64,000 nucleotides of DNA from an uncultured Thermoleophilia bacterium (GTDB lineage: Bacteria > Actinomycetota > Thermoleophilia > UBA2241). Position 1 is the first letter of the stretch. Each line of letters starts with the position of its first letter. The translations under genes were made by a program, and so were the position numbers. The notes under the pieces were generated by a model, which saw nothing but the letters and a program-made list of their open reading frames with translations, was not told where the DNA came from and searched no databases. This document shows positions 1 through 64,000 of this stretch, piece by piece. The stretch covers positions 448,001 to 512,000 of the forward strand of contig CAVQSP010000013.1 in assembly GCA_963715985.1 (NCBI GenBank), read 5' to 3'.

Positions 1-1066
<1,066 letters not shown>

Positions 1067-1106
1067 CCGGCGGCCTCCGCAGGAGCACGCTCTCGTGGGA
1101 GGCCCG

Positions 1107-2501
1107 ATGATGCACCGGCGCGCCGTCGCCGATCTGAGCACCACCCCCTTCTGGCTGGACAGCCCGGACGCCCCTGCGCCCGCCGGGCCGCTGACGGGTT
1201 TCCACGAGTGCGACCTCGCCGTGATCGGCGGTGGCTTCACCGGCTTGTGGACGGCGCTCCAGGCCAAGGAGCGCGACCCCTCTCGCGATGTCCTGCTGCT
1301 CGAGGCGGGACGTGTGGGCTGGGCGGCGTCCGGCCGCAACGGCGGCTTCTGCATGGCCACGCTCACGCACGGCATCGGCAACGGCGAGTCGCACTTTCCC
1401 CGGGAGATCCGCCGCCTGGAGACCTTGGGCATGCAGAACCTCGAGGGTATCGAGAAGACGTGCGCCCGCTACGGCATCGAATGCTCGTGGGAGCGCACGG
1501 GGGAGCTTGGGCTGGCGACCGCGGAGTGGCAGGCCGAGGCGTTGCGCGCGGAGTCCCGGGCGCTCTCGCGCAGCGAGCGACCGTTCGAGCTCTTCGACCG
1601 CGAGGCCATCCGGGCGGAGGTGGGCGCGCCCTCCGCTGTCGCCGGCCTGTGGTTCCCGGACAGCTGTGCCATGGTGGACCCGGCGCGCCTCGCCTGGGGC
1701 CTGGCGCGGGCCTGCCGCAGCCTCGGCGTGCGGATCGTCGAAGGCACGCCGGTCACCGGTCTCGCGCGCGCCGGCGCCGGCGTGCGGCTGACGACGCCGG
1801 CCGCCACCGTGCGCGCCGCCACCGTCGCTCTGGCCACCAACGCGTATCCGCCGCTGCTCCAGCGCCTCCGCGTGTCCTTCGTGCCCGTGTACGACTACGC
1901 CCTGGTCACGGAGCCGCTCTCTGCCGGGCAGCGCGCCTCGCTCGGGTGGACGCGCAGGCAGGGCCTGTACGACGCCGGCAATCACTTCCACTACTTCCGC
2001 CTCATCGGCGAGGACCGCGTGCTGTGGGGTGGCTACGACGCCATCTATCACTTCGGCAACGCTGTGCGCCCGGAGTTCGAGTGGCGGCCGGCGACGTTCG
2101 AGAGGCTGGCGCGGAACTTCTTCGCCATGTTCCCGCAGCTCGAGGGCCTGCGCTTCTCTCACGGCTGGGGCGGCGCCATCGACACCAGCACCCGCTTCTG
2201 CCCGTTCTTCGGCCGCGCCGCCGGCGGTCGCGTCGCCTACGCGCTCGGCTTCACCGGGATGGGGGTGGGCGCCTCGCGGTTCGCGGCGCAGGTCGTGCTC
2301 GACCTGCTCTCCGGACAGCGCACCGACCTGACCGAGCTGGAGCTGGTGCGCAGCCGGCCGGTTCCGTGGCCGCCCGAGCCGCTCCGCTGGGGCATCGTGG
2401 AGCTCACGCAGCGCTCCATGACCTACGCGGACGAGCACGGCGGCGCCCGCAACGCCTGGCTGCGCATGCTCGACCGGCTCGGCCTGGGCTTCGACAGCTG
2501 A
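1107..2501 (+). CDS. FAD-dependent oxidoreductase, DAO/PuuB-like (amine/amino-acid oxidase family)
   Basis: IGGGFTGLWTA Rossmann motif, GWAASGRNGGF, WGGAID, GFTGMGVG; RBS gggagg before ATG 1107. Confidence 0.85.
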   Translation: MMHRRAVADLSTTPFWLDSPDAPAPAGPLTGFHECDLAVIGGGFTGLWTALQAKERDPSRDVLLLEAGRVGWAASGRNGGFCMATLTHGIGNGESHFPREIRRLETLGMQNLEGIEKTCARYGIECSWERTGELGLATAEWQAEALRAESRALSRSERPFELFDREAIRAEVGAPSAVAGLWFPDSCAMVDPARLAWGLARACRSLGVRIVEGTPVTGLARAGAGVRLTTPAATVRAATVALATNAYPPLLQRLRVSFVPVYDYALVTEPLSAGQRASLGWTRRQGLYDAGNHFHYFRLIGEDRVLWGGYDAIYHFGNAVRPEFEWRPATFERLARNFFAMFPQLEGLRFSHGWGGAIDTSTRFCPFFGRAAGGRVAYALGFTGMGVGASRFAAQVVLDLLSGQRTDLTELELVRSRPVPWPPEPLRWGIVELTQRSMTYADEHGGARNAWLRMLDRLGLGFDS

Positions 2502-2565
2502 GCCGGTAGGGCTGGTCGCAGGCCGCTGCGTCCGCGCCGGGCGACCCTGCGGCGGCTGCGCTCCC

Positions 2566-4711
2566 TCAGGCCTCTTCCGCGGCGGCGACCACGCTCACAG
2601 GCGCCGTGGCGGCCTCGCCGGCGAGCTCCTCGTCGGCGCCCTTCTTCGTCCACCTCGGTCCCGGCCAGCCCGCCTTGGGCCCGATCCACAGGGTGAGCCC
2701 GGGCACCAGTGCCGTGCGTACCAGGAACGTGTCGATGAGCACGCCCAGCGCCACGCCGATGCTGATCTCGCCGAGGTCCTTGACCGGCTGCGAGAGCAGG
2801 ATGAGGAAGGTGCCGGCGAGGATGATGCCGGCGCTGGTGAGCACGCCGCCGGTGGCGGCCAGCGCCTTCACGGTGCCGTCCCGGAGACCGCGCAGCATGG
2901 CCTCGCCGCGGATGCGCGTGGTGATGAAGATGTTGTAGTCGCTGCCCAGCGCGACCAGGAAGATGAACATGTACAGCGGGATGCGGTAGCTGATCTGGCC
3001 CCAGCCCAGCAGCTTCTCGGTGATGACGATGGTCGCTCCGAGCGCGGCCAGGTACGAGAGCACGTTGGTGAGCAGCAGGTAGAGCGGCGCGATGACGGCG
3101 CGCAGCAGGAGCGCCAGGATGATGCCCACCACGACCAGGGCGATGGCGGCGATGACGACGGTGTCGCGGTTGCTGATCTGCCAGGTGTCGGCCTGGATCG
3201 CGGTCGGGCCGCCGACGAGTGCGACGCCGCCGCCCTGGGCTGCAGCCTTCTGCGCAGTGGCGCGCAACTGCGCGCAGCTGCTCCAGCGCCTGCTTGGAGT
3301 ACGGGTCGCCCTTGAAGATGACCTGGAAGCTCAGGAGCTTGCCGTCGAGCGCCGTGCCGGTGGGGAAGGCGGCGGCCACTCCGGGGCTCTTGTTGAGGGC
3401 GCCGGTGATCATGCCGGTGACGAACTCGGGCGGCGCCTGCGGCGCCTTGATGAGCACCGTCGTGGGCGCCAGCGCCCCCTTGGGGAAGTGCTTCTCGAGC
3501 AGCGCGTAGCCCTCCTTGGACGGCATGCTCGTGAGGAAGTCGTCGGTGAAGCTGAAGCGGGGGCTGTAGAACAGGCAGCCCAGAGCCAGCACGACGAGGA
3601 TGGCGGCGACCACGGCCGCGGCGCGCGCGGGAGCCGCGGCCACGCGCTCGGCGACGCGCTGCCAGGAGCCCTGCTTGCTGACGTCGCCCTCCTTGGGCAC
3701 GCGCGGCCAGAAGGCGCGGCGGCCGAGCAGGGCGAGCAGGGCCGGCATCAGGGTGAGGGCGGCGATGAGGGTGATGAAGACGCCGCCCCCCAGCACCGGC
3801 GCGAAGGAGCGGTAGTCGCCGTAGCTGGCGAACGAGAGCGTCAGCACGGCGAGCGTGACGGTGAGGCCGCTGGCGGCGATGGCCTCCCAGGTCTCCGCGA
3901 GGGCGGTGGCCAGGGCGGTGCGCGCGTCCGGCTCGTGGCGCAGCTCCTCGCGGTAGCGCGAGATGAGCAGCAGCCCGTAGTCGGTCCCGGCCCCGAACAG
4001 CAGGATGACCATGAGCGATGTGGCCTGCCCGGACAGCGTGTCGCCGAGGGCGTTGGCGGCGATGGCCAGGAGCCCGCCGGCCACGAAGTAGCCGAAGCCG
4101 ACGGTGACCAGCGGCACGAACGGCAGCACCGGCGAGCGGTAGATGAGCAGCAGCAGCACGAGCACGAGGATGACGGTGCCGATGAGCAGCTTGACGTCGG
4201 CGTTGAGGAAGATCTTGTAGACGTCGGTGATCAGGCCACCGGGGCCCGTGACCCGCACCTGCATGCCGTCGACGCTCTCCCCGAAGTGGTCGCGGATGGT
4301 CTGCACGGAGTCGCGGAAGGATTCGTCGCCCGGATTGCCGTTGAGGCTGGCGAAGAGCAGCGCTCCTTTGCCGTCCTCGGCGAACTGCACGTTGGCGCTG
4401 TTGATGGGCTCGGCGCCGCTCTTGAGCCAGGCCTCACCCTGGCCGACGGCCGCCTTCTGGGCGGCCGTGAGCGGCGCGTCCGAGCTGTACACCACGATCA
4501 CCGGCGTGCCCTTGGCGTTGGGGAACGAGGCCTGCTGCAGCGCGTCGGCGCGCTTGCTCTCCACCGTGGCCGCCAGCGACTTGGAGGCGTCGTTGCTGGT
4601 CACGCTCTGCAGCTTGGGGCCCATGGAGAGCGCCCCGGCGATCAGGATCCACACGGCGATGACGATCCACGGATGCTTGCCGCGCGTGGACCAGGTGATG
4701 ATGTTGCGCAT
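2566..4711 (-). CDS. MMPL family (RND) membrane transporter, one indel near 3265
   Basis: LLFGAGTDYGLLLISRYREE and ALGSDYNIFITTRIRGE repeats, many TM helices; ORFs 2423..4711 and 2566..3267 join. Confidence 0.9.
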
Positions 4712-4804
4712 GTCTCGCTGCCCCTTCGTCGTGATGGTGAGCCGCCCCCAAGGGCCACATCATACCCGCGCGGGGGACTCGCCCTCAGGCGCGACCGAGG
4801 GAGA

Positions 4805-5254
4805 TCAGCTGCCGCGCCGCTCCGGGCCGTCGTGCGGCTGGCGCGCCTCGCGGCGGTCGGCGACCACGCGCGTCGCGAGGTCGACGCGCTCCTCCGGCAC
4901 GAGGGAGGCCTTGCCTCCCCGCTGTGCGTCGTTGCGTGCCTGCACCAGGAGGGTCACCAGATCGTCGTCCGGGCCGCTGAGCCAGAGACGGTCCGCGGTC
5001 GCGCCGGCGTCGCGTGGCGCCTCCACCTCCCTCCACACGTCGCCGTCGTCGAGCAGCAGGTAGCGCACCTCGGCGACTCGTTGGCGGGGATCCTGCATGA
5101 GCCATCCACGCACCTCGCCGGCCTGCGCCTGTGGCTGTCCGAAGACGACCGTGCAGTTGGGCGTGAGTCCGGCCAGTCGAAGAGCCCCGAGATGCTTCGT
5201 GACGATGTCCCTCAGCTTGGCGCGAGGGTACTTTGGTTGATAGCCGGGGTCCAC
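4805..5254 (-). CDS. Hypothetical protein (~149 aa), divergent from clpC
   Basis: GTG at 5254 preceded by gaaagg; protein-like composition VDPGYQPKYPRAKLRDIVTKHLG..YLLLDDGDVWRE; no motif recognised. Confidence 0.6.
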   Translation of the reverse strand: MDPGYQPKYPRAKLRDIVTKHLGALRLAGLTPNCTVVFGQPQAQAGEVRGWLMQDPRQRVAEVRYLLLDDGDVWREVEAPRDAGATADRLWLSGPDDDLVTLLVQARNDAQRGGKASLVPEERVDLATRVVADRREARQPHDGPERRGS

Positions 5255-5475
5255 GGTCCGCCTTTCGTCGTGTGGGCGGGATTGTAACCGCTGAGGCCCC
5301 CAGAACGAAGGCCCCGACGGGTGCGGGGCTCGGGTCGCGTCTCGCCGTGAATCGGGTACCATTAGGCTACGTCTGGTCTCCGGAGGGTACGTTGGAGACC
5401 GAGAGCAAGCACCGGCGGCCGCCCGCGTTCCCACCCGAGACCCACGACGGCCCCCGTTCCGGAAGGAGTGGCCTG

Positions 5476-8037
<2,562 letters not shown>

Positions 8038-8087
8038 AGCAGGCGAGTGACGGAGCCTGAGGCGGCGAGCGGCCGGGGTCACTGACC

Positions 8088-9509
<1,422 letters not shown>

Positions 9510-9514
9510 GAACG

Positions 9515-10051
9515 TTGTATTCAGTCGGTGACAAGGTCGTGTACCCGCATCACGGTGCGGGCAAGATCATGAAGATCGAGCAGAAGGAAGTCCTCGGTCA
9601 GCAGCGCGACTATCTCACGATCCAGATCCTGCACAACGACATGACCGTCATGGTCCCGGTGGAGAACGCCGATCGCGCCGGCCTGCGCAAGGTCGTCGAG
9701 TCGGACGTCGTCGACCAGGTCCTCGAGGTCCTGCGCGGCGACCCCACCAAGATGCCCAAGAACTGGAGCCGTCGCTACAAGCATAACCGCGACAAGCTCA
9801 AGACGGGCGACATCTTCGAGGTCGCCGAGGTCGTCCGCAATCTCGCCATCCGGCACGCGCTCAAGGGCCTCTCCACCGGCGAGAAGCAGATGTTCTCCAA
9901 GGCGAAGAAGATCCTCGCCAGCGAGCTCATGTACGCGCGTGACTTCAGTGAGGACGAGGCCAACGCCTTCCTCGAAGAGGTACTCGAGAACATCCACGTC
10001 GATGGGCAGCCGGTTGTCGACGAGCCGCTCGAGCCGGCCACCGTCGTCTGA
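9515..10051 (+). CDS. carD: CarD family RNA-polymerase-binding transcription factor
   Basis: YSVGDKVVYPHHGAG, NWSRRYK, GLSTGEKQM, LASEL; TTG start. Confidence 0.95.
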   Translation: MYSVGDKVVYPHHGAGKIMKIEQKEVLGQQRDYLTIQILHNDMTVMVPVENADRAGLRKVVESDVVDQVLEVLRGDPTKMPKNWSRRYKHNRDKLKTGDIFEVAEVVRNLAIRHALKGLSTGEKQMFSKAKKILASELMYARDFSEDEANAFLEEVLENIHVDGQPVVDEPLEPATVV

Positions 10052-10091
10052 GGACGGCGTAACGCCGGACCAGGGGCCCGCACCCAGGGGC

Positions 10092-11144
10092 GTGCTCGCC
10101 CCTGCCGTGCGCATCCTCTTCGCTCTGCTCGGGGCCCTGGCCGGGTACCAGATCGCCGAGCGCATCCGCGAGTCGTCCTTCGCGCCCGGCCTGGACCAGG
10201 CCGGCAAGATCGTCTGGCTGCTGGCCTTCACCCTCGTCGGCTTGGGCGTGGGCTACGCCTGCGGCGTCCTGCTCTCGCGCTCGGTGCGGCGCGGCCTCGA
10301 CCACATGGACGAGATCATGGCCCGCGCCTCGGGCGCCGAGGTCGTGGTGGCCATCGGCGGCGTGGTCGTCGGGCTCGTCATCGCGACGCTCATCAGCATC
10401 GCCCTCGTGCGCATCCCCTACGTGGGCCCGTACCTCACCATCCCGATCTACCTGCTGTCGGGGTACGTCACCGCATACGTGGCGGCGCGCAAGCACGTGG
10501 AGATCCTCAGGCTTCTCGGTCTGCGCGGCGCCTTCGCCGTGCTGCCCGGGCTCACGCCGTCCAAGCTCCTCGACTCCAGCGCGATCATCGACGGGCGCAT
10601 CCTCGACATCGCCAACACGGGCTTCGTGGAGGGTGAGATCCTCGTGCCGCGCTTCGTGCTCGAGGAGCTGCAGCGCCTGGCCGACTCCGGCGACGCCGAG
10701 AAGCGCGTGCGCGGCCGCCGCGGCCTGGACTTCGTGCGGCGCCTGCAGAACACGTCCGGGGCGGTGCGCATCGACGACGCCGACTATCCAGACATCGACG
10801 CGGTGGACGCCAAGCTCGTGAGGCTCGCGCGCGATCGCGGGGCCTTCATCCTCACCACCGACCACACGCTCAACAAGGTCGCCGAGATCCAGGGCGTCAA
10901 AGTGCTCAACGTGAACGACCTCGCCAACTCGGTGAAGCCGGCCGTCCTCCCGGGTGAGGTCATCGAAGTCAAGATCCTGCGCGAGGGACGCGAGCAGGAC
11001 CAGGGAGTGGGCTACCTCGACGACGGCACCATGATCGTCGTCGAGTCGGGGGCTCTGCTCGTGGGCTCGCGCGTCAAGGCCGAGGTCACCAGCGTGCTGC
11101 AGAGCCCCTCGGGCAAGATGATCTTCACGCGGGTGCTGCCGTAG
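10092..11144 (+). CDS. Membrane-anchored PIN/TRAM domain protein (YacL-like)
   Basis: N-terminal TM helices, LLDSSAIIDGRI PIN motif, QGVGYLDDGTMIVVE TRAM motif; conserved position before ispD; start approximate. Confidence 0.92.
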   Translation: MLAPAVRILFALLGALAGYQIAERIRESSFAPGLDQAGKIVWLLAFTLVGLGVGYACGVLLSRSVRRGLDHMDEIMARASGAEVVVAIGGVVVGLVIATLISIALVRIPYVGPYLTIPIYLLSGYVTAYVAARKHVEILRLLGLRGAFAVLPGLTPSKLLDSSAIIDGRILDIANTGFVEGEILVPRFVLEELQRLADSGDAEKRVRGRRGLDFVRRLQNTSGAVRIDDADYPDIDAVDAKLVRLARDRGAFILTTDHTLNKVAEIQGVKVLNVNDLANSVKPAVLPGEVIEVKILREGREQDQGVGYLDDGTMIVVESGALLVGSRVKAEVTSVLQSPSGKMIFTRVLP

Positions 11145-11175
11145 GGCGCGCCGCCAGCCAAAGGGGGGCAGAGTG

Positions 11176-11892
11176 ATGGAGGAACAGCAGGCCGGAGAGC
11201 TCTGGGTCATCGTCGCCGCGGCGGGTGAGAGCCGTCGTATGGGCTTGCCGGACGGCGAGTCCAAGCAGTTCCTGCTGCTCGGCGGCGAGCCCATCCTCAA
11301 CCACTCCGTACGCCGCCTGTTGGCCATGCCCGAGGTCGACGGCATGGTCGTCGTGCTCCACCCCTCCCACACCGTGCGCTTCGCCGGCGAGCTGCTGGCG
11401 TTCGACGACACCAAGCCGCTGCTGATCGCCGAGGGCGGCCGCAAGCGCTCCGACTCGGTGCGCGCCGGGCTGCTCGAGGTGCCGTCGACCGCCTCCATGA
11501 TCGCCGTGCACGACGGGGCGCGGCCGCTCTTCTCGCGCCACGTCTTCGAGCGCTGCATCACGGCGCTCGGCAAAGCCGACGGCGCCGTGCCCGGCATCGA
11601 GGTCAGCGACACGCTCAAGCGCGCCGACGTCGCCGGGTCGGTGGAGACCACCGTGGACCGTGCCGGCCTGTGGGCGGCGCAGACGCCGCAGGTGTTCCGC
11701 GCCGCTGCGCTGCGGGACGTGTACTCGCGCCCCGACCTGGACGGCGCCACCGATGACGCCGCCCTGCTGGAGCGCGGCGGCTACTCCGTGCGGCTCGTCC
11801 CGTCCACGCCGGCGAACGTCAAGATCACCACGCCGGCGGACCTGCCGCTGGCCGGCGCGCTGCTCTCCTGGGAGGTCGAGGCAGACGTATAG
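11176..11892 (+). CDS. ispD: 2-C-methyl-D-erythritol 4-phosphate cytidylyltransferase
   Basis: [41 protein letters not shown]. Confidence 0.95.
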
Positions 11893-12364
11893 GGTAGGCA
11901 GCGGCTACGACGCCCACCGTCTCGCTGTCGGGCGCCGCCTGGTGCTCTGCGGCGTGCAGATCGACCACCCGCTGGGCCTCGCCGGGCACTCCGACGCCGA
12001 CGTCCCGGTGCACGCCCTCATGGACGCGCTGCTGGGGGCGGCCGGCGCCGGCGACATCGGCGCGCTCTTCCCCGACACCGACCCGGCCTTCCGCGACGCT
12101 CGAGTGTGGAGCTGTTGCGGCGTGTGGTGGAACGACTGCGCGCGGACGGCTGGAGCGTCGGCAACGCCGACGTCACCATCGTCTGCGAACAGCCGAGGGT
12201 GGCCGGCTACCGGGAGCGTCATGCGCGCCAACCTGGCGGCGGCGCTGGGGGTGGCCCGGGAGGCCGTGAGCGTCAAGGGCACGACCACCGAGGGCATGGG
12301 ATTCGAAGGCCGTGGCGAAGGGATCTCCGCCACGGCCGTGTGTCTGCTTACGCGCGAGGGGTGA
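11885..12364 (+). CDS. ispF: MECDP synthase IspF, with compensating indels near 12100 and 12218; start unclear
   Basis: [49 protein letters not shown]. Confidence 0.92.
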
Positions 12365-12389
12365 GCCGGCGAGCCCGGCCCGGCGCCGC

Positions 12390-12602
12390 TCAGGCGTCGG
12401 CGGGCTTGTCGCCCTTCGTGGAGATCTGCTTGGCCGGCGCCTCGTCGTCGGGGTCGTCCACCACTTCGTCGTTGAGACCCTGCTTGAAGCCCTTGATGCT
12501 CTGGCCCATGGAGCGGCCGAGCTTGGGGAGCCGGGTGGCGCCGAAGAGCAGCAGGATCACGAGGACGATGAGGCCGATCTCCAGAGGTCCAAGGTTGGGC
12601 AT
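12390..12602 (-). CDS. tatA: Twin-arginine translocase subunit TatA/E
   Basis: MPNLGPLEIGLIVLVILLLFGATRLPKLGRSMGQSIKGFKQG; RBS aggag. Confidence 0.93.
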   Translation of the reverse strand: MPNLGPLEIGLIVLVILLLFGATRLPKLGRSMGQSIKGFKQGLNDEVVDDPDDEAPAKQISTKGDKPADA

Positions 12603-12767
12603 GTCACTCTCCTGAGGTGCTCGGCGCCGGCGGTGTGCCGGCGCCGCTATGGGCGGGATGAAGCGTGTGCCTCTGCTGACACTGTACGGCCTCACACGGC
12701 CGTAAGCAAGAAAGGGGCGCGGCCACGCGTCCGGGCAGGGATCGACGGAGGGCCGGGCGGGCTGATG

Positions 12768-12791
12768 ACTATTGCTAAGTAACTGAGTGTT
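12768..12791. promoter_or_regulatory. Operator-like element, copy 1 (actattgCTAAGTaACTGAGtgtt)
   Basis: 22/24 identical to 12996..13019; near-palindromic core. Confidence 0.55.
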
Positions 12792-12971
12792 TGTTATTCT
12801 CACCGGGCAAGGCACTCTGCGGGGCCCGGAGACTCATGCCGAGATCGTCGCAGCAGTGAGATCGCTCGACTCGTTCGGAGACGTCACGGACGACGACATC
12901 GTCTGTCTTGGGGTCCTGCTCTTCTGAGCTTCGTCTCGCTGGCAGGCCGGCGCAGTGACGACGGTGGGTGT

Positions 12972-13019
12972 TTGCGGGACGCGCGATCGTCCGATACTAT
13001 TGCTAAGTTACTTAGTGTT
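12972..13019 (+). promoter_or_regulatory. Promoter (TTGCGG-17-TACTAT) overlapped by operator copy 2 (CTAAGT-t-ACTTAG)
   Basis: Perfect 6-1-6 palindrome at 13003..13015 immediately after the -10 box, upstream of the molybdoenzyme operon. Confidence 0.6.
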
Positions 13020-13043
13020 GATTTACGCTTGCGAGGAGGACCC

Positions 13044-13342
13044 ATGAGAATGACCGGCCGAAGTCACCTCCCGAGCATGACAAGACGACGCTTCGTGGCG
13101 ACTGCCGGTCTCGCCGCGCTCGCAGCGCTGGTGATCGGGGCGGCGAAGAAGGCGGACCCGGTGGTCGCCGCGGCCGCTCCAGTGCTGCGACCGGATGCCG
13201 CCGGCACCAGCGCCGGCCGCTGCGCCCACTGCGGCTCGGCGACGCACGCGACGCTGAGCCCCGCCTGCGACGTGGGCGCCGTGCCGAGGCGCGCTCTGCA
13301 GAGCGAGGCATGGCGCCGTGCGGCCGGGAGGGCGGCGCATGA
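13044..13342 (+). CDS. Small twin-arginine-signal protein with Cx2Cx4Hx6C motif (stop inferred assuming one indel)
   Basis: RBS gaggagga; MTRRRFVATAGLAALAAL; CAHCGSATHATLSPAC; ATGA overlap with the next gene is off-frame by one base. Confidence 0.6.
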
Positions 13343-16053
13343 AGACCACCCGCCGCCAGTTCCTCGTGGGCGCCGGGCGTGCCGCCGGGAGGGCGGCCGC
13401 GGCCGGCGCGCTCGGTCCGCTAACGACCGACGTCTTGGCCGGCAGGGACGAGGCGCCCCACTCCCTGCCGGTCGACCGGGTGGTGCGCACCACCTGCTCC
13501 CCGAACTGCACCGGGTCCTGCGGGCAGCTGGCCTTCGTGCGCGACGGCAACGTGGTCAAGGTCCAGCAGGCGGCCGACTACCCGGAGAACGAGTACAACC
13601 CGCGCGGCTGCATGAAGGGCATCTCCTACCACCTGCTGATCCACGGCCCCGACCGCATCCAGACGCCGCTCGTGCGGACCGGGCGAGCGCGGGATCGGGC
13701 GAGTTCCGCGAGGCGACGCTGGGACGAGGTCCTCGAGCGCATCGCCGGCGGAGCTCAAGCGCATCGGCGACGAGTGGGGCTGGGACATCGGTCCACGTCT
13801 TCAGCCAGGTGCCGGGCTCCGGCTACATCCAGAAGGGCGCCGCCTACCGCGCCTGTGCCGCGCTCGGCATGACGCACGGCACGAGCTTCGACTTCAACGG
13901 CGACCTGCCCATGGGCATGCCGATCACGTTCGGCGTGCAGAACGCCGAGCACGAGTCCAAGGACTGGGCCAACAGCCGCTTCATCCTGCTGATCGGCGCC
14001 AACCCGCTGGAGACGCGCATCCCCGACGTGCACTTCATCCACGACGCGGTCGAGAAGGGCGCCCGCCTCGTGGTCGTGGACCCGACCTTCTCGTCGACGG
14101 CGGCGAAGGCCGATGCCTGGCTGCAGATCAAGCCCGGCACCGACGCGGCGCTCGGCCTCGCCCTCTGCCGCCAGGTCGTCGGCGGACGGCAAGGCCGACT
14201 GGGACTTCATGCGCACGTACACGGACGCGCCGCTGCTGGTGCGCACGCGACACCGGCAAGCGCTGCGCGCGGACGAGCTGGCCGCGCGGCGAGGCCCGCG
14301 ACCCGGGCCCGGCCGCGGGCGTCGGCCTCGGCGAGTACGGCAGCAAGGCGCCGCCGGTCGGGGACGGCCCCGGACGCCGCGCACTCGGAGCCCGCCGGCG
14401 CACGGCCTGCCGCCGCTCGCCGAACGACCGCTACGTCGCCTGGGACGCCGCGCGGGGCGAGCCGGTGGTCGTCGGCACCGACCGGCTCGGCATCCCCGCG
14501 GGCGTGCGAGGCCGCCCTCGACGGCGACGTACACGCGTGAAGCTCGCCGACGGCGTCGCGCGTCGACGCGTGACGCCCGGGTTCGCGCTCGTGCGCGCGG
14601 AGCTCGACCGCTGGACGCCGGAGCGCGCCGCCGAGGTCACCGGCGTCCCGGCCGAGACCATCGTCGCGCGTGGCGCGACGCCTTCGCCGCCGAGCGCCCG
14701 GCCGCCGTCATCATGGGCGGCGGCAGCAACCACTGGTTCCACGGCGACCTCACCGGGCGCGCCTTCGCGCTGCTCGCCTCGCCTCACCGGCAACGTCGGC
14801 CGCTCGGGCGGCGGCTTCTCGGTGTACGTCGGCCAGTACAAGGTGCGCGTGGACACCTCGCCGTGGTGGGCGCTCGGCGACGTCAAAGGCCAAGTCGTCC
14901 CCAGCGTCTACTTCGTGCGCGGGCGCACCGAGACCATGAACGAGACGGTCCCGTACCCGGAGAACGGCTTCAAGGCGCTCATCTGCACCTTCGCCAACAT
15001 GTTCCTGCAGGCGATGGACGTGAACCGCTGCACCAGACGCTGGACGGCTGCGAGCTCGTCGTGGTGGTCGACCACCAGATGACCGACACCGCGAAGTGGG
15101 CCGACATCGTGCTGCCGGCCGCCACCTGGTACGAGAAGACCGACCTCACGGCCACGCCGCTGCACCCGTACCTGCAGATCCAGCAGGAGGCGATCCCGCC
15201 GGTGGGCGAGTCGAAGCCCGGAGCTCTGGATGTGGCAGGAGATCGTCAAGCGCATCGACCCGGCGCTGTTCGAGAAGTACTTCGACATGACGGCCGAGGA
15301 GGCGATCGAGGCGATCCTCGCCCAGGGCGGCTCCACCGAGGGCATCACGCTCGAGCAGCTCCAGGCCGGGCCGGTGCGGCTGAACGTGCCCGACCCGGAC
15401 GTGGCCTTCGTGCGCCAGGTCGAGGAGCTCGCGCCGTTCCCGCCGCCGTCGCTGCCGGCGCCGCTGGAGGCGACCGCCGTGTTCATCCCGACGCGGCGGG
15501 CCGAGTTCTACAAGGAGGAGGACCGCTTTCTGGAGCTCGGTGAAGCGGTCCCCACGTACAAGCCGCCGCACGACGACGAGGTGCACGATCCCGGCCGAGT
15601 ACCCGATCGCGCTGCTCTCGCCGCACTCCAAGTGGCGCATCCACTCGAGCTACGCCAACGTGGCCTGGCTCAACGAGATCACCGGCGGCCGGGCGCCCGT
15701 GCTGCTCAGCCCGAGCCACCGCGGCCGAGCGCGGCATCGGCGAGGGCGACCTCGTCGAACTGCGCAACACGCGCGGCAGCGTCCGCGCCTGGGCGCACCT
15801 CACGCGCGGCCGCCCGGCCCGGCACCGCCACCCTCTTCGAGGGCTGGTGGAGCCGGCAGCTCGGCGGCGGCAAGAGCGTCAACGAGCTCACCTCGTCCGA
15901 GGTGAACCCCATCCACGAGATCCACTACGTGGCCAACATGTGGGCGCCCTCCACCGGCTGGAAGGACTGCCGCTGCGAGGTCACGCGGATCGGCGACGGC
16001 ATCGACGCCGAGGTGCCGCGTCCGCCGGCACTGTCCGGCGCGCGAGGAGGTGA
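13339..16053 (+). CDS. Tat-exported Mo-bisPGD oxidoreductase catalytic subunit, NarG/Nxr/Ser/Pcr-related (many indels; end approximate)
   Basis: MKTTRRQFL Tat signal; [21 protein letters not shown]0 motif; SFDFNGDLP Asp-ligand region; [35 protein letters not shown]. Confidence 0.85.
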
Positions 16054-16056
16054 CCC

Positions 16057-16773
16057 ATGGCTGACAAGGTCTCGCCCGTCGAGGCGCTGCCGCCGGCGTC
16101 GCGGGAATACGGGGAGCTCGGACCGGCCGTCCGACCAACCCGCGCTGGGGGATGGTGGTCGACCAGGAGCGCTGCATCGGCTGCTGGTCGTGCTGCGTGA
16201 TCTGCAAGTCGGAGAACGACGTGCCGCTCGGCATGTGGTGGAACCGCATCGACACGGTGGGCGACGCGCTCGACACGCCGCGGAGGTGAACGGCGAGCTG
16301 GAGATGCACTGGCTGCCGCTCGCCTGCCAGCACTGCGAGAACCCGGCCTGCACCAAGGTGTGCCCCGTGGAGGCCACGTACCCGCGCGAGGACGGCGTGG
16401 TGATGCAGGACCCGCAGCGCTGCATCGGCTGCCGCTTCTGCATGGTGGCGTGCCCCTACGGCGTGCGCATCTTCAACTGGGGCAAGCCCGACCGGCCCAC
16501 GGACTTCGACACCGGCATGGTCGCCGCCGCGGCCCGGTCGGCACCATGGAGAAGTGCACGTTCTGCGTGCACCGCCTCGCCGACGGCCAGGTGCCGTCGT
16601 GCGTGTGGTCGTGCCCCGCGCAGGCGCGCATCTTCGGCGACCTCAACGACCCGGACAGCCGCGTGAGCCGGCTCATCCGCGAGCGCGGCGGCGAGCAGCT
16701 GCTCGAGGAGCGCGGCACCGAGCCGCGGGTCTACTACCTGCCGCCGCGCCGCAAGAGGGGGCTGGACACATGA
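16057..16773 (+). CDS. Four-cluster Fe-S subunit, DmsB/NrfC type (indels)
   Basis: [61 protein letters not shown]. Confidence 0.9.
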
Positions 16774-18144
16774 GCACCGTCGTCACGCCGGGCCGCGGCG
16801 CCGGCCGAGCCGCGCCTCCGAGCGCCGCGCCCTGCGCATCTGGATCGGCGCTGCTCGCTCCTCGGCATCGCCCTGGGCCTCGGCGCCTGGGTGTATCAGC
16901 TCTCCAACGGCCTCGCCGCCACCAACATGCGCAACCCCATGATGTGGGGTCTGTACATCACCCTGTTCATGTACTTCGTGGGGCTCTCGGCCGGCGGACT
17001 TGATCGTCGCCTCCGCCGGCCGCCTCTTCGGCGCCACGCGCCTCAAGCCGGTGGTGCGCATCGCGGTGCTCGAGGCGACCGTCGCCGTCATGATCGCCGC
17101 GCTGCTCCTGCTCCCCGACATCGGCCGCCCGGACCGCGCCTGGCACCTGCTGCGCTACGCGCACGTCACGTCGCCGCTCATCTGGGACCTCACCATCGTC
17201 ACCGTCTACTTCGTCATCTCGGCGACCTACGTGTGGGTGTACACGCGCGCCGACCTCGCGCGCGCGCGGCAGCCGGCTCGCGCTCGGCACGGGTACGTCG
17301 CTCGCGCGGACATGCGCCGCGACGAGCTGCTCAAGGGCGTCCTCGCGGCGGTCGGCCTGCCGGCGGCGATCCTGCTGCACTCGATCACCGCCTGGATCTT
17401 CGGCCTGCAGATCGCGCGCGGCTTCTGGTACTCGGCGATCATGGCGCCGCTGTTCATCGCCTCGGCGCTGGTCTCGGGCACCGCGCTCATGATCCTGCTG
17501 GCGCTCATCGTGCGGCGCACCGGGCAGGGTCGGCTTCAAGGACGACCTGGTGGCGCTACCTCGGCGGCATGCTGGCGGTGTTCGTCGCCGTCGAGGCGTT
17601 TCTCGTGTTCTCGGAGATGCTCACCGCCGCGTACCCGGGGCGGGCTTCGAGGCCGAACCTGCCCGGCGGCTGCTCACGGGCCCCTACGCCGGCTTCTTCT
17701 GGTTCGAGGTGCTCGCCGGGCTGGTCGTCCCGTTCGTGCTGCTGGCCGTGCCGCGCCTGCGCGCCGACGGCGCTGGGTGGCGGTGGCCTCGGTGCTCGCG
17801 GTGGCGGGCATCCTCATCCACCGCGTCAACATCGTGCTCAACGGGCTCTCGTACGCGACCGTGCCGTATCCGCCGGGCGTGTCCGATCGGCACCGCGCAG
17901 CCCGCAGGGGACGACCTCGTTCGCGCTGAGCTACTTCTACCGCCCGAGCCTGATCGAGTACCTGGTCGCCGGCGGCGTGATCTGCTTCGGCGCGCTCGTG
18001 TTCACGCTCGCCGCGTGGAAGCTGCCGCATGCGGGAGGGCGACGCCCGGCACGGCAGCGCGGCGCCGCGAGCGCGCTGATCCGCCGAGGCGCCCGGCGTC
18101 GCCGAGGCCGGGCCGGCCGGTGCCGACCGCGCGCGACGCGGTAG
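16770..18144 (+). CDS. NrfD/PsrC family membrane anchor (indels; end approximate)
   Basis: GLAATNMRNPMMWGLYITLFMYFVGLSAGG, DIGRPDR, SPLIWD, LHSITAWIFG, PLFIASALVSG. Confidence 0.88.
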
Positions 18145-18153
18145 GCTCGCGCC

Positions 18154-18600
18154 GTGAGACTGGAGCTGACCAAGCGCGGCGACTACGCGGTGCGGGCGAT
18201 GATCGCCCTGGCGCGCGACGGCGCGGCGCCTGATCAGCGCCCGGACGATCGCCGCGGAGATGGCGATCCCGCCGCGCTTCCTGCCGCAGGTGATGGCCGA
18301 CCTCGTGCGCGCCGAGCCTCGTCGAGGGCGTCACCGGCACGGAGCGGCGGCTACAGGCTCGTCCGGTCGCCGCCGCGGACATCAGCCTGCTGACGATCGT
18401 CGAGGCCGTCGAGGGGACGAGCCGCCGCGAGACGTGCGTGCTGCGCGGCGGCCCCTGCGGCCGCGACGGCGCCTGCGCCGTCCACGCCGCCTTCTGCGCC
18501 GCCGAGGAGGCGCATGATCGGCGGCGCTCGACTCGGCGTCACGCTCGCCGAGGTGAGCGCGAGGCGCCCGGCCTGGACGTGCGCGGCCACCTGCCAGCGG
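18154..18600 (+). CDS. Rrf2 family transcriptional regulator with Fe-S ligands (indels; end approximate)
   Basis: LTKRGDYAVRAMIALA, IPPRFLPQVMADL, GGYRL, ISLLTIVEAVEG, C-VLRGGP-C-GRDGA-C-AVH (IscR-like Cys3His). Confidence 0.88.
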
Positions 18601-18743
18601 CCGCGGCGCCGGCGTCTGCGAGATCGCCCGGCCGCGGCGGCCTCCTTCGCCGGACGAAGCAGGGGCCGGGCCTCGCGGCCCGGCCCCTCGTCCTCCTGCG
18701 TGCTGCGAGCCGCGTCGCGGCGCCCGCCGATCAGCTGTGCGGC

Positions 18744-19569
18744 TCACGCCTTCCAGACGGCGATGTCGCCGACGTTGATGTCGGCGGTGGCGTCCACCGG
18801 GCCCATCTTCTGGGCCAGGTAGCCGTCCTTCTCGATGAGCAGGTGTACTCGCCCGGCTCCAGGTCGCGGAGCCAGAAATCGCCGTAGCTGTCCGTTGTCG
18901 CCGAGCAGCTTGCCGCCGCCGGCCTTGAGTGGCCGTGACGGTGGCGCCCTCGGTGCACTCGTCGGCCTCGCTGTCGAAGACGGCGCCGGCGATGAAGGGC
19001 TTGGGCAGGCCGATGTAGTACACGCGCGGCTTGACGTCCAGCTCCGGCTTGAGCGGCTCGGCCTTGGCGACGAGCTCCTTGATCTGCGGGTCGTCCTCTT
19101 CGCCGAAGGCGAAGGCCCCGGTGGGGCAGGCGTCCACGCAGCGCGGCTCGGTCCAGCCGTCGTCCAGGAGGTGCGCGCAGAACGTGCACTTCTGGGCGAT
19201 GTTCAGCGAGTCGTTGAAGTAGATGACGTCCTCGTACGGGCACGCCTCCAGGCACAGCTGATTGCCGCGGCACCTGTCGGGGTCGATGATCACGGCCCCG
19301 TCGTCGCGCTTGTAGATGGCCTCGACGTTGCAGGCCGGGATGCACGGCGCCTCGTCGCAGTGCTGGCAGATGCTGTGCATGTAGGTGACTTTGACCTTGG
19401 GCACCTGGCCGCGCACCTTGTCCTGGATCTTGTTCCAGAACTGACCGGTGTCGGGTTGAGGCTTGGCGATCGGCGACCAGTCGTTGGCCACGTGCTCGTC
19501 CTTGCAGGCCACCTGGCAGTTGTAGCAGCCGTTGCAGATGTTCAGATCGATGACGAGGACCTTGCCCAT
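18744..19569 (-). CDS. BthL-type Fe-S subunit with C-terminal beta-sandwich domain (indels near 18845 and 18930)
   Basis: CNGCYNCQVACKDEH, CQHCDEAPCIPAC, CRGNQLCLEACPY, AQKCTFCAHLLDDGW, KPRVYY, TDSYGDFW. Confidence 0.9.
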
Positions 19570-22166
19570 CACGCCCTCCCCCAGATGCAGGCTTCCAGTC
19601 CGGGACCGGCGCACGGGTGGAACGGCTTCTCGAAGGCCTCAGGGTACTTGGCCTTGAGGTCTTCCATGTCGGTCTTCTCGATGTCCACCAGGAAGCCGCT
19701 CACGGCGTGGCCGACGGCGTTCTTGGAGGTGGTGTTGCGCGGCACGATGGTGTTGATGGCGCCGCCGCGGTCGATCTCGCCGGGGACGATGGGGTCCCAC
19801 TTGGCGCCGTGGTCGATGTAGACCACGGCCGGCATGATCCGCTCGGTGACGTAGGCGCCGGCGAGCACGGTGCCGCGCTCGTTGAAGATCGACACGATGT
19901 CCCCGTGACGGATGCCGCGCTCCTCGGCCACTGACGGGTGCAGCCACACCGGCTGGTACTGGTAGCCGTCGGGGCCGGTGACCTTGCAGGTCTTGATCTC
20001 GCGCAGCCAGGTGATGTCCTCGTGCTGGGAGTGGACGCTCCAGCGAGGGTGGTTGGAGCACACGAGCAGCGGATACTTCTTGGAGCGCTCGGTACCGATG
20101 GTCTCCTCGTGGCTGATGCCCTGTGCGACCCACTTGGGCACCGGCGGCCGCTCGAGGTCACGGGGGAAGTTCTCCGTCAGGCCGGTGGCCTCGAACTCGA
20201 GCTTGCCGGTGGGTGTGGTGAGCGGGTACTTCTCGGGGTCCGCATAGAAGTTGTGGAAGCCGGCCGGCACGTCCTCCCAGCCATCGTCCGTGGGGACGGC
20301 GTAGTAGCCCTTCTCATTGAGCTCTTCCCACGTGATGAGGTCCTCGCAGCGCGAGGTCTCGTAGCCGTACTTGATGAGCTCGGGGATGGTCTTGCCGCCG
20401 GTGTACTCCTCCTTGAGGCCGAGGCGCTCGGAGAGCATGACGGCGATCTCGTAGTCGCTGAAGCTCTCGCCGAGCGGCTCGATGCACTTGTGCTCGGGGA
20501 AGAGCAGGTTGTACTGGCCGCTGAAGATGTCGCCGGCGATGTCGTCCTCTTCGAGCTTGGTGTTCACGGGCAGGATGATGTCTGCCATCAGGCAGTCGTT
20601 CTCCAGCCACGGGTGCTGCGCGAACATGAACTCGATGTCCGGGTGGCGCATGGCCTTGATGTAGTCGTTGCCGCCGTTCCAGCAGGTGATCCAGCTCGGC
20701 GAGTCGGTCCACACCATGTGGATCCTGGAGCAGCCGTCGGCCGGGTACTTGTAGTGCTCGAACTGGTTGACGCGGTCGGCGGTCTCCGACTCGCAGCCGT
20801 ACCAGTCGCACTCGCCCTCGAGGATGGCCTTGGGCACGTACGTCTTGGGGATGAAGGACGGGTGGTTGGACTCGTCCGGGTGGCCGCCGGTGTAGGCCTT
20901 GCGCAGGTAGGGCACGCGCAGCGGCTTGGGCTGGGCGTACTGGTCGGGCTTGTCGAACAGGCCCCACTCGATCATCTTGGCCTGGTTCTGGCCCGGCTTG
21001 CCCAGGCCCTGCATGGCGAGGCAGATGCCCTGCAGGCGGGCCGGCTCGGTGGCGTACGGGCCGCGGATGCCGGGGCCGCCGTTGCCGATGACGACCGTGG
21101 TGCGCTTGCTGGCCCACTCGTCGGCGAGCGCCTTGATGACGCGGGCGGGGACGCCGCAGATCGGCGCCGCCCATTCCGGCGACTTCTCCACGCCGTCCTC
21201 GTCGCCCATCACGTAGGCCTCGTACTTGTCGACGCCCACGGCGTGCGTGGCGAGGTACTCCTTGTCGTACGTGCCCTTCTTGAACCAGCGGTGCGTGATG
21301 GCCAGGTAGAGCGCGGCGTCCGTGTTGGGGAGCACGGGGATCCAACGGTCGGCGTGCACGGCGGCGGCGTAGTTGAGGTCGGGGCACACGTAGATCTGCT
21401 TGATGCCGAGCTCACTCCACCAGTAGCTCAGACGGCTCGGGAGCTGGCCCTGCCAGCCCCACGGGGTGGTCTCCTGGTCGCAGCCCCAGAACAGCAGGAG
21501 CTCGGCGTTCTTGGAGATGTCCCAGAGCAGGTTGCTCTGCATGCCCTGGCCGACGGGCTCGCAGCCCCAGAAGTGCTTGTTGCCCCACCACCAGCCTTCC
21601 CAGCTGTCGGGCTGGCGGATCTGCAGGGTGAAGCCGCCCCACGCGCGCAGCAGCTTGCGGCCGGCGCCGTGGCAGGCCTGCACGACCTTGTTCTCGCCGT
21701 GCTGGTCGCACTGGTACAGGAGCGCGGTGGGCCCGTACTTGGCCTTGATGCGCTCCATCTCGCCGGTGATGATGTCGAGGGCCTGGTCCCACGAGATGCG
21801 CTTGTACTTGCTCACGCCGCGGTTCTGCGGGTTGCGCTCGCCGTTGGGGTCGAAGTCCACGCGCATCATGGGGTAGCGGATGCGGGCCGGGGAGTAGACG
21901 CGCTTCTTGTAGGCGATGCTGTACGGCGGGATCAGGGTCTTCATGCTGGGCTCGAAGGTGCTCCCGCGCACCTCCATCTTCCACGGGTTGAGGTCCGCCT
22001 TCTTGTACTTCCAGTCGTAGTGCATCGGGCGGATGCGGATGATCTTGCCGTCCTTCACGTCGACCATGGACGCGTTGGACCCGTTCTCCGGGACGCCGCA
22101 GAAGCTGATGTCCCTGATCAGCGTCTTCTCTCCGGAGGCGCCGGTCGTGCTCATGTCCTCCGCCAT
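19569..22166 (-). CDS. Divergent pyrogallol-transhydroxylase (AthL)-family Mo-bisPGD subunit, cytoplasmic
   Basis: [34 protein letters not shown] Ser ligand, HPRWSVHSQ; no FS0 motif, no signal peptide; RBS gggagg. Confidence 0.88.
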   Translation of the reverse strand: MAEDMSTTGASGEKTLIRDISFCGVPENGSNASMVDVKDGKIIRIRPMHYDWKYKKADLNPWKMEVRGSTFEPSMKTLIPPYSIAYKKRVYSPARIRYPMMRVDFDPNGERNPQNRGVSKYKRISWDQALDIITGEMERIKAKYGPTALLYQCDQHGENKVVQACHGAGRKLLRAWGGFTLQIRQPDSWEGWWWGNKHFWGCEPVGQGMQSNLLWDISKNAELLLFWGCDQETTPWGWQGQLPSRLSYWWSELGIKQIYVCPDLNYAAAVHADRWIPVLPNTDAALYLAITHRWFKKGTYDKEYLATHAVGVDKYEAYVMGDEDGVEKSPEWAAPICGVPARVIKALADEWASKRTTVVIGNGGPGIRGPYATEPARLQGICLAMQGLGKPGQNQAKMIEWGLFDKPDQYAQPKPLRVPYLRKAYTGGHPDESNHPSFIPKTYVPKAILEGECDWYGCESETADRVNQFEHYKYPADGCSRIHMVWTDSPSWITCWNGGNDYIKAMRHPDIEFMFAQHPWLENDCLMADIILPVNTKLEEDDIAGDIFSGQYNLLFPEHKCIEPLGESFSDYEIAVMLSERLGLKEEYTGGKTIPELIKYGYETSRCEDLITWEELNEKGYYAVPTDDGWEDVPAGFHNFYADPEKYPLTTPTGKLEFEATGLTENFPRDLERPPVPKWVAQGISHEETIGTERSKKYPLLVCSNHPRWSVHSQHEDITWLREIKTCKVTGPDGYQYQPVWLHPSVAEERGIRHGDIVSIFNERGTVLAGAYVTERIMPAVVYIDHGAKWDPIVPGEIDRGGAINTIVPRNTTSKNAVGHAVSGFLVDIEKTDMEDLKAKYPEAFEKPFHPCAGPGLEACIWGRA

Positions 22167-22233
22167 ACTGCCAACCTCCCTGCTCGTGGCCGCGAGCCGC
22201 GACACTGTCCGTTGTCCGGCTCCGAGTGGTGAT

Positions 22234-22298
22234 TCCCACGATGCGGAATGACTCGACCGCATTACGGGCATACTCCTGCGCCGGCGAGCCTCTGTCAA
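22234..22298 (-). promoter_or_regulatory. Promoter with tandem IclR-type boxes
   Basis: Minus strand TTGACA-17-GAGTAT, then gcccgtaatgcggtc-6 nt-ttccgcatcgtggga. Confidence 0.7.
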
Positions 22299-22519
22299 GC
22301 GTTCGGAGACCCTCGCGGAGGCGCCGGCGAGGGAGGGTGTCGTCGGTCGCGGGCACGCGGGCGCGGCGCGCGCGAGGCTTGTCGACTGCCGACCTGCGGT
22401 CGCGACTGGAGGGCAGCAGTCGATCGCACAAGTTCAGCCACGAGGCGACGGCCGACGGCCTGCTGATCGACCGCTTGGATCCGCACGACCTCGGCTCCGC
22501 TGCGCGCGACCATGACGGC

Positions 22520-22933
22520 TCAGCCCCGACCGATCACAAGAGGCACGCCGGTGAGACCCATGTGGAAGTCGGTCGACCACATGCTGCCGACGCGATGCAT
22601 CGTGCTGATGTGGAGGCCGACGGCGTCGGTCATGGTGAGGTCCTGGTCCGAGAAGCGCCGCAACAGCCCGACACCTGCTGCCTGCTCCTCAGCCCCGACG
22701 GCGATCACGCGCAGCGGAGTCAGGGCCTCGATCATGGCGAGGAACTGCAGCGCCCGCGTGCGGTCGTAGCGCCGCAGGAACCAGCCATGGCCCTCGGCGA
22801 TGACGAGCGTGGTGGTGAGCAGGTCCGGCGGTTCCGCGAAGAGCCGCAGGAAGAGCGGATGATGCGTGTCTGAGCGGTCCGCGAAGGCGATCAGGGCCGA
22901 CGTGTCGACGTACGCGTCAGCCTTTCTGGCCAT
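22520..22933 (-). CDS. vapC: VapC-type PIN-domain toxin
   Basis: YVDTSALIA, VIAE, LTMTDA, WSTD acidic PIN residues; overlaps the upstream antitoxin. Confidence 0.88.
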   Translation of the reverse strand: MARKADAYVDTSALIAFADRSDTHHPLFLRLFAEPPDLLTTTLVIAEGHGWFLRRYDRTRALQFLAMIEALTPLRVIAVGAEEQAAGVGLLRRFSDQDLTMTDAVGLHISTMHRVGSMWSTDFHMGLTGVPLVIGRG

Positions 22934-23141
22934 ACACGATGTCGTCGATGCTGCAGCTCGAGTCCGGGTCGCCGCTCTCGACCATGCCGGCGTAGCGCAT
23001 CCAGGGCTGCGAGTCGTCGGCGGGCAGGGCGCTCCGCAGCGCCCGCCTGAAGAACTCCGCCAAAGATATGCCGAGGCGCGCCGCCTCTGCCTTCGCGGCG
23101 TCGTAGTCGCCCTTCGCGAGACTGATCTGCGTGCGAATCAT
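22917..23141 (-). CDS. vapB: Ribbon-helix-helix antitoxin (VapB/CopG type), probably leaderless
   Basis: MIRTQISL..AARLGISLAEFFRRAL; 74 aa; acidic tail SIDDIVYG. Confidence 0.85.
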   Translation of the reverse strand: MIRTQISLAKGDYDAAKAEAARLGISLAEFFRRALRSALPADDSQPWMRYAGMVESGDPDSSCSIDDIVYGQKG

Positions 23142-23176
23142 GATAACAGTATGAGCGATTCTGTTATCAACGGCAA
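23141..23176 (-). promoter_or_regulatory. vapBC promoter and autoregulatory inverted repeat
   Basis: TTGCCG-17-CATACT-6 nt-ATG on the minus strand; perfect TGATAACAG-11-CTGTTATCA at 23141..23169. Confidence 0.7.
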
Positions 23177-23309
23177 TGCTGCGTCTGGCCATGCGTCTCA
23201 TGGTAAGGATGTCGTTCGACGCAGCCAAGGTGCGGTGCGCCGGGTGGAGTGACGTTCGCGCGTGAAGTGGGATAGTGACGGCTGCTCGCCAGGGAAGCGC
23301 CGCCGCTCG

Positions 23310-23476
23310 CCGCCGCTTGTGACTCCCGTGGTGATCGTGGACTGCTCGACGTAGCCTCCTTCGAGACGCTCGAGCAGGGCGATGAACGCCTGGATCTGCG
23401 TGTCGCGCCCACAGAGCGCCGGAGGCCAGAAGCCGGCGCTGAGCGCGCACGCGCTCCCTCGTGGGTCCACGGCCAT
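23310..23476 (-). pseudogene. Remnant of an AAA-ATPase N-terminus
   Basis: DPRGSACALSAGFWPPALCGRDTQIQAFIALLERLEGG..TITTGV resembles the NPyxPGAGxxPPxLxGR..TGLRGVGKT start; Walker A destroyed and ORF truncated. Confidence 0.5.
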
Positions 23477-23606
23477 CCTCGACAGAGGAGACGCAAGGTG
23501 TCGCCGTTCAGTAACTCGTGTCTGGTCTGCCACGTAGTGGGGAATCTGCATCGTCCTCGCCGCGCAGTCCTGCGCGGCGACTGCGTGGCACGCCGCGGGC
23601 GTGCGG

Positions 23607-24122
23607 TCAGTACGTGCGCAGCACGTCCAGGCGGCCGGCGAGGAAGGCGGCGAGACCGGCGCCGTCCTCGAGCCCGAACAGGTGCTCGTGGGTCAGCGCC
23701 GCGTCGGTGACCAGGGCGATGGCTTCGCCGGGCGCGCAGAGCGGTTCGGCGTGGCCGGCGCCGGTGCGGAACAGCTCCACCCGGTACGGCGCCGTGTTCT
23801 TGTAGCCCTCGGCGACCACCAGGTCGAAGCCGGTGAAGTAGGTCTTCACGATGTCCACCAGGGGCAGCTCGCCGTCCAGCCTGGTGATGAAGGCCAGGCG
23901 TTCGGGCGAGGCGATGGCATAGGCGCGGGCGCCGGCCTGGCCGTGACGCCAGGAGTCCTTGCCCGGATGGTCGATCTCGAAGCTGTGCGCGTCGTGCTTG
24001 ACGGTGCCGACGCGCAGGCCGAGCTTGACGAGCTCGGGCACGACCTTCTCGATGAGGGTGGTCTTGCCCGAGTCGCTCTTGCCCACGATGGCGACGAGGG
24101 CGGGTCGGGTGCGTTCGTCCAT
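23607..24122 (-). CDS. mobB: Molybdopterin-guanine dinucleotide biosynthesis protein MobB
   Basis: IVGKSDSGKTTLIEK, VKHDAHSFEIDHPGKDSWRH, EGYK. Confidence 0.95.
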   Translation of the reverse strand: MDERTRPALVAIVGKSDSGKTTLIEKVVPELVKLGLRVGTVKHDAHSFEIDHPGKDSWRHGQAGARAYAIASPERLAFITRLDGELPLVDIVKTYFTGFDLVVAEGYKNTAPYRVELFRTGAGHAEPLCAPGEAIALVTDAALTHEHLFGLEDGAGLAAFLAGRLDVLRTY

Positions 24123-24184
24123 GCGCCTGATGCTACGCAACTGCGCGCCGCGGGGAAACCCGGGCCCAGGCCCCGGAGCAGCCC

Positions 24185-25244
24185 TCAGACTTCATAGACC
24201 TCGACCTCGACGGCCTTCACCGAGACGTACACCGGCCCGCCGTCGTCCAGGTGCATGGACGCGACGGAACCCGGAGTGACCTCGGCGATGATGGGCAGCT
24301 CGCCGCTCACGCGCGCACGCACGTGGTTGCCGACGACATCGAGATCCTCGACGACGCCCTTCCACACGTTCCTCGGCGAGCCCTCCGGCAGGACGCGGTG
24401 GAGGGCGACCGCGCGCGGCGGGATGACGGCGAACACCTCGCCGCTCTCGGGCATCGGGTCGGCGGCGATGAGGCGCCGGCCGCCGGTGAGCACGATCGCC
24501 CTTTGCTCGGCCCGGCCGCGGTACAGGTTCAGCCCGACGAGCTCGGCCACGTAGCGCGAGCGCGGGTGCGAGGAGAGCTCTTCCGGCGTGCCGGCCTGCA
24601 CGATCCGCCCGGCCTCCAGGACGACGAGGTGGTCGGCGAGCGTCATGGCCTCGATCGGGTCGTGCGTGATGACGAGACAGGTGCCTTCGTACAGCGGCGA
24701 GGTGGCGGGAGAGGGCGCGCCGCAGGTCCGCGCGGGCACCGGCGTCCATCGCCGCCAGTGGCTCGTCGAGCAGCAGCAGGCGCGGGTCGGTGGCCAGGGC
24801 CCGCGCCAGCGCCACACGCTGCGCCTGACCGCCGGAGAGGGCGCGCGGTCTCACCAGCGCGCACGACTCGAGACCCACGCGCGCGAGCCACGCGTGCGCG
24901 CTCTCGCGCGCGGCGGCCCGGCTCGCGCCGCGCGAGCGCAGGCCGAAGGCCACGTTGTCCAGCACCGACAGGTGCGGGAAGAGCAGATAGTCCTGGAACA
25001 CGACGCCGATGGGCCGCCGCTCGGTGGGCACGTGGACGGCCGCCGCCGGGTCGTCCAGCACCACACCGTCCAGGACGACCCGGCCCGAATCCAGCGGGAT
25101 CAGGCCGGCCAGCGCGCGCAGCAGCGTCGTCTTGCCGGCCGCGTTGGGGCCCAGCAGCGCGACCACGGTGCCCGCCTGCACATCCAGGCGGACGTCGAGG
25201 TCCAGCGTGCCTTTGCGCAGCGCCACCTCCGCGTCCAGGCTCAC
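24185..25244 (-). CDS. modC: Molybdate ABC transporter ATPase with TOBE domain (indel near 24705)
   Basis: GPNAAGKTT, LSGGQAQRVALARAL, LLLDEP, GSPRN, VSVKAVEV. Confidence 0.92.
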
Positions 25245-25272
25245 GCCGGCCCTCGCTCTTCCGTCCCCATCC

Positions 25273-26220
25273 TCATCGCGCCGGGAACCACCGGCTGCGC
25301 AGCGCGACCAGCACCGTGAGCGAGATGGCCAGCATGACCAGGCTCAGGGCGATGGCGGAGTCGGGCTCGTTCTGCAGGGCGAGGTACACGGCGAGCGGCA
25401 TGGTCTGGGTCGTGCCGGGCAGGTTGCCGGCGAAGGTGATGGTGGCGCCGAACTCGCCGAGGGCGCGGGCCCAGGCCAAGGCGGCGCCCGCGCCCAGGGC
25501 CGGGGCGATGAGGGGCAGGGTCACGCGGCGGAACACCGTCCAGCGGCCGGCGCCCAGGGTGGTCGCGGCGTCCTCGTAGCGGCGGTCCATGGCGCGGATG
25601 CCGGCCTCGACCGTGATCACCAGGAACGGCATGGCGACGAAGGTCTCGGCCATGATGACTCCGGCCGTGGAGAACGGCAGCGTGATCCCGAGCACGTGGT
25701 CGAGCGCCTGGCCGGCGACGCCGTTGCGCCCGAAGGCGAGCAGCAGGGCGACGCCCCCGACCACCGGCGGCAGCACCATGGGCAGCAGCACGACGGCGCG
25801 TACCAGGTCGCGACCGCGGAACCGCACCCGCGCCAGCAGCCAGGCGAGCGGGACCCCGATCACCAGGGAGATGGCGACGGCGGCGAGCGAGCACACCAGC
25901 GAGAGGCGTAGAGCCGTCATCACGCCGGGCGCCGAGAGGTCCGAGAGCAGGTGACCCCACGGGGCGCGAAGCACGAGAGCGACCAGCGGCAGCGCGAGGA
26001 AGACGATGGCGATCACCGCCAGCGGGACGAAACCGAAGGGGGCGCCGCCGCTGCGGCGGGCCGGTGTCTCCCTGCCTCCGCGGGGGGGCCGCCGGGACCA
26101 GGGCCCGGCCGGCTCCCGGTCCGGCGTCAGCGTGTCGCCGGCCACCACGGCCAGGTTGGCCTCCACGCCCGGGCTACGGCGCCGCCCGTCGGGCGGGACG
26201 TTGTCGTCGCAGGTGGTCAC
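25273..26220 (-). CDS. modB: Molybdate ABC transporter permease (true start may be downstream)
   Basis: LPMVLPPVVGGVALL, FVAMPF, WARALGEFGATITFAGNLPGTTQTMPL. Confidence 0.93.
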   Translation of the reverse strand: MTTCDDNVPPDGRRRSPGVEANLAVVAGDTLTPDREPAGPWSRRPPRGGRETPARRSGGAPFGFVPLAVIAIVFLALPLVALVLRAPWGHLLSDLSAPGVMTALRLSLVCSLAAVAISLVIGVPLAWLLARVRFRGRDLVRAVVLLPMVLPPVVGGVALLLAFGRNGVAGQALDHVLGITLPFSTAGVIMAETFVAMPFLVITVEAGIRAMDRRYEDAATTLGAGRWTVFRRVTLPLIAPALGAGAALAWARALGEFGATITFAGNLPGTTQTMPLAVYLALQNEPDSAIALSLVMLAISLTVLVALRSRWFPAR

Positions 26221-26238
26221 GGCATCCGGCGGCGACGC

Positions 26239-27099
26239 TCAAGAAGGTGGTGGCCCGAAGCCGAAGCCCTGCAGGGTCTGCTGCCCGGCAGGTGAGAGGA
26301 CGTAGTCGACGAATGCCTGCGCCTGTGCCGAGGCCCCACTCTCCTTGAGCGTCGCGATAGGATAGTCGGCGGTCACGTTGGCGTCCGCGGGGATCGCGAC
26401 TCCCGCGACCTCGTCCGCGGCCGCGCGCACATCGGTGACATACACGATGCCGGCGTCGGCCTCGCCGAGGGCGATCTTGGTCACCACGCCCTTGACGCTC
26501 TCTTCCAGCGAGACCGGCTTCACCGTCACGCCCGCGCGTGCGAGGACCGCCTGGGCGTACTTGCCCGCCGGGACCTCGGGTGCGGCCAGCACCACCTTGA
26601 GCTCCGGGTGCGCCAGCGACTCCAAGCCCGTGACGCCCTCGGGGTTTCCCGGGGCCACCACGATCTCCAGCTGGTTGGTCGCGAAGATCTGCGGTGCGGC
26701 GGCGCCACCTGCGATCGCATCCATGCTCGCGGTGTCGGCCGTGGCGAGGACGTCGGCAGGCGCGCCTTGCCCGATCTGCGCCACCAGGTCCTGGCTGCCG
26801 GCGAAGTCGAAGACCACCGCCGTGCCGGGGTGGGTCGCCTCGAAGTCGGCGCCGAGCCTCGTGAACGCCTCAGTCAGGGAGGCGGCCGCCAGCACGTGCA
26901 GCTTGACCGCGTCGTCGCCGGACGAGCTGCCGCCGCAGGCCGTGGCGCCGAGGGCGCTCGCCACCAGCGCGAGCACGAGCGCCGCAGCGGTGAGCAGGCG
27001 TCTTCGGCGACTGGAGCGGGGTGCCGGGCCCGCGCGGAGTGCCGCCGTTCGCGGCCGTTCCGCGGGCGGTCGACCCGGCAGGGTCGGACCTCGCCTCAT
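26239..27099 (-). CDS. modA: Molybdate-binding lipoprotein
   Basis: Lipobox ATAC, VLAAASLTEAF, FAGSQDL, GAPADV, VPAGKYA, GEADAGIVYVTD. Confidence 0.93.
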   Translation of the reverse strand: MRRGPTLPGRPPAERPRTAALRAGPAPRSSRRRRLLTAAALVLALVASALGATACGGSSSGDDAVKLHVLAAASLTEAFTRLGADFEATHPGTAVVFDFAGSQDLVAQIGQGAPADVLATADTASMDAIAGGAAAPQIFATNQLEIVVAPGNPEGVTGLESLAHPELKVVLAAPEVPAGKYAQAVLARAGVTVKPVSLEESVKGVVTKIALGEADAGIVYVTDVRAAADEVAGVAIPADANVTADYPIATLKESGASAQAQAFVDYVLSPAGQQTLQGFGFGPPPS

Positions 27100-27106
27100 G
27101 TCCCTT

Positions 27107-27245
27107 GCTCCTTTCCAAGCACGGGGAGGTCCGGGCGTTTCCACCCGGGCCCACGACGGCGAGCACGTCGCCGCCCCACGGTCTGTCCGTGGTACGGCCC
27201 TGCACCCATAGCAGCGACCTGCCGTAGGGCGGAGGGCTTGGAGTC
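27107..27245 (-). ncRNA. Moco RNA motif (molybdenum cofactor riboswitch) in the modA leader
   Basis: Minus strand ACUCCAAGC..CCUA..UAUGG..CCGGGUG-GAAA-CGCCCGG-A-CCUCCCCGU-GCUUGGAAAGGAG; P1 3' strand covers the modA RBS. Confidence 0.85.
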
Positions 27246-27344
27246 GGACGGAGAGAAGGGTAGCACGGGTGTCGTGGGGCGTTCCAGTGCTCGCCGTGGC
27301 GTAGACCCGGCGGCCCGGCGCTACGGCAGGCGCCGCCGTTGCCG

Positions 27345-28481
27345 TCAGGAAGTGAAGCCGCGCAGCCCCAGGTGTTCGCCGAGGAAGGCGGCCAGCTCCT
27401 CCACGTCGTCCGGCGCGAAGCGGTGCGGGTGCGGCACGTCGGCGTCGCTGACCAGCGCCAGCGTGACGGACGACGCGAGGAGCGGCTCCTCGCGCCCCTC
27501 ACCGGGGCGGAACACCTCGACGACCCACGGCGTCTCGTGCCGGTACCCCTCACAGACGACGACGTCGTAGGCGGAGAAGTAGCGCGCCACGATGGTGGCG
27601 AGGCTGGGCTCGCGCTCCATGCCGGTGACGAACGCGAGCTGGGAGGACGAGCCCACAGCGTAGGCGTGGGCCCCGGCCTGCGCGTGGCGCCACGAGTCCT
27701 TGCCGGGGGTGTCCAGGTCGAAGCGGGCAACGCGTTTGACGGCGGCGACGCTCAGGCCGCGGCGCGTGAACTCGGGGATGAGCCGCTCGATGAGCGTGGT
27801 CTTGCCGCTCCCCGAGCGGCCGACCACGCCGAGCACGAGCGGCCCGGCGGGCGGGCCTTCACGGCCGTCCGCGGCGCCGTCTTCCTCTCCCGCGAGGCGC
27901 CGCGCCTCGGCCCAGTCGCCCGGCGTGTTGACGTTGAAGAACGGGTGCGCGTCGGTGAACGGGATCTGCCGCACATTCACAAGGGGGTAGAGGTCGAGGA
28001 TGCTGTGCGCCCCGACGGCGAGCAGCGCGCGGATGTGCGGCAGGCAGCCGGGGCCGTACACGGCGTGGAGCGGCTCCAGGTGGCCGCCGACGACGGGCAG
28101 CGCCACGTCGGCGCCGGCGTAGCCGCCCAGCACCCGCTCCACGGCCGCGGCGTCGGGGAAGACGACGTCGGTGGCGAGCGTGAAGAAGGGCTCGCCGAAC
28201 CGCGTGAGCAGCGACGCCAGCCCGGCCAGCGGCGAGCCGGTCACGATGTCCGGGACCACCTCCACGCCCGGCGGCAGCGGGTCCGGCGCCTGGTCGGCAT
28301 CACGTACGGAGAGCGCGACGACGGGGAAGAGGCCGCGCAGGAAGTCGAGGTTGCGCTCCAGCAGCGTGGCCCCGGCGAGGCGCAGACGGCGCTTGTCGTG
28401 CCCCATGCGCCGCGCTTCGCCTCCCGCGAGGAGGGCGCCGATGCGGATGCCGTGCAGGTCGATAGGGGTGTGGCCGGCCAC
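27345..28481 (-). CDS. mobA: Fused MobA (Moco guanylyltransferase)-MobB protein
   Basis: LLAGGEARRMGHDK, SPLAGL, EPLHAVY, FFNVNTP, then VVGRSGSGKTT and GKDSWRH. Confidence 0.92.
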   Translation of the reverse strand: MAGHTPIDLHGIRIGALLAGGEARRMGHDKRRLRLAGATLLERNLDFLRGLFPVVALSVRDADQAPDPLPPGVEVVPDIVTGSPLAGLASLLTRFGEPFFTLATDVVFPDAAAVERVLGGYAGADVALPVVGGHLEPLHAVYGPGCLPHIRALLAVGAHSILDLYPLVNVRQIPFTDAHPFFNVNTPGDWAEARRLAGEEDGAADGREGPPAGPLVLGVVGRSGSGKTTLIERLIPEFTRRGLSVAAVKRVARFDLDTPGKDSWRHAQAGAHAYAVGSSSQLAFVTGMEREPSLATIVARYFSAYDVVVCEGYRHETPWVVEVFRPGEGREEPLLASSVTLALVSDADVPHPHRFAPDDVEELAAFLGEHLGLRGFTS

Positions 28482-28528
28482 GGCTGGGAGTCTAGCTCAA
28501 GAGGCCGGGCAGCAACGGCTCAGGTAAG

Positions 28529-28592
28529 TTGACACGCACCCTCACGGCGGTAGGATTCCCGTATCGCGGGCATGCTGGTCCGCATTGTGGAA
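28529..28592 (+). promoter_or_regulatory. Promoter with tandem IclR-type boxes
   Basis: TTGACA-16-TAGGAT, then tcccgtatcgcgggc-6 nt-gtccgcattgtggaa. Confidence 0.72.
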
Positions 28593-28662
28593 CGCATACC
28601 GTCGGGCCGCGCCGTTGCGGACGCGGCCGTCCCCCTTCAGCTGCGAGCGGAGGTCCAGGAGT

Positions 28663-31266
28663 ATGGCGCACACGCAGAGACTCACCAACGCGACGACCGG
28701 CGGGCCGTTGTTCGTGGACGTCGAGGACGGCCGCATCGTGCGCATGACGCCGATCGACCTCGACGAGGACGACAAGGGCGACTGGACCATCGAGGCGCGG
28801 GGCCGCACCTTCGCCCCCCCGCGCCGCACCACCCTCTCGCCGCACGCGCAGGCGGCACGCTCCATGGTGTACTCGCCCAACAGGATCCTGCATCCGATGA
28901 AGCGCGTCGACTGGGACCCCGACGGCGAGCGCAACTGCCAGAACCGCGGCGTCTCCGGCTACGAGGAGATCAGCTGGGACGAGGCGCTCGACCTCGTCAC
29001 CACGGAGCTCATCCGCGAGAAGCGCGAGAACGGCCCCGGCTCCATCCTGACCACCTGTAGTTCCCACCACCTGTGGGGCAATCTCGGGTACCGCCACAGC
29101 GCCTACTACCGCTTCCTCAACCTCATGGGCATGGTGCACACCGCCCACAACCCGGACAGCTGGGAAGGCTGGCACTGGGGCGCGATGCCGATGTGGGGCA
29201 ACAGCCACCGTCTCGGCATCCCCGAACAGTACGACCTCCTCGAGGACGCCCTCAAGCACACCGAGATGATCGTCTTCTGGTCCTCGGACCCCGAGTCCAC
29301 CGGCGGCGGCATCTACTCCGCCTTCGAGAGCACCTGCCGGCGCTACTGGATGAAGGAGCTCGGGATCAAGATGGTGTTCGTCGATCCCTACTACAACCCC
29401 ACCGCCGAGCTGTTCAGCGACAAGTGGTTCGCCCCGCGCCTGGGCACGGACGTGGCCTTCGGGCTCGCCATCGCGCACGTGTGGCTGGCTGAAGGCACCT
29501 ACGACAAGGAGTACGTGGCCGAGCGCACGCACGGCTTCGACGAGTGGAAGGACTACGTCCTCGGCGCCACCGACAACGTGCCCAAGACGCCCGAGTGGGC
29601 GGAGGGCGAGTGCGGCATCCCGGCCCGCCAGATCCGTGCCCTGGCGCGCGAGTGGGGCGCCAGGAAGGTCATGCTCGCCGCCGGCGGCCTCGGCGGCTGG
29701 GGCGGCGCCTGCCGCTCGGCCACGGGTAACGAGTGGGCGCGCACCATGGTGGCGCTCGCGGCGATGCAGGGCTACGGCAAGCCGGGCGTCAACATCTGGG
29801 GCACCTCTCAGGGTGCGCCGTCGGACTGCTCGTTCGTCTTCCCCGGCTACGCCGAGGGCGGGATGTCCGGCGACCCGGAGAAGTCCGCGGCCGCCTACCG
29901 CATGCTCTACCGCCTCTTCGCCCACGACACCGGGCTGCACCCGACGGTCAACGCGCACGACTCCACCGAGGGCATCGCCATCCCGCGCCTGCGCATCCCC
30001 GAGGCGATGATGCACGAGAAGTTCGAGTGGCGCGGCAAGGGCTTCTGCGGCCCGTCCATCCAGAGCCAGATGCAGAAGTACCAGTACCCGGCGCCGGGCT
30101 ACCCGTTCGTCACCATGTACTGGCGCTACGGCGGTTCGTTCTTCGGCACCATGCAGCAGACCAACCGCTACGTGAAGGCCTACCGCGAGGGCAAGGTCCG
30201 CACCGTCGTCAACCAGTCCATCTGGATGGAGGGCGAGGCGAAGTTCGCCGACATCATCCTGCCCGCCTGCACCAACTTCGAGCGCTGGGACATGAGCGAG
30301 TTCGGCAATTGTTCGGGCTACATCCCGGACAACCACAACCAGACCAACCACCGCGTGATCGTCTTCCAGAAGAAGTGCATCGAGCCGCTCGGCGAGAGCA
30401 AGTCGGACTACGACATCTTCGCCGCCGTGGCCGGGCGCATGGGCATGGGCGACGTGTTCACCGAGGGCGGCATGGACGAGTACGACTGGTGCCGCGCCTA
30501 CTTCGACGCCACAGATCTGCCCAAGATCACCACCTGGGACCAGTTCGAGAAGAAGGGCTACGTCGTGGTGCCCTTCCCCGACGACTACAAGAGCACCCCG
30601 GCCATGCGCTGGTTCGCCGAGGGGCGCAAGCGCGACACCCCGGACTGGGGCCCGCGCCCCGGCGACACCGTGGGCTTCAAGGGCCTGCAGACGCCCTCGG
30701 GCAAGATCGAGTTCGTCAGCAAGACGCTCAAGAACCTCGAGCTGGACGTGATCGACCCCGAGCGCCCGGCCATGGGCCCGCAGTTCATCCCCAGCTGGGA
30801 GGGCCACCACACCACCGAGCTGTACGGCACGTACCCGCTGCAGATGGTGAGCCCGCACCCGCGCTTCAGCTTCCACACGATGGGCGACTCCAAGGGCACC
30901 TGGCTCAACGAGGTGGAGGAGCACCGCATCCTGCACGACGACGGGCACCGCTACTGGATCATGCGCCTGAACAGCGTGGACGCGGCGGCGCGGGGCATCG
31001 CCGAAGGCGACCTCATCCGCGCCTTCAACGACCGCGGCGCGGTGATCCTCTCGGCCCAGCTCACCGAGCGCGTGGCCCCCGGCACGGTGCACTCGTACGA
31101 GAGCTGCGCCGAGTACCTGCCCACCGGCGAGCCTGGTGCCTCCGCCGACTTGGCCGGCTGCGTCAACATCCTCACCAACATGCGCACCATCACGCCCACG
31201 TCCCAGGCAATGTCCAACAACTCCTGCCTCATCCAGGTAGAGAAGTGGGAGGGGGAGGCCTCATGA
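28663..31266 (+). CDS. athL: Pyrogallol:phloroglucinol transhydroxylase alpha subunit (AthL-like, canonical active site)
   Basis: [80 protein letters not shown] match Pelobacter acidigallici AthL as I recall it. Confidence 0.88.
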   Translation: MAHTQRLTNATTGGPLFVDVEDGRIVRMTPIDLDEDDKGDWTIEARGRTFAPPRRTTLSPHAQAARSMVYSPNRILHPMKRVDWDPDGERNCQNRGVSGYEEISWDEALDLVTTELIREKRENGPGSILTTCSSHHLWGNLGYRHSAYYRFLNLMGMVHTAHNPDSWEGWHWGAMPMWGNSHRLGIPEQYDLLEDALKHTEMIVFWSSDPESTGGGIYSAFESTCRRYWMKELGIKMVFVDPYYNPTAELFSDKWFAPRLGTDVAFGLAIAHVWLAEGTYDKEYVAERTHGFDEWKDYVLGATDNVPKTPEWAEGECGIPARQIRALAREWGARKVMLAAGGLGGWGGACRSATGNEWARTMVALAAMQGYGKPGVNIWGTSQGAPSDCSFVFPGYAEGGMSGDPEKSAAAYRMLYRLFAHDTGLHPTVNAHDSTEGIAIPRLRIPEAMMHEKFEWRGKGFCGPSIQSQMQKYQYPAPGYPFVTMYWRYGGSFFGTMQQTNRYVKAYREGKVRTVVNQSIWMEGEAKFADIILPACTNFERWDMSEFGNCSGYIPDNHNQTNHRVIVFQKKCIEPLGESKSDYDIFAAVAGRMGMGDVFTEGGMDEYDWCRAYFDATDLPKITTWDQFEKKGYVVVPFPDDYKSTPAMRWFAEGRKRDTPDWGPRPGDTVGFKGLQTPSGKIEFVSKTLKNLELDVIDPERPAMGPQFIPSWEGHHTTELYGTYPLQMVSPHPRFSFHTMGDSKGTWLNEVEEHRILHDDGHRYWIMRLNSVDAAARGIAEGDLIRAFNDRGAVILSAQLTERVAPGTVHSYESCAEYLPTGEPGASADLAGCVNILTNMRTITPTSQAMSNNSCLIQVEKWEGEAS

Positions 31267-32096
31267 AGAGCTGGCACCTGATCGTCGACGTGGCCCGCTG
31301 CCACGACTGCAACGACTGCTTCCTGGCCGACAAGGACGAGTTCGTCGACAACGACTTCCCGCCCTACTCGGCCGCCCAGCCCTGGCACGGCCACCGCTGG
31401 ATGCACATCAAGCGCAAGGAGCGCGGGCAGTTCCCGCTGGTGCAGACCGCCTACCTGCCCATGCCCTGCATGCACTGCGACGAGGCGCCGTGCCTCACCG
31501 CCGACGGCGCCGTCTACAAGCGCGAGGACGGCCTCGTGATCATCGACCCGGTCAAGGCCAAGGGCCGCAAGGAGATCGTCGCCAGCTGCCCGTACAGCGC
31601 CATCTACTGGAACGAGGACAAGGAGCTGGCGCAGAAGTGCACCGGCTGCGCTCACCTCCTCGACGACGGCTGGACGGAGACGCGCTGCAGCCAGGTCTGC
31701 CCGACCGACGCCATCAAGCTCGTGGTGGCCGAGGAGGCCGAGTTCACCGCGCGCGTGGCCGCGGAAGGGCTCGAGCGCTACCGTGACGGCCTCGGCACCG
31801 CGCCTCGCGTCTGGTACCGCAACCTGTACCGCTGGGACAAGGTCTTCCTCGCGGCCACGGTGGTCTTCGGCGACAGCGACGAGTGCGGCGCCGGCGCCGT
31901 CATGACCGTGACGAAGGACGGCCGGGCCGCCGGCGAGGCCACCTGCGACATCTTCGGCGACGCCTACGTGGACAAGCTCGAGCCCGGCGCCGAGTACGGC
32001 GTCACCATCGTCGCCGACGGCTACAAGCCGGCCACCTGCACGGCCAAGCCGGCCGCCAGCCTCAACCTGGGCACCATCACGCTCGAGAAGGCGTGA
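31263..32096 (+). CDS. bthL: Transhydroxylase beta subunit (BthL-like)
   Basis: DVARCHDCNDC, GHRWM..RKERG, CMHCDEAPC, DPVKAKG, AQKCTGCAHLLDD, PRVWYRNLYR; ATGA coupling to athL. Confidence 0.88.
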   Translation: MKSWHLIVDVARCHDCNDCFLADKDEFVDNDFPPYSAAQPWHGHRWMHIKRKERGQFPLVQTAYLPMPCMHCDEAPCLTADGAVYKREDGLVIIDPVKAKGRKEIVASCPYSAIYWNEDKELAQKCTGCAHLLDDGWTETRCSQVCPTDAIKLVVAEEAEFTARVAAEGLERYRDGLGTAPRVWYRNLYRWDKVFLAATVVFGDSDECGAGAVMTVTKDGRAAGEATCDIFGDAYVDKLEPGAEYGVTIVADGYKPATCTAKPAASLNLGTITLEKA

Positions 32097-32100
32097 AAGA

Positions 32101-32144
32101 CGGGCGTCTGGGGCCGGCCGGCGCCGGCCGGCCCCAGACGCCCG
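32101..32144. terminator. Perfect 44-bp palindrome after bthL (terminator or stabilising hairpin)
   Basis: cgggcgtctggggccggccggc followed directly by its exact reverse complement. Confidence 0.65.
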
Positions 32145-32552
32145 CAGCCGTCTCCCTCCGGTGCCGGGAGGACTCCCCCGCAGCCTCCCGCCGCTGCCCC
32201 CATGGCGGGCGCCGGGCCACGGAGACGCACCTGGCGCCGTCCCGCCCCTCGCCGGACGGCGCCGCTTCACGTTCTCGGTCACCCCGTATCCGGCCAGCGC
32301 GCAGAAGCGCCTGGACATCGCTCTCCCCGAGCGAGTCGTCAAGCCGTCGGCCGTGATCTCCGAGCACGGCGGAAGCACTTCCTCGCCGCCCGGTCGGATG
32401 GAGCTCCGTGCTGCGTCACTGCCCGAGTGCTCGCCGCGAGGTCCTGCCGGCTTTCGGCTGCCTTGTCGCGCGGAATCGCGTACTATGCGCCAGGCGAGTG
32501 GCAACGGGGACGGCTGTTCCGAGGTCCCGGAGAAGTGAGCTTGAGCGAGCAT

Positions 32553-33344
32553 ATGGACCCAGAAGGCTCCGACAGACCGGCCGACCGGCGGATGGGCGTG
32601 CAGGTGATCGCCCGCGCCGCCGAGATCTGCCGCGAGCTGGCGACATCGACCGACGGCCTCACCACGGCCGAGCTGGTAGAGCGCGTCGGCCTGTCCCGGC
32701 CGACCGTGTACCGCATCGTCCGCGCCCTGATGGACGAGGACTTCGTCCGCCAGGTCGCGCCGGGCCGATACGCGGTGGGGCCGGCCTTCCTGGTGATCGG
32801 CGGCTCGACCTACGGAGGGCTGCGGCACGACATGCGGCCGTTCATGAAGGAGCTCTCCGGCGAGCTCGGCGAGACCATCGATCTCGCCGTCCTCGACAAC
32901 GGCGAAGCCCTCTTCGTCGACCAGTTCGTCGCGCTGCGAGGGCTCCGCGTGGTGGCGCACATGGGCGCGCGCTTGCCGCTGCACTGTACGGCGAGCGGCA
33001 AGGCGCTGCTGGCGGCGCTACCGCCCGACGAGGCCGAACGCGAAGTGCCGGACACTCCGCAGGCGTACACCCCGAACACCGTCACCGACAGGGCCGCCCT
33101 GCTCCAGGAGCTGGAGGAGGTGCGGCGGACGGGCATCGCGTACGACCACGAGGAGTACGTGATGGGGGTCTGCGCCGTGGCAACGCCCGTGTTCGACGCC
33201 GTCGGTGCCATCGGCGCCCTCACCGTCGAAGTGCCCGCCGTCCGTTTTCACGGTCGCGAGAAGCCGATCGCCGTCGCGGTGCTGCGATGTCGCGACCTCG
33301 CCCACCGCGCCCTGCTCGGAACGGAGCCGGCTCACCAGCGCTAG
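32553..33344 (+). CDS. IclR family transcriptional regulator 1
   Basis: GVQVIARA, GLSRPTVYRIV, GETIDLAV, PLHCTASGKALLA. Confidence 0.93.
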   Translation: MDPEGSDRPADRRMGVQVIARAAEICRELATSTDGLTTAELVERVGLSRPTVYRIVRALMDEDFVRQVAPGRYAVGPAFLVIGGSTYGGLRHDMRPFMKELSGELGETIDLAVLDNGEALFVDQFVALRGLRVVAHMGARLPLHCTASGKALLAALPPDEAEREVPDTPQAYTPNTVTDRAALLQELEEVRRTGIAYDHEEYVMGVCAVATPVFDAVGAIGALTVEVPAVRFHGREKPIAVAVLRCRDLAHRALLGTEPAHQR

Positions 33345-33425
33345 ACACCGCCTCCACGCCGCGGGGGCTCCCCTTCCGATTCGGCACGGCGCCGCAGGTC
33401 CGCTGCCTGTACTGCCTCCAGTTTC

Positions 33426-33491
33426 TTGACGCTCGCCCCATCTGCACCTACTATGCGGTCATATTGTGAGCTATGTGTCCGCATTGTGAGC
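33426..33491 (+). promoter_or_regulatory. Promoter with tandem IclR-type boxes
   Basis: TTGACG-17-TACTAT, then ggtcatattgtgagc-5 nt-gtccgcattgtgagc. Confidence 0.68.
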
Positions 33492-33507
33492 AGGGGGAGG
33501 AACAAGG

Positions 33508-34881
33508 ATGGCTTCGGACTACGACATGGGCAAGTCCCGTCTTGTCACGCGACGCGACTTCCTCAAGACGGGCGCGCTGGCGGGCGCAGCCCTGGGAGTG
33601 GGCGGCGCCCTCACGGGTTCGCTGGCCGCCTGTGGCACCACGAGCTCCGGCGGCAGCAGCGGCGACAGCAGCTCCGGCGCCGAAGGCCGCGAGATCAAGA
33701 TCGGCTTCGTCACGCCGCTCACCGGACCGCTGGCCTCGTTCGGTATCCCCGACGCCTGGTGCGTCAAGCAGTGGGAGGCGTCGGTCGCCGACGGTCTCAA
33801 GTGCGGCGACGGCCAGGTCCACCCGATCAAGTTCCTCGTCAGGGACACGCAGTCCGACACCAACCGCGCCGCTACCGTGACCGGTGACCTCATCACCAAC
33901 GACGGCTGCGACATCATCATGGCGGCCTCCACGGCCGACACGGTGCCGCCCGTCGCCGACACGTGCGAAGCCATGGCCGAGCCGTGTGTCACCAACGACT
34001 GCCCGTGGCAGGCGTACTTCTTCGGCCGCGGCGGCGACCCCGCCAAGGGGTTCGAGTGGACCTACCATTCGTGGTGGGGTCTCGAGGGCATCACCGCCAC
34101 GTTCGTCTCCATGTGGGACGCGCTCACGACCAACAAGAAGGTCGCCGAGATGTGGCCCAACGACGGTGACGGCCTCGCCTGGGCCGACCCTGAGAAGGGC
34201 CAGCCGCCGGTCCTCAAGGCAGGCGGCTACACCATCATCGACGGCGGTCGCTACCAGGACCTCACCGACGACTACACGCCGCAGATCGCCAAGTTCAAGG
34301 CGGCCGGCGCCGATATCCTGAGCGGCGTCATGCTGCCCCCCGACTTCACCAACTTCTGGAAGCAGTCGCTGCAGCAGGGCTTCAACCCGATGATCGCCAC
34401 CGTGGGCAAGGCGCTCCTCTTCCCGCAGTCCCTCGAGGCGCTTGGCGACGTCGGCTACAACCTCTCCAGCGAGTGCTGGTGGTCGCCCAACCACCCGTTC
34501 ACGTCCTCCCTCACCGGGCAGACGTGCAAGGAGATCGCGGACCAGTACGAGACCGACAACAGCGCGCAGTGGACGCAGCCGATCCTCCACTACGCGATCT
34601 TCGAAGTCGTCGCCGACGCCCTCAAGCGGGCGACGAACGTGGACGACAAAGCCAACGTCCGCGATGCCATCGCCGCCACCGACATGCAGACCATCGGCGG
34701 CCGCATCACGTGGAGCAGCGACGACAAGAAGCTCAACCCGGTGCCCAACGTCTGCACCACGCCCATCACGGGCGGCCAGTGGGTCAAGGGTGACAAGTAC
34801 CCGTACAACCTGGTCGTGGTCGACAACTCGCAGGCCCCCGAAGTCCCGACCCAGGCCGAGTTGCAGCCACTCCAGTACTGA
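33508..34881 (+). CDS. ABC substrate-binding protein (LivJ-like fold), Tat lipoprotein, copy 1
   Basis: TRRDFLK plus lipobox LAAC, IKIGFVTPLTGPLASFG, DTQSD, NDGDG. Confidence 0.9.
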   Translation: MASDYDMGKSRLVTRRDFLKTGALAGAALGVGGALTGSLAACGTTSSGGSSGDSSSGAEGREIKIGFVTPLTGPLASFGIPDAWCVKQWEASVADGLKCGDGQVHPIKFLVRDTQSDTNRAATVTGDLITNDGCDIIMAASTADTVPPVADTCEAMAEPCVTNDCPWQAYFFGRGGDPAKGFEWTYHSWWGLEGITATFVSMWDALTTNKKVAEMWPNDGDGLAWADPEKGQPPVLKAGGYTIIDGGRYQDLTDDYTPQIAKFKAAGADILSGVMLPPDFTNFWKQSLQQGFNPMIATVGKALLFPQSLEALGDVGYNLSSECWWSPNHPFTSSLTGQTCKEIADQYETDNSAQWTQPILHYAIFEVVADALKRATNVDDKANVRDAIAATDMQTIGGRITWSSDDKKLNPVPNVCTTPITGGQWVKGDKYPYNLVVVDNSQAPEVPTQAELQPLQY

Positions 34882-34913
34882 GGGCGCCTGACGCACGTCT
34901 GAACGCCGTTTGA

Positions 34914-34948
34914 ATCGGGGGGCGGAGGCGGATGCCTCCGCCCCCGAT
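34914..34948 (+). terminator. GC hairpin after SBP1
   Basis: atcggggggcggaggc-ggat-gcctccgcccccgat. Confidence 0.6.
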
Positions 34949-35126
34949 CGCACAGGTTGCCTCCGGCCGTGACACGGTGCTACCCCCAGCGCCGGTCGTC
35001 TGTGGCCGCACGCGGACGACGCGGTCGCGAGGCACGCTTGGGGCGCCGTCCCGCATCCGCGGGACGGCGCCCCTTCTCGTTCCCGAGCAGGGGACACACC
35101 AGAGCCCTCCTGCAGGGTCGCGCGCG

Positions 35127-35190
35127 TTGACCGCAACGCCTCAGTCCGCTAGAGTTCCAATAAACGGAATGAACGTTCCATAAGATGGAA
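35127..35190 (+). promoter_or_regulatory. Promoter with tandem IclR-type boxes
   Basis: TTGACC-17-TAGAGT, then ttccaataaacggaa-6 nt-ttccataagatggaa. Confidence 0.72.
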
Positions 35191-35238
35191 CGAAAGGACA
35201 GGACAGGCGCGGGCTTCCACGCGACCTGGAGGGCTCCC

Positions 35239-38200
35239 ATGACGGTATCGGGACGACAGCGCGCGGCGCGCGCGGTGCAACAGGCGAAGGGGACGCTGGC
35301 GGAGACGCAGTTCGCCGCGGTCCTGGCGGCGCTGCCGGTGCTCCTCAGGACCACGGCCCACCGGCACCCGGCCTTTGCCGCGCGGCTGCGCGAGCGCGAC
35401 CTCGTGGCCCAGATCGTCCTCGCCGGTACGAGCCGCGGCCGGGCCTACGCGTTCCGCGACGGTGCGGTGCACTCCCGCGCCGGCCTGCACCCCAAACCGG
35501 ACATCACCATGACCTTCGACTCGGCCGAGCTGGCCGTGCGCCTGCTCAAGCCCTCCCGCGATTACCTGGAGTTCATCGATGCCCTCAAGAACTTCCAGAT
35601 GAGGGTGGAGGGGCCGGACGAGCTCGCCGTGTGGTTCTCGGAGACGCTGCAGATGATGCTCACGGCCGGGCTGGAGTTCGGTACCGATGTGGGCGGCGGG
35701 GTGCGCCGCTACACGAGCAACACCAACGGCGGCCCGGTGTACGTGTTCGTCAGGGACGGGCGCATCCTCCGCATCACCCCGATCGAGTTCGGCGAGGACG
35801 ACGCCGCGCCCTGGACCATCGAAGCGAGGGGCCGCAGCTTCACGCCTCCCCGCAAGACGACGGTGAGCTCGCACACCCTCGCCTGGAAGTCGCTGATCTA
35901 CTCGCCGGACAGGCTGCTGTACCCGATGAAGCGTGTGGACTTCGACCCCGCCGGCGAGCGCAACCCGCAGAACCGCGGCACCTCAGGGTACGAGCGCATC
36001 TCGTGGGACGAGGCGCTGGACCTGGTGGCGTCCGAGATCAAGCGTGTCAAGCGCGAGCACGGCCCCGGGGCGATCATGAACGGCAGCGGCTCGCACCACA
36101 CGTGGGGCGTGCTGGGCTACTGGCTGAGCGCCCGCATCCGCTTCTTCAACACCATCGGCTGGACGCCGGTGATGCACAACCCGGACAGCTGGGAGGGGTG
36201 GTACTGGGGCGCGTCGCACCACTGGGGCCAGACGGCGCGTAACGGGGGCGGCGAGACGTACGGCACGGTGGAGGACTGCCTCAAGCACTGCGAGATGGTG
36301 GTGTTCTGGTCCTCCGACCCGGAGGCCACGAGCGGTGTGTACGGCGCTCACGACGGCACGATCCGGCGCCAGTGGCTCAAGGACCTCGGCATCCCCTTCG
36401 TGCACATCGACCCGTACTTCAATCACACCGCCTCCTTCATGGGCGGCAAGTGGCTGGCCCCGCGGCCCGGCACCGACAGCGCCATGGTCCTGGCCATCGC
36501 GCACGTGTGGATGACGGAGGGCCTCTACGACCGCGAGTACGTGGCGGAGCGCACGGTGGGCTTCGAGAAGTGGCGGGCCTACGTGCTCGGCGACGAGGAC
36601 GGCGTGCCCAGGACGCCGGACTGGCAGGAGGTCGAGACCGGGGTGCCCGCGCGCGACGTACGTGCGCTCGCGCGCGCGTGGGGGTCGAGAAAGACGTACC
36701 TTGCCGCCGGCGGCCTCATCGGCTTTGGCGGCGCCTGCCGCACGGCCACCGGCACCGACTGGGCGCGCGGCGTTGTGTGCCTGATGGCCATGCAGGGCCT
36801 CGGCAAGCCGGGCGTCAACATGGGTTGTCTGCAGCAGGGCACGCCGCTGGACACGCACTTCTTCTTCCCCGGCTACGCGGAGGGCGGCTACTCCGGCGAC
36901 CTGACCGGGACTGCGCTCAGCATCAACATGTACCAGCGCATGCCGCAGCTCGCCACGGTGAACACCGTGTCGCAGGTGGTGCCGCGCCTCAAGATCCCCG
37001 AGGCCATCATGGACGGGCACTGCGAGGCCTACCCGACCGACCCCAAGTCGATCGAGGGCCAGTTCATGCGCTACGAGTACCCCGCCCCCGGCCACAGCGA
37101 GGTGAAGCTGTACTACAAGTACGGCGGCTCCCACCTGGGGACGATGACCGACACCAACCGCTTCGCGCGCATGTACCGCTCGGACAAGCTCGAGTGCGTG
37201 GTCAACCAGGGGATCTGGATGGAGGGCGAGACCAGGTTCGCCGACATCATCCTGCCGGCCTGCACCAACTTCGAGCGCTGGGACATCAGCGAGTTCGCCA
37301 ACTGCGGGGGCTACATCCAGCACGCGTTCACGCAGTGCAACCACCGCGTCGCCGTGATGCAGCACAAGTGCATCGAGCCGCTGGGCGAGTCGCGCTCGGA
37401 CCACCAGATCTTCCTCGACATCGCCACGCGGCTCGGCCTGGGCACGATGTACTCGGAGGGCGTCACCGAGCTCGACTGGTGCAAGCGGCTGTTCGACGCC
37501 ACCGACCTGCCGCGGCGCATCTCGTGGAAGGACTTCCTCAAGAAGGGCTACTACGTGGTGCCGGCGCCGCCTGTGGAGCGGCGCGACCCTGTCTCGTACC
37601 GCTGGTTCGCCGAGGGCCGGGCCAAGGACACGCCCGAGCTCACGCCGCTGCCCGCCGACTACACCGAGGAGTTCGGCCACGGGCTGCAGACCCAGTCGGG
37701 CAAGCTCGAGTTCGAGGCCTCGAGCCTCAAGCGCTTCGCGCCCGACGACCCGGAGCGCGTCGCCGCTGATGCGGTACGTCCCCGCCTGGGAGGGCCCGCA
37801 CGCGGAGGAGCTGTACGGCCGGTACCCGCTGCAGCTCATCACACCGCACCCGCGGCACAGCTTCCACACCCAGAGCGACGGCAAACACGCCGCCGTGAAC
37901 GACGTGGCGGACCACCGCGTCCTGGTGGACGGCCGCTACTACTGGATCGTGCGCATGAACGCGCGTGACGCCGCCGCGCGCGGCCTCGAGCAGCACCAGC
38001 TCGTGAAGGTGTTCAACGACCGTGGCGCGGTGATCTGCGCGGTCCAGCTGACGGAACGCCTTCCGGCAGGTACAGTGCACTCATACGAGTCGTCCGCCGT
38101 CTACGAGCCCATCGGCGAGCCGGGCAGGTCTCCGGACCGCGGCGGGTGTATGAACCTGCTCACGCCGAGCCGCATGATGATCCGCAGGTCGCACGCGCTG

Positions 38201-38299
38201 GCGGCGAACTCCTGCCTCGTGCAGGTGGAGGCGTGGCGCGAGGACGACGTGGTCTGGCCGGCAGCGGGCGGGGGGTCGACGGATGGTGCGCAAGGCTGA
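35239..38299 (+). CDS. AthL-family Mo-bisPGD subunit with N-terminal SCP2-like extension (indel near 37760)
   Basis: ~150 aa extension (..[22 protein letters not shown]..), then [45 protein letters not shown]. Confidence 0.88.
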
Positions 38300-39062
38300 G
38301 GGGGATGACGGGCCGGACAAGGGCGCCATGCAGGTGATCACGCGGGCGGCCGCCGTGCTCGGCGCGCTCGCCGCGCCCGGCGGCGGCCGCAGCCTCGCGC
38401 AGCTCGCCCAGCAGACCGGCCTGCCCAAGACGACGGTGCACCGCATCTGCACGGCGCTCGAGAGTGTCGGGTACGTGCAGGTGGACCCGGCCAGCGGCCG
38501 CAGGGAGCTGGGCAGCGGCATCCTGCGTCTGGCGGTGATGAGCCGGCGCGATCTGCGCACCGCGCTGGAGCCGTATCTGGCGCGACTCTCCCGCGACCTC
38601 AACGAGACGGTCGACCTCGCGGTGCTCGACGGGGGCGCCGTGCTCTTCCTCGCACAGCACCCCGCACCGGAGCGCGAGCTCATGGCCATCGCCCGTGTGG
38701 GGGCGCACTTTCCCGCCGCCAGCATGGCGAGCGGCAAGGTACTCCTGGCGCGCCTGTCCGACGACGAGCTGCAGCGGCTGCTGCCGCCGCGTCTGGCGAG
38801 CACGCTGCAAGGGCGGCCCAAGACGCGCGAGGACCTGATCCGCGAGCTCGACGACGTGCGCGTCACGGGGCTGGGGTTCGAGCGCGAGGAGCTCCGCCAC
38901 GGCATCTGTGCCATCGCCGTGGCCGTCGCCGACGTGGACGGGCGCGCCGCCTCCATCGCGGTGCCCATGCCGACGGCCCGGTTCAACGCCGCCGAGCGCG
39001 AAGTGGCGGCGGCGCTGCTGCGGCTCAGGGACGAGGTCCAGGCCGAGCTGAGTGGCGGCTGA
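38283..39062 (+). CDS. IclR family transcriptional regulator 2
   Basis: [36 protein letters not shown]. Confidence 0.92.
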
Positions 39063-39118
39063 GCGGCGGAGCGTCGCCGCAGCCGCCTCACGCCGGCCGG
39101 AGACGTGAGGAGAAGCAC

Positions 39119-39882
39119 ATGGACGTGTTCGACATCCGCGGGAGCCGCGCAGTCGTGGTCGGGGCGGGCGGGCTCGGCGGCGCCATCGCGCGCGGACTGG
39201 CCGGTCACGGCGCCGACGTGGTGGTGGCCGATGTGGACGGGAGCCGTGCCGCGGCTCTCGCCGCCGAGCTGGCCGGCGAGGGCGTGACGGCGGCGGGTCG
39301 TGGCCGTGGATGTCACCGACGAGACGTCGGTGGCGGCGATGGCCGAGGCGGCCGTCGCCCGTCTCGGCGGCGTGGACGCGCTCGTCAACGCCGCCGGGGC
39401 CACGGTGCGCAAGCGCGCCGAGGACCTCGCCCCCGCGGAGTGGCGCCGCATCCTCGACGTCAATGCCACGGGCACCTTCCTGTGCTGCCAGGCCGTGGGC
39501 GCACACATGGCGCGCGCGGGCGGCGGGGCCATCGTCAACCTGTCGTCGGTGCGCGGCCGCTACGGGGCCGTCTTCGGCCAGGCCGAGTACTCCGCCAGCA
39601 AGGGCGCCGTGGACTCGCTCACGCGCTCCCTGGCCGCGCAGTGGGCCGAGCTCGGCATCCGCGTCAACGCGGTCGCGCCGACGTTCGTGGAGACCGACCT
39701 CACGCGGGCGGTGCTCGCCGACGAGGCGTTCGCGGCGGCACTGCGGGCCAGCATCCCCATGGGCAGGTGGGCGGACGCCGCCGACGTCGTCGGGCCCCGT
39801 ACTCTTCTTGCTGTCGCCGGCGGCAGGCTTCATGACCGGCCAGATCGTGTACGTGGACGGGGGCCTGACGGCCCGCGTCTGA
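39119..39882 (+). CDS. Short-chain dehydrogenase/reductase (indels near 39295 and 39797)
   Basis: GAGGLG, NAAG, SSVRG, YSASK, VNAVAP, TGQIVYVDGG. Confidence 0.9.
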
Positions 39883-39919
39883 GCCCGGGGAGGGTGCGGC
39901 GGCGACGTGCGTGCGATGC

Positions 39920-39982
39920 TTGACCTCCTTCGGGCCCTGCACTAGTGTTCGCATCATGGAATCGTAGTTCCGTATCGTGGGC
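39920..39982 (+). promoter_or_regulatory. Promoter with tandem IclR-type boxes
   Basis: TTGACC-17-TAGTGT, then gttcgcatcatggaa-6 nt-ttccgtatcgtgggc. Confidence 0.72.
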
Positions 39983-40161
39983 ACCCCGCGAGCGGACGGC
40001 GGCCGAAGAGGGGCGGGCCGGCGGCAGCCTGGACGACCCCGGCGGGGCGCTCATCCGCTTCCCGGACGGTGTCGCGGCGCACCCGGCGCCGGCCCCGCAG
40101 TGGACACGCAGCAGACCGGCAGCTACCCGCAGCGCCGGCCACACGTGAGAGGAGAACTGAG

Positions 40162-40959
40162 ATGGCTGAGCGAGAGATCTGGAGCCTCGAGAGTATCCGC
40201 GGCCTGTTCGACCTGACCGGCAAGGTCGCCATCGTCACCGGCGGCTCGGGGGCCTACGGGCACGACGCCGCCAAGGGTCTGGCGGCGTTCGGCGCCGACG
40301 TCGTGCTCACCAGCCGCCGCCTCGAGAACCTGGAGGCTGCGGCGGCCGACATCCGTGAGACCGGTCGCACGGTCCTGCCCATCGCCTGCGACGTGCTCGA
40401 CCCCGAGGGCGTGGAGAACGTCGTCCAGAAGACCGTCGACGAGTTCGGCAAGGTCGACATCCTGGTAACGGCCTCCGGCCAGGCCAACCGCTTCGCCGCT
40501 CACGAGTTCCCCATCGACGAGTGGGAGAAGGTCATGGACTCCCTCGTCAAGGGCACGTACCTCATCTGCCAGGCGGCGGGCAAGCGCATGATCGCGCAGG
40601 GCGGCGGCAAGATCATCACCGTGGGCTCCGTGCGCGGCTTCCTCGGGCACCCGGGCGGCTACTCTGCCTACGGCACCGCCAAGGGCGCCGTCCACCTGCT
40701 CACCAAGCAGCTCGCCACCGAGTGGGCGCAGTACCACATCAACGTGAACAGCGTCGCGCCCTGCATCTTCTGGACCCCGCTCACGCAGCAGGTCATCGAG
40801 GACCCGGAGCTGAAGAAGATCTTCCTCTCGCGCATCCCGTGGGGCCGCGTCGCCGACCCGCAGGACTTCATCGGCGCCACCGTCTACCTGGCCGCGCCGG
40901 CGTCTGACTTCGTGACCGGCGCCATCCTGCCCGTCGACGGCGGCAGCACCGCCGGCTGA
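40162..40959 (+). CDS. SDR, candidate NADPH-dependent phloroglucinol reductase
   Basis: LFDLTGKVAIVTGGSGAYG, SRR NADPH fingerprint, GSVRG, YGTAK; specific function inferred from context. Confidence 0.8.
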   Translation: MAEREIWSLESIRGLFDLTGKVAIVTGGSGAYGHDAAKGLAAFGADVVLTSRRLENLEAAAADIRETGRTVLPIACDVLDPEGVENVVQKTVDEFGKVDILVTASGQANRFAAHEFPIDEWEKVMDSLVKGTYLICQAAGKRMIAQGGGKIITVGSVRGFLGHPGGYSAYGTAKGAVHLLTKQLATEWAQYHINVNSVAPCIFWTPLTQQVIEDPELKKIFLSRIPWGRVADPQDFIGATVYLAAPASDFVTGAILPVDGGSTAG

Positions 40960-40984
40960 GCCGGCGGCAGCGAGGAGGCTGACC

Positions 40985-41926
40985 ATGGCCAAGGAGCGCG
41001 TGGCCGTCATCGGCGCCGGCCTGATGGGCATCGGCATCGCCCAGGTCTTCGCCGTGGCGGGGCACGAGGTGACACTCCAGGACGCGTTCCCGGAGGCGCT
41101 GGAGCGCGTGCCCTCGGTGGTGCGCGCCAACCTCACGTTCCTGGCCGAGAAGGGCCTCGGCTCTCAGGATGACGTGGAGGGGGCCGTGGCCCGGGTGTCC
41201 ACTACACCCGAGCTGCGTGCCGCCGTGCAGGGGGCGGCATTCGTGGTCGAGTGCGTCTACGAGGATCTCGCGCTCAAGCAGGGCGTGTTCGAGCAGCTCG
41301 ACGACGCCTGCCCGCCCTCCACGATCCTGTGCACCAACACGTCGGTGATGAGCATCACCGAGATCGGCGCGCGCGCCGTGCGCAAGGAGCGCGTGGTGGG
41401 CACGCACTTCTGGAACCCGCCGTTCCTCATCCCGCTGGTGGAGGTGGTGCGCACGGCCGACGTCGCCGACGACGTCGTGCTGCGCACCATGGAGATGCTG
41501 CGCAGCGTGGGCAAGCGGCCCATCGACTGCAAGAAGGACGTGCCCGGCTTCGTGGCCAACCGTCTGCAGCACGCACTGTGGCGCGAGGCGATCTCCATCG
41601 TGGAGCACGGCATCGCCGACGCCGCCACGGTGGACGAGAGTATCCGCTACGGACCCGGGCTACGACTGCCGGTCCTCGCGCCCATGGAGAACGCGGACAT
41701 GGTGGGGCTGGACCTCACCCTCGCCATCCACGACTACATCCTGCCGCACCTGGAGGCGTCGGGAGAGCCGTCGCCGCTGCTGCGCGCCAAGGTGGCCGAC
41801 GGCGACCTCGGCTTCAAGAGCGGGCACGGCTTCCAGGACTGGACGCCGGAGCAGGCGGAGGAGTCCCGCCAGCGGCTGGTGAGCTACCTGGTGCACGTGC
41901 TCACCGACGACCAGAGAGGCCTGTAG
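40985..41926 (+). CDS. 3-hydroxyacyl-CoA dehydrogenase family protein (candidate 3-hydroxy-5-oxohexanoate dehydrogenase)
   Basis: IGAGLMGIGIA, TNTS, GTHFWNPP, KDVPGFVANRLQ. Confidence 0.88.
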   Translation: MAKERVAVIGAGLMGIGIAQVFAVAGHEVTLQDAFPEALERVPSVVRANLTFLAEKGLGSQDDVEGAVARVSTTPELRAAVQGAAFVVECVYEDLALKQGVFEQLDDACPPSTILCTNTSVMSITEIGARAVRKERVVGTHFWNPPFLIPLVEVVRTADVADDVVLRTMEMLRSVGKRPIDCKKDVPGFVANRLQHALWREAISIVEHGIADAATVDESIRYGPGLRLPVLAPMENADMVGLDLTLAIHDYILPHLEASGEPSPLLRAKVADGDLGFKSGHGFQDWTPEQAEESRQRLVSYLVHVLTDDQRGL

Positions 41927-41994
41927 CAGGCCGCAAACGGGCAGGATGCCGGGCCGGCCGCACGGTGCGTGCCGTCGCCGGGGAGGAGTGCGGA

Positions 41995-42777
41995 GTGACG
42001 GAACGGCGTGACGGCGTGCAGGTGCTGGAGCGTGCGGCGCAGATGCTCCGCGCGCTCTCGGCCGAGCCCGACGGTCTCACGTCCATCGAGCTCGCCGACC
42101 GCGTCGGGCTGCCGCGCTCCACCGCCTATCGCATCGTGGGCGCGCTCGCCAGCGAGGGCTTCGTACGGGTGTCGCCCGGCGGCAAACTCTCCATCGGCGC
42201 CGGGCTCATCGGTATCGCCACCGCCGGGCGGCGCGATCTGCGGCACGAGGCCTCGCCGTACCTGGAGCGCCTGTCGCACGAGCTGCACGAGACGGTCGAG
42301 CTCGTGGTCCTGGACGGTGGTGACGCCCTCTTCACCAACCAGTTCGTCTCGTCGCGGTCGCTGCGCGTGGTGGCCGAGGTCGGCGACCGCTTCCCCCTCT
42401 ACTGCACGGCGTGCGGCAAGGCGCTCCTCGCGGAGCTGCCGCACGCCGAGGCCGTGCGGCTCATCCCGCGCAAGCTCAAGGCGCACACGCCGCACACCAA
42501 CGTCGACCGCGAGGACCTGCTCAGGGAGCTGGACCTGGTGCGCTCCACCGGCGTCGCCTTCGACCGCCAGGAGCACACGGTCGGCGTCTCCGCCGTGGGC
42601 GCCGCCATCCGCGACGCGGCGGGCTCCGTGGCCGCGCTCACCGTGGTCATGCCGGCGGCCCGCCTCGAGGGCGACGAAGAGCGCATCGCGTCGGCGCTCC
42701 TGCGGGTCCGCGACGAGATCCAGACGGCGCTCAACGGCGAGGGCACGCCCTTCGCCGGCAACGGGCGCCCATCTTGA
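41995..42777 (+). CDS. IclR family transcriptional regulator 3
   Basis: GVQVLERA, GLPRSTAYRIV, HETVELV, PLYCTACGKALLA. Confidence 0.93.
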   Translation: MTERRDGVQVLERAAQMLRALSAEPDGLTSIELADRVGLPRSTAYRIVGALASEGFVRVSPGGKLSIGAGLIGIATAGRRDLRHEASPYLERLSHELHETVELVVLDGGDALFTNQFVSSRSLRVVAEVGDRFPLYCTACGKALLAELPHAEAVRLIPRKLKAHTPHTNVDREDLLRELDLVRSTGVAFDRQEHTVGVSAVGAAIRDAAGSVAALTVVMPAARLEGDEERIASALLRVRDEIQTALNGEGTPFAGNGRPS

Positions 42778-42839
42778 CACCGGCTTTGCCGCGCGAGTAG
42801 CGTATCCACGATACGGCATCTCGTGTCCGAGATGCGGAC
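42774..42839 (+). promoter_or_regulatory. Promoter with tandem IclR-type boxes
   Basis: TTGACA-18-TAGCGT, then atccacgatacggca-6 nt-gtccgagatgcggac. Confidence 0.72.
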
Positions 42840-42984
42840 AGGCCGAGCACCTGGTGCACGTTCCCGGGGACGAGCGGCAGGGCGTCTGAGCCGTCGTGCG
42901 ACTCGTCGTCGCCGACGGACAGCCCGGGCACACGAGTGCCCGTCTGTCGAGACAGCAACGAGACCGAGGAGAAGAGAGGCAACC

Positions 42985-43920
42985 ATGGGGAAGAAGGTAT
43001 TCGTCGACCTCAGCCATCCGTTCGGTGCGGACATGCCGCTGTGGCCCTATTTCACCAAGCCGGTGATCGACACGATGCACGGCCTGGCCAAGTCCGGCGT
43101 CCTGAGCCAGAAGGTCACCGTCGTGCAGCACTGCGGCACGCATGCAGATGCGCCGCGCCACGTCATGGAACGCGACTTCGCCGGCAACCGCGCGAGATAC
43201 AGTCACGAACTGCCTGTGGATGCGTACGTCGGCGATGCGGTCTGCCTGGACATCAAGGTCGAGGACTGGGGCCTGATCAAGGGCGAGCACCTCGACGACG
43301 CCTGCGAGCGCGCGAACATCAAGCCCGAGGAGCTCAAGGGCATGGTGATCTGCCTGCGGACCGGCATGCACCTCAAGTACGACGACAGCAAGGACTACTA
43401 CCACTACTCGTGCGGCACCGGCCTGGACGCGGGCAACTGGTTCCAGAAGTACATGCCGAAGTGCGTCGCCATGGACATGCAGGCGCTGGACCACCCTCTG
43501 CACACGGCCATGGGCAAGAACGGCCCCACCCAGATGAACCTGCCCGGTAACTCGGGCCGGCCGATCACCGAGGAGTACATCGAGAAGTTCGGTCTCGAGG
43601 CGTATGCCGAATTCGAGCGGGACGTGTACATCGAGGTGTTCGGCATGGACAAGTACATGGAGGCCTACGGGCAGCTGGAGCGTGCGAATCAGCCGGGGAC
43701 CTGGGAGCCCTGCCACAAGCTCATGATGGGCAACGGCATCGTCGGCGTCGAGAACCTCGGCGGAGACCTCGACAAGGTCGTGGGCAAGCGCTTCCGCTTC
43801 TTCGCGTTCCCCCTCCGCTGGTGGCTGGGCGACGGCTCGATGGTCCGCTGCGCTGCGGAGATCGACGAGGACGACATGAACGACGTCCCCGACCGGACCT
43901 ACAAGTACGGCGTCATCTGA
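42985..43920 (+). CDS. Cyclase/kynurenine-formamidase-family metal hydrolase (candidate dihydrophloroglucinol cyclohydrolase)
   Basis: DLSHP, HCGTHADAP metal motif, LRTG, H..GIVGVENL, GDGS. Confidence 0.85.
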   Translation: MGKKVFVDLSHPFGADMPLWPYFTKPVIDTMHGLAKSGVLSQKVTVVQHCGTHADAPRHVMERDFAGNRARYSHELPVDAYVGDAVCLDIKVEDWGLIKGEHLDDACERANIKPEELKGMVICLRTGMHLKYDDSKDYYHYSCGTGLDAGNWFQKYMPKCVAMDMQALDHPLHTAMGKNGPTQMNLPGNSGRPITEEYIEKFGLEAYAEFERDVYIEVFGMDKYMEAYGQLERANQPGTWEPCHKLMMGNGIVGVENLGGDLDKVVGKRFRFFAFPLRWWLGDGSMVRCAAEIDEDDMNDVPDRTYKYGVI

Positions 43921-43936
43921 GAGAAGGAGAGGGACC

Positions 43937-44287
43937 GTGGAAGTCACGCGCTACGACGAGGCCCCGAGCTACGAGGCTCCCGGGCATTTCGGTGTCTACG
44001 GCCTGCGCCTGCAGGGCTTCGAGGTCAGCAAGACCCGCAGTTTCTGGATGAGCATCTCTCACTTCCTGCCCGGTGGTGGCTGCGAGTACGTCGCCACGCC
44101 GATCGAGAAGGTGTACTTCGTGCTCGAGGGTGAGGTCACCGTCAAGACCGAGGAGGGCGAGGTCATCCTCAAGAAGTATGACTCCGTCTACCTGGCGCCC
44201 GATGAGGCTCGCTCCATCCTGAACCGCACCAACTCGCCGGCGACGATGCTCGTCGCCATCCCGTATCCGGAGCCTCGCGAGTTCTGA
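43937..44287 (+). CDS. Cupin domain protein
   Basis: SHFLPGGG..EKVYFVLEGEVTV..DSVYLAPDEARSILN. Confidence 0.88.
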   Translation: MEVTRYDEAPSYEAPGHFGVYGLRLQGFEVSKTRSFWMSISHFLPGGGCEYVATPIEKVYFVLEGEVTVKTEEGEVILKKYDSVYLAPDEARSILNRTNSPATMLVAIPYPEPREF

Positions 44288-44465
44288 TGACGCGCGCCGG
44301 GACCCCAGTCCTGGTCGGCTTCATGGCCGCGCAGCCCCGTGGGGCGTGCGCAGGCCGCGGCGGACGCGGGCGGCGGCACCACAGGTGCCGCCGCCCGCGC
44401 TTCCGCGGCGCCGGTCTGTCTCCCGCGACCGGCTGATCCACCCATCGACCTCTGAGGAGGCCACA

Positions 44466-45296
44466 ATGCCCAACCCGATCATCACCGCGGCACTCACCGG
44501 CCCGGTCGCGACCAAGGCCGACAACCCGGGGATGCCGGGCAGCGTGGCCGAGATCGCCGCGTCCGCCAAGGCGTGCTACGACGCCGGCGCGGCCGTCATC
44601 CACATCCACCTGCGCGACGACGACGGCACCATGACCGCCGACCTCGACGTGGCCAAGCGCACCGTCGCGGCGGTGCGCGAGGTGTGCCCCGGCATCACCC
44701 AGCTGTCCACAGGCGGGCTGCAGTTCACCTACGAGCAGCGCATGGCTCTCGTCGAGGCCAAGCCGGCGATGGCCACGCTCAACCCGTGCACCATGACGTT
44801 CGGCGCGGCCGAGTTCAAGAACCCGCCCAAACAGATGATGGAGCTCGCCGCGCGCATGATCGAGCTCGGCGTCAAGCCCGAGGTCGAGATCTACGACACG
44901 GGGCATCTCGACATGATGCTCTACCTTGTGCACAAGGGACTGCTCGTCGAGCCGCTGCAGGTCTCCTTCGTCATGGGCGTCCGCGGCGGCATGCGCGGCG
45001 ATCCCCAGCTGCTCTCCTGGCTCGTCCGCGAGCTGCCTGCGGGCACAAGCTGGCAGGTGATCGCGGTCGCCAAAGCCAACCTGCCCATGACCACCATCGG
45101 TCTGGCCATGGGCGGCAACGCCCGCACGGGCATGGAGGACACCCTCACGCTGAGCAAGGACGTGCCGGCCGAGTCCAACCTGCAGCTCGTCGAGCGTCTG
45201 GTGGGCATCGCGCACTCGATGCAGCTGCGGCCGGCCACCGTGCCGGAGGTCGTGGAGCGCCTCAAGCTCCACCCCGACCTCGTGCACGGAGGCTGA
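44466..45296 (+). CDS. Beta-keto acid cleavage enzyme (BKACE/Kce family; candidate triacetate lyase)
   Basis: IITAALTG, GAAVIHIHLRD, STGG, KPEVEIYDTGH, RTGMED. Confidence 0.9.
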   Translation: MPNPIITAALTGPVATKADNPGMPGSVAEIAASAKACYDAGAAVIHIHLRDDDGTMTADLDVAKRTVAAVREVCPGITQLSTGGLQFTYEQRMALVEAKPAMATLNPCTMTFGAAEFKNPPKQMMELAARMIELGVKPEVEIYDTGHLDMMLYLVHKGLLVEPLQVSFVMGVRGGMRGDPQLLSWLVRELPAGTSWQVIAVAKANLPMTTIGLAMGGNARTGMEDTLTLSKDVPAESNLQLVERLVGIAHSMQLRPATVPEVVERLKLHPDLVHGG

Positions 45297-45312
45297 GACC
45301 GGCCGGCGCGTA

Positions 45313-45358
45313 TTCCGGCAGGCGGGACGCGGAATCCCGCCTCTTCCGCCTGCCGGAA
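45313..45358 (+). terminator. GC hairpin after the BKACE gene
   Basis: ttccggcaggcgg..ccgcctgccggaa inverted repeat. Confidence 0.55.
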
Positions 45359-45367
45359 CGATCGTGC

Positions 45368-45430
45368 TTGACACCGTACGGGGCGGCTATATGATGCCCG
45401 TATCGTGGGAGACCCGTCCGTATGGCGGAT
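45368..45430 (+). promoter_or_regulatory. Promoter with tandem IclR-type boxes
   Basis: TTGACA-16-TATGAT, then gcccgtatcgtggga-5 nt-gtccgtatggcggat. Confidence 0.72.
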
Positions 45431-45613
45431 GTGGCGAGGGCCCTCAGGCCCTCATGTGAAGAGGAACACAACGTCCGGTCGCGCTCGGCGGCGGACAGCG
45501 GCACAGAGTCGGGCGCAACAGGCGTCAAGACGGACCCAAGGGGGGGTCCACGCGCGTCTCAGGCTCGCAGCGCGGGCTGTACGACGTCGCGGGACCGCGA
45601 CAAGGAGGGCGGC

Positions 45614-47035
45614 ATGAGCTCTGACGAACGCACACCAAACCAGGTCGGCGCGGCCGACGAAGCCGGGTTCGGCCGCAAGGCCGTTACGCGGCGCGACTTC
45701 CTCAAGACCGCCGGTGTGGCCGGCGCGGCGCTGGGCATCGCCGGCGGCGCCGGCAGCGTGCTGGCCGCCTGCGGCACCACCTCCAGCGAGGGCAGCGGCG
45801 GCGGCAGCAGCAGCGGCGCCGAGGGCCGCACCATCAAGGTGGGCTTCGTCGCCCCCCTCACCGGCCAGCTGGCCGCGTTCGGCGAGACCGACCAGTGGCT
45901 CGTGGAGCAGTGGATGACCGCCGTCAAGGACGGCGTGCAGTGCGGCGACGGCCAGGTCCACCCGATCGAGATCATCATCAAGGACTCGCAGTCCGACTCG
46001 AACCGTGCGGCCACGGTGGCCGGCGACCTCGTCACCAACGACGGCGTCGACGTCATGATGGTCGCCTCCACCCCCGACACGGTGAACCCGGTCGCCGACC
46101 AGGCCGAGGCTCTGTCCGTGCCGTGCGTGTCCAACGACTGCCCGTGGCAGCCGTACTACTTCGGCCGCGGCGCCACGCCCGACAAGCCTTTCACGTGGAC
46201 CTACCACGCCTTCTGGGGTCTCGAGGACGTCACTGCCGTGTTCACCGGCATGTGGGACCAGCTGACGACGAACAAGAAGATCGGCGCGATGTGGCCGAAC
46301 GACGCCGACGGCCTCGGCTGGGCCGACCCCAAGACGGGCCAGCCGCCGATGCTCAAGGCGGCCGGCTACACGGTCGTGGACGGCGGCCGCTTCCAGGACG
46401 GCACCGAGGACTACACGCCGCAGATCAGCAAGTTCAAGGCGGCCGGTTGCGACATCCTCAGCGGCGTGTTCATCCCGCCGGACTTCGTCAACTTCTGGAA
46501 GCAGTCGTACCAGCAGGGCTTCCAGCCCGTGGCCGCCACGGTCGGCAAAGCGCTGCTCTTCCCGGCCGAGATGGAGGCCATCGGCGACATCGGCTACGGG
46601 CTCACCACCGAGTGCTGGTGGTCGCCGTGGCACCCGTTCAAGTCGTCGCTCACCGGCCAGACCTGCCAGGAGCTTTCCGACGCCTGGGTCTCGAGCACCG
46701 GCAAGGAATGGAACCAGACGTTGCTGCACTACGCCGTCTTCGAGGTCGTCGTCGACTCCCTCAAGCGCGCCACCAGCGTCGACGACAAGCAGGTCATCCT
46801 GGACGCCATCAAGGCCACCGACATGAACACGATCCAGGGTCACATCACCTGGTCGGCCGGCGCCCCGCTGAACCCTGTCCCCAACGTCTGCCGCACCGTG
46901 CTGGTGGGCGGCATGTGGACCAAGGGCACCGACTACCCGTTCGATCTGCTCCTCGTCGACACGGCTCACGCCGCGGCGGAGCCGTTCAACGTGACCATCC
47001 CCACCAACGGCAAGCTCGTTCCTATCAGCTACTGA
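45614..47035 (+). CDS. ABC substrate-binding protein (LivJ-like fold), Tat lipoprotein, copy 2
   Basis: TRRDFLK plus LAAC; clear paralogue of 33508..34881 (CGDGQVHPI, NDCPWQ, WADP). Confidence 0.9.
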   Translation: MSSDERTPNQVGAADEAGFGRKAVTRRDFLKTAGVAGAALGIAGGAGSVLAACGTTSSEGSGGGSSSGAEGRTIKVGFVAPLTGQLAAFGETDQWLVEQWMTAVKDGVQCGDGQVHPIEIIIKDSQSDSNRAATVAGDLVTNDGVDVMMVASTPDTVNPVADQAEALSVPCVSNDCPWQPYYFGRGATPDKPFTWTYHAFWGLEDVTAVFTGMWDQLTTNKKIGAMWPNDADGLGWADPKTGQPPMLKAAGYTVVDGGRFQDGTEDYTPQISKFKAAGCDILSGVFIPPDFVNFWKQSYQQGFQPVAATVGKALLFPAEMEAIGDIGYGLTTECWWSPWHPFKSSLTGQTCQELSDAWVSSTGKEWNQTLLHYAVFEVVVDSLKRATSVDDKQVILDAIKATDMNTIQGHITWSAGAPLNPVPNVCRTVLVGGMWTKGTDYPFDLLLVDTAHAAAEPFNVTIPTNGKLVPISY

Positions 47036-47120
47036 GTCGTCCTGTCCCCGACCCCTGATGCCCGGCAAGTGCGGCCCGTGCACACGAGGAGGTAGAAGTG
47101 ATGCAGGGCGGTGAGACCCC

Positions 47121-47846
47121 GTGACTGCGGTCCTGGAGATCGCCGGTCTCAACAAGTCCTTCGGCGGCGTCAAGGTCATCGACGACCTGAGCATGACGCT
47201 GCACGAGGGTGAGGCACTGGGCATCGTCGGGCCGAACGGCGCCGGCAAGACCACGATGTTCAATCTGATCACCGGCGTGTATCGGCCCGACGAGGGCCGG
47301 GTCCTGTACAAGGGCAAAGACATCACGCACCACTCGCGGCACGCGCGCTGCCGCGAGGGCATCGGCCGCACGTTCCAGATCCCCAAGCCGTTCGGCGACA
47401 TGAGCGTGTTCGAGAACGTGCTCGTGTGCGCCGCCTACGGGCGCGGCATGAGCGAGCGTTCGAGCTACCAGCGCTGCGTGGAGACGCTGGAGCTCACCGG
47501 GCTGGCGCCGAAGGCCAACAAGCAGGCCGGGGCGCTGCCGCTGCTCGACCGCAAGCGGCTCGAGATGGCCCGCGCGCTCGCCGGCGACCCTACGGTCCTT
47601 CTCCTGGACGAGATCGCCGGCGGCCTCACCGAGGCCGAGGTCGAGGACCTCATCGTGACGGTCAAGGACCTCCACAACGAAGGCATCTCCATCATCTGGA
47701 TCGAGCACATCGTGCACGCGCTCCTGGCCGTGGTGCAGCGCATCGTCGCCATCAGCTTCGGCCACAACCTGATCGAAGGCGACCCCGAAGAGGTCATGTG
47801 CAGCGACGAGGTGCAGGCCTGTTACATGGGGGGGACGCCGATATGA
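47121..47846 (+). CDS. ABC ATP-binding protein, LivG-like
   Basis: GPNGAGKTT, GRTFQIP, LLDE, IEH. Confidence 0.93.
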   Translation: MTAVLEIAGLNKSFGGVKVIDDLSMTLHEGEALGIVGPNGAGKTTMFNLITGVYRPDEGRVLYKGKDITHHSRHARCREGIGRTFQIPKPFGDMSVFENVLVCAAYGRGMSERSSYQRCVETLELTGLAPKANKQAGALPLLDRKRLEMARALAGDPTVLLLDEIAGGLTEAEVEDLIVTVKDLHNEGISIIWIEHIVHALLAVVQRIVAISFGHNLIEGDPEEVMCSDEVQACYMGGTPI

Positions 47847-48541
47847 GTGTGCTGGAGCTCCAGGACGTCGACGTCTTCTACGGCGACTTCCAGGCCCTGT
47901 TCAAGGTGTCCTTCACGGTCGAGCAGGGCCAGACCTTCGCCTGCATCGGCGCCAACGGCGGCGGCAAGTCGACGATGCTCCGCACCGTGGCCGGCGCGCT
48001 GCGCCCGAAGTCGGGTCACGTGCTGTTCCGCGGCGAAGCGGTCGACAACGTCCCCGCGCACGATCGCGTCAAGATGGGCATCGCCCTCGTTCCCGAAGGG
48101 CGCCGCGTGTTTCCCAGTCTGAGCGTGTTCGAGAACCTGCAGATCGGCGGGTACGGCGGGCGCAAGGGCGACTGGAACATGGAGTCCGTGCTCGAGCTCT
48201 TCCCGCTGCTCAAGCCGCTCATCAAGCGGCAGGCGTCGAGCCTCTCCGGCGGTGAGCAGCAGGCCCTGGCCATCGGCCGGGCGCTGATGTCCAACCCCGA
48301 GCTGCTGCTGCTCGACGAGGTGTCCCTGGGTCTCGCGCCGGTGGTCATCAAGCGCATCTACGAAGCCATGGTGCACCTTGTGGGCACCGGCACGACCATC
48401 GTGGTGGTCGAGCAGGATGTGCAGCACGTGCTCACCGTGGCGGACCACGTCGCGTGCTTCCTCGAAGGCCGCATCAGCCTCGAGGGCAAGCCGAGCGAGC
48501 TGACCTCGGAAGCTATCACTGCAGCCTACTTCGGGATGTGA
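47843..48541 (+). CDS. ABC ATP-binding protein, LivF-like
   Basis: GANGGGKST, VPEGRRVF, LSGGEQQ, LDEVSLGLAP, VEQ. Confidence 0.93.
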   Translation: MSVLELQDVDVFYGDFQALFKVSFTVEQGQTFACIGANGGGKSTMLRTVAGALRPKSGHVLFRGEAVDNVPAHDRVKMGIALVPEGRRVFPSLSVFENLQIGGYGGRKGDWNMESVLELFPLLKPLIKRQASSLSGGEQQALAIGRALMSNPELLLLDEVSLGLAPVVIKRIYEAMVHLVGTGTTIVVVEQDVQHVLTVADHVACFLEGRISLEGKPSELTSEAITAAYFGM

Positions 48542-48545
48542 GGTC

Positions 48546-49418
48546 ATGGTCTGGGTCAACGTAACTCTTCAGGGCATTCTCCTGGGCGGGCTGTACGCGC
48601 TGTTCGCGACCGGCCTCGCGCTGGTGTTCGGCGTCATGCGCACGGTGAACCTGGCGCACGGCGACCTCGGCATCCTGGCCGCGTACATCTGTCTCTTCAT
48701 CGTGCAGTCGTTCAGCATCGGTGTGCTGTGGTCCGGCATCGTGACGATCGTGATCATGTTCGTCGTCGGCTATCTGCTCCAGCGAGGGCTCCTCAACTCC
48801 GTCCTGGGCAGCGACGACACCCGCCCCATCGTGGTCACCTTCGGCCTCTCGATCATCATCCAGAACGGCCTGATCATGTGGTGGTCGGCCGACTCGCAGG
48901 GCCTGGACGCGGGTGCCATCGAGAACGCCAGCATCACCATCACCAAGCAGCTGGCCATCGGCTGGTTCCCCCTGCTGGTGTTCCTGCTCTCCATCGTCGT
49001 GATCGCGCTGCTGCAGCTCTTCCTCAACCGCACGCGCATGGGGCGCGCCTTTCGCGCCACCTCCGACGACCGTGAGGCGGCCGAGCTCATGGGCATCAAC
49101 AACCGGCACATCTACGGGCTCGCCATGGCCATCGCCCTCGGCATCGTGGCGATCGCCGGCATCATGCTGGCGGTGCGCAGCACGTTTGACCCCTCACAGG
49201 GCTCCTTCCGCCTGATCTTCGCGTTTGAGGCCGTGATCATGGGCGGCATGGGGTCCATCTGGGGCACGCTCCTCGGAGGTGTGGTCCTCGGCATGTCCCA
49301 GACCATCGGCGCGCAGGCGTTCGGCGCCGGGTGGGGTCTGCTGGTCGGCCACCTCGTGTTCCTCACCGTGCTGGCCGTGAGGCCCAGCGGCTTCTTCGCG
49401 AAGACGGTGACCGCATGA
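48546..49418 (+). CDS. ABC permease, LivH-like
   Basis: GGLYALFATGLALVFGVMRTVNLAHG, GRAFRA, GGMGS. Confidence 0.92.
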   Translation: MVWVNVTLQGILLGGLYALFATGLALVFGVMRTVNLAHGDLGILAAYICLFIVQSFSIGVLWSGIVTIVIMFVVGYLLQRGLLNSVLGSDDTRPIVVTFGLSIIIQNGLIMWWSADSQGLDAGAIENASITITKQLAIGWFPLLVFLLSIVVIALLQLFLNRTRMGRAFRATSDDREAAELMGINNRHIYGLAMAIALGIVAIAGIMLAVRSTFDPSQGSFRLIFAFEAVIMGGMGSIWGTLLGGVVLGMSQTIGAQAFGAGWGLLVGHLVFLTVLAVRPSGFFAKTVTA

Positions 49419-50548
49419 ATAGCCAGCGTAGACAGGCTATCGAGCGGGGCACCGGAGGCCCACCGCTCCGCGCCCAGGAGCAGCCGTTGGTCGTGCCCGA
49501 GTTCCGCGTCGCGCGCTCCCAGCGCATGCACCGCTGGGTGCTCATCATCTCCATCGCGCTTGTGGTCGGTCTGGCCAGCGTGCCCTTCTGGTCCACGGTG
49601 GCCGTGTGTCGCACGATGGTGACGCTCTTCACCCTCATGGCCCTGGCCCAGATGTGGAACCTGCTCGGCGGCTACGCCGGGCTCATCTCCGTGGGCCAGC
49701 AGGCCTACATCGGGCTCGGCGCCTACGGTGTGTGGCTCATGGGCGACGTGATCGGCCTCAACCCGTTCGTGGCCGTGTTCCTGGCCGGCGGGCTCGCCGT
49801 GCTCATCGCGCTGCCGGTCGCCCCGCTGATCTTCCGCCTGCGCGGTGGCTACTTCGCCATCGGCACGTGGGTCGTGGCCGAGGTGGTGCGGCTCGTCGTG
49901 GCCAATATCCAGGCCACGGGCGGCGGCTCCGGCAAGACGGTCATCTCCGTAGCGAAGCTGCCCATCACCACACGCATCCCCGGCACGTACTGGCTGGCCC
50001 TGGTCGTGGCGGTCGGCTCGATCCTGCTCGTCTACCTCCTGCTGCGCTCGCGCAACGGCCTGGCTCTCACCGCCATCCGTGACAACGACCTGGCGGCGCA
50101 GAGCTCGGGCGTCAACGTGTTCCGCACCAAGCTCTACGTCTACCTGCTCGCGGCGTTCGGCTGCGGCGTCGTGGGGGCCGTTGTCGCCATGAACCTGCTG
50201 CGCATCCAGCCCGCGGCGGCCTTCAGCATCAACTGGACGGCGTACGCGATCTTCATCGTGGTGATCGGGGGCTTTGGCACCATCGAAGGCCCCATCATCG
50301 GATCGGTCATCTACTTCGCGCTGCTGCAGACCCTGAGCCAGTACGGCACCACCTACATGCTGCTGCTCGGCGTCATCGCCGTGATCGTGGTGGCCAGGGC
50401 CCCGCGCGGCATCTGGGGCTTCGTGGTGAAGCGCTGGGACATCCACCTCTTCCCGGTGAGACGTAGCCTGGTGCTGCTGGACCTGCCACCGGAAGCGACA
50501 CCCAAGGCTCCGGCCGGCCAGACCGGCCCTGCCCCCGAAGCGGGCTGA
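49415..50548 (+). CDS. ABC permease, LivM-like
   Basis: WNLLGGYAGLISVGQ, RLRGGYFAIGT, AIRD, IGGFGTIEGP. Confidence 0.92.
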   Translation: MNSQRRQAIERGTGGPPLRAQEQPLVVPEFRVARSQRMHRWVLIISIALVVGLASVPFWSTVAVCRTMVTLFTLMALAQMWNLLGGYAGLISVGQQAYIGLGAYGVWLMGDVIGLNPFVAVFLAGGLAVLIALPVAPLIFRLRGGYFAIGTWVVAEVVRLVVANIQATGGGSGKTVISVAKLPITTRIPGTYWLALVVAVGSILLVYLLLRSRNGLALTAIRDNDLAAQSSGVNVFRTKLYVYLLAAFGCGVVGAVVAMNLLRIQPAAAFSINWTAYAIFIVVIGGFGTIEGPIIGSVIYFALLQTLSQYGTTYMLLLGVIAVIVVARAPRGIWGFVVKRWDIHLFPVRRSLVLLDLPPEATPKAPAGQTGPAPEAG

Positions 50549-50699
50549 GAGGGAAGCGTGACGTGAGGGCGCCGGCGCCAGGCCCCCGGGGCTGTACTCC
50601 GGCGCCCTCACCCGTTCGATAAGACGAGAACCACGAGGTGCACTACCGGCGCCGGTCGTAGGGGGCGCACGGGGACGGCACCCGCGTGACGGAGGTCGT

Positions 50700-51479
50700 G
50701 TGAGCGAGTCACAGGAAGAAGCGCAACAGACGCGCAACGGAGTGCAGGTACTGGGCCGGGCGGCCCTCATCCTGCGGCTGCTGGCCGCCGACTCCTCGGG
50801 CGGGCTCACGTTCAGCGAGCTCGTCACCAGGGCCGGCCTGCCGCGCACCACGGTGCACCGCATCCGCTACGCTCTCGAACACGAAGGCTTCGTCTGCACC
50901 GACGAGGTCACCGGCAGGCTGCGCCTGGGTCCCGGCCTGCTGCAGCTGGCCGTGGCCAGTCGCAGGGACCTGCCCAGTGTGGTGCGGCCGTACCTCGAGC
51001 GGCTCTCCACGGAGCTCAACGAGACGGTCGACCTTGCCGTGCTGGACGGCATGCACGTGCTCTTCATCGCCCAGACTCCGGCTCCGCAGCGCTCCCTCAT
51101 GGTCGTCTCGCGGGTCGGAGCGCGGTTCCCCGCCTTCTGCACCGCCAACGGCAAGGCCCTGCTCGCCAAGCTGCCTCCCGACGACCTCAAACAGCGCCTC
51201 CCGCGCCGCCTCGAGACGTCCTCGCTGCACCTGCCCGTCTCTCGCGAAGCGCTCCTGCGAGAGCTCGCCGAGATCCGCAAGACCGGCGTAGGCTACGACC
51301 GTGAAGAGCATCACGCCGGCATCTGCGGCATCGGCGTGGTGATCACCGACATCGACGGCAGCATGGCCTCGATCGCCGTCCCCATGCCGACCGCCAGGTT
51401 CTACGAGGACGCCGACATCGTCGCAAACGCGCTCTTGCGCGTGCGCGACGAGATCGAGGTGGCCCTGCAGAGTGCCTGA
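50700..51479 (+). CDS. IclR family transcriptional regulator 4
   Basis: [39 protein letters not shown]. Confidence 0.93.
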   Translation: MSESQEEAQQTRNGVQVLGRAALILRLLAADSSGGLTFSELVTRAGLPRTTVHRIRYALEHEGFVCTDEVTGRLRLGPGLLQLAVASRRDLPSVVRPYLERLSTELNETVDLAVLDGMHVLFIAQTPAPQRSLMVVSRVGARFPAFCTANGKALLAKLPPDDLKQRLPRRLETSSLHLPVSREALLRELAEIRKTGVGYDREEHHAGICGIGVVITDIDGSMASIAVPMPTARFYEDADIVANALLRVRDEIEVALQSA

Positions 51480-51510
51480 GCGGGCCGTTCCGACCGGGAG
51501 GTCAGCGACA

Positions 51511-52089
51511 GTGTCAGGGCACCTCGAAGGATGTTCGATCGTGGCCGTGGTGGGCAGCCCGCGGCCGCGCGGAAACACATCGCTGCTGGTCGACGCGGCG
51601 CTCGAGGAGCTGGAGGCGCGCGGCGCCGGCGTGCGCAAGCTCCTCCTCGCCGACTACGCCATCGCGCCCTGCCTCGGCCATGAGGGCTGCGCCGAGTTCA
51701 CGTCCTGTCCGCACGGCGACGACGCCGACGAGGTGCTCGATGCCGTGTATGCGGCGGACGGGCTGATCCTCGCCTCGCCCGTCTACTACGAGAACGTCAC
51801 CGCGCAGATGAAGGCGTTCATGGACCGCAACGTCTACCGCTACAACCGCGACGAGTGGCTGAGCGCTCGCGCCGTGGGCCTGCTCGCGGTGACCGGCGAG
51901 ACCGGGCTGGACGACGCCATCGCCGCCATGCGCCGCTACGTCGCGCTCTCCACCACGCGGGAGGTGCCGACGGTCAGTGCGGGCGTGATCGCGGACGGAC
52001 TGGGCGTGGTCGCCGGGCAGCCCGAGTCCCTTGCGGCGGCGCGCGAGCTGGGCGCCGGCGTGGCGGAGCTGCTCGCCGGCGCCACCTGA
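51511..52089 (+). CDS. Flavodoxin-fold FMN reductase / iron-sulfur flavoprotein-like protein
   Basis: GSPRPRGNT, PCLGHEGC-x5-C, ASPVYY, KAFMDR; start approximate. Confidence 0.85.
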   Translation: MSGHLEGCSIVAVVGSPRPRGNTSLLVDAALEELEARGAGVRKLLLADYAIAPCLGHEGCAEFTSCPHGDDADEVLDAVYAADGLILASPVYYENVTAQMKAFMDRNVYRYNRDEWLSARAVGLLAVTGETGLDDAIAAMRRYVALSTTREVPTVSAGVIADGLGVVAGQPESLAAARELGAGVAELLAGAT

Positions 52090-52146
52090 GCTGCAGGCTC
52101 GCAGCGGGGCCCGCCGGCCTGCGGCGGGGGCGCCGGTGCGCGGCCG

Positions 52147-52755
52147 TCAGTGCGGGCGGACGACCCGGGTCTCGGTGACGATGGCGGTCACGGGCAGGTC
52201 GTGCGGCTCACACGGCAGGTCCTCGACCATCTGCGCATCGAAGGCCAGCGCCACGCGTGCCGCGTCCGGCCGCATCAGCGGCAGGAAGGTGTCGTAGAAG
52301 CCGCCGCCGTACCCGCAACGGTTGCCGGTCGCGTCGAACGCGGCGCCCGGCACCAGCACCGCGTCCACGTCCTGCGGGTCGACCAGCTCGCAGGCGTCGC
52401 ACGGCTCGGGGATGCCCCACGTGCCGGGCTCGAGCTCCGCGGCGGGGTCGCAGATGCGGAAGGCGGCCATGCGGCGGGGGCCGAGGATCCGCGGCAGGCA
52501 CACGACCTTGCCGGCGCCGAGCGCCCAGGCGATGAGCGGGTCGGTGTCGATCTCCGAGCGGAACGAGGCGAACAGCATGATCGTGGACGCCGCGACCAGC
52601 TCGGGCAGCGTCGCGGCGCGTTTGCAGATGGCTGCGCTCAGGCGAGCCCGATCCTCTGCCGGCAGGGCATCGCGGGCGGCCAGGGCGCTGTGGCGCAGGT
52701 CGTTCTTGGACGCGCAGGCGGGGGCCGGGTCGGGGCCGTGCTGTGGGTGCGGCAT
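52147..52755 (-). CDS. 5-formyltetrahydrofolate cyclo-ligase
   Basis: KNDLR, FRSEID, WGIPEP, VPGAAFD..RCGYGGGFYD, EPHD, IVTE. Confidence 0.93.
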   Translation of the reverse strand: MPHPQHGPDPAPACASKNDLRHSALAARDALPAEDRARLSAAICKRAATLPELVAASTIMLFASFRSEIDTDPLIAWALGAGKVVCLPRILGPRRMAAFRICDPAAELEPGTWGIPEPCDACELVDPQDVDAVLVPGAAFDATGNRCGYGGGFYDTFLPLMRPDAARVALAFDAQMVEDLPCEPHDLPVTAIVTETRVVRPH

Positions 52756-52930
52756 GCGGGCGACCTCGCGTGTGTGTACCGGTGTGGCTACGCTTCGCGG
52801 CCGTGACGGCGATCGGCCGCGCCAGGCGTGCCGTTGTTCATCTATAGTATACGGGCGTGGTCGTAGGCGGGCTGCCCGACCACGCACGAGAGAGGGGCCG
52901 CGGCCGAGGGCCGCGGCCGAGAGGACGGGC

Positions 52931-54100
52931 ATGGCGCTTCGCTCGCAGGAAGAGATGTCGCTGGCGACGCTGTTCGCGCGTACGCTGCGCAACGTCATCG
53001 CGCTCACCGCGGCCGAGGACCGTCGCGTGTGGCCCACCGCCGACGAGATCGTGGAGCACACGCCGGCCGAGGTCACGGCGCCGGCGTCCCTCGTGAGGCT
53101 GTTCCAGTTCTGCCTGCTGCCGGGGATCCTCGGCGCCAGCGCCGGTCCGGCCATCTATCTGGCCGGCAAGCAGTTCAGCGCCGGCCTCGGGCTGCGCTCC
53201 ATCCAGGCGCTCAAGGAGTGGTTCGCGGCGATGGGTCTCGGCGACCTGGAGGTGGAGCTGGACGAGGAACGGGTGCTCGTCAAGCTCGCCCACTGCTTGA
53301 GCTGCTCGCGCCTGCCCGCCACCGGCACGGCCGTGTGCGACCTCGAACGGGGCATCGTCGACGGCGTGCTCGAGGGTATCCTCGGTACCGCGGTGGTGAC
53401 CAAGGAGACGCTCTGCTGGAGCCTCGGCGACACCGTCTGCCAGTTCGAGGGCTACGCCGGCGAGCAGCCCGGCTACGCCTACTACGAGAACGGGTTCCAC
53501 CCCGAGGCGCAGCGGCGCCTGCTCGCGCAACTCGCGGACCAGAGCGAGGTGGCGCTGGACAACCTGCGCCTCATCAGCGAACGCCGCGACCACGAGACTC
53601 ACGACGCACTCACCGGCCTGCTCAACTTCCGCCAGCTCCGCGAATACGCCGACGTCGAGCTGGCTCGGGCGGTGCGCCACGAGCGCAGCGTCGCCGTCGC
53701 GCTGCTCGACCTGGACGGCTTCCGTGCGGTCAACGAGGCGGTGGGGCGCGAGGGCGGCGACGAGGTGCTCTGCCACTGGGCCGCCGCCCTCACCGCGCAG
53801 CTGCGCAGCTGCGACTTCGTGTGCCGCTACGGCGCCGACGAGTTCGTGCTCGTGCTGCCGGAGACGGCCGAGCAGGAGGTCGAGGCCGTCCTCGCCCGCA
53901 TCCTGGGGACCACCGAGCAGCTCGCCGTGACGATCGCGGGCACGCCGTACACGCTCACGGCGTGCGCCGGTGTGGCCACCTTCCCGCGCGACGGCCGCAC
54001 CATCGAAGACCTCGTGGCCAAGGCCGCCACGACCATGTACGCGGCCCGCGCCGGAGGCCCGGGCCGCGTGGCCTTCTACTCTCGCCCGCCGCGTCGCTGA
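52931..54100 (+). CDS. V4R (4VR) sensor domain fused to a GGDEF-family domain
   Basis: C..C..VCDLERG..ETLCWSLGDTVCQF V4R pattern; HDALTGLLN, DLDGF..VN, RYGADEF. Confidence 0.88.
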   Translation: MALRSQEEMSLATLFARTLRNVIALTAAEDRRVWPTADEIVEHTPAEVTAPASLVRLFQFCLLPGILGASAGPAIYLAGKQFSAGLGLRSIQALKEWFAAMGLGDLEVELDEERVLVKLAHCLSCSRLPATGTAVCDLERGIVDGVLEGILGTAVVTKETLCWSLGDTVCQFEGYAGEQPGYAYYENGFHPEAQRRLLAQLADQSEVALDNLRLISERRDHETHDALTGLLNFRQLREYADVELARAVRHERSVAVALLDLDGFRAVNEAVGREGGDEVLCHWAAALTAQLRSCDFVCRYGADEFVLVLPETAEQEVEAVLARILGTTEQLAVTIAGTPYTLTACAGVATFPRDGRTIEDLVAKAATTMYAARAGGPGRVAFYSRPPRR

Positions 54101-54110
54101 GCGGCACCGG

Positions 54111-54575
54111 GTGGCCGCCCGCGTCGAGATCCTCGCGGTAGGATCCCTGCACCGCGACCTGGAGCCCGCCGCGCGCCACTACCTGGACCTGCTGCGGCCG
54201 CTGCTCACGGTGGGCGTCCGTGAAGTCAAAGAGGTGCCGCTGCGCGGGCGCGCGGAGGTGGAGGTGCTGCGCGAGGAGGGCGCGCGCCTGGTCGGCGCCT
54301 GGCCGCGCGTCCCGCTGGTCGCGGCCCTCGCGGTCGACGGCCGTGCCCTGGACACCGAGGCGTTCGCCGCCTGGCTGCAGCGCGGCTTCGAGCGCGGCGG
54401 CGTCGGCTTCGTGATCGGCGGCTCGCTGGGCCTCGGCGACGAGGTGCAGACGCGCGCCGGCGAGCGGCTTTCGCTCTCGGCGCTCACGCTGCCTCACCAG
54501 CTGGCGCGTGTGGTGCTCCTGGAGCAACTGTTCCGCTCCGCCAAGATCCTGCGCGGCGAGCCGTACCACCACTGA
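54111..54575 (+). CDS. rlmH: 23S rRNA (pseudouridine1915-N3)-methyltransferase
   Basis: ILAVG, FVIGGSLGL, LSLSALTLPHQLARVVLLEQLFR, GEPYHH. Confidence 0.92.
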   Translation: MAARVEILAVGSLHRDLEPAARHYLDLLRPLLTVGVREVKEVPLRGRAEVEVLREEGARLVGAWPRVPLVAALAVDGRALDTEAFAAWLQRGFERGGVGFVIGGSLGLGDEVQTRAGERLSLSALTLPHQLARVVLLEQLFRSAKILRGEPYHH

Positions 54576-54690
54576 GCCGCCTCGCGGCTCGCGCCGCCGC
54601 CGGTCTCGTCGCGTCGCCCGGCGGGGGCCGCTAGAATGAGCATCCGCGCCGGCGTCCCGCCGGCGCGCTACCACGGAGCGGGTGTGACGC

Positions 54691-56443
54691 ATGACTGACG
54701 ATCTCTTCGACCTGAGCGGCCTCGCCGCGTCGCTGGGCAGGACCCTGGCGGACGTGCTGGCCGAGGCCGGCAAGCCGCAGGCCACGGCGCCGGCCGTGGA
54801 GCTGGCCATCGCGGCACGGCCCGAGCACGGTGACCTGACCACCAACGCGGCGCTGGTAAGTGCCAAGAAGGCCGGAATGCCCCCGCGCGATCTGGCGACC
54901 GCCCTCGGCGAGCGCTGGCTGGCCGGCCCCGGGGCCGGCCTCTGCGAACGCGTGGAGGTGGCCGGACCGGGCTTCCTCAACCTCTTCCTCACCGACGCCT
55001 GGTACGCCGGCGCCGTGCGCCGTGTGCTCGCGGAGGGCGCGGACTACGGGCGCGGCGCCCTGGCCGCCGAGGCGCGCACGAAGATGAACGTGGAGTTCGT
55101 GAGCGTGAACCCCACCGGCCCGCTGCACGTGGGTCACGCTCGTTACGCGTCCTACGGCGACGCGCTCTGCCGCATCTTCGCCTTCGTCGGCCACGACGTG
55201 ACACGCGAGTTCTACGTGAACGACTTCGGCACGCAGATGACGCGCTTCGCACAGTCGCTGGCGGCCCGCTACGGCCAGCGCCTGGGCCTCGACGCGGCGG
55301 TCCCCGAGGAGGGCTACCAGGGGGAGTACCTCCTCGACCTCGCCGACGCCTTCATCGCCGAGCGCGGCGACGAGTACCGCGACGCCGTCGCCGCCGCCTG
55401 CCCGGACATGGAGGCGCTCGGACGCCGCCGCCCTCGAGGGCTTCAAGACCTGGGGCCGCGACGCCATCCTCGCCCAGTTCCGCGCCACCCTCGAACGCCT
55501 GCGGGTGCCGTTCGACGTCTGGGCCCACGAGAGCGCCCTCTACAGCGGCGAGGGCGAGCACCGCGGCTTCGTCGGGGAGGTGGGCAACGCCCTGGCCGAC
55601 CTCGACGGCGAGAAGCTCCTGTACGACGAAGAAGGCGCCGTGTGGCTGCGCACCACCGAGTTCGGCGACGACAAGGACCGCGTGCTCATCCGTTCGACCG
55701 GCGATCCCACGTACTTCCTCAGCGACATCGCCTACCACCGCGACAAGATGGACCGCGGCTTCGCGCACCTGATCGACATCTGGGGTGCCGACCACCACGG
55801 CTACGTGCCGCGCATGAAGGCCGCATTCACGGCCCTGCCGCCGCACGATCCCGAGCGCCTGGAGCTCATCATCGGGCAGCTGGTGAACCTGCTGGAGAGC
55901 GGCGAGGCCAAGCGTATGAGCAAGCGCAAGGGCGACATCGTGACGGTGGACGACCTCATCGACGCCATCGGCGTGGACGCGGCCCGCTTCCTCCTCGTGG
56001 GGCGTTCGCACGACACCACCCTGGAGCTCGACATCGACGTGGCCCGCGAGCAGTCCAACAAGAACCCCGTGTACTACGTGCAGTATGCGCACGCGCGCAT
56101 CTGCAGCATCCTGCGCAACCTGGGCGCGGAGGGTGGGGGAGACGAGCCGGGCGGAGAGGTGCCGGCCGCCGTCGCGGTGGGCCCCCACGAGCGCGCCCTG
56201 GTGCGGGCCCTGGCGCGCTACCCGTCGGTGCTGCTGACGGCCACCGACAGCCGCGCGCCGCACCGCCTGAACACGTACCTCAGCGAGCTCGCGGCCGAGT
56301 TCCACGTCTTCTACCGGCACTGCCGCGTGCTCGTGGACGAGGCCGACGTCTCGGCGTTCCGCGCCGGACTGTGCCGGGCCACGCGCGACGTGCTCGCCGG
56401 CGGTCTGGCCCTGCTCGGAGTGACGGCTCCGGAGACCATGTGA
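54691..56443 (+). CDS. argS: Arginyl-tRNA synthetase (indel near 55420)
   Basis: HGDLTTN, GPGFLN, EFVSVNPTGPLHVGH, GADHHGY, MSKRKG, NPVYYVQYAHAR. Confidence 0.96.
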
Positions 56444-56486
56444 GGCGAAGGGGCGGGGCGGACGCAGTCCGCCCCGCCCCTTCGCC
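56444..56486. terminator. 20-bp perfect stem hairpin between convergent argS and BlaI genes
   Basis: ggcgaaggggcggggcggac-gca-gtccgccccgccccttcgcc. Confidence 0.7.
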
Positions 56487-56498
56487 GGCTCGTTCGGC

Positions 56499-56921
56499 CT
56501 AGGCGCCGAACCGCTGCCGCACCCAGTCGCGCAGTTCGGCGGTCTCCTCCGGGCCGAGCTCCCTGTCGAGGCGCAGCATCTGGGACACCGCTATGTTGTA
56601 CTGGCCGTTGAGCAGACGGTCCACGACGCTGTCGAGCACCGTCTTCACGACCTCGCGGCCCGGGATCGCCGGGGTGTAGACGTAGGCCACGCCGCCCTTG
56701 TCCTGGTCCAGCAGGTGCTTCTTGACCAGATTGTTCATCACCGTCATCACCGTGGTGTAGGCGATCTGACGCCTCGCCCGCAGCGTCTCGTACACCTCGC
56801 GCACGGTGGTGCTGCCAAGCTGCCACACCACGGCGAGGATGTCCGCTTCCAGCGATCCGATGCCGGTGAACGGCGCGCCCTTCGTGCTGCGCATCCATGT
56901 GGGCTGGGTGGGCTGATCCAT
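56499..56921 (-). CDS. BlaI/MecI/CopY family repressor
   Basis: GSLEADILAVVW, TVREV, IAYTTVMTVMNNLVKK, AYVY. Confidence 0.92.
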   Translation of the reverse strand: MDQPTQPTWMRSTKGAPFTGIGSLEADILAVVWQLGSTTVREVYETLRARRQIAYTTVMTVMNNLVKKHLLDQDKGGVAYVYTPAIPGREVVKTVLDSVVDRLLNGQYNIAVSQMLRLDRELGPEETAELRDWVRQRFGA

Positions 56922-57122
56922 CTCGGCTCCCTCCGGCCGGCCGACTCCCGTACGTGCGTCCGCGCCCCGCGACGCACTACGAACTTAGGTGTACGTATTC
57001 CCCACTCGCGCAAGTCCACGCCCATTCGCCGTTTCGAGTCGCCCGGCGTGATGGACCGCGTGACCATGTAGAATCGGTGACCGTTGCATCGACAGCCACC
57101 GCGGTGGCGAGGAGGTCCTGCC

Positions 57123-58190
57123 GTGCCCGCCGACTTCGGACTGCTGCGCGCCCTGTGTCTCGCGCCGGGGCCCTCGGGGTTCGAGGCTTCCGTCCAGGAG
57201 GTCGTCCGCGAGCGCCTGTCGCCGCTCGGAGAGGCGTCCGGCGACCCGCTGGGCAACGTGTGGCTCGAGGTGGGCGCCGGCGACGGGCCGCGGATCACCG
57301 TGGCCGCGCACGCCGACCAGATCGGCCTCATCGTCACCTTCGTGGACGAGCACGGCTACCTCTCCGTGGAGAAGATCGGCGGCGTGGCGCCGCTGCTGGT
57401 ACCGGGCCGCGAGTTCGTGGTGCACGGGAGGAGCGGCCCGGTCCACGCCGTGGGTGGGCGCAAGCCCACGCACATCATCCCCGAGGCGGATCGTGACAAG
57501 GCGCCTCCCCTGCACGAGCAGTTCCTCGACATCGGGGCCGCTACCCGCGAGGAGGCCCTGGAGCGCGTCGCCGTCGGCGACCCGATCACGTTCGCGCCCG
57601 GCTTCGTGGAGCTCGCGCCGGGCGTCGTGGCGACCCAGGCGCTGGACGACCGCGCCGGCATGTACGTCATGGTGCGCGCTCTCGAGCTCTACGCCGAGAC
57701 TCCCGGCGGCTCCCGTCTCACCGGCCTCTCGACCGTGCACGAGGAGACCACCTTCATGGGCGCCAAGGCGCAGGCTCTGCGCGCTGCGCCGGACGTGTTC
57801 ATCGTCATCGACGCCGACTTCGCCAGCGACACACCGGCCGCCGATGCCAAACGCCTGGCCGGCCAGGTGCGGCTGGGCGGCGGCCCGGTGCTGGGGCGCG
57901 GAGCCGGCAGCAACCACACGCTCCTCGACCTGGCCGTGGCTGCCGCCGCGGCCGAGGGCGTGCCGGTGCAGGTCAAGGCGGCGCCCGAGGCCACGTCCAC
58001 CGACGCCGACGAGCTCATGGCCGCGGGCACGGCGGCCACGCTCTCGCTGAGCTTCCCGGTGCGGTACATGCACTCGCCGTTCGAAGTCGCCCACGGCGAC
58101 GATCTGGAGGCCGCCGCCGTGCTCGTGGCCGCCCTCGCCCGGCGCCTCGGCGAACCCGGCGCCGCCGTCAGCTTCACACCGCGCGCCTAG
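57123..58190 (+). CDS. M42 family (TET-like) metallo-aminopeptidase
   Basis: GPSGFE, AAHADQIG, LDDRAG, VHEE, TDAD, RYMHSP. Confidence 0.9.
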   Translation: MPADFGLLRALCLAPGPSGFEASVQEVVRERLSPLGEASGDPLGNVWLEVGAGDGPRITVAAHADQIGLIVTFVDEHGYLSVEKIGGVAPLLVPGREFVVHGRSGPVHAVGGRKPTHIIPEADRDKAPPLHEQFLDIGAATREEALERVAVGDPITFAPGFVELAPGVVATQALDDRAGMYVMVRALELYAETPGGSRLTGLSTVHEETTFMGAKAQALRAAPDVFIVIDADFASDTPAADAKRLAGQVRLGGGPVLGRGAGSNHTLLDLAVAAAAAEGVPVQVKAAPEATSTDADELMAAGTAATLSLSFPVRYMHSPFEVAHGDDLEAAAVLVAALARRLGEPGAAVSFTPRA

Positions 58191-58256
58191 GGCGCGGCGC
58201 GTCCCGCGCCGCGCCCGCACGCTTCGACCGCCGCCAGGGGCGGCAGGGAGGGCCCC

Positions 58257-59072
58257 GTGAGAGTGTTCGTCGCCATCGACCTCGAGGGCATCACCGGCGT
58301 CGTCTCCGAGCAGGACACGGCGCGCAGCGGACCGGCGGCCGAGGCGGCGCGCCGTCATATGCGCGCCGACCTGGACGCGGTCCTGGCCGGCTGCCTCGCC
58401 GCCGGAGCCCGCGAGATCGTCGTGAGCGACGCTCACGACGACGGCCGCAACCTCGACCCCTCCGGACTCCCGGACTCCGTCGTCCTCGTCTCGGGCCCGG
58501 CGGCGCCGCACAGCATGGTGCAGGGCATCGGCCCGGGCTTCGCCGGCGCCTTGTTCGTGGGCTACCACGCCCGCGCCGGCACCGAGGCGGCCGTCCTCGA
58601 GCACACCTGGAACTACAAGGTGTTCTCGGCCCGCTTCGGCGACCTCGAGGTGGGCGAGTTCGGGATGGGAGCGCTCGTGGCCGGGCACTACGGCGTGCCC
58701 GCCACGTACGTCTCCGGCGACGACAAGACTGCACTGGAGGCCGAGGAGCTCGTGCCCGGCATCGTGACCACGGTCGTCAAGCGCGGCCTCACGCGCCTCT
58801 CCGCCGAGCTCTGCGCCGCGGACGAGGCGCGCGCACGGCTGCGGGCCGACGCCGAGCGCGCCGTGCGTGCCGCGCCCAGCCTCGCGCCGCTGCTGTGGAA
58901 CGGCCGGCCGCTACGTCTCGAGTTCACGCGCGTGGAGTTCTGCGACCGCGCCGCGGCCTGCCCGGGTGTGCGCCGGCTGGATGGGCGCACGCTGGAGATC
59001 GCCGGCGCCGACGTGGAGCAGATCTACCGCGGCTTCCTCGCCTGCACGCGCCTCTCCGACCTGGAGGATTGA
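58257..59072 (+). CDS. M55 family D-aminopeptidase (DppA-like)
   Basis: DLEGITG, DAH, SMVQG, FVGYHA, LEHT, GE, SGD. Confidence 0.9.
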   Translation: MRVFVAIDLEGITGVVSEQDTARSGPAAEAARRHMRADLDAVLAGCLAAGAREIVVSDAHDDGRNLDPSGLPDSVVLVSGPAAPHSMVQGIGPGFAGALFVGYHARAGTEAAVLEHTWNYKVFSARFGDLEVGEFGMGALVAGHYGVPATYVSGDDKTALEAEELVPGIVTTVVKRGLTRLSAELCAADEARARLRADAERAVRAAPSLAPLLWNGRPLRLEFTRVEFCDRAAACPGVRRLDGRTLEIAGADVEQIYRGFLACTRLSDLED

Positions 59073-59130
59073 CCGGGCGGCCGCCGTCCAGTTGCGAGGC
59101 CGCCGTACGTGTGGTGAACTAGGTCCGCGA

Positions 59131-59206
59131 GCGGATGTAGTGTAGCTGGTAACACGTCAGCTTCCCAAGCTGAAGACCGCGGGTTCGAGCCCCGTCATCC
59201 GCTCCA
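59131..59206 (+). tRNA. tRNA-Gly(CCC)
   Basis: gcggatg/catccgc acceptor stem, tcagc-ttCCCaa-gctga anticodon arm, GGTTCGAG T-loop, encoded CCA. Confidence 0.97.
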
Positions 59207-59289
59207 GCCCCACCCTTCCTCCCTCCCGGTCGGGCCACGTCCCGGTGCTCTCGCGGACGGGCCTTCGTCGGCATGCCTCTTGACCAAAG

Positions 59290-59328
59290 TCAGGGTTCCC
59301 TGAGGGCGAAGATTAGGCTATCCTAATC
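59290..59328 (+). promoter_or_regulatory. Two DtxR/MntR-like palindromes upstream of dtxR-feoB
   Basis: TCAGGG-tt-CCCTGA (59290..59303) and GATTAGG-ctat-CCTAATC (59311..59328); TTAGG..CCTAA resembles the DtxR box. Confidence 0.7.
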
Positions 59329-59391
59329 ACGTGGTGGCACGCGCTCGTCCGGGCGGTGCCGGGAGCCACGTCCACGCAAGGGAGGAGACCC

Positions 59392-60048
59392 GTGACCACG
59401 CGCACGCACGGCACCGACGAGTACCTCGAGGCGATCTTCAAACTCGAACGCGGCGGCGACCCCGTGACGGTCAAGCGTCTCGCCGCCGAGCTGGGGTTCA
59501 CGCCGCCGTCGGTGTCCGAGATGCTGGTGCGCCTGCGCGCGGCCGGAATGGTGGAGACGCGCGGCGACGCCGGCATCCGGCTCACGCCGGCCGGCGAGAA
59601 GGAGGGCGCCAGTCTGGTGCGCCGTCATCGCCTCAGCGAGCGCTTCCTCGTGGACTACCTCGGCATGCCGTGGGACGCGGTGCACGACGAGGCCTGCAAG
59701 CTGGAGCACGTGCTCAGCCCGGAGGTGGAGGCGCGGCTGGCCGAGCAGCTCGGCGACCCGCGCACGTGCCCGCACGGGCACGTCATCCCGCAGGAGGACG
59801 GCTCGCTGCCGGAAGAGGAGCTGCGCCCGCTGTCCGACCTCGACGTGGGCGACGCCGCGGTGATCGGCTGCATCGCGGAGGAGAGCGGGGACTTCCTGCG
59901 CTACCTCGGCACGCTGGGACTCCTGCCGGACACCCCGGTCGAGGTCGAGAGCGTGGCGCCGTTCGGCGGCCCGCTGCTGGTGCGCGTGGCCGGCTGCCAG
60001 TACGCCCTGGGGCGTGAGGTGGCCGGCAAGATCCTCGTGCGCGACTAG
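59392..60048 (+). CDS. DtxR/MntR family metal-dependent repressor with FeoA-like C-terminal domain
   Basis: DEYLEAIF, PPSVSEM, RRHRLSERFL, EACKLEH, CPHGH, PFGGP. Confidence 0.93.
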   Translation: MTTRTHGTDEYLEAIFKLERGGDPVTVKRLAAELGFTPPSVSEMLVRLRAAGMVETRGDAGIRLTPAGEKEGASLVRRHRLSERFLVDYLGMPWDAVHDEACKLEHVLSPEVEARLAEQLGDPRTCPHGHVIPQEDGSLPEEELRPLSDLDVGDAAVIGCIAEESGDFLRYLGTLGLLPDTPVEVESVAPFGGPLLVRVAGCQYALGREVAGKILVRD

Positions 60049-60051
60049 CCT

Positions 60052-62058
60052 GTGGCCACAGTCCTTTCATCCTCCCGGCGAGCGCGCCGGTCCCAGGCGG
60101 GGCAACAGCCGCTGGTCGTGTGTGTGGCCGGCAACCCCAACGTCGGCAAGACCTCGCTCTACAACGCGCTCACCGGCGGCGTCGGCGAGACCGCCAACTA
60201 CGCCGGCGTGAGCGTCGAGGCCGCGAGCCTGTGCACCCACTGGGGCGAGCGCCGCGTGGAGGTAGTCGACCTTCCGGGCGCCTACGCGCTCGAGGGCCAC
60301 TCCGAGGACCAGCGCGCCGCCCGCGACGAGTTGCTCGCCCGGGAGCCGGACGTGGTGGTGGCCGTGGCCGACGCCACCAACCTCGCTCGCAGCCTCTATC
60401 TGCCGCTGCAGCTGATCGACCTCGGCTATCGCGTCGCCCTTGCAGTCAACCTGAGCGACGAGGCGCGGCGACGCAACCGCGAGCCGGACCCGCGCATCCT
60501 CGGGGACCAGCTGGGCGTCCCGGTGGTGGCCACCGTCGCACCGCGCGGGCACGGCCTGCCCGCCTTGCAGGCGGCCGCGCTCGAGGTGGCCGCCATCGAC
60601 GCCGCCGTGGACCCGCGCTGGCATGAGCGCGGCACGCCGCTGCCGCCGGCCGTGGAGGCGCGCCTCGCGACGCTGGCGGACGCGGTGGAGGCGCGCGCCG
60701 GGGCCGCCGGCCTGCCCGGCGGCCTGTCTGCGCGCGCCGCGGCGCTGGCGGTGCTCGAGGGCGACGCGGCTATCGACGGCATGCTGGGGCTGTCCTCCGG
60801 CGGCGTCCTCACGGCCGCCGACGACGGCTTCGCCATGGAGATCGCCAAGGCCCGGCACGCGGAGGCACGCCGCCTCGCGGCGGCGGCGCAGGCGCCCGCG
60901 CCGCGGGCCGGCTCCGACACGTTGTGGCGCCTCACCACGTCGCCGCGCACCGGCATCCCCATCATGATCGGCGTCGTCGCAGCGATGTTCCTCACGCTCT
61001 TCGTGGTCGGCGAGGTGCTGTCGCGCCTGCTCACCGGCGCGTGGACGGCGTGGATCTCCCCCGCCGTCGTGTCGGCAGTCCAGGCGGTGCTCGGCGACGG
61101 CACGGTCGGCAGGGTCGTCCTGTGGGGCATCGACGGCGGCATCCTGGCGACGCTCGCCGTCGGCATCCCGTACATCCTCACCTTCTACCTCATCCTCGCG
61201 CTGGTGGAGGACTCGGGGTACATGAACGCCGCCGCGTTCCTGAGCGACCGCGTGATGCATCGCTTCGGGCTGCACGGGCGCGCCATCATGCCGCTCATCG
61301 CCGCCGGCGGGTGCAACGTGCCGGCGGTCATCGCCACGCGCACGCTCTCCAACCCCCGCGAGCGCTTCATCGCCTCGGTGCTCGCCACGCTCACGCCGTG
61401 CAGCGCCCGCACCGCCGTGATCATCGGCGCCGTGGCCGGCGTCGCGGGCTGGCAGTACGCGCTGCTCACCTACGGCGTGCTGCTCGTCGTGATGGTCGGC
61501 GCCGGGCTCGTACTGAACCGTCTCCTCCCCGGCGAGGAGGGCGCGCTGGTCATGGAGATGTTCCCGTTCCGGCGCCCCGTGCTGCGGCAGGTGCTGCGCA
61601 AGACGTGGCGCCGCTTCCGCGAGTTCGTGTGGGACGCGGCGCCCATCATCATCCTCGGCAGCATGGCGCTGGGCATCCTCTACGAGACCGGGATCGTGTG
61701 GAAGCTCGAGCCCATCATGGCGCCCGTGGTGCAGGGCTGGCTGCTGCTGCCGGCGGTCGCCGGCCTCACGCTGGTCTTCGCCGTGCTGCGCAAGGAGATG
61801 GCGCTGCAGCTCCTGCTCGTGTTCGCGGCCGTGCAGGCCGGCGGCGCGGTGGTGAGCATCTCCAGCATCATGACCACGTCGCAGATCGTGACCTACGCCA
61901 TCGTCAACGCGATCTACATCCCGTGTCTCGCCACCATCACCGTGCTCGGGCGCGTGGTGGGCTGGAAGCGCACGGTCTACATCATCGCCGGGACCATCGT
62001 CCTGGCGCTCGCGGTGGGCGGCGTGGTGGCCCGGCTGCTGCCGCTCATCAGCGCCTGA
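60052..62058 (+). CDS. feoB: Ferrous iron transporter FeoB
   Basis: GNPNVGKT, ANYAGVSVE, DLPGAY, EDSGYM, GCNVPA, PCSAR, YIPC. Confidence 0.95.
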   Translation: MATVLSSSRRARRSQAGQQPLVVCVAGNPNVGKTSLYNALTGGVGETANYAGVSVEAASLCTHWGERRVEVVDLPGAYALEGHSEDQRAARDELLAREPDVVVAVADATNLARSLYLPLQLIDLGYRVALAVNLSDEARRRNREPDPRILGDQLGVPVVATVAPRGHGLPALQAAALEVAAIDAAVDPRWHERGTPLPPAVEARLATLADAVEARAGAAGLPGGLSARAAALAVLEGDAAIDGMLGLSSGGVLTAADDGFAMEIAKARHAEARRLAAAAQAPAPRAGSDTLWRLTTSPRTGIPIMIGVVAAMFLTLFVVGEVLSRLLTGAWTAWISPAVVSAVQAVLGDGTVGRVVLWGIDGGILATLAVGIPYILTFYLILALVEDSGYMNAAAFLSDRVMHRFGLHGRAIMPLIAAGGCNVPAVIATRTLSNPRERFIASVLATLTPCSARTAVIIGAVAGVAGWQYALLTYGVLLVVMVGAGLVLNRLLPGEEGALVMEMFPFRRPVLRQVLRKTWRRFREFVWDAAPIIILGSMALGILYETGIVWKLEPIMAPVVQGWLLLPAVAGLTLVFAVLRKEMALQLLLVFAAVQAGGAVVSISSIMTTSQIVTYAIVNAIYIPCLATITVLGRVVGWKRTVYIIAGTIVLALAVGGVVARLLPLISA

Positions 62059-62849
62059 GACCCGGCGCCGCCCCGGAGCCGGCGTCCTCTCAGCCCCGCT
62101 CCCGCCGCCCGGCGATCGTTCTCCACGACCCATTCGAGTGTGGCGCGCGCCACCTCCGGCGAGCGCCCGGGGCCGTGGTGGCCGCCACCGTCCAGCACGA
62201 TGAAGCGCGTAGGCGGCGCCAGCACGGCGGCCAGGCGCTCGCTGTGCGCGAACGGCACCACGTCGTCGTCGCGCGCGTGCGCGAGCAGCACGCGCGGCAT
62301 GCCGCGGGCGGCCGCGAACAGGTCGAGGTCGCGCAACCACGGCCGCAGGGCCGGCCCGTCGAAGCGCCCGTAGTACTCGCGGTCCGGGTCGTCGGCGTCC
62401 TCGAACTGGTCGAGCGCGTCGAGGCCGGCCAGGAGCGACGGCCCGGGGGCCGGGCACAACAGGACGAGCGAGCTGAAGAGCGCGGGGTGGGCGTGGGCGG
62501 CCAGCAGCAGGAAGCAGCCGCCCATGCTGGCCCCGCGGGCCGCCACCCAGGGCGCGCCCGAGGCGGCGCGCAGCGTCTCGGCGGCGGCCACTGCGTCGTG
62601 CCAGCCGTCCGGTCCCAGCACGCCGCCACTCTCACCGTGGCCGCGGAAGTCGAAGGTCAGCGCCGCCAGCCCGGCCGCTGCTGCCTGCTCTCCCATCACG
62701 CCGTGGTTCTCCTTGCGGCTGCCGGCGCCGTGGCACACGAGCAGCGCGCCGCGCGGTGGGCCGGCCGGGCGGAAGAGCAGGCCGGCCAGTCCTATGCCGT
62801 CAGCCACAAAGGTGATGCTCTCGGGTGCAGGTGGTACGGCTCCCGTCAC
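61977..62849 (-). CDS. Alpha/beta hydrolase (true stop probably ~62090 if an indel is present)
   Basis: CHGAGS, FDFRGHGES, GASMGG nucleophile elbow, DDVVP, GGHH. Confidence 0.85.
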   Translation of the reverse strand: MTGAVPPAPESITFVADGIGLAGLLFRPAGPPRGALLVCHGAGSRKENHGVMGEQAAAAGLAALTFDFRGHGESGGVLGPDGWHDAVAAAETLRAASGAPWVAARGASMGGCFLLLAAHAHPALFSSLVLLCPAPGPSLLAGLDALDQFEDADDPDREYYGRFDGPALRPWLRDLDLFAAARGMPRVLLAHARDDDVVPFAHSERLAAVLAPPTRFIVLDGGGHHGPGRSPEVARATLEWVVENDRRAAGAGLRGRRLRGGAGSQALMSGSSRATTPPTASARTMVPAMM

Positions 62850-62993
62850 GTGTCCCCTCCTTGTGGTGGCCGCCGCGAGTTTAGCCCAGCCCTCACATGT
62901 GGTGTACTACCGAAGCCGCGGCGCCGCTGCGCCGCCGCGGCAGTCCCGCGAGAACCCCCGCGGGCGCCCCGCGCCCGCCGCTACGGAGGTCCC

Positions 62994-64000
62994 ATGCACC
63001 AGGTCAACGTGGGCCGCAAGTCGCTGGCCGACTACCGCTCCATCGTCCCTCGCGAGCTGATCGACGAGATCGACGAGCTCGCCGCGGAGCTGCGCGACTG
63101 CCGCGTGCTGCACGTGAACGCCACCGCGTTCGGCGGCGGCGTGGCCGAGATCCTCTACACCCTGGTGCCGCTGGTCACCGACGTGGGCCTGCACGCGGAG
63201 TGGCAGGTCATCAGCGCCCCGCCGGAGTTCTACAACGTCACCAAGAGCTTCCACAACGGCTTGCAGGGTCACGCGGTGGACTTCCCGCCGCCCGCGCGCG
63301 AGCTCTACGAGAGCGTGTGCAAGGCGAACGCGGCGGACATCTCCCACGCCTACGACTTCATCGTCATCCACGACCCTCAGCCGCTCGCGATCCGCGACTT
63401 CGTCACCATGAGCGAGGACGGCTCCACGGCGTGGATCTGGCGCTGCCACATCGACACGTCCACGCCCTACCAGAGCCTGTACGAGTACCTGCTTCCGACC
63501 ATCAACTCTTACGACGCCGCCGTGTACACCCTGCGCGACTACGTGCCGCAGGGCCTCACCGTGCCGGTGCGCGAGATCGCCCCCACCATCGACCCGCTCG
63601 CGCCCAAGAACATGCAACTGTCCGCCGAGGACGCCACCTACATCGTGCGGCAGTTCGGCATCGACGTGGAGCGGCCGCTCCTGCTGCAGGTGTCTCGCTT
63701 CGACCCGTGGAAGGACCCGTTGGGGCTGGTGGACGTGTACCGCGCCGTCAAGACGGTGCACCCGGGCATACAGCTGGCCCTCATCGGCTCCATGGCCAGC
63801 GACGACCCCGAGGGCTGGGAGTACCTCGAGAAGGTCATCGAGTACGTGGGCGGCGACCCGGACGTGTTCATCCTCTCCAACCTCGACAACGTGGGCTCGG
63901 TGGAGGTCAACGCCTTCCAGGTGCACGCCGACGTCGTCATCCAGAAGTCCCTGCGCGAAGGGTTCGGCCTCACCGTCACCGAGGCGCTGTGGAAGGGCCG
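62994..64000 (+). CDS. treT: Trehalose glycosyltransferring synthase TreT (GT4), runs off the window end; absent from the supplied ORF track
   Basis: My translation: HVNATAFGGGVAEIL, TKSFHNGLQG, IHDPQP, WRCHID, QVSRFDPWKD, QKSLREGFGLTVTEALWKG. Confidence 0.88.
   Translation, partial: MHQVNVGRKSLADYRSIVPRELIDEIDELAAELRDCRVLHVNATAFGGGVAEILYTLVPLVTDVGLHAEWQVISAPPEFYNVTKSFHNGLQGHAVDFPPPARELYESVCKANAADISHAYDFIVIHDPQPLAIRDFVTMSEDGSTAWIWRCHIDTSTPYQSLYEYLLPTINSYDAAVYTLRDYVPQGLTVPVREIAPTIDPLAPKNMQLSAEDATYIVRQFGIDVERPLLLQVSRFDPWKDPLGLVDVYRAVKTVHPGIQLALIGSMASDDPEGWEYLEKVIEYVGGDPDVFILSNLDNVGSVEVNAFQVHADVVIQKSLREGFGLTVTEALWKG

Follow-up and report, generated by a model that had tools for sequence, protein, structure and literature searches.

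Does one block of genes in an uncultured Thermoleophilia bacterium encode the use of trihydroxybenzenes through phloroglucinol? The window analysed here is the whole stretch of 64,000 nt (GCA_963715985.1, contig CAVQSP010000013.1, positions 448,001-512,000), in which the candidate island occupies positions 18744-51479. The host is an uncultured actinobacterium of the class Thermoleophilia, from soil and wetland, and its genome bin comprises 4.35 Mb (completeness 88.8%, contamination 7.29%). An earlier note on this DNA had proposed that this block brings together the upper and lower pathways, import, molybdenum cofactor supply and IclR regulation. Pfam and synteny support this proposal, and every gene class that the note listed was found by Pfam within 18744-51479 where it had been placed. 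Its lineage assignment also agrees with the relatives matched by the transhydroxylase subunit AthL2, most of which are named uncultured Thermoleophilia bacterium. From these sequence comparisons, the island is probably a conserved, IclR-controlled catabolic unit for the oxygen-independent use of trihydroxybenzenes via phloroglucinol. The label "anaerobic" holds for the chemistry but not for the organism, whose genome has genes for a haem-copper oxidase and for a cytochrome bd oxidase.

Of the 45 related loci that were fetched with AthL2 and compared, mostly from Thermoleophilia MAGs, many repeat the gene order of the island. The genes kept in the same order are mod/mob, AthL2/BthL2, IclR, SDR, 3HCDH, cyclase, cupin, BKACE and the binding-protein gene. 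In a second family, a compact operon has the order BKACE-cupin-SDR-3HCDH-cyclase-AthL-BthL, and AthL2 is the copy conserved beside the cyclase operon in both families. We also surveyed the class in 301 genomes (300 sampled and the window's own) from twelve families. The cyclase was detected in 57 of the 301 genomes, and 66 have an AthL homologue. Both are confined to two families (f1 and f4), and apart from the genome of the window itself, each of the 56 with the cyclase also carries an AthL homologue. Neither the enzyme types nor the route are new; the novelty lies in the lineage and in a few additional parts. A literature search pairing the lineage with the pathway returned only unrelated titles, in agreement with the earlier view that this lineage was not known to be credited with it. 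Six lineage names are likewise absent from the supplements of the paper that defined the pathway (PMC10470551), and no Thermoleophilia appear in its own lineage table. The additional parts are a conserved cupin and an AthL3 that is fused to an SCP2 domain and has no beta subunit.

Transhydroxylases and molybdenum supply

Three large subunits with the Pfam AhtL-like_1st domain (AthL1, AthL2 and AthL3) and two BthL-like Fe-S subunits were found in the island, matching the AthL/BthL pair and two further AthL paralogues that had been proposed. AthL2 (28663..31266, plus strand; ORF opens at 28585; Pfam AhtL-like_1st) is the transhydroxylase large-subunit orthologue. It aligns with the solved pyrogallol-phloroglucinol transhydroxylase from Pelobacter acidigallici (4v4c_A) at 1200 bits, query residues 29-891 covering residues 3-870 of the chain, and shows 85-95% identity across many Thermoleophilia MAGs. 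All six residues that we take to be active-site residues of the transhydroxylase (H144, R153, D174, S175, Y404 and Y560), whose positions were verified against the 4v4c_A chain, are retained in AthL2. The start of the small subunit BthL2 (31263..32096, plus strand) overlaps the AthL2 stop (ATGA); BthL2 matches 4v4c_B at 247 bits (residues 2-271 on 3-272), with one Cys replaced by Asp in the first cluster motif.

The other two large subunits are more divergent. AthL1 (19569..22298, minus strand; Pfam AhtL-like_1st, Molybdopterin and Molydop_binding), whose true start is probably near 22166, scores 454 bits against 4v4c_A and shares 34% identity with AthL2. It retains H144, D174, S175 and Y404 and lacks R153 and the Y560 segment, and its orthologues in related loci are 67-94% identical. 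Its Fe-S partner BthL1 (18744..19572, minus strand; Pfam Fer4_11) is broken near 18918-18921 by a frameshift of one base. AthL3 (35185..38299, plus strand; Pfam AhtL-like_1st, with a one-base frameshift at about 37758) scores 852 bits against 4v4c_A and is 56% identical to AthL2 across its two frames, with W at the R153 position; no beta subunit lies next to it in the island. The earlier note had recognised AthL3 as a paralogue but had missed its fused N-terminal domain of 172 residues. The predicted model of this domain (residues 1-172; pLDDT 87) resembles the UbiJ-SCP2 structure 6h6o (E 3e-6), with TM scores of 0.52-0.68 over UbiJ chains (normalised to query and to target), and the SCP2-AthL fusion is kept in 14 related loci.

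The genes for molybdenum uptake and bis-PGD maturation that had been proposed were all found by Pfam, on the minus strand. These are MobB (23607..24140; Pfam MobB, E 6e-41) for molybdopterin-guanine dinucleotide synthesis; the molybdate ABC importer ModC (24185-25244; ABC_tran and TOBE, split over two frames by a one-base frameshift at about 24693), ModB (25273-26220; BPD_transp_1) and ModA (26239-27144; SBP_bac_11); and a MobA-MobB fusion for bis-MGD maturation (27345..28481; NTP_transf_3 and MobB), which is divergent from AthL2 and scores 230 bits against NCBIfam NF011056, under the cut-off of 379 bits.

Lower pathway and proposed route

As described in PMC10470551, the phloroglucinol cluster of Clostridium scatologenes consists of four genes, and the four families together are a signature of the pathway. 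The same families (SDR, 3HCDH, cyclase and BKACE) are adjacent in the island, where Pfam located all of the proposed genes: two SDRs, a 3-hydroxyacyl-CoA-dehydrogenase-family gene, a cyclase-family hydrolase, a cupin and a BKACE, all on the plus strand. SDR1 (39119..39882; adh_short in two frames, with frameshifts at about 39290 and 39792) is an accessory short-chain dehydrogenase. SDR2 (40162..40959; adh_short_C2) is the candidate phloroglucinol reductase (PGR); it matched no specific NCBIfam model, and its counterpart (55-57% identity) is the sole SDR in the second family's compact operon. The 3HCDH-family gene (40985..41926; 3HCDH_N and 3HCDH) is the candidate (S)-3-hydroxy-5-oxohexanoate dehydrogenase (TfD), the characterised TfD being placed in the 3HCDH family in PMC10470551. 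SDR2 and the 3HCDH gene are named as candidates by family and position only.

The cyclase-family hydrolase (42985..43920; ORF opens at 42823; Pfam Cyclase) is the candidate dihydrophloroglucinol cyclohydrolase (DPGC), with homologues of 310-314 aa. With the Acidaminobacter hydrogenoformans protein P0019 it has 78% identity, and both P0019 and the characterised CsDPGC (A0A0E3JZE4) belong to UniRef50_E3PU66 (supplementary data 3, PMC10470551). Through this cluster, the cyclase is the sole lower-pathway enzyme that we could tie, indirectly, to a characterised one. The cupin (43937..44287; Cupin_2) is conserved between the cyclase and BKACE genes, with 74-94% identity within the window's own family and 39% in the second, there again beside BKACE. 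The BKACE (44346..45296; Pfam BKACE, 292 bits) is the candidate triacetate acetoacetate-lyase (TAL), and its start is probably near 44466 because homologues have 276 aa. It falls under all NCBIfam cut-offs (262 bits against the Kce equivalog, cut-off 382 bits) and shares only 37-40% identity with the BKACE of the second family's operon. Its best 120 matches are metagenomic, with at least 72% identity, the few organism-named ones being Thermoleophilia or Actinomycetes MAGs; no link to characterised TAL was found among these 120. Gene context only is the basis on which the BKACE is a candidate TAL and the SDRs are assigned.

Homology and gene context suggest the following route. Phenols would enter by way of TAT-exported binding proteins together with an ABC system of the LivFGHM type. 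In the cytoplasm, the molybdenum enzyme AthL2/BthL2, its bis-MGD cofactor supplied by the adjacent ModABC, MobA-MobB and MobB genes, would convert pyrogallol to phloroglucinol by shifting a hydroxyl group, and SDR2 would reduce the latter to dihydrophloroglucinol. The cyclase-family enzyme would open the ring to (S)-3-hydroxy-5-oxohexanoate, which the 3HCDH-family enzyme would oxidise to triacetate; the BKACE would then convert triacetate and acetyl-CoA into acetoacetyl-CoA and acetoacetate. Thiolases and CoA-transferases from elsewhere in the genome would finish the route to acetyl-CoA. AthL1/BthL1, the SCP2-fused AthL3 and SDR1 probably channel further hydroxylated aromatics into this route. 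The earlier description "complete to acetyl-CoA" is overstated in that the thiolase and CoA-transferase genes are encoded elsewhere; the island itself contains no thiolase, CoA-transferase or gallate decarboxylase gene. As the earlier note had reported, no UbiD-type gallate decarboxylase was found in the window. The single UbiD match in the host genome has a UbiA prenyltransferase and cytochrome genes as neighbours.

Importer, regulators and a shared operator

The proposed ABC importer is represented in Pfam by two TAT-signal Peripla_BP_6 proteins, two ABC ATPases and two permeases, all on the plus strand. SBP1 (33508..34881; Peripla_BP_6 and TAT_signal) follows a promoter-like site (33426-33454), and a terminator-like hairpin (35040-35073) lies about 160 nt downstream of it. 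SBP2 (45422-47035; Peripla_BP_6 and TAT_signal) is followed by the ATPases (47121-47846 and 47846-48541; ABC_tran) and the permeases (48546-49418 and 49331-50548; BPD_transp_2). All four IclR regulators proposed are present with HTH_IclR and IclR_C, also on the plus strand: IclR1 (32202..33344), whose true start is probably near 32560 because the helix-turn-helix begins at residue 136; IclR2 (38283..39062); IclR3 (about 41990..42777; residues 259-486 of ORF 41251-42774); and IclR4 (50700..51479).

The shared operator that had been noticed is real: the 12-nt sequence CCGTATCGYGGG recurs before five transcription units of the island. With at most one mismatch, it has five matches in the 64-kb window against 1.17 expected, a number reached in 2 of 100 shuffles, and all five lie upstream of island transcription units. 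Of four exact copies in the whole genome (4.35 Mb), three are inside the island. Two of these follow promoter-like sites on the plus strand at a distance of 3 nt: TTGACA-16-TAGGAT with the operator at 28559-28570 (together 28529..28570) precedes AthL2, and TTGACA-16-TATGAT with the operator at 45398-45409 (together 45368..45409) precedes SBP2. The third exact copy (39970..39981, plus strand) lies upstream of SDR2. One-mismatch copies on the minus strand lie upstream of AthL1 (CCGCATCGTGGG, 22235..22246) and, inverted, upstream of the cyclase gene (42805..42816). In related loci, 21 of 32 operator matches are upstream of orthologous genes. The copy is kept before SDR2 orthologues in 9 loci, before SBP2 orthologues in 6 and, inverted, before the cyclase orthologue in at least 4, and locus L021 has an exact copy at the position matching that of the copy upstream of AthL1. 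A putative repressor-type operator, lying upstream of three units and, at two other promoters, 3 nt past the -10 hexamer, would join upper pathway, lower pathway and importer in one regulon.

Frameshifts and alternative readings

The earlier gene list was right in its classes but missed five one-base frameshifts in four genes, at about 18920 (BthL1), 24693 (ModC), 37758 (AthL3), and 39290 and 39792 (SDR1). All five look like one extra base, because a single-base deletion removes each. For BthL1, the match to the orthologue from locus L032 is divided between two frames (19572-18922 for residues 1-217, 18917-18747 for residues 220-277), and every single-base deletion tried within 18890-18949 reopens the frame. 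A contig from run X2 lacks one base at 24693, the removal of which gives a ModC frame of 352 aa, and a contig from run X1 lacks one base at 37758, giving an AthL3 frame of 1037 aa. In SDR1, the frame is lost again past residue 171; contigs from both runs lack one base at 39792, and removing this base plus one more opens a frame of 253 aa. Independent contigs did not settle the lesions at about 18920 and 39290. Elsewhere, a single frame is seen for ModC in 14 of 16 related loci, for AthL3 in 8 of 11 and for SDR1 in all four comparable loci. If the frameshifts were real, BthL1, ModC, AthL3 and SDR1 would be pseudogenes and the island would be decaying in this strain, with the pathway partly lost. 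The lesions are indeed present in the assembly, there is no long homopolymer at 37758, and some relatives have split genes too (AthL3 in 3 of 11 loci, ModC in 2 of 16). We nevertheless consider decay very improbable: three of the five lesions are missing from near-identical independent contigs, each is cured by a one-base deletion, the core genes AthL2, BthL2, SDR2, TfD, DPGC and BKACE are intact, and the housekeeping genes argS, outside the island, and ispF, as well as the neighbouring Psr-like cluster, are broken likewise. Assembly insertions, rather than gene decay, are the most likely origin of the five frameshifts.

A different question is which enzyme acts on pyrogallol. The host genome has seven AhtL-like_1st matches, and genomes of family f4 have up to 108 first-look AthL-family candidates, so the AthL family is diversifying. 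One copy, on contig C11, aligns with residues 1-467 of 4v4c_A at 932 bits, a span of only 467 residues for which a hand count of the alignment puts the identity at roughly 85-90%, and has its own BthL-like neighbour. It is a much closer orthologue of the P. acidigallici enzyme than AthL2 is, and the preferred substrate of AthL2 may therefore differ. The C11 copy might then be the pyrogallol enzyme, with the lower pathway as described and the three island paralogues funnelling other polyhydroxybenzenes to phloroglucinol; the substrates that come into question are hydroxyhydroquinone, resorcinol, tetrahydroxybenzene and substituted forms. The W at R153 in AthL3 and the loss of R153 and the Y560 segment in AthL1 fit such a division of labour. 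We regard it as unlikely, since AthL2 keeps all six presumed active-site residues, is the copy conserved near the cyclase operon in both families and shares its operator with the lower pathway, whereas the C11 copy lies in a housekeeping neighbourhood (ligA, surE) and has no catabolic partners. It could also be argued that the SDR/3HCDH/cyclase/BKACE block serves a different beta-keto acid or cyclic dione, its adjacency to AthL reflecting shared regulation of aromatic catabolism and not a linear pathway. Neither the BKACE nor either of the SDRs received a specific family assignment, and the genome has seven BKACE matches as well as five Pfam Cyclase matches, found at three places, one of them a second cluster on contig C14. 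This too seems highly doubtful, given the indirect link of the cyclase to the characterised DPGC cluster, the joint occurrence of the four signature families and the fact that the second family has them in one operon together with AthL/BthL. The reading of the island as one catabolic unit, with AthL2/BthL2 as its pyrogallol enzyme, is the one that we prefer. Two further features were observed at this locus: a PIN/RHH-like pair inserted at 22520-23450, missed in the earlier note and matched in none of the 45 related loci, and an NADPH-dependent FMN-reductase-family gene (51472..52089, plus strand; Pfam FMN_red), past the range that the related loci cover and only doubtfully part of the island, that overlaps the end of IclR4.

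Gene content and conservation of the island

Because the window is about 70% GC, genes were called by third-position GC, and the candidate frames of the window were then scanned with Pfam. Every gene class that the earlier note had named was found by Pfam within 18744-51479. Its molybdenum enzymes comprise three AthL-like transhydroxylase large subunits, each with an AhtL-like first domain, and two Fe-S subunits of BthL type; molybdenum supply is represented by ModABC, MobB and a MobA-MobB fusion. Two SDRs accompany a cupin, a BKACE and one gene each of the 3HCDH and cyclase families. The island also holds two TAT-signal Peripla_BP_6 binding proteins (SBP1 and SBP2) with two ATPases and two permeases, and four IclR regulators, each with an N-terminal HTH_IclR and a C-terminal IclR effector domain. 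The 3′ end of the last IclR gene is overlapped by a gene of the FMN-reductase family. Between AthL1 and MobB, the minus strand at 22520-23450 carries a PIN-domain gene and, upstream of it, an ORF of 177 aa that matches RHH weakly (E 0.017); the two may be a toxin-antitoxin pair, and no match to them was found in 45 related loci.

The synteny survey proposed in the earlier note was made on these 45 loci, which were retrieved with AthL2 from species-representative genomes with 10-kb flanks, and the gene order of the island was found by tblastn to recur in related Thermoleophilia. Most of the loci are titled uncultured Thermoleophilia MAGs, with AthL2 identities of 85-95%. The mod and mob genes lie upstream of AthL2, and the order downstream, within the 10-kb flank, is IclR, SDR1, SDR2, 3HCDH, IclR, cyclase, cupin, BKACE and binding protein. 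Loci of a second family carry a compact operon, BKACE-cupin-SDR-3HCDH-cyclase-AthL-BthL, followed by AthL1/BthL1 orthologues.

Across the class, the survey covered 301 genomes, the window's own and 300 sampled ones. Of these, 57 have the cyclase, including 17 of 55 in one family (f1) and 39 of 55 in the sister family (f4); it was found in none of ten other families. At E ≤ 1e-150, an AthL homologue was detected in 66 of 301 genomes (f1, 24/55; f4, 41/55). Comparison of the two lists shows that all 56 cyclase-positive genomes besides the window's own are also AthL-positive, these counts not being independent since the surveyed genomes are kin. Genomes of f4 have 17 to 108 first-look AthL candidates each, which suggests that transhydroxylase paralogues have expanded greatly there. 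In metagenomes, all 24 of the wetland and soil runs listed, which come from 23 named studies, contain part of the searched island stretch (39-60% of sampled words); no RNA run is among the sequencing runs listed.

Five one-base frameshifts interrupt BthL1, ModC, AthL3 and SDR1 (twice). Each can be removed by deleting one base, so all five look like one extra base. The gene parts lie in one frame in 8 of 11 relatives for AthL3, 4 of 4 for SDR1 and 14 of 16 for ModC. At 24693, 37758 and 39792, near-identical, independent metagenome contigs are one base shorter. Dropping base 24693 gives ModC an open frame of 352 aa, dropping 37758 gives AthL3 one of 1037 aa, and dropping 39792 together with one base near 39290 gives SDR1 one of 253 aa. 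This check used contigs only and supports three of the five sites, the site at about 18920 being outside the stretch compared and that near 39290 being spanned by no listed contig. Housekeeping genes outside the island, and one further cluster, show the same kind of break: argS (54691-56443) lies in two frames with a switch near 55400, ispF (12106-12615) matches as a fragment only, and a Psr-like cluster upstream is likewise broken by frameshifts. The interruption of argS and ispF indicates that indel errors are general in this assembly. Taken with the single-base removals, the intact frames of relatives and the independent contigs, these breaks point to assembly insertions rather than decay of the island genes. 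The upstream cluster (13318-18141, plus strand) resembles Psr/Ttr molybdoenzymes, with an Fe4S4-domain catalytic subunit, a Fer4_11 subunit and an NrfD anchor; it is split over several frames, its Fe-S subunit occupying three within 600 nt.

Transhydroxylase subunits and the extension of AthL3

AthL2 (28663-31266) matches the solved large subunit of P. acidigallici transhydroxylase (4v4c_A) with 1200 bits, residues 29-891 aligning on chain residues 3-870; the scores of AthL3 and AthL1 are 852 and 454 bits. AthL3 is 56% and AthL1 34% identical to AthL2. The partner of AthL2, BthL2 (31263-32096), matches 4v4c_B over the full length (247 bits, residues 2-271 on 3-272). By Pfam, the AhtL-like first domain (PF21423) is present in AthL1, AthL2 and AthL3, and none of the three has a Molybdop_Fe4S4 match. 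We take the active site of the P. acidigallici large subunit to comprise Ser175 as the molybdenum ligand together with H144, R153, D174, Y404 and Y560, and an alignment check showed that chain 4v4c_A does carry those six letters at these positions. All six are found in AthL2 and five in AthL3, in which position 153 is W; AthL1 lacks R153 and the segment of Y560.

AthL2/BthL2 thus resembles the P. acidigallici enzyme (PDB 4v4c, 4v4d, 4v4e) in the full-length alignment of both subunits, in the AhtL-like first domain without an Fe4S4-domain match, in the retained serine ligand and surrounding residues, and in that Pfam detected no TAT signal. AthL2 and BthL2 are adjacent and translationally coupled, with the BthL2 ATG on the AthL2 stop (ATGA). 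There are also differences. Identity, read by eye from the alignment, is about two thirds. A small subunit of this enzyme kind is expected to hold three [4Fe-4S] clusters; BthL2 has Asp in place of the last Cys of its first Fe-S motif (CxxCxxCxxxC), the fourth, at which 4v4c_B and BthL1 keep Cys. The Asp is shared by BthL2 orthologues at three related loci (L017, L032 and L040) and by a further copy on contig C11 of the same genome (L049:5604-6482), and 11 Cys are invariant among 7 homologues; BthL2-type subunits may accordingly hold an Asp-ligated or altered cluster. Unlike in P. acidigallici, the host here is a high-GC actinobacterium encoding oxygen reductases, and the island has two more paralogues, of which one bears a fused SCP2-like domain and has no beta subunit. 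From sequence comparison, AthL2/BthL2 is a candidate pyrogallol-phloroglucinol transhydroxylase, and the C11 copy is closer still to the Pelobacter enzyme.

That second AthL/BthL pair is located on the minus strand of C11 (58600-62400; L049:5604-9391). Its large subunit scores 932 bits over residues 1-467 of the P. acidigallici chain and is far closer to it than any island copy. The pair is frameshifted, and the genes flanking it are ligA, surE and one resembling a dimethylamine methyltransferase gene. Contig C14 of the same genome may carry a second aromatic island at 504000-541000 (L050 covers 521000-540999). At 504-511 kb it has a BKACE along with two matches to thiolase and two or three to cyclase; the part further along contains a binding protein of the Peripla_BP_6 family, three matches of the AhtL-like kind, subunits of NrfD and Fe-S type, and the regulators IclR and GntR, one of each.

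AthL3 starts at 35185, downstream of a promoter-like site of its own, and no beta subunit adjoins it. Its N-terminal extension of 172 aa gave no Pfam match, even at E ≤ 1. The fusion of this domain to AthL3 is in frame in 11 close relatives and is split over two frames in L046; two loci that are more distant, L030 and L044 (the latter alphaproteobacterial), have it as well. A structural model of the domain (14-row alignment) has a pLDDT of 87.1 and a pTM of 0.80. With this model, Foldseek returned 34 PDB matches at E ≤ 0.001, and those listed are SCP2 proteins or proteins with SCP2-type domains, the best being UbiJ-SCP2 (6h6o_A, E 3.3e-6, TM 0.52 to the query and 0.62 to the target). As modelled, the N-terminal domain of AthL3 is an alpha/beta SCP2 fold. 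Such a lipid-binding-type domain may deliver a hydrophobic substituted polyphenol or quinone to the molybdenum site; substrates of this kind may include alkyl- or acyl-resorcinols and alkyl- or acyl-phloroglucinols. RhL/RhS, the resorcinol hydroxylase of Azoarcus anaerobius, belongs to the RhL/PgtL branch of the DMSO-reductase family, whose members are, according to PMC10100899, Ser-coordinated molybdenum enzymes for oxygen-independent phenol hydroxylation. By analogy, RhL/RhS is a plausible model for AthL1 or AthL3, from which AthL3 differs in its SCP2-like domain and in having no adjacent Fe-S subunit.

The candidate lower-pathway block

The phloroglucinol route, as defined by Zhou et al. 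2023 (PMC10470551), takes four enzymes: PGR, an SDR; DPGC, a dihydrophloroglucinol cyclohydrolase of the cyclase family; TfD, a dehydrogenase of the 3HCDH family; and TAL, a BKACE. The same four families, which stand side by side in the PGR-DPGC-TfD-TAL cluster of C. scatologenes, are adjacent in the island at 40162-45296 by Pfam, and the set recurs in related loci. Compared with that cluster, the island adds a conserved cupin between the cyclase and BKACE, a second SDR and an ABC importer, in place of which the C. scatologenes cluster has a major-family transporter according to PMC10470551. The island also differs in its four IclR regulators, in the physical joining to transhydroxylase genes, and in its BKACE, from a clade in which every named member is an actinobacterial MAG.

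The assignments of the four genes are not equally direct. The island cyclase is 78% identical to Acidaminobacter hydrogenoformans P0019, and its homologues, of about 311 aa, are very conserved. A 312-aa A. hydrogenoformans entry (A0A1G5RXX5) is placed in UniRef50_E3PU66 together with the C. scatologenes DPGC (A0A0E3JZE4) in supplementary data 3 of PMC10470551. Indirectly, via the A. hydrogenoformans protein, the island cyclase would thus fall in the sequence cluster of a characterised DPGC. Against solved structures it gave weak matches only, to kynurenine formamidases and MJ0783, none of them tied to DPGC. SDR2 is a candidate PGR by its family and conserved position, with no PGR among the best 60 of 651 matches to solved chains, and the 3HCDH gene is a candidate TfD by family and position. 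NCBIfam holds no model specific to any of the four lower-pathway enzymes.

The BKACE reaches 262 bits with the Kce model (cut-off 382 bits) and 153 bits with the 3,5-dioxohexanoate model (cut-off 430 bits), and falls under every NCBIfam cut-off; its best match among solved structures is Kce. Its best 120 homologues are metagenomic, with at least 72% identity; the few named ones are Thermoleophilia or Actinomycetes MAGs, and no link to the C. scatologenes TAL appeared among these 120. Identity to the BKACE of the second family's operon is 37-40%. We regard the island BKACE as a candidate TAL. The cupin adjoins BKACE in both families, with 39% identity between them. It falls only into generic 'cupin' clusters in the ESM Atlas, and the main text of PMC10470551 has no mention of a cupin. 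Lying between the genes for ring opening and C-C cleavage, it could be a fifth, unrecognised actinobacterial phloroglucinol enzyme.

The earlier note had proposed a pathway complete to acetyl-CoA. The four-family block is indeed present, but thiolases and CoA-transferases are encoded elsewhere in the genome and not in the island. The genome also encodes a haem-copper oxidase and a cytochrome bd oxidase, so the organism need not be a strict anaerobe. No candidate gallate decarboxylase was found in the 88.8%-complete bin. The only UbiD-family gene of the genome (C11:522240-524190; L051:9244-11190) has a gene for a UbiA prenyltransferase some 3 kb away, and multihaem cytochrome genes occupy the space separating the two and the DNA beyond. 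It was rejected as a gallate decarboxylase on account of these neighbours, and the region looks like one of quinone biosynthesis rather than gallate decarboxylation.

The shared operator and its setting

The shared motif, CCGTATCGYGGG, was first seen by reading intergenic DNA; a repeat search of the island returned paralogy only and did not pick it up. At one mismatch or fewer, the window has 5 copies against 1.17 expected, and 2 of 100 shuffles reach 5. Each of the five precedes a different gene: AthL1, AthL2, SDR2, SBP2 and, in inverted orientation, the cyclase gene. Exact copies number four in the 4.35-Mb genome, three of them in the island, and the operator claimed in the earlier note is therefore borne out by both the excess and the concentration. 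The fourth exact copy (C8:157560), which has an alpha/beta-hydrolase gene on one side and a DUF459/GDSL gene on the other, shows no evident connection to the island and was rejected as a member of its set. Related loci totalling 857 kb have 32 operator matches, and 21 of them fall between -60 and +450 nt relative to the starts of orthologous genes (SDR2, 9; SBP2, 6; cyclase, 4; AthL1, 1; AthL2, 1).

A consensus scan of 28000-46000 found 4 promoter-like sites where 0.8 would be expected. Two of them, at 28529 and 45368, stop 3 nt short of an operator copy, a placement that suits a repressor. The promoters of SBP1 and AthL3 have palindromes differing from the operator, so the four IclRs probably do not all act on one site. 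GGAA-N6-TTCC palindromes were observed before AthL3 at 35120-35175 (GGAATGAACGTTCC and TTCCATAAGATGGAA) and before SDR2 at 39940-39970 (GGAATCGTAGTTCC); they may represent a second operator type for another IclR.

Tannins and flavonoids hold a major share of the carbon stored in wet soils, and their oxygen-independent breakdown runs via pyrogallol and phloroglucinol. PMC10470551 relates this breakdown to the 'enzyme latch' view of how peat carbon is preserved. Genome surveys in two preprints already annotate pgthAB and PGR in environmental MAGs. A library search for the lineage together with pathway terms gave only unrelated papers, judged by title. The table of lineages in PMC10470551 has no Thermoleophilia, and six lineage names are absent from the searched part of its supplements, which is not proof of absence as one file is partial. 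The island would link a predicted whole route, from import to C-C cleavage, under one operator in an uncultured Thermoleophilia bacterium. That it also holds two undescribed parts beyond the textbook route, the SCP2-fused AthL3 and the cupin as a pathway enzyme, is a tentative proposal that we consider rather doubtful. The island reveals no new kind of chemistry, and these two parts merit bench work. If the reading is true, then together with the AthL expansions of the sister family the class would be a specialist in the oxygen-independent hydroxyl-shuffling of plant phenols in wet soils. The island itself offers candidate organisms for polyphenol turnover in such soils, a defined regulon (four IclRs and one operator) that can be searched in transcriptomes, and AthL paralogues with altered pockets for enzymology.

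Just beyond the island, at 52322-54100 on the plus strand, a diguanylate cyclase with V4R and GGDEF domains is encoded; V4R domains are regarded as binders of small hydrophobic molecules.

Follow-up and report, generated by a model that had tools for sequence, protein, structure and literature searches.

The window analyzed here, a 64,000-nucleotide stretch of contig CAVQSP010000013.1 from an uncultured, high-GC Thermoleophilia bacterium, encodes three large AthL-family subunits, which we call A1, A2 and A3, together with predicted phloroglucinol ring-cleavage genes. A1 (19569..22166, minus strand) is an 865-aa Mo-bisPGD alpha subunit. The adjoining gene for its AthS-like Fe-S beta subunit (18744..19569, minus strand) is split across two frames in the assembly: Pfam places Fer4_11 and CarboxypepD_reg in different frames, and intact relatives of 275-277 aa align in two frames. 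Molybdenum supply genes for MobB, ModC (frameshifted), ModB, ModA and a MobA-MobB fusion (23607..28481, minus strand) run divergently from A2 (28663..31266), an AthL-like alpha subunit of 867 aa with an adjoining 277-aa Fe-S beta subunit (31263..32096). A2 and everything beyond it lie on the plus strand: a first IclR-family regulator (32553..33344), a Tat-signal Liv-type solute-binding protein (33508-34881), and A3 (35239..38299), an alpha subunit of about 1019 aa when whole that is fused to an N-terminal SCP2-fold domain (35281..35709) and has no adjoining beta gene. A second IclR regulator, whose gene overlaps the end of A3, comes next, together with a short-chain dehydrogenase that is frameshifted (38283..39882). 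One block (39947..42777) then holds a phloroglucinol-reductase-like SDR (40162-40959), a TfD-like dehydrogenase (40985-41926) and a third IclR regulator (41995-42777); another (42804..45296) holds a dihydrophloroglucinol cyclohydrolase (42985-43920), a cupin (43937-44287) and a triacetate-lyase-like BKACE (44466-45296); the last (45396..52089) holds a second Liv-type ABC transporter, a fourth IclR regulator and a flavin reductase-like gene. Seven AthL-like genes are present in the whole genome. This number, the frameshift and SCP2 domain of A3 and its lack of a beta gene went unmentioned in the initial annotation.

The initial annotation had recognized A1, A2 and A3 as AthL-family genes sharing a PDSW motif, and our searches agree. 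In a PDB copy in which AthL is the only family member with a solved structure, AthL (4v4c) was the sole strong match for A1, A2 and A3, at 455, 1200 and 852 bits, respectively (the last for the N-terminal ORF only), and the next-best matches reached at most 268 bits. All three have PF00384, PF01568, the AthL-type first domain PF21423 and the sequence PDSWEG with its PDSW Mo-Ser motif, and none has PF04879; no NCBIfam model scored above its cut-off for any of them. The serine is the Mo ligand in RhL and PgtL (PMC10100899). By sequence, A1, A2 and A3 are members of the AthL/RehL (RhL/PgtL) branch of the DMSO reductase superfamily, with a serine ligand and no N-terminal Fe-S cluster, and the system resembles Pelobacter acidigallici AthL/AthS (PgtL/PgtS; 4v4c-4v4e) in PF21423, the PDSW Mo-Ser motif and the pairing of an alpha with an Fe-S beta subunit. 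In quick trees of 69 and 33 chosen rows, with SH-aLRT support only and with A3 represented by its intact relative P0003, the three fall into separate clades, each including members from other phyla, which rules out a recent triplication within the genome. We conclude that A1, A2 and A3 are ancient AthL-family subfamilies rather than young duplicates.

For the pocket comparison, AthL residue numbers were transferred by hand from the PDB-search alignments, and the roles of these residues are those reportedly described by Messerschmidt in 2004. A2 had been singled out as the copy that keeps the AthL pocket, and it retains all 12 positions checked (S143, H144, Y152, R153, D174, S175, W176, W354, Y404, F468, C557 and Y560), yet it is not the AthL orthologue. 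An AthL-like gene on contig C11 scores 931 bits over 453 aa against AthL and is 93% identical to its counterpart in genome G003, whose protein reaches 1704 bits, compared to 1200 for A2. The clade of Holophaga and G003 AthL-like proteins includes none of A1, A2 and A3; the A2 clade is sister to the AthL orthologues, and A2 is 61% identical to the Holophaga one. We therefore reject A2 as the orthologue. Judged by these alignments and trees, the closest AthL orthologue in this genome is the C11 copy, and A2 is a sister paralogue.

A1, which branches deeply, shares 33-34% identity with A2, with the A3 proxy and with the AthL orthologue. It keeps H144, D174, S175 and W176 of the 12 pocket positions and lacks the R153, W354, Y404, F468 and Y560 motifs, consistent with the earlier description of a DQHGE sequence unaccompanied by the other pocket motifs. 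The histidine of DQHGE aligns with AthL H144. Pocket assignments in A1 and A3 are alignment-based, and A1 columns past W176 align poorly. DQHGE is present in all 120 top A1 homologues and PGY in none (as top matches, these are partly selected), and we regard the aligned pocket signature as a trait of the subfamily. An ESM Atlas search with A1 returned molybdopterin-oxidoreductase clusters only, and a class-level search from G050, which found A1 in 1 of 151 genomes, was uninformative. No A1-type gene was found in Holophaga foetida, which has AthL and phloroglucinol genes (best match 42%). When A1 loci spanning 10 kb or more are grouped by GC content, AthL-type genes neighbor A1 on 9 of 19 low-GC contigs, 3 of 10 mid-GC contigs and 5 of 12 high-GC ones; just 7 of 41 A1 loci have at least two pathway genes.

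The sequence of A3 reads GSHH, GYWL (R153W) and IGFGG (W354F) and has no KGF (F468 lost), as had been noted; H144, D174, S175, PGY (Y404) and NCGGY (C557, Y560) are additionally retained. R153 is what we take to be the arginine that binds pyrogallol's third hydroxyl in AthL. Compared with the P. acidigallici enzyme, then, A3 has two pocket substitutions and an SCP2 domain, and A1 lacks most pocket motifs. The A3 signature likewise appears to be a subfamily trait: GYWL is found in 114 and PGY[AS]EG in 115 of its 119 top homologues (again partly selected), GKGF and GWGG in none. The N-terminal domain of about 150 residues was modeled by AlphaFold with a mean pLDDT of 82.9, and its best Foldseek match is UbiJ-SCP2 (6h6o, E 7.6e-6); the matches listed to E 0.01 are SCP2 proteins or alkylsulfatases only. 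Pfam SCP2 matches weakly in 6 of 24 members, and a sequence-profile search of this domain against the PDB gave no SCP2 protein, whereas the fold search did. The start at 35239 is likelier because an operator-like site (35155..35190) overlaps the upstream ATG at 35185.

We compared A3 with Aromatoleum anaerobium RehLS through a stand-in, L280, a protein from a locus of resorcinol-hydroxylase type. DbhLS of Thauera aromatica AR-1 is a RehLS-type system. The L280 locus, with E1/E2/E3-like genes divergent from the alpha gene and two divergent sigma-54 sites, matches the published rehLS/bqdL layout (PMC10084136). Its alpha subunit is SCP2-fused and 57% identical to A3, with tyrosine at the R153 position and W354 kept, where A3 has phenylalanine; it shares with the A3 proxy a 16-row SCP2-fused clade (SH-aLRT 100). 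Membership in a clade with a resorcinol-hydroxylase-type protein makes a (de)hydroxylase likelier than a transhydroxylase, and we therefore consider A3 more likely to be a water- or acceptor-coupled enzyme of that kind. The initial view of all three as transhydroxylases thus needs revision for A3, which is more likely carrier-coupled, and also in that the AthL orthologue is the C11 copy and not A2. L280 has its own beta gene, unlike A3; a beta gene lies beside A3-type genes in none of 7 near relatives with downstream room, compared to 49 of 58 more distant loci. The RehL-type locus also has an oxidative, bqd-like downstream pathway and sigma-54 control, in contrast to the predicted reductive phloroglucinol cleavage, sigma-70-like promoters and IclR regulators here, and a scan of 52 window ORFs found no E1/E2/E3-like genes. 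The solute-binding protein upstream of A3 is 42% identical to the binding protein of L280. A family-level genome search put 4 of 401 genomes above cut-off, L280 among them, and an order-level search found 6 of 401, none with a reh/dbh-like context.

A tandem 15-bp palindrome stands behind the TTGAC-type promoters of A1 (22234..22269, minus strand, behind TTGACA), A2 (28557..28592), A3, the two transporters (33457-33491 and 45396-45430) and the ring-cleavage genes (39947-39982 and 42804-42839; all but the first on the plus strand). This operator-like motif was chosen by eye and is putative, with an IclR protein predicted to bind it; IclR genes are found at the cluster. In leave-one-out scans, each of the 7 window sites ranked within the top 2-9 of 4.35 million positions. 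The A1 site scored 24.6, reached by only 7 genome sites, all at genes of this set; the A2 site scored 30.2 (2 genome sites as high) and the A3 site 27.4 (5 as high). The sole strong extra matches were one within an ORF on contig C14 and one at C11:62433, outside the training set and about 300 bp upstream of the AthL orthologue. Reversed and complemented control genomes gave no match at a score of 20 or more, and 6 of 3000 random windows were at or above the cut-off. In genus relatives, scanned with one promoter's site entered one base off, the site lies upstream of A1 at 10 of 11 loci, A2 at 10 of 10 and A3 at 6 of 8. The three C14 AthL-like paralogues have no site in either this genome or G003, and a scan with a generic IclR consensus was uninformative. 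Independent regulation of the divergent copies had been named as a point that would tell against a common function; they instead share this motif, and A1, A2, A3 and the ring-cleavage genes likely form one regulon. The recurrence of the motif at the cluster genes and at the distant AthL orthologue, and its absence from the C14 paralogues, support a single regulon that would funnel hydroxybenzenes to phloroglucinol.

The ring-cleavage genes resemble the Clostridium scatologenes PGR/DPGC/TfD/TAL pathway (PMC10470551). The cyclohydrolase keeps W20 and Y22 as in CsDPGC and shares 70% identity with a Holophaga protein, which in turn is 69.9% identical to CsDPGC; S120, H141 and N192 of the TfD-like protein match the CsTfD triad S122, H143 and N194; and an SDR and a BKACE are clustered with them. 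Here, however, the SDR and BKACE are divergent, and there are an extra SDR and a cupin. For the SDR, 5G4K ranks only seventh (E 6.7e-42), and it reads TSR in place of the reported TR(S/N) of PGR; it does not look like a clear phloroglucinol reductase. In the BKACE, Val14 stands in the place of CsTAL Trp16, and identity to the Holophaga protein is 36%. A further difference from C. scatologenes is the linkage of these genes to three AthL-family enzymes through one promoter motif.

Within the genus, cyclohydrolase-like matches accompany AthL-family domains above cut-off in 15 of 24 genomes, and the other 9 have neither, counts that are not independent among such kin. Of 48 A3-type loci outside the near group with 8 kb of flank or more, 13 lie near at least three phloroglucinol-pathway-like genes and 26 lack any pathway gene within about 10 kb. 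Sister proteins of A3 in aerobes adjoin VOC-family and FAH-family genes. The initial proposal of a phloroglucinol funnel gains support from the shared motif, this co-occurrence and the presence of A1 and A3 types beside such genes in other lineages.

We favor, as moderately probable, an explanation in which the three old-subfamily enzymes and the C11 AthL orthologue form one IclR-controlled regulon through which several di- and trihydroxybenzenes reach phloroglucinol and then ring cleavage. AthL requires 1,2,3,5-tetrahydroxybenzene as a co-substrate (PMC13039779). The C11 orthologue and A2 would perform AthL-type two-ring transfer with this compound, A2 probably with a different donor/acceptor pair. 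A3, with its His/Asp/Tyr/Ser core kept and R153 lost, is predicted to resemble resorcinol hydroxylase in activity, with resorcinol or hydroxyhydroquinone as the ring acted upon; it would borrow a beta subunit and pass electrons to or from a carrier, which may be a quinone in the SCP2 domain. A1, without the second-ring tyrosine motifs, would simply transfer an oxygen atom to or from a hydroxybenzene; forming or consuming a tetrahydroxybenzene would be one such reaction. The resulting phloroglucinol is predicted to be degraded by the SDR, cyclohydrolase, TfD and BKACE, yielding acetoacetate and acetoacetyl-CoA. Pelobacter massiliensis reportedly converts hydroxyhydroquinone by sequential transhydroxylation alone (Brune et al. 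in 1992). That route also takes several hydroxyl-transfer steps to phloroglucinol and would need several AthL-type activities; it differs in that A3 looks like a carrier-coupled hydroxylase. More tentatively, the regulon may be the missing genetic blueprint for anaerobic conversion of resorcinol and hydroxyhydroquinone to phloroglucinol, with A3 as a quinone-coupled hydroxylase/dehydroxylase and A1 as an oxygen-atom transferase producing and balancing the tetrahydroxybenzenes required by the two AthL-type enzymes, and with SCP2 serving as the membrane/quinone module throughout the resorcinol-hydroxylase clade.

The atypical SDR and BKACE residues would also fit one regulon of parallel entries, in which each enzyme converts its own substituted phenol (carboxylated, methylated, acylated or glycosylated), no intermediates are exchanged and a substituted phloroglucinol may be what the SDR and BKACE act on. 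In keeping with this are the cluster's pairs of SDRs and of binding proteins, the nature of SCP2 as a hydrophobic-ligand domain, and genus clusters such as L012 and L020, which lack A3 and keep A1, A2 and the ring-cleavage genes. The conserved W20/Y22 of the cyclase, its identity to Holophaga DPGC and the same operator-like motif at the AthL orthologue argue against it, and we regard it as unlikely. A3, and perhaps A1, could instead be reductive dehydroxylases acting as electron sinks, for instance from hydroxyhydroquinone to resorcinol, and not as a carbon feed. In Sporomusa acidovorans, an A3 type and three A1-group genes occur with no cyclohydrolase match, records of anaerobic groups account for most A3-type loci, and the SCP2 domain resembles UbiJ. 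Nevertheless, A3-type genes sit inside phloroglucinol-pathway-like clusters in Actinomycetota, Bacillota and Desulfobacterota/Deltaproteobacteria records and characterized catechol dehydroxylases form a separate clade (PMC7028382), leaving this reading improbable.

We give little credence to a non-phenolic substrate for A1, such as an inosose-derived cyclitol or an N- or S-oxide, with co-regulation arising because the substrates co-occur. Its low identity to the others and missing pocket motifs would allow this, and in 9 relatives' loci an IolN-like hydrolase gene lies directly past A1 and its beta gene, within a transketolase/IolN/IolO-like operon that in most of the 9 has the same motif at its start. 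That operon was not found in the genome under study, however, and A1 keeps the AthL-specific first domain and H144/D174 and adjoins AthL-type genes in low-GC lineages too. Finally, a one-base frameshift splits A3 near 37758. P0003 is intact at 1019 aa and 98% identical to A3 over residues 1-500, and the extra base is absent from two contigs of 405 and 234 bases, with 3 and 2 mismatches, that come from separate metagenome runs. Seven of 43 window genes compared are split, including an arginyl-tRNA synthetase-like one, and the frameshift is probably an assembly error. That A3 is a true pseudogene, reducing the trio to a functional pair, is very improbable despite the missing beta gene, given these contigs, the frequency of split genes and the intact operator-like site.

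Genome papers label environmental homologues pyrogallol transhydroxylase, with two complexes per genome (PMC3971608) or as pgthAB (PMC12203004). As this locus shows, such labels conceal at least four subfamilies with fixed, differing pockets; a literature search, with most subscription papers outside its reach, gave no description of these subfamilies, the SCP2 fusion or the regulon. The locus supplies a regulatory argument that three of the subfamilies work with AthL and the phloroglucinol pathway. Two long-standing questions can now be tested: the origin of the tetrahydroxybenzene co-substrate, and the identity of the enzymes that convert hydroxyhydroquinone or resorcinol to phloroglucinol in anaerobes. 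H. foetida, in which an AthL orthologue, another paralogue and a gene of the A3 type share a stretch of about 25 kb, offers a cultured model. Dehydration of inosose to 1,2,3,5-tetrahydroxybenzene found no support in a report in which its acid dehydration gives 1,2,3,4-tetrahydroxybenzene (PMC11467972). Near-identical DNA is present in metagenomes from wetlands and soils, settings in which carbon storage is affected by polyphenol turnover.

Three genes in the window encode AthL-family Mo-bisPGD alpha subunits: A1 (19569-22166, minus strand), A2 (28663-31266) and A3 (35239-38299). Each carries PF21423, PF00384 and PF01568, and by far the best solved-structure match for all three is the pyrogallol-phloroglucinol transhydroxylase AthL (PDB 4v4c). 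Alignments to 4v4c, from which we took the AthL numbering used here, bear out the initial annotation's proposal that the pockets differ. As it had also claimed, A2 has the AthL pocket, with 12 of 12 checked positions kept. The altered pocket ascribed to A3 is only partly so: R153 is replaced by W, W354 by F, and F468 is lost, but H144, D174, S175, Y404, C557 and Y560 are retained. A1 retains H144, D174, S175 and W176; its alignment to AthL is poor beyond these. The functional roles of the AthL pocket residues were reportedly set out by Messerschmidt in 2004. Across the best 119 (A3) and best 120 (A1) database homologues the pocket signatures are largely kept, partly by selection.

The window spans 448001-512000 of contig C13, and its close protein relatives are labelled Thermoleophilia or Actinobacteria in their source records. 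The genome assembly (4.35 Mb, 70% GC, completeness 88.8%, contamination 7.3%) is indel-prone: 7 of 43 window genes are split across frames relative to intact relatives (44 rows compared, one gene counted twice). The A3 reading frame is broken at ~37758. Two contigs from separate public runs, one of 405 bases with 3 mismatches and one of 234 bases with 2, lack the extra base, and a relative whose first 500 residues are 98% identical is intact at 1019 aa.

Maximum-likelihood trees built quickly from 69 and 33 selected rows (SH-aLRT only, midpoint root) resolved four groups: that of A1, a GYKM group, one uniting AthL and A2, and an SCP2-fused group (support 100). Since each group contains several phyla, the trio was put together from old subfamilies. 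The genome carries seven AthL-like genes, and the AthL orthologue is one on contig C11 (931 bits over 453 residues), whose 93%-identical counterpart in another genome, G003, scores 1704 bits versus 1200 for A2. This C11 gene (59549-62129) is frameshift-split and adjoined by a beta gene and a flavin-reductase-like gene.

In the phylogeny with AthL and the resorcinol and 3,5-dihydroxybenzoate hydroxylases (RehL, DbhL) suggested initially, subfamilies separate and the AthL orthologue is placed; the RehL side is represented by a stand-in, L280, found by family-level search and compared in place of RehL/DbhL sequences. At L280, E3-, E2- and E1-like genes diverge from an SCP2-fused alpha gene and a beta gene, with two divergent sigma-54 sites (3 matches versus 0.17 expected). 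We took it as RehL-type because the available portion of PMC10084136 gives the same arrangement for bqdL and rehLS. Also present in the locus (L280:9721-16640) are a glutathione-transferase-like gene and a Liv-type transporter; the binding protein of this transporter shares 42% identity with that of the window.

A3 had been described as a transhydroxylase paralogue, and its AthL-family membership stands. However, the SCP2-fused clade holds both A3 and the L280 alpha subunit, which shares 57% identity with an intact relative of A3 used as proxy, 52% with A2 and 33% with A1. Rather than a modified transhydroxylase, A3 is thus more plausibly a relative, though not an orthologue, of the resorcinol-type hydroxylases. 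The L280 alpha subunit has Tyr at 153 and keeps W354. About 150 additional residues open A3; their confident model (pLDDT 82.9) matches SCP2 folds, with UbiJ-SCP2 the best hit in a fold search, and among the loci listed the domain recurs in 66 of 71 more distant A3-type loci. A beta gene accompanies A1 and A2 each. None lies at the A3 locus or in any of seven near relatives with room downstream, and one is present in 49 of 58 distant A3-type loci among those listed.

The three genes share an intergenic motif, two copies of a 15-bp imperfect palindrome (consensus GTCCGCAATGCGGAC) 20-21 bp apart. It lies directly behind the TTGAC-type promoters of A1, A2, A3, both binding proteins and an SDR gene, and also in the short gap preceding the cyclase. 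In leave-one-out scans, every window site ranked within the top 2-9 genome positions; the only strong further matches in this genome were C11:62433, upstream of the AthL orthologue, and one within an ORF on contig C14. Reversed and complemented genomes yielded no sites at a score of at least 20. In relatives, the motif precedes A1 in 10 of 11 loci, A2 in 10 of 10 and A3 in 6 of 8. The motif was initially chosen by eye; its independent tests are the C11 match and three C14 paralogues that lack it (score <9 in this genome, <14 in G003). IclR operators have a general shape resembling the palindrome, and four IclR genes are interspersed in the cluster; we therefore infer that an IclR protein binds it. 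By the same sequence pattern, A1, A2, A3 and the ring-cleavage genes are presumably co-regulated.

The interval between A1 and A2 holds Mod and Mob genes, and downstream are genes for two SDRs, a 3-hydroxyacyl-CoA-dehydrogenase-like protein, a cyclase, a cupin, a BKACE and a Liv-type ABC transporter. Compared with the marker residues for phloroglucinol cyclase, dehydrogenase, SDR and BKACE in the accessible part of PMC10470551, the window cyclase matches at W20 and Y22; it shares 70% identity with a Holophaga protein for which that paper lists 69.9% to CsDPGC. The Ser/His/Asn triad is present in the dehydrogenase, whereas the SDR and BKACE lack the markers reported in that part. The order A1, Mod-Mob, A2, A3, ring cleavage recurs in genus relatives, with A3 missing from some. 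The AthL domain passes its cut-off in 15 of 24 genus genomes, and precisely these also have a cyclohydrolase-like match; the genomes are kin and not independent. Among other class members, both occur in 1 of 16 and a cyclase alone in one.

Farther afield, a pattern scan found at least 117 A3-type loci, 80 with flanks, and nine near relatives were set aside for neighbourhood counts. Among the 48 listed with 8 kb or more of flanking sequence, at least three pathway-like genes occur in 13, at least one in 22 and none in 26; many of the cyclases nearby are of a 37-44% type. For A1, 41 of 79 loci were long enough (at least 10 kb) to count: an AthL-type neighbour occurs in 17 and at least two pathway genes in 7, these 7 mostly on contigs of roughly 50% GC. 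Convergent with A1 in the window, a frameshifted Mo-bisPGD enzyme gene with Fe-S and NrfD genes (13339-17929, plus strand; arrangement repeated in L201) has no tandem motif upstream at a score of at least 20. A PIN-domain gene and a probable small antitoxin gene (22520-23450, minus strand) lie between the A1 promoter and mobB.

Beside what is directly supported (three subfamilies, pocket differences, SCP2 fold, common motif, linkage to ring cleavage), we lean towards a single regulon that funnels hydroxybenzenes to phloroglucinol. Several observations speak against such a funnel. Sporomusa acidovorans has A3-type and A1-group genes with no cyclohydrolase match, the A1 type was not found in Holophaga, SCP2-fused sisters in aerobes adjoin VOC-family and FAH-family genes, and an inositol-type operon adjoins A1 in relatives. 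Specific roles are doubtful proposals: A2 and the C11 enzyme might be transhydroxylases (AthL requires 1,2,3,5-tetrahydroxybenzene as co-substrate; PMC13039779), A3 might be a carrier-coupled hydroxylase or dehydroxylase acting on a resorcinol or hydroxyhydroquinone ring, and A1 might be a single-ring oxygen-atom transferase.

The chemistry and downstream pathway are known. The available portion of PMC3971608 describes two transhydroxylase complexes per genome in two sediment Chloroflexi; RhL/PgtL have been handled as one family (PMC10100899), pgthAB is broadly expressed in peat (PMC12203004), and catechol dehydroxylases are set apart from the AthL/RehL family (PMC7028382). The accessible part of PMC8084988 held nothing further on AthL-family enzymes, and a search of the literature, covering few subscription papers, found neither these subfamilies nor the SCP2 fusion nor the regulon described. 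The feature is real and coherent, with two widespread uncharacterised subfamilies tied to this chemistry and pathway by a common promoter motif.

The inositol-type operon lies just past A1 and its beta gene in L202 (3537-8834), L206, L207, L212, L213, L227, L014, L015 and L039, and also in L049. It comprises a split transketolase, IolN-like, IolO-like epimerase, Zn-dehydrogenase and cupin genes, with a UxaE-like gene nearby; the IolN-like 3-dehydro-scyllo-inosose hydrolase matches NF041098 at 320.7 bits (cut-off 245), and the operon start mostly bears the same tandem motif. The operon was not found in our genome; it may serve to cleave a cyclic 1,3-dione derived from a polyhydroxybenzene, or else to connect inositol catabolism with that of phenols. 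A second cluster, on contig C14 (502000-540000), lacks the tandem motif; it has three further AthL-family genes, of GYRF, GHGE and GYKM type, together with an NrfD gene, a paralogous SDR/TfD/BKACE set and a tandem cyclase pair ~30% identical to the window cyclase. In aerobic Proteobacteria (L158, L159, L160, L187-L188), GYYL-type SCP2-fused sisters of A3 adjoin VOC-family, fumarylacetoacetate-hydrolase-family and acyl-CoA synthetase genes, which suggests a putative, uncharacterised hydroxylase supplying aerobic ring cleavage. A 2.8 Mb genome of the same class, G027, has 15 AthL-type domain matches representing all subfamilies seen here. In Holophaga foetida (L177-L179), a stretch of ~25 kb holds an AthL orthologue, a GYRF-type second paralogue and an A3-type gene, with a DAPG/phloretin-hydrolase-like gene nearby; this organism offers a cultured test system.
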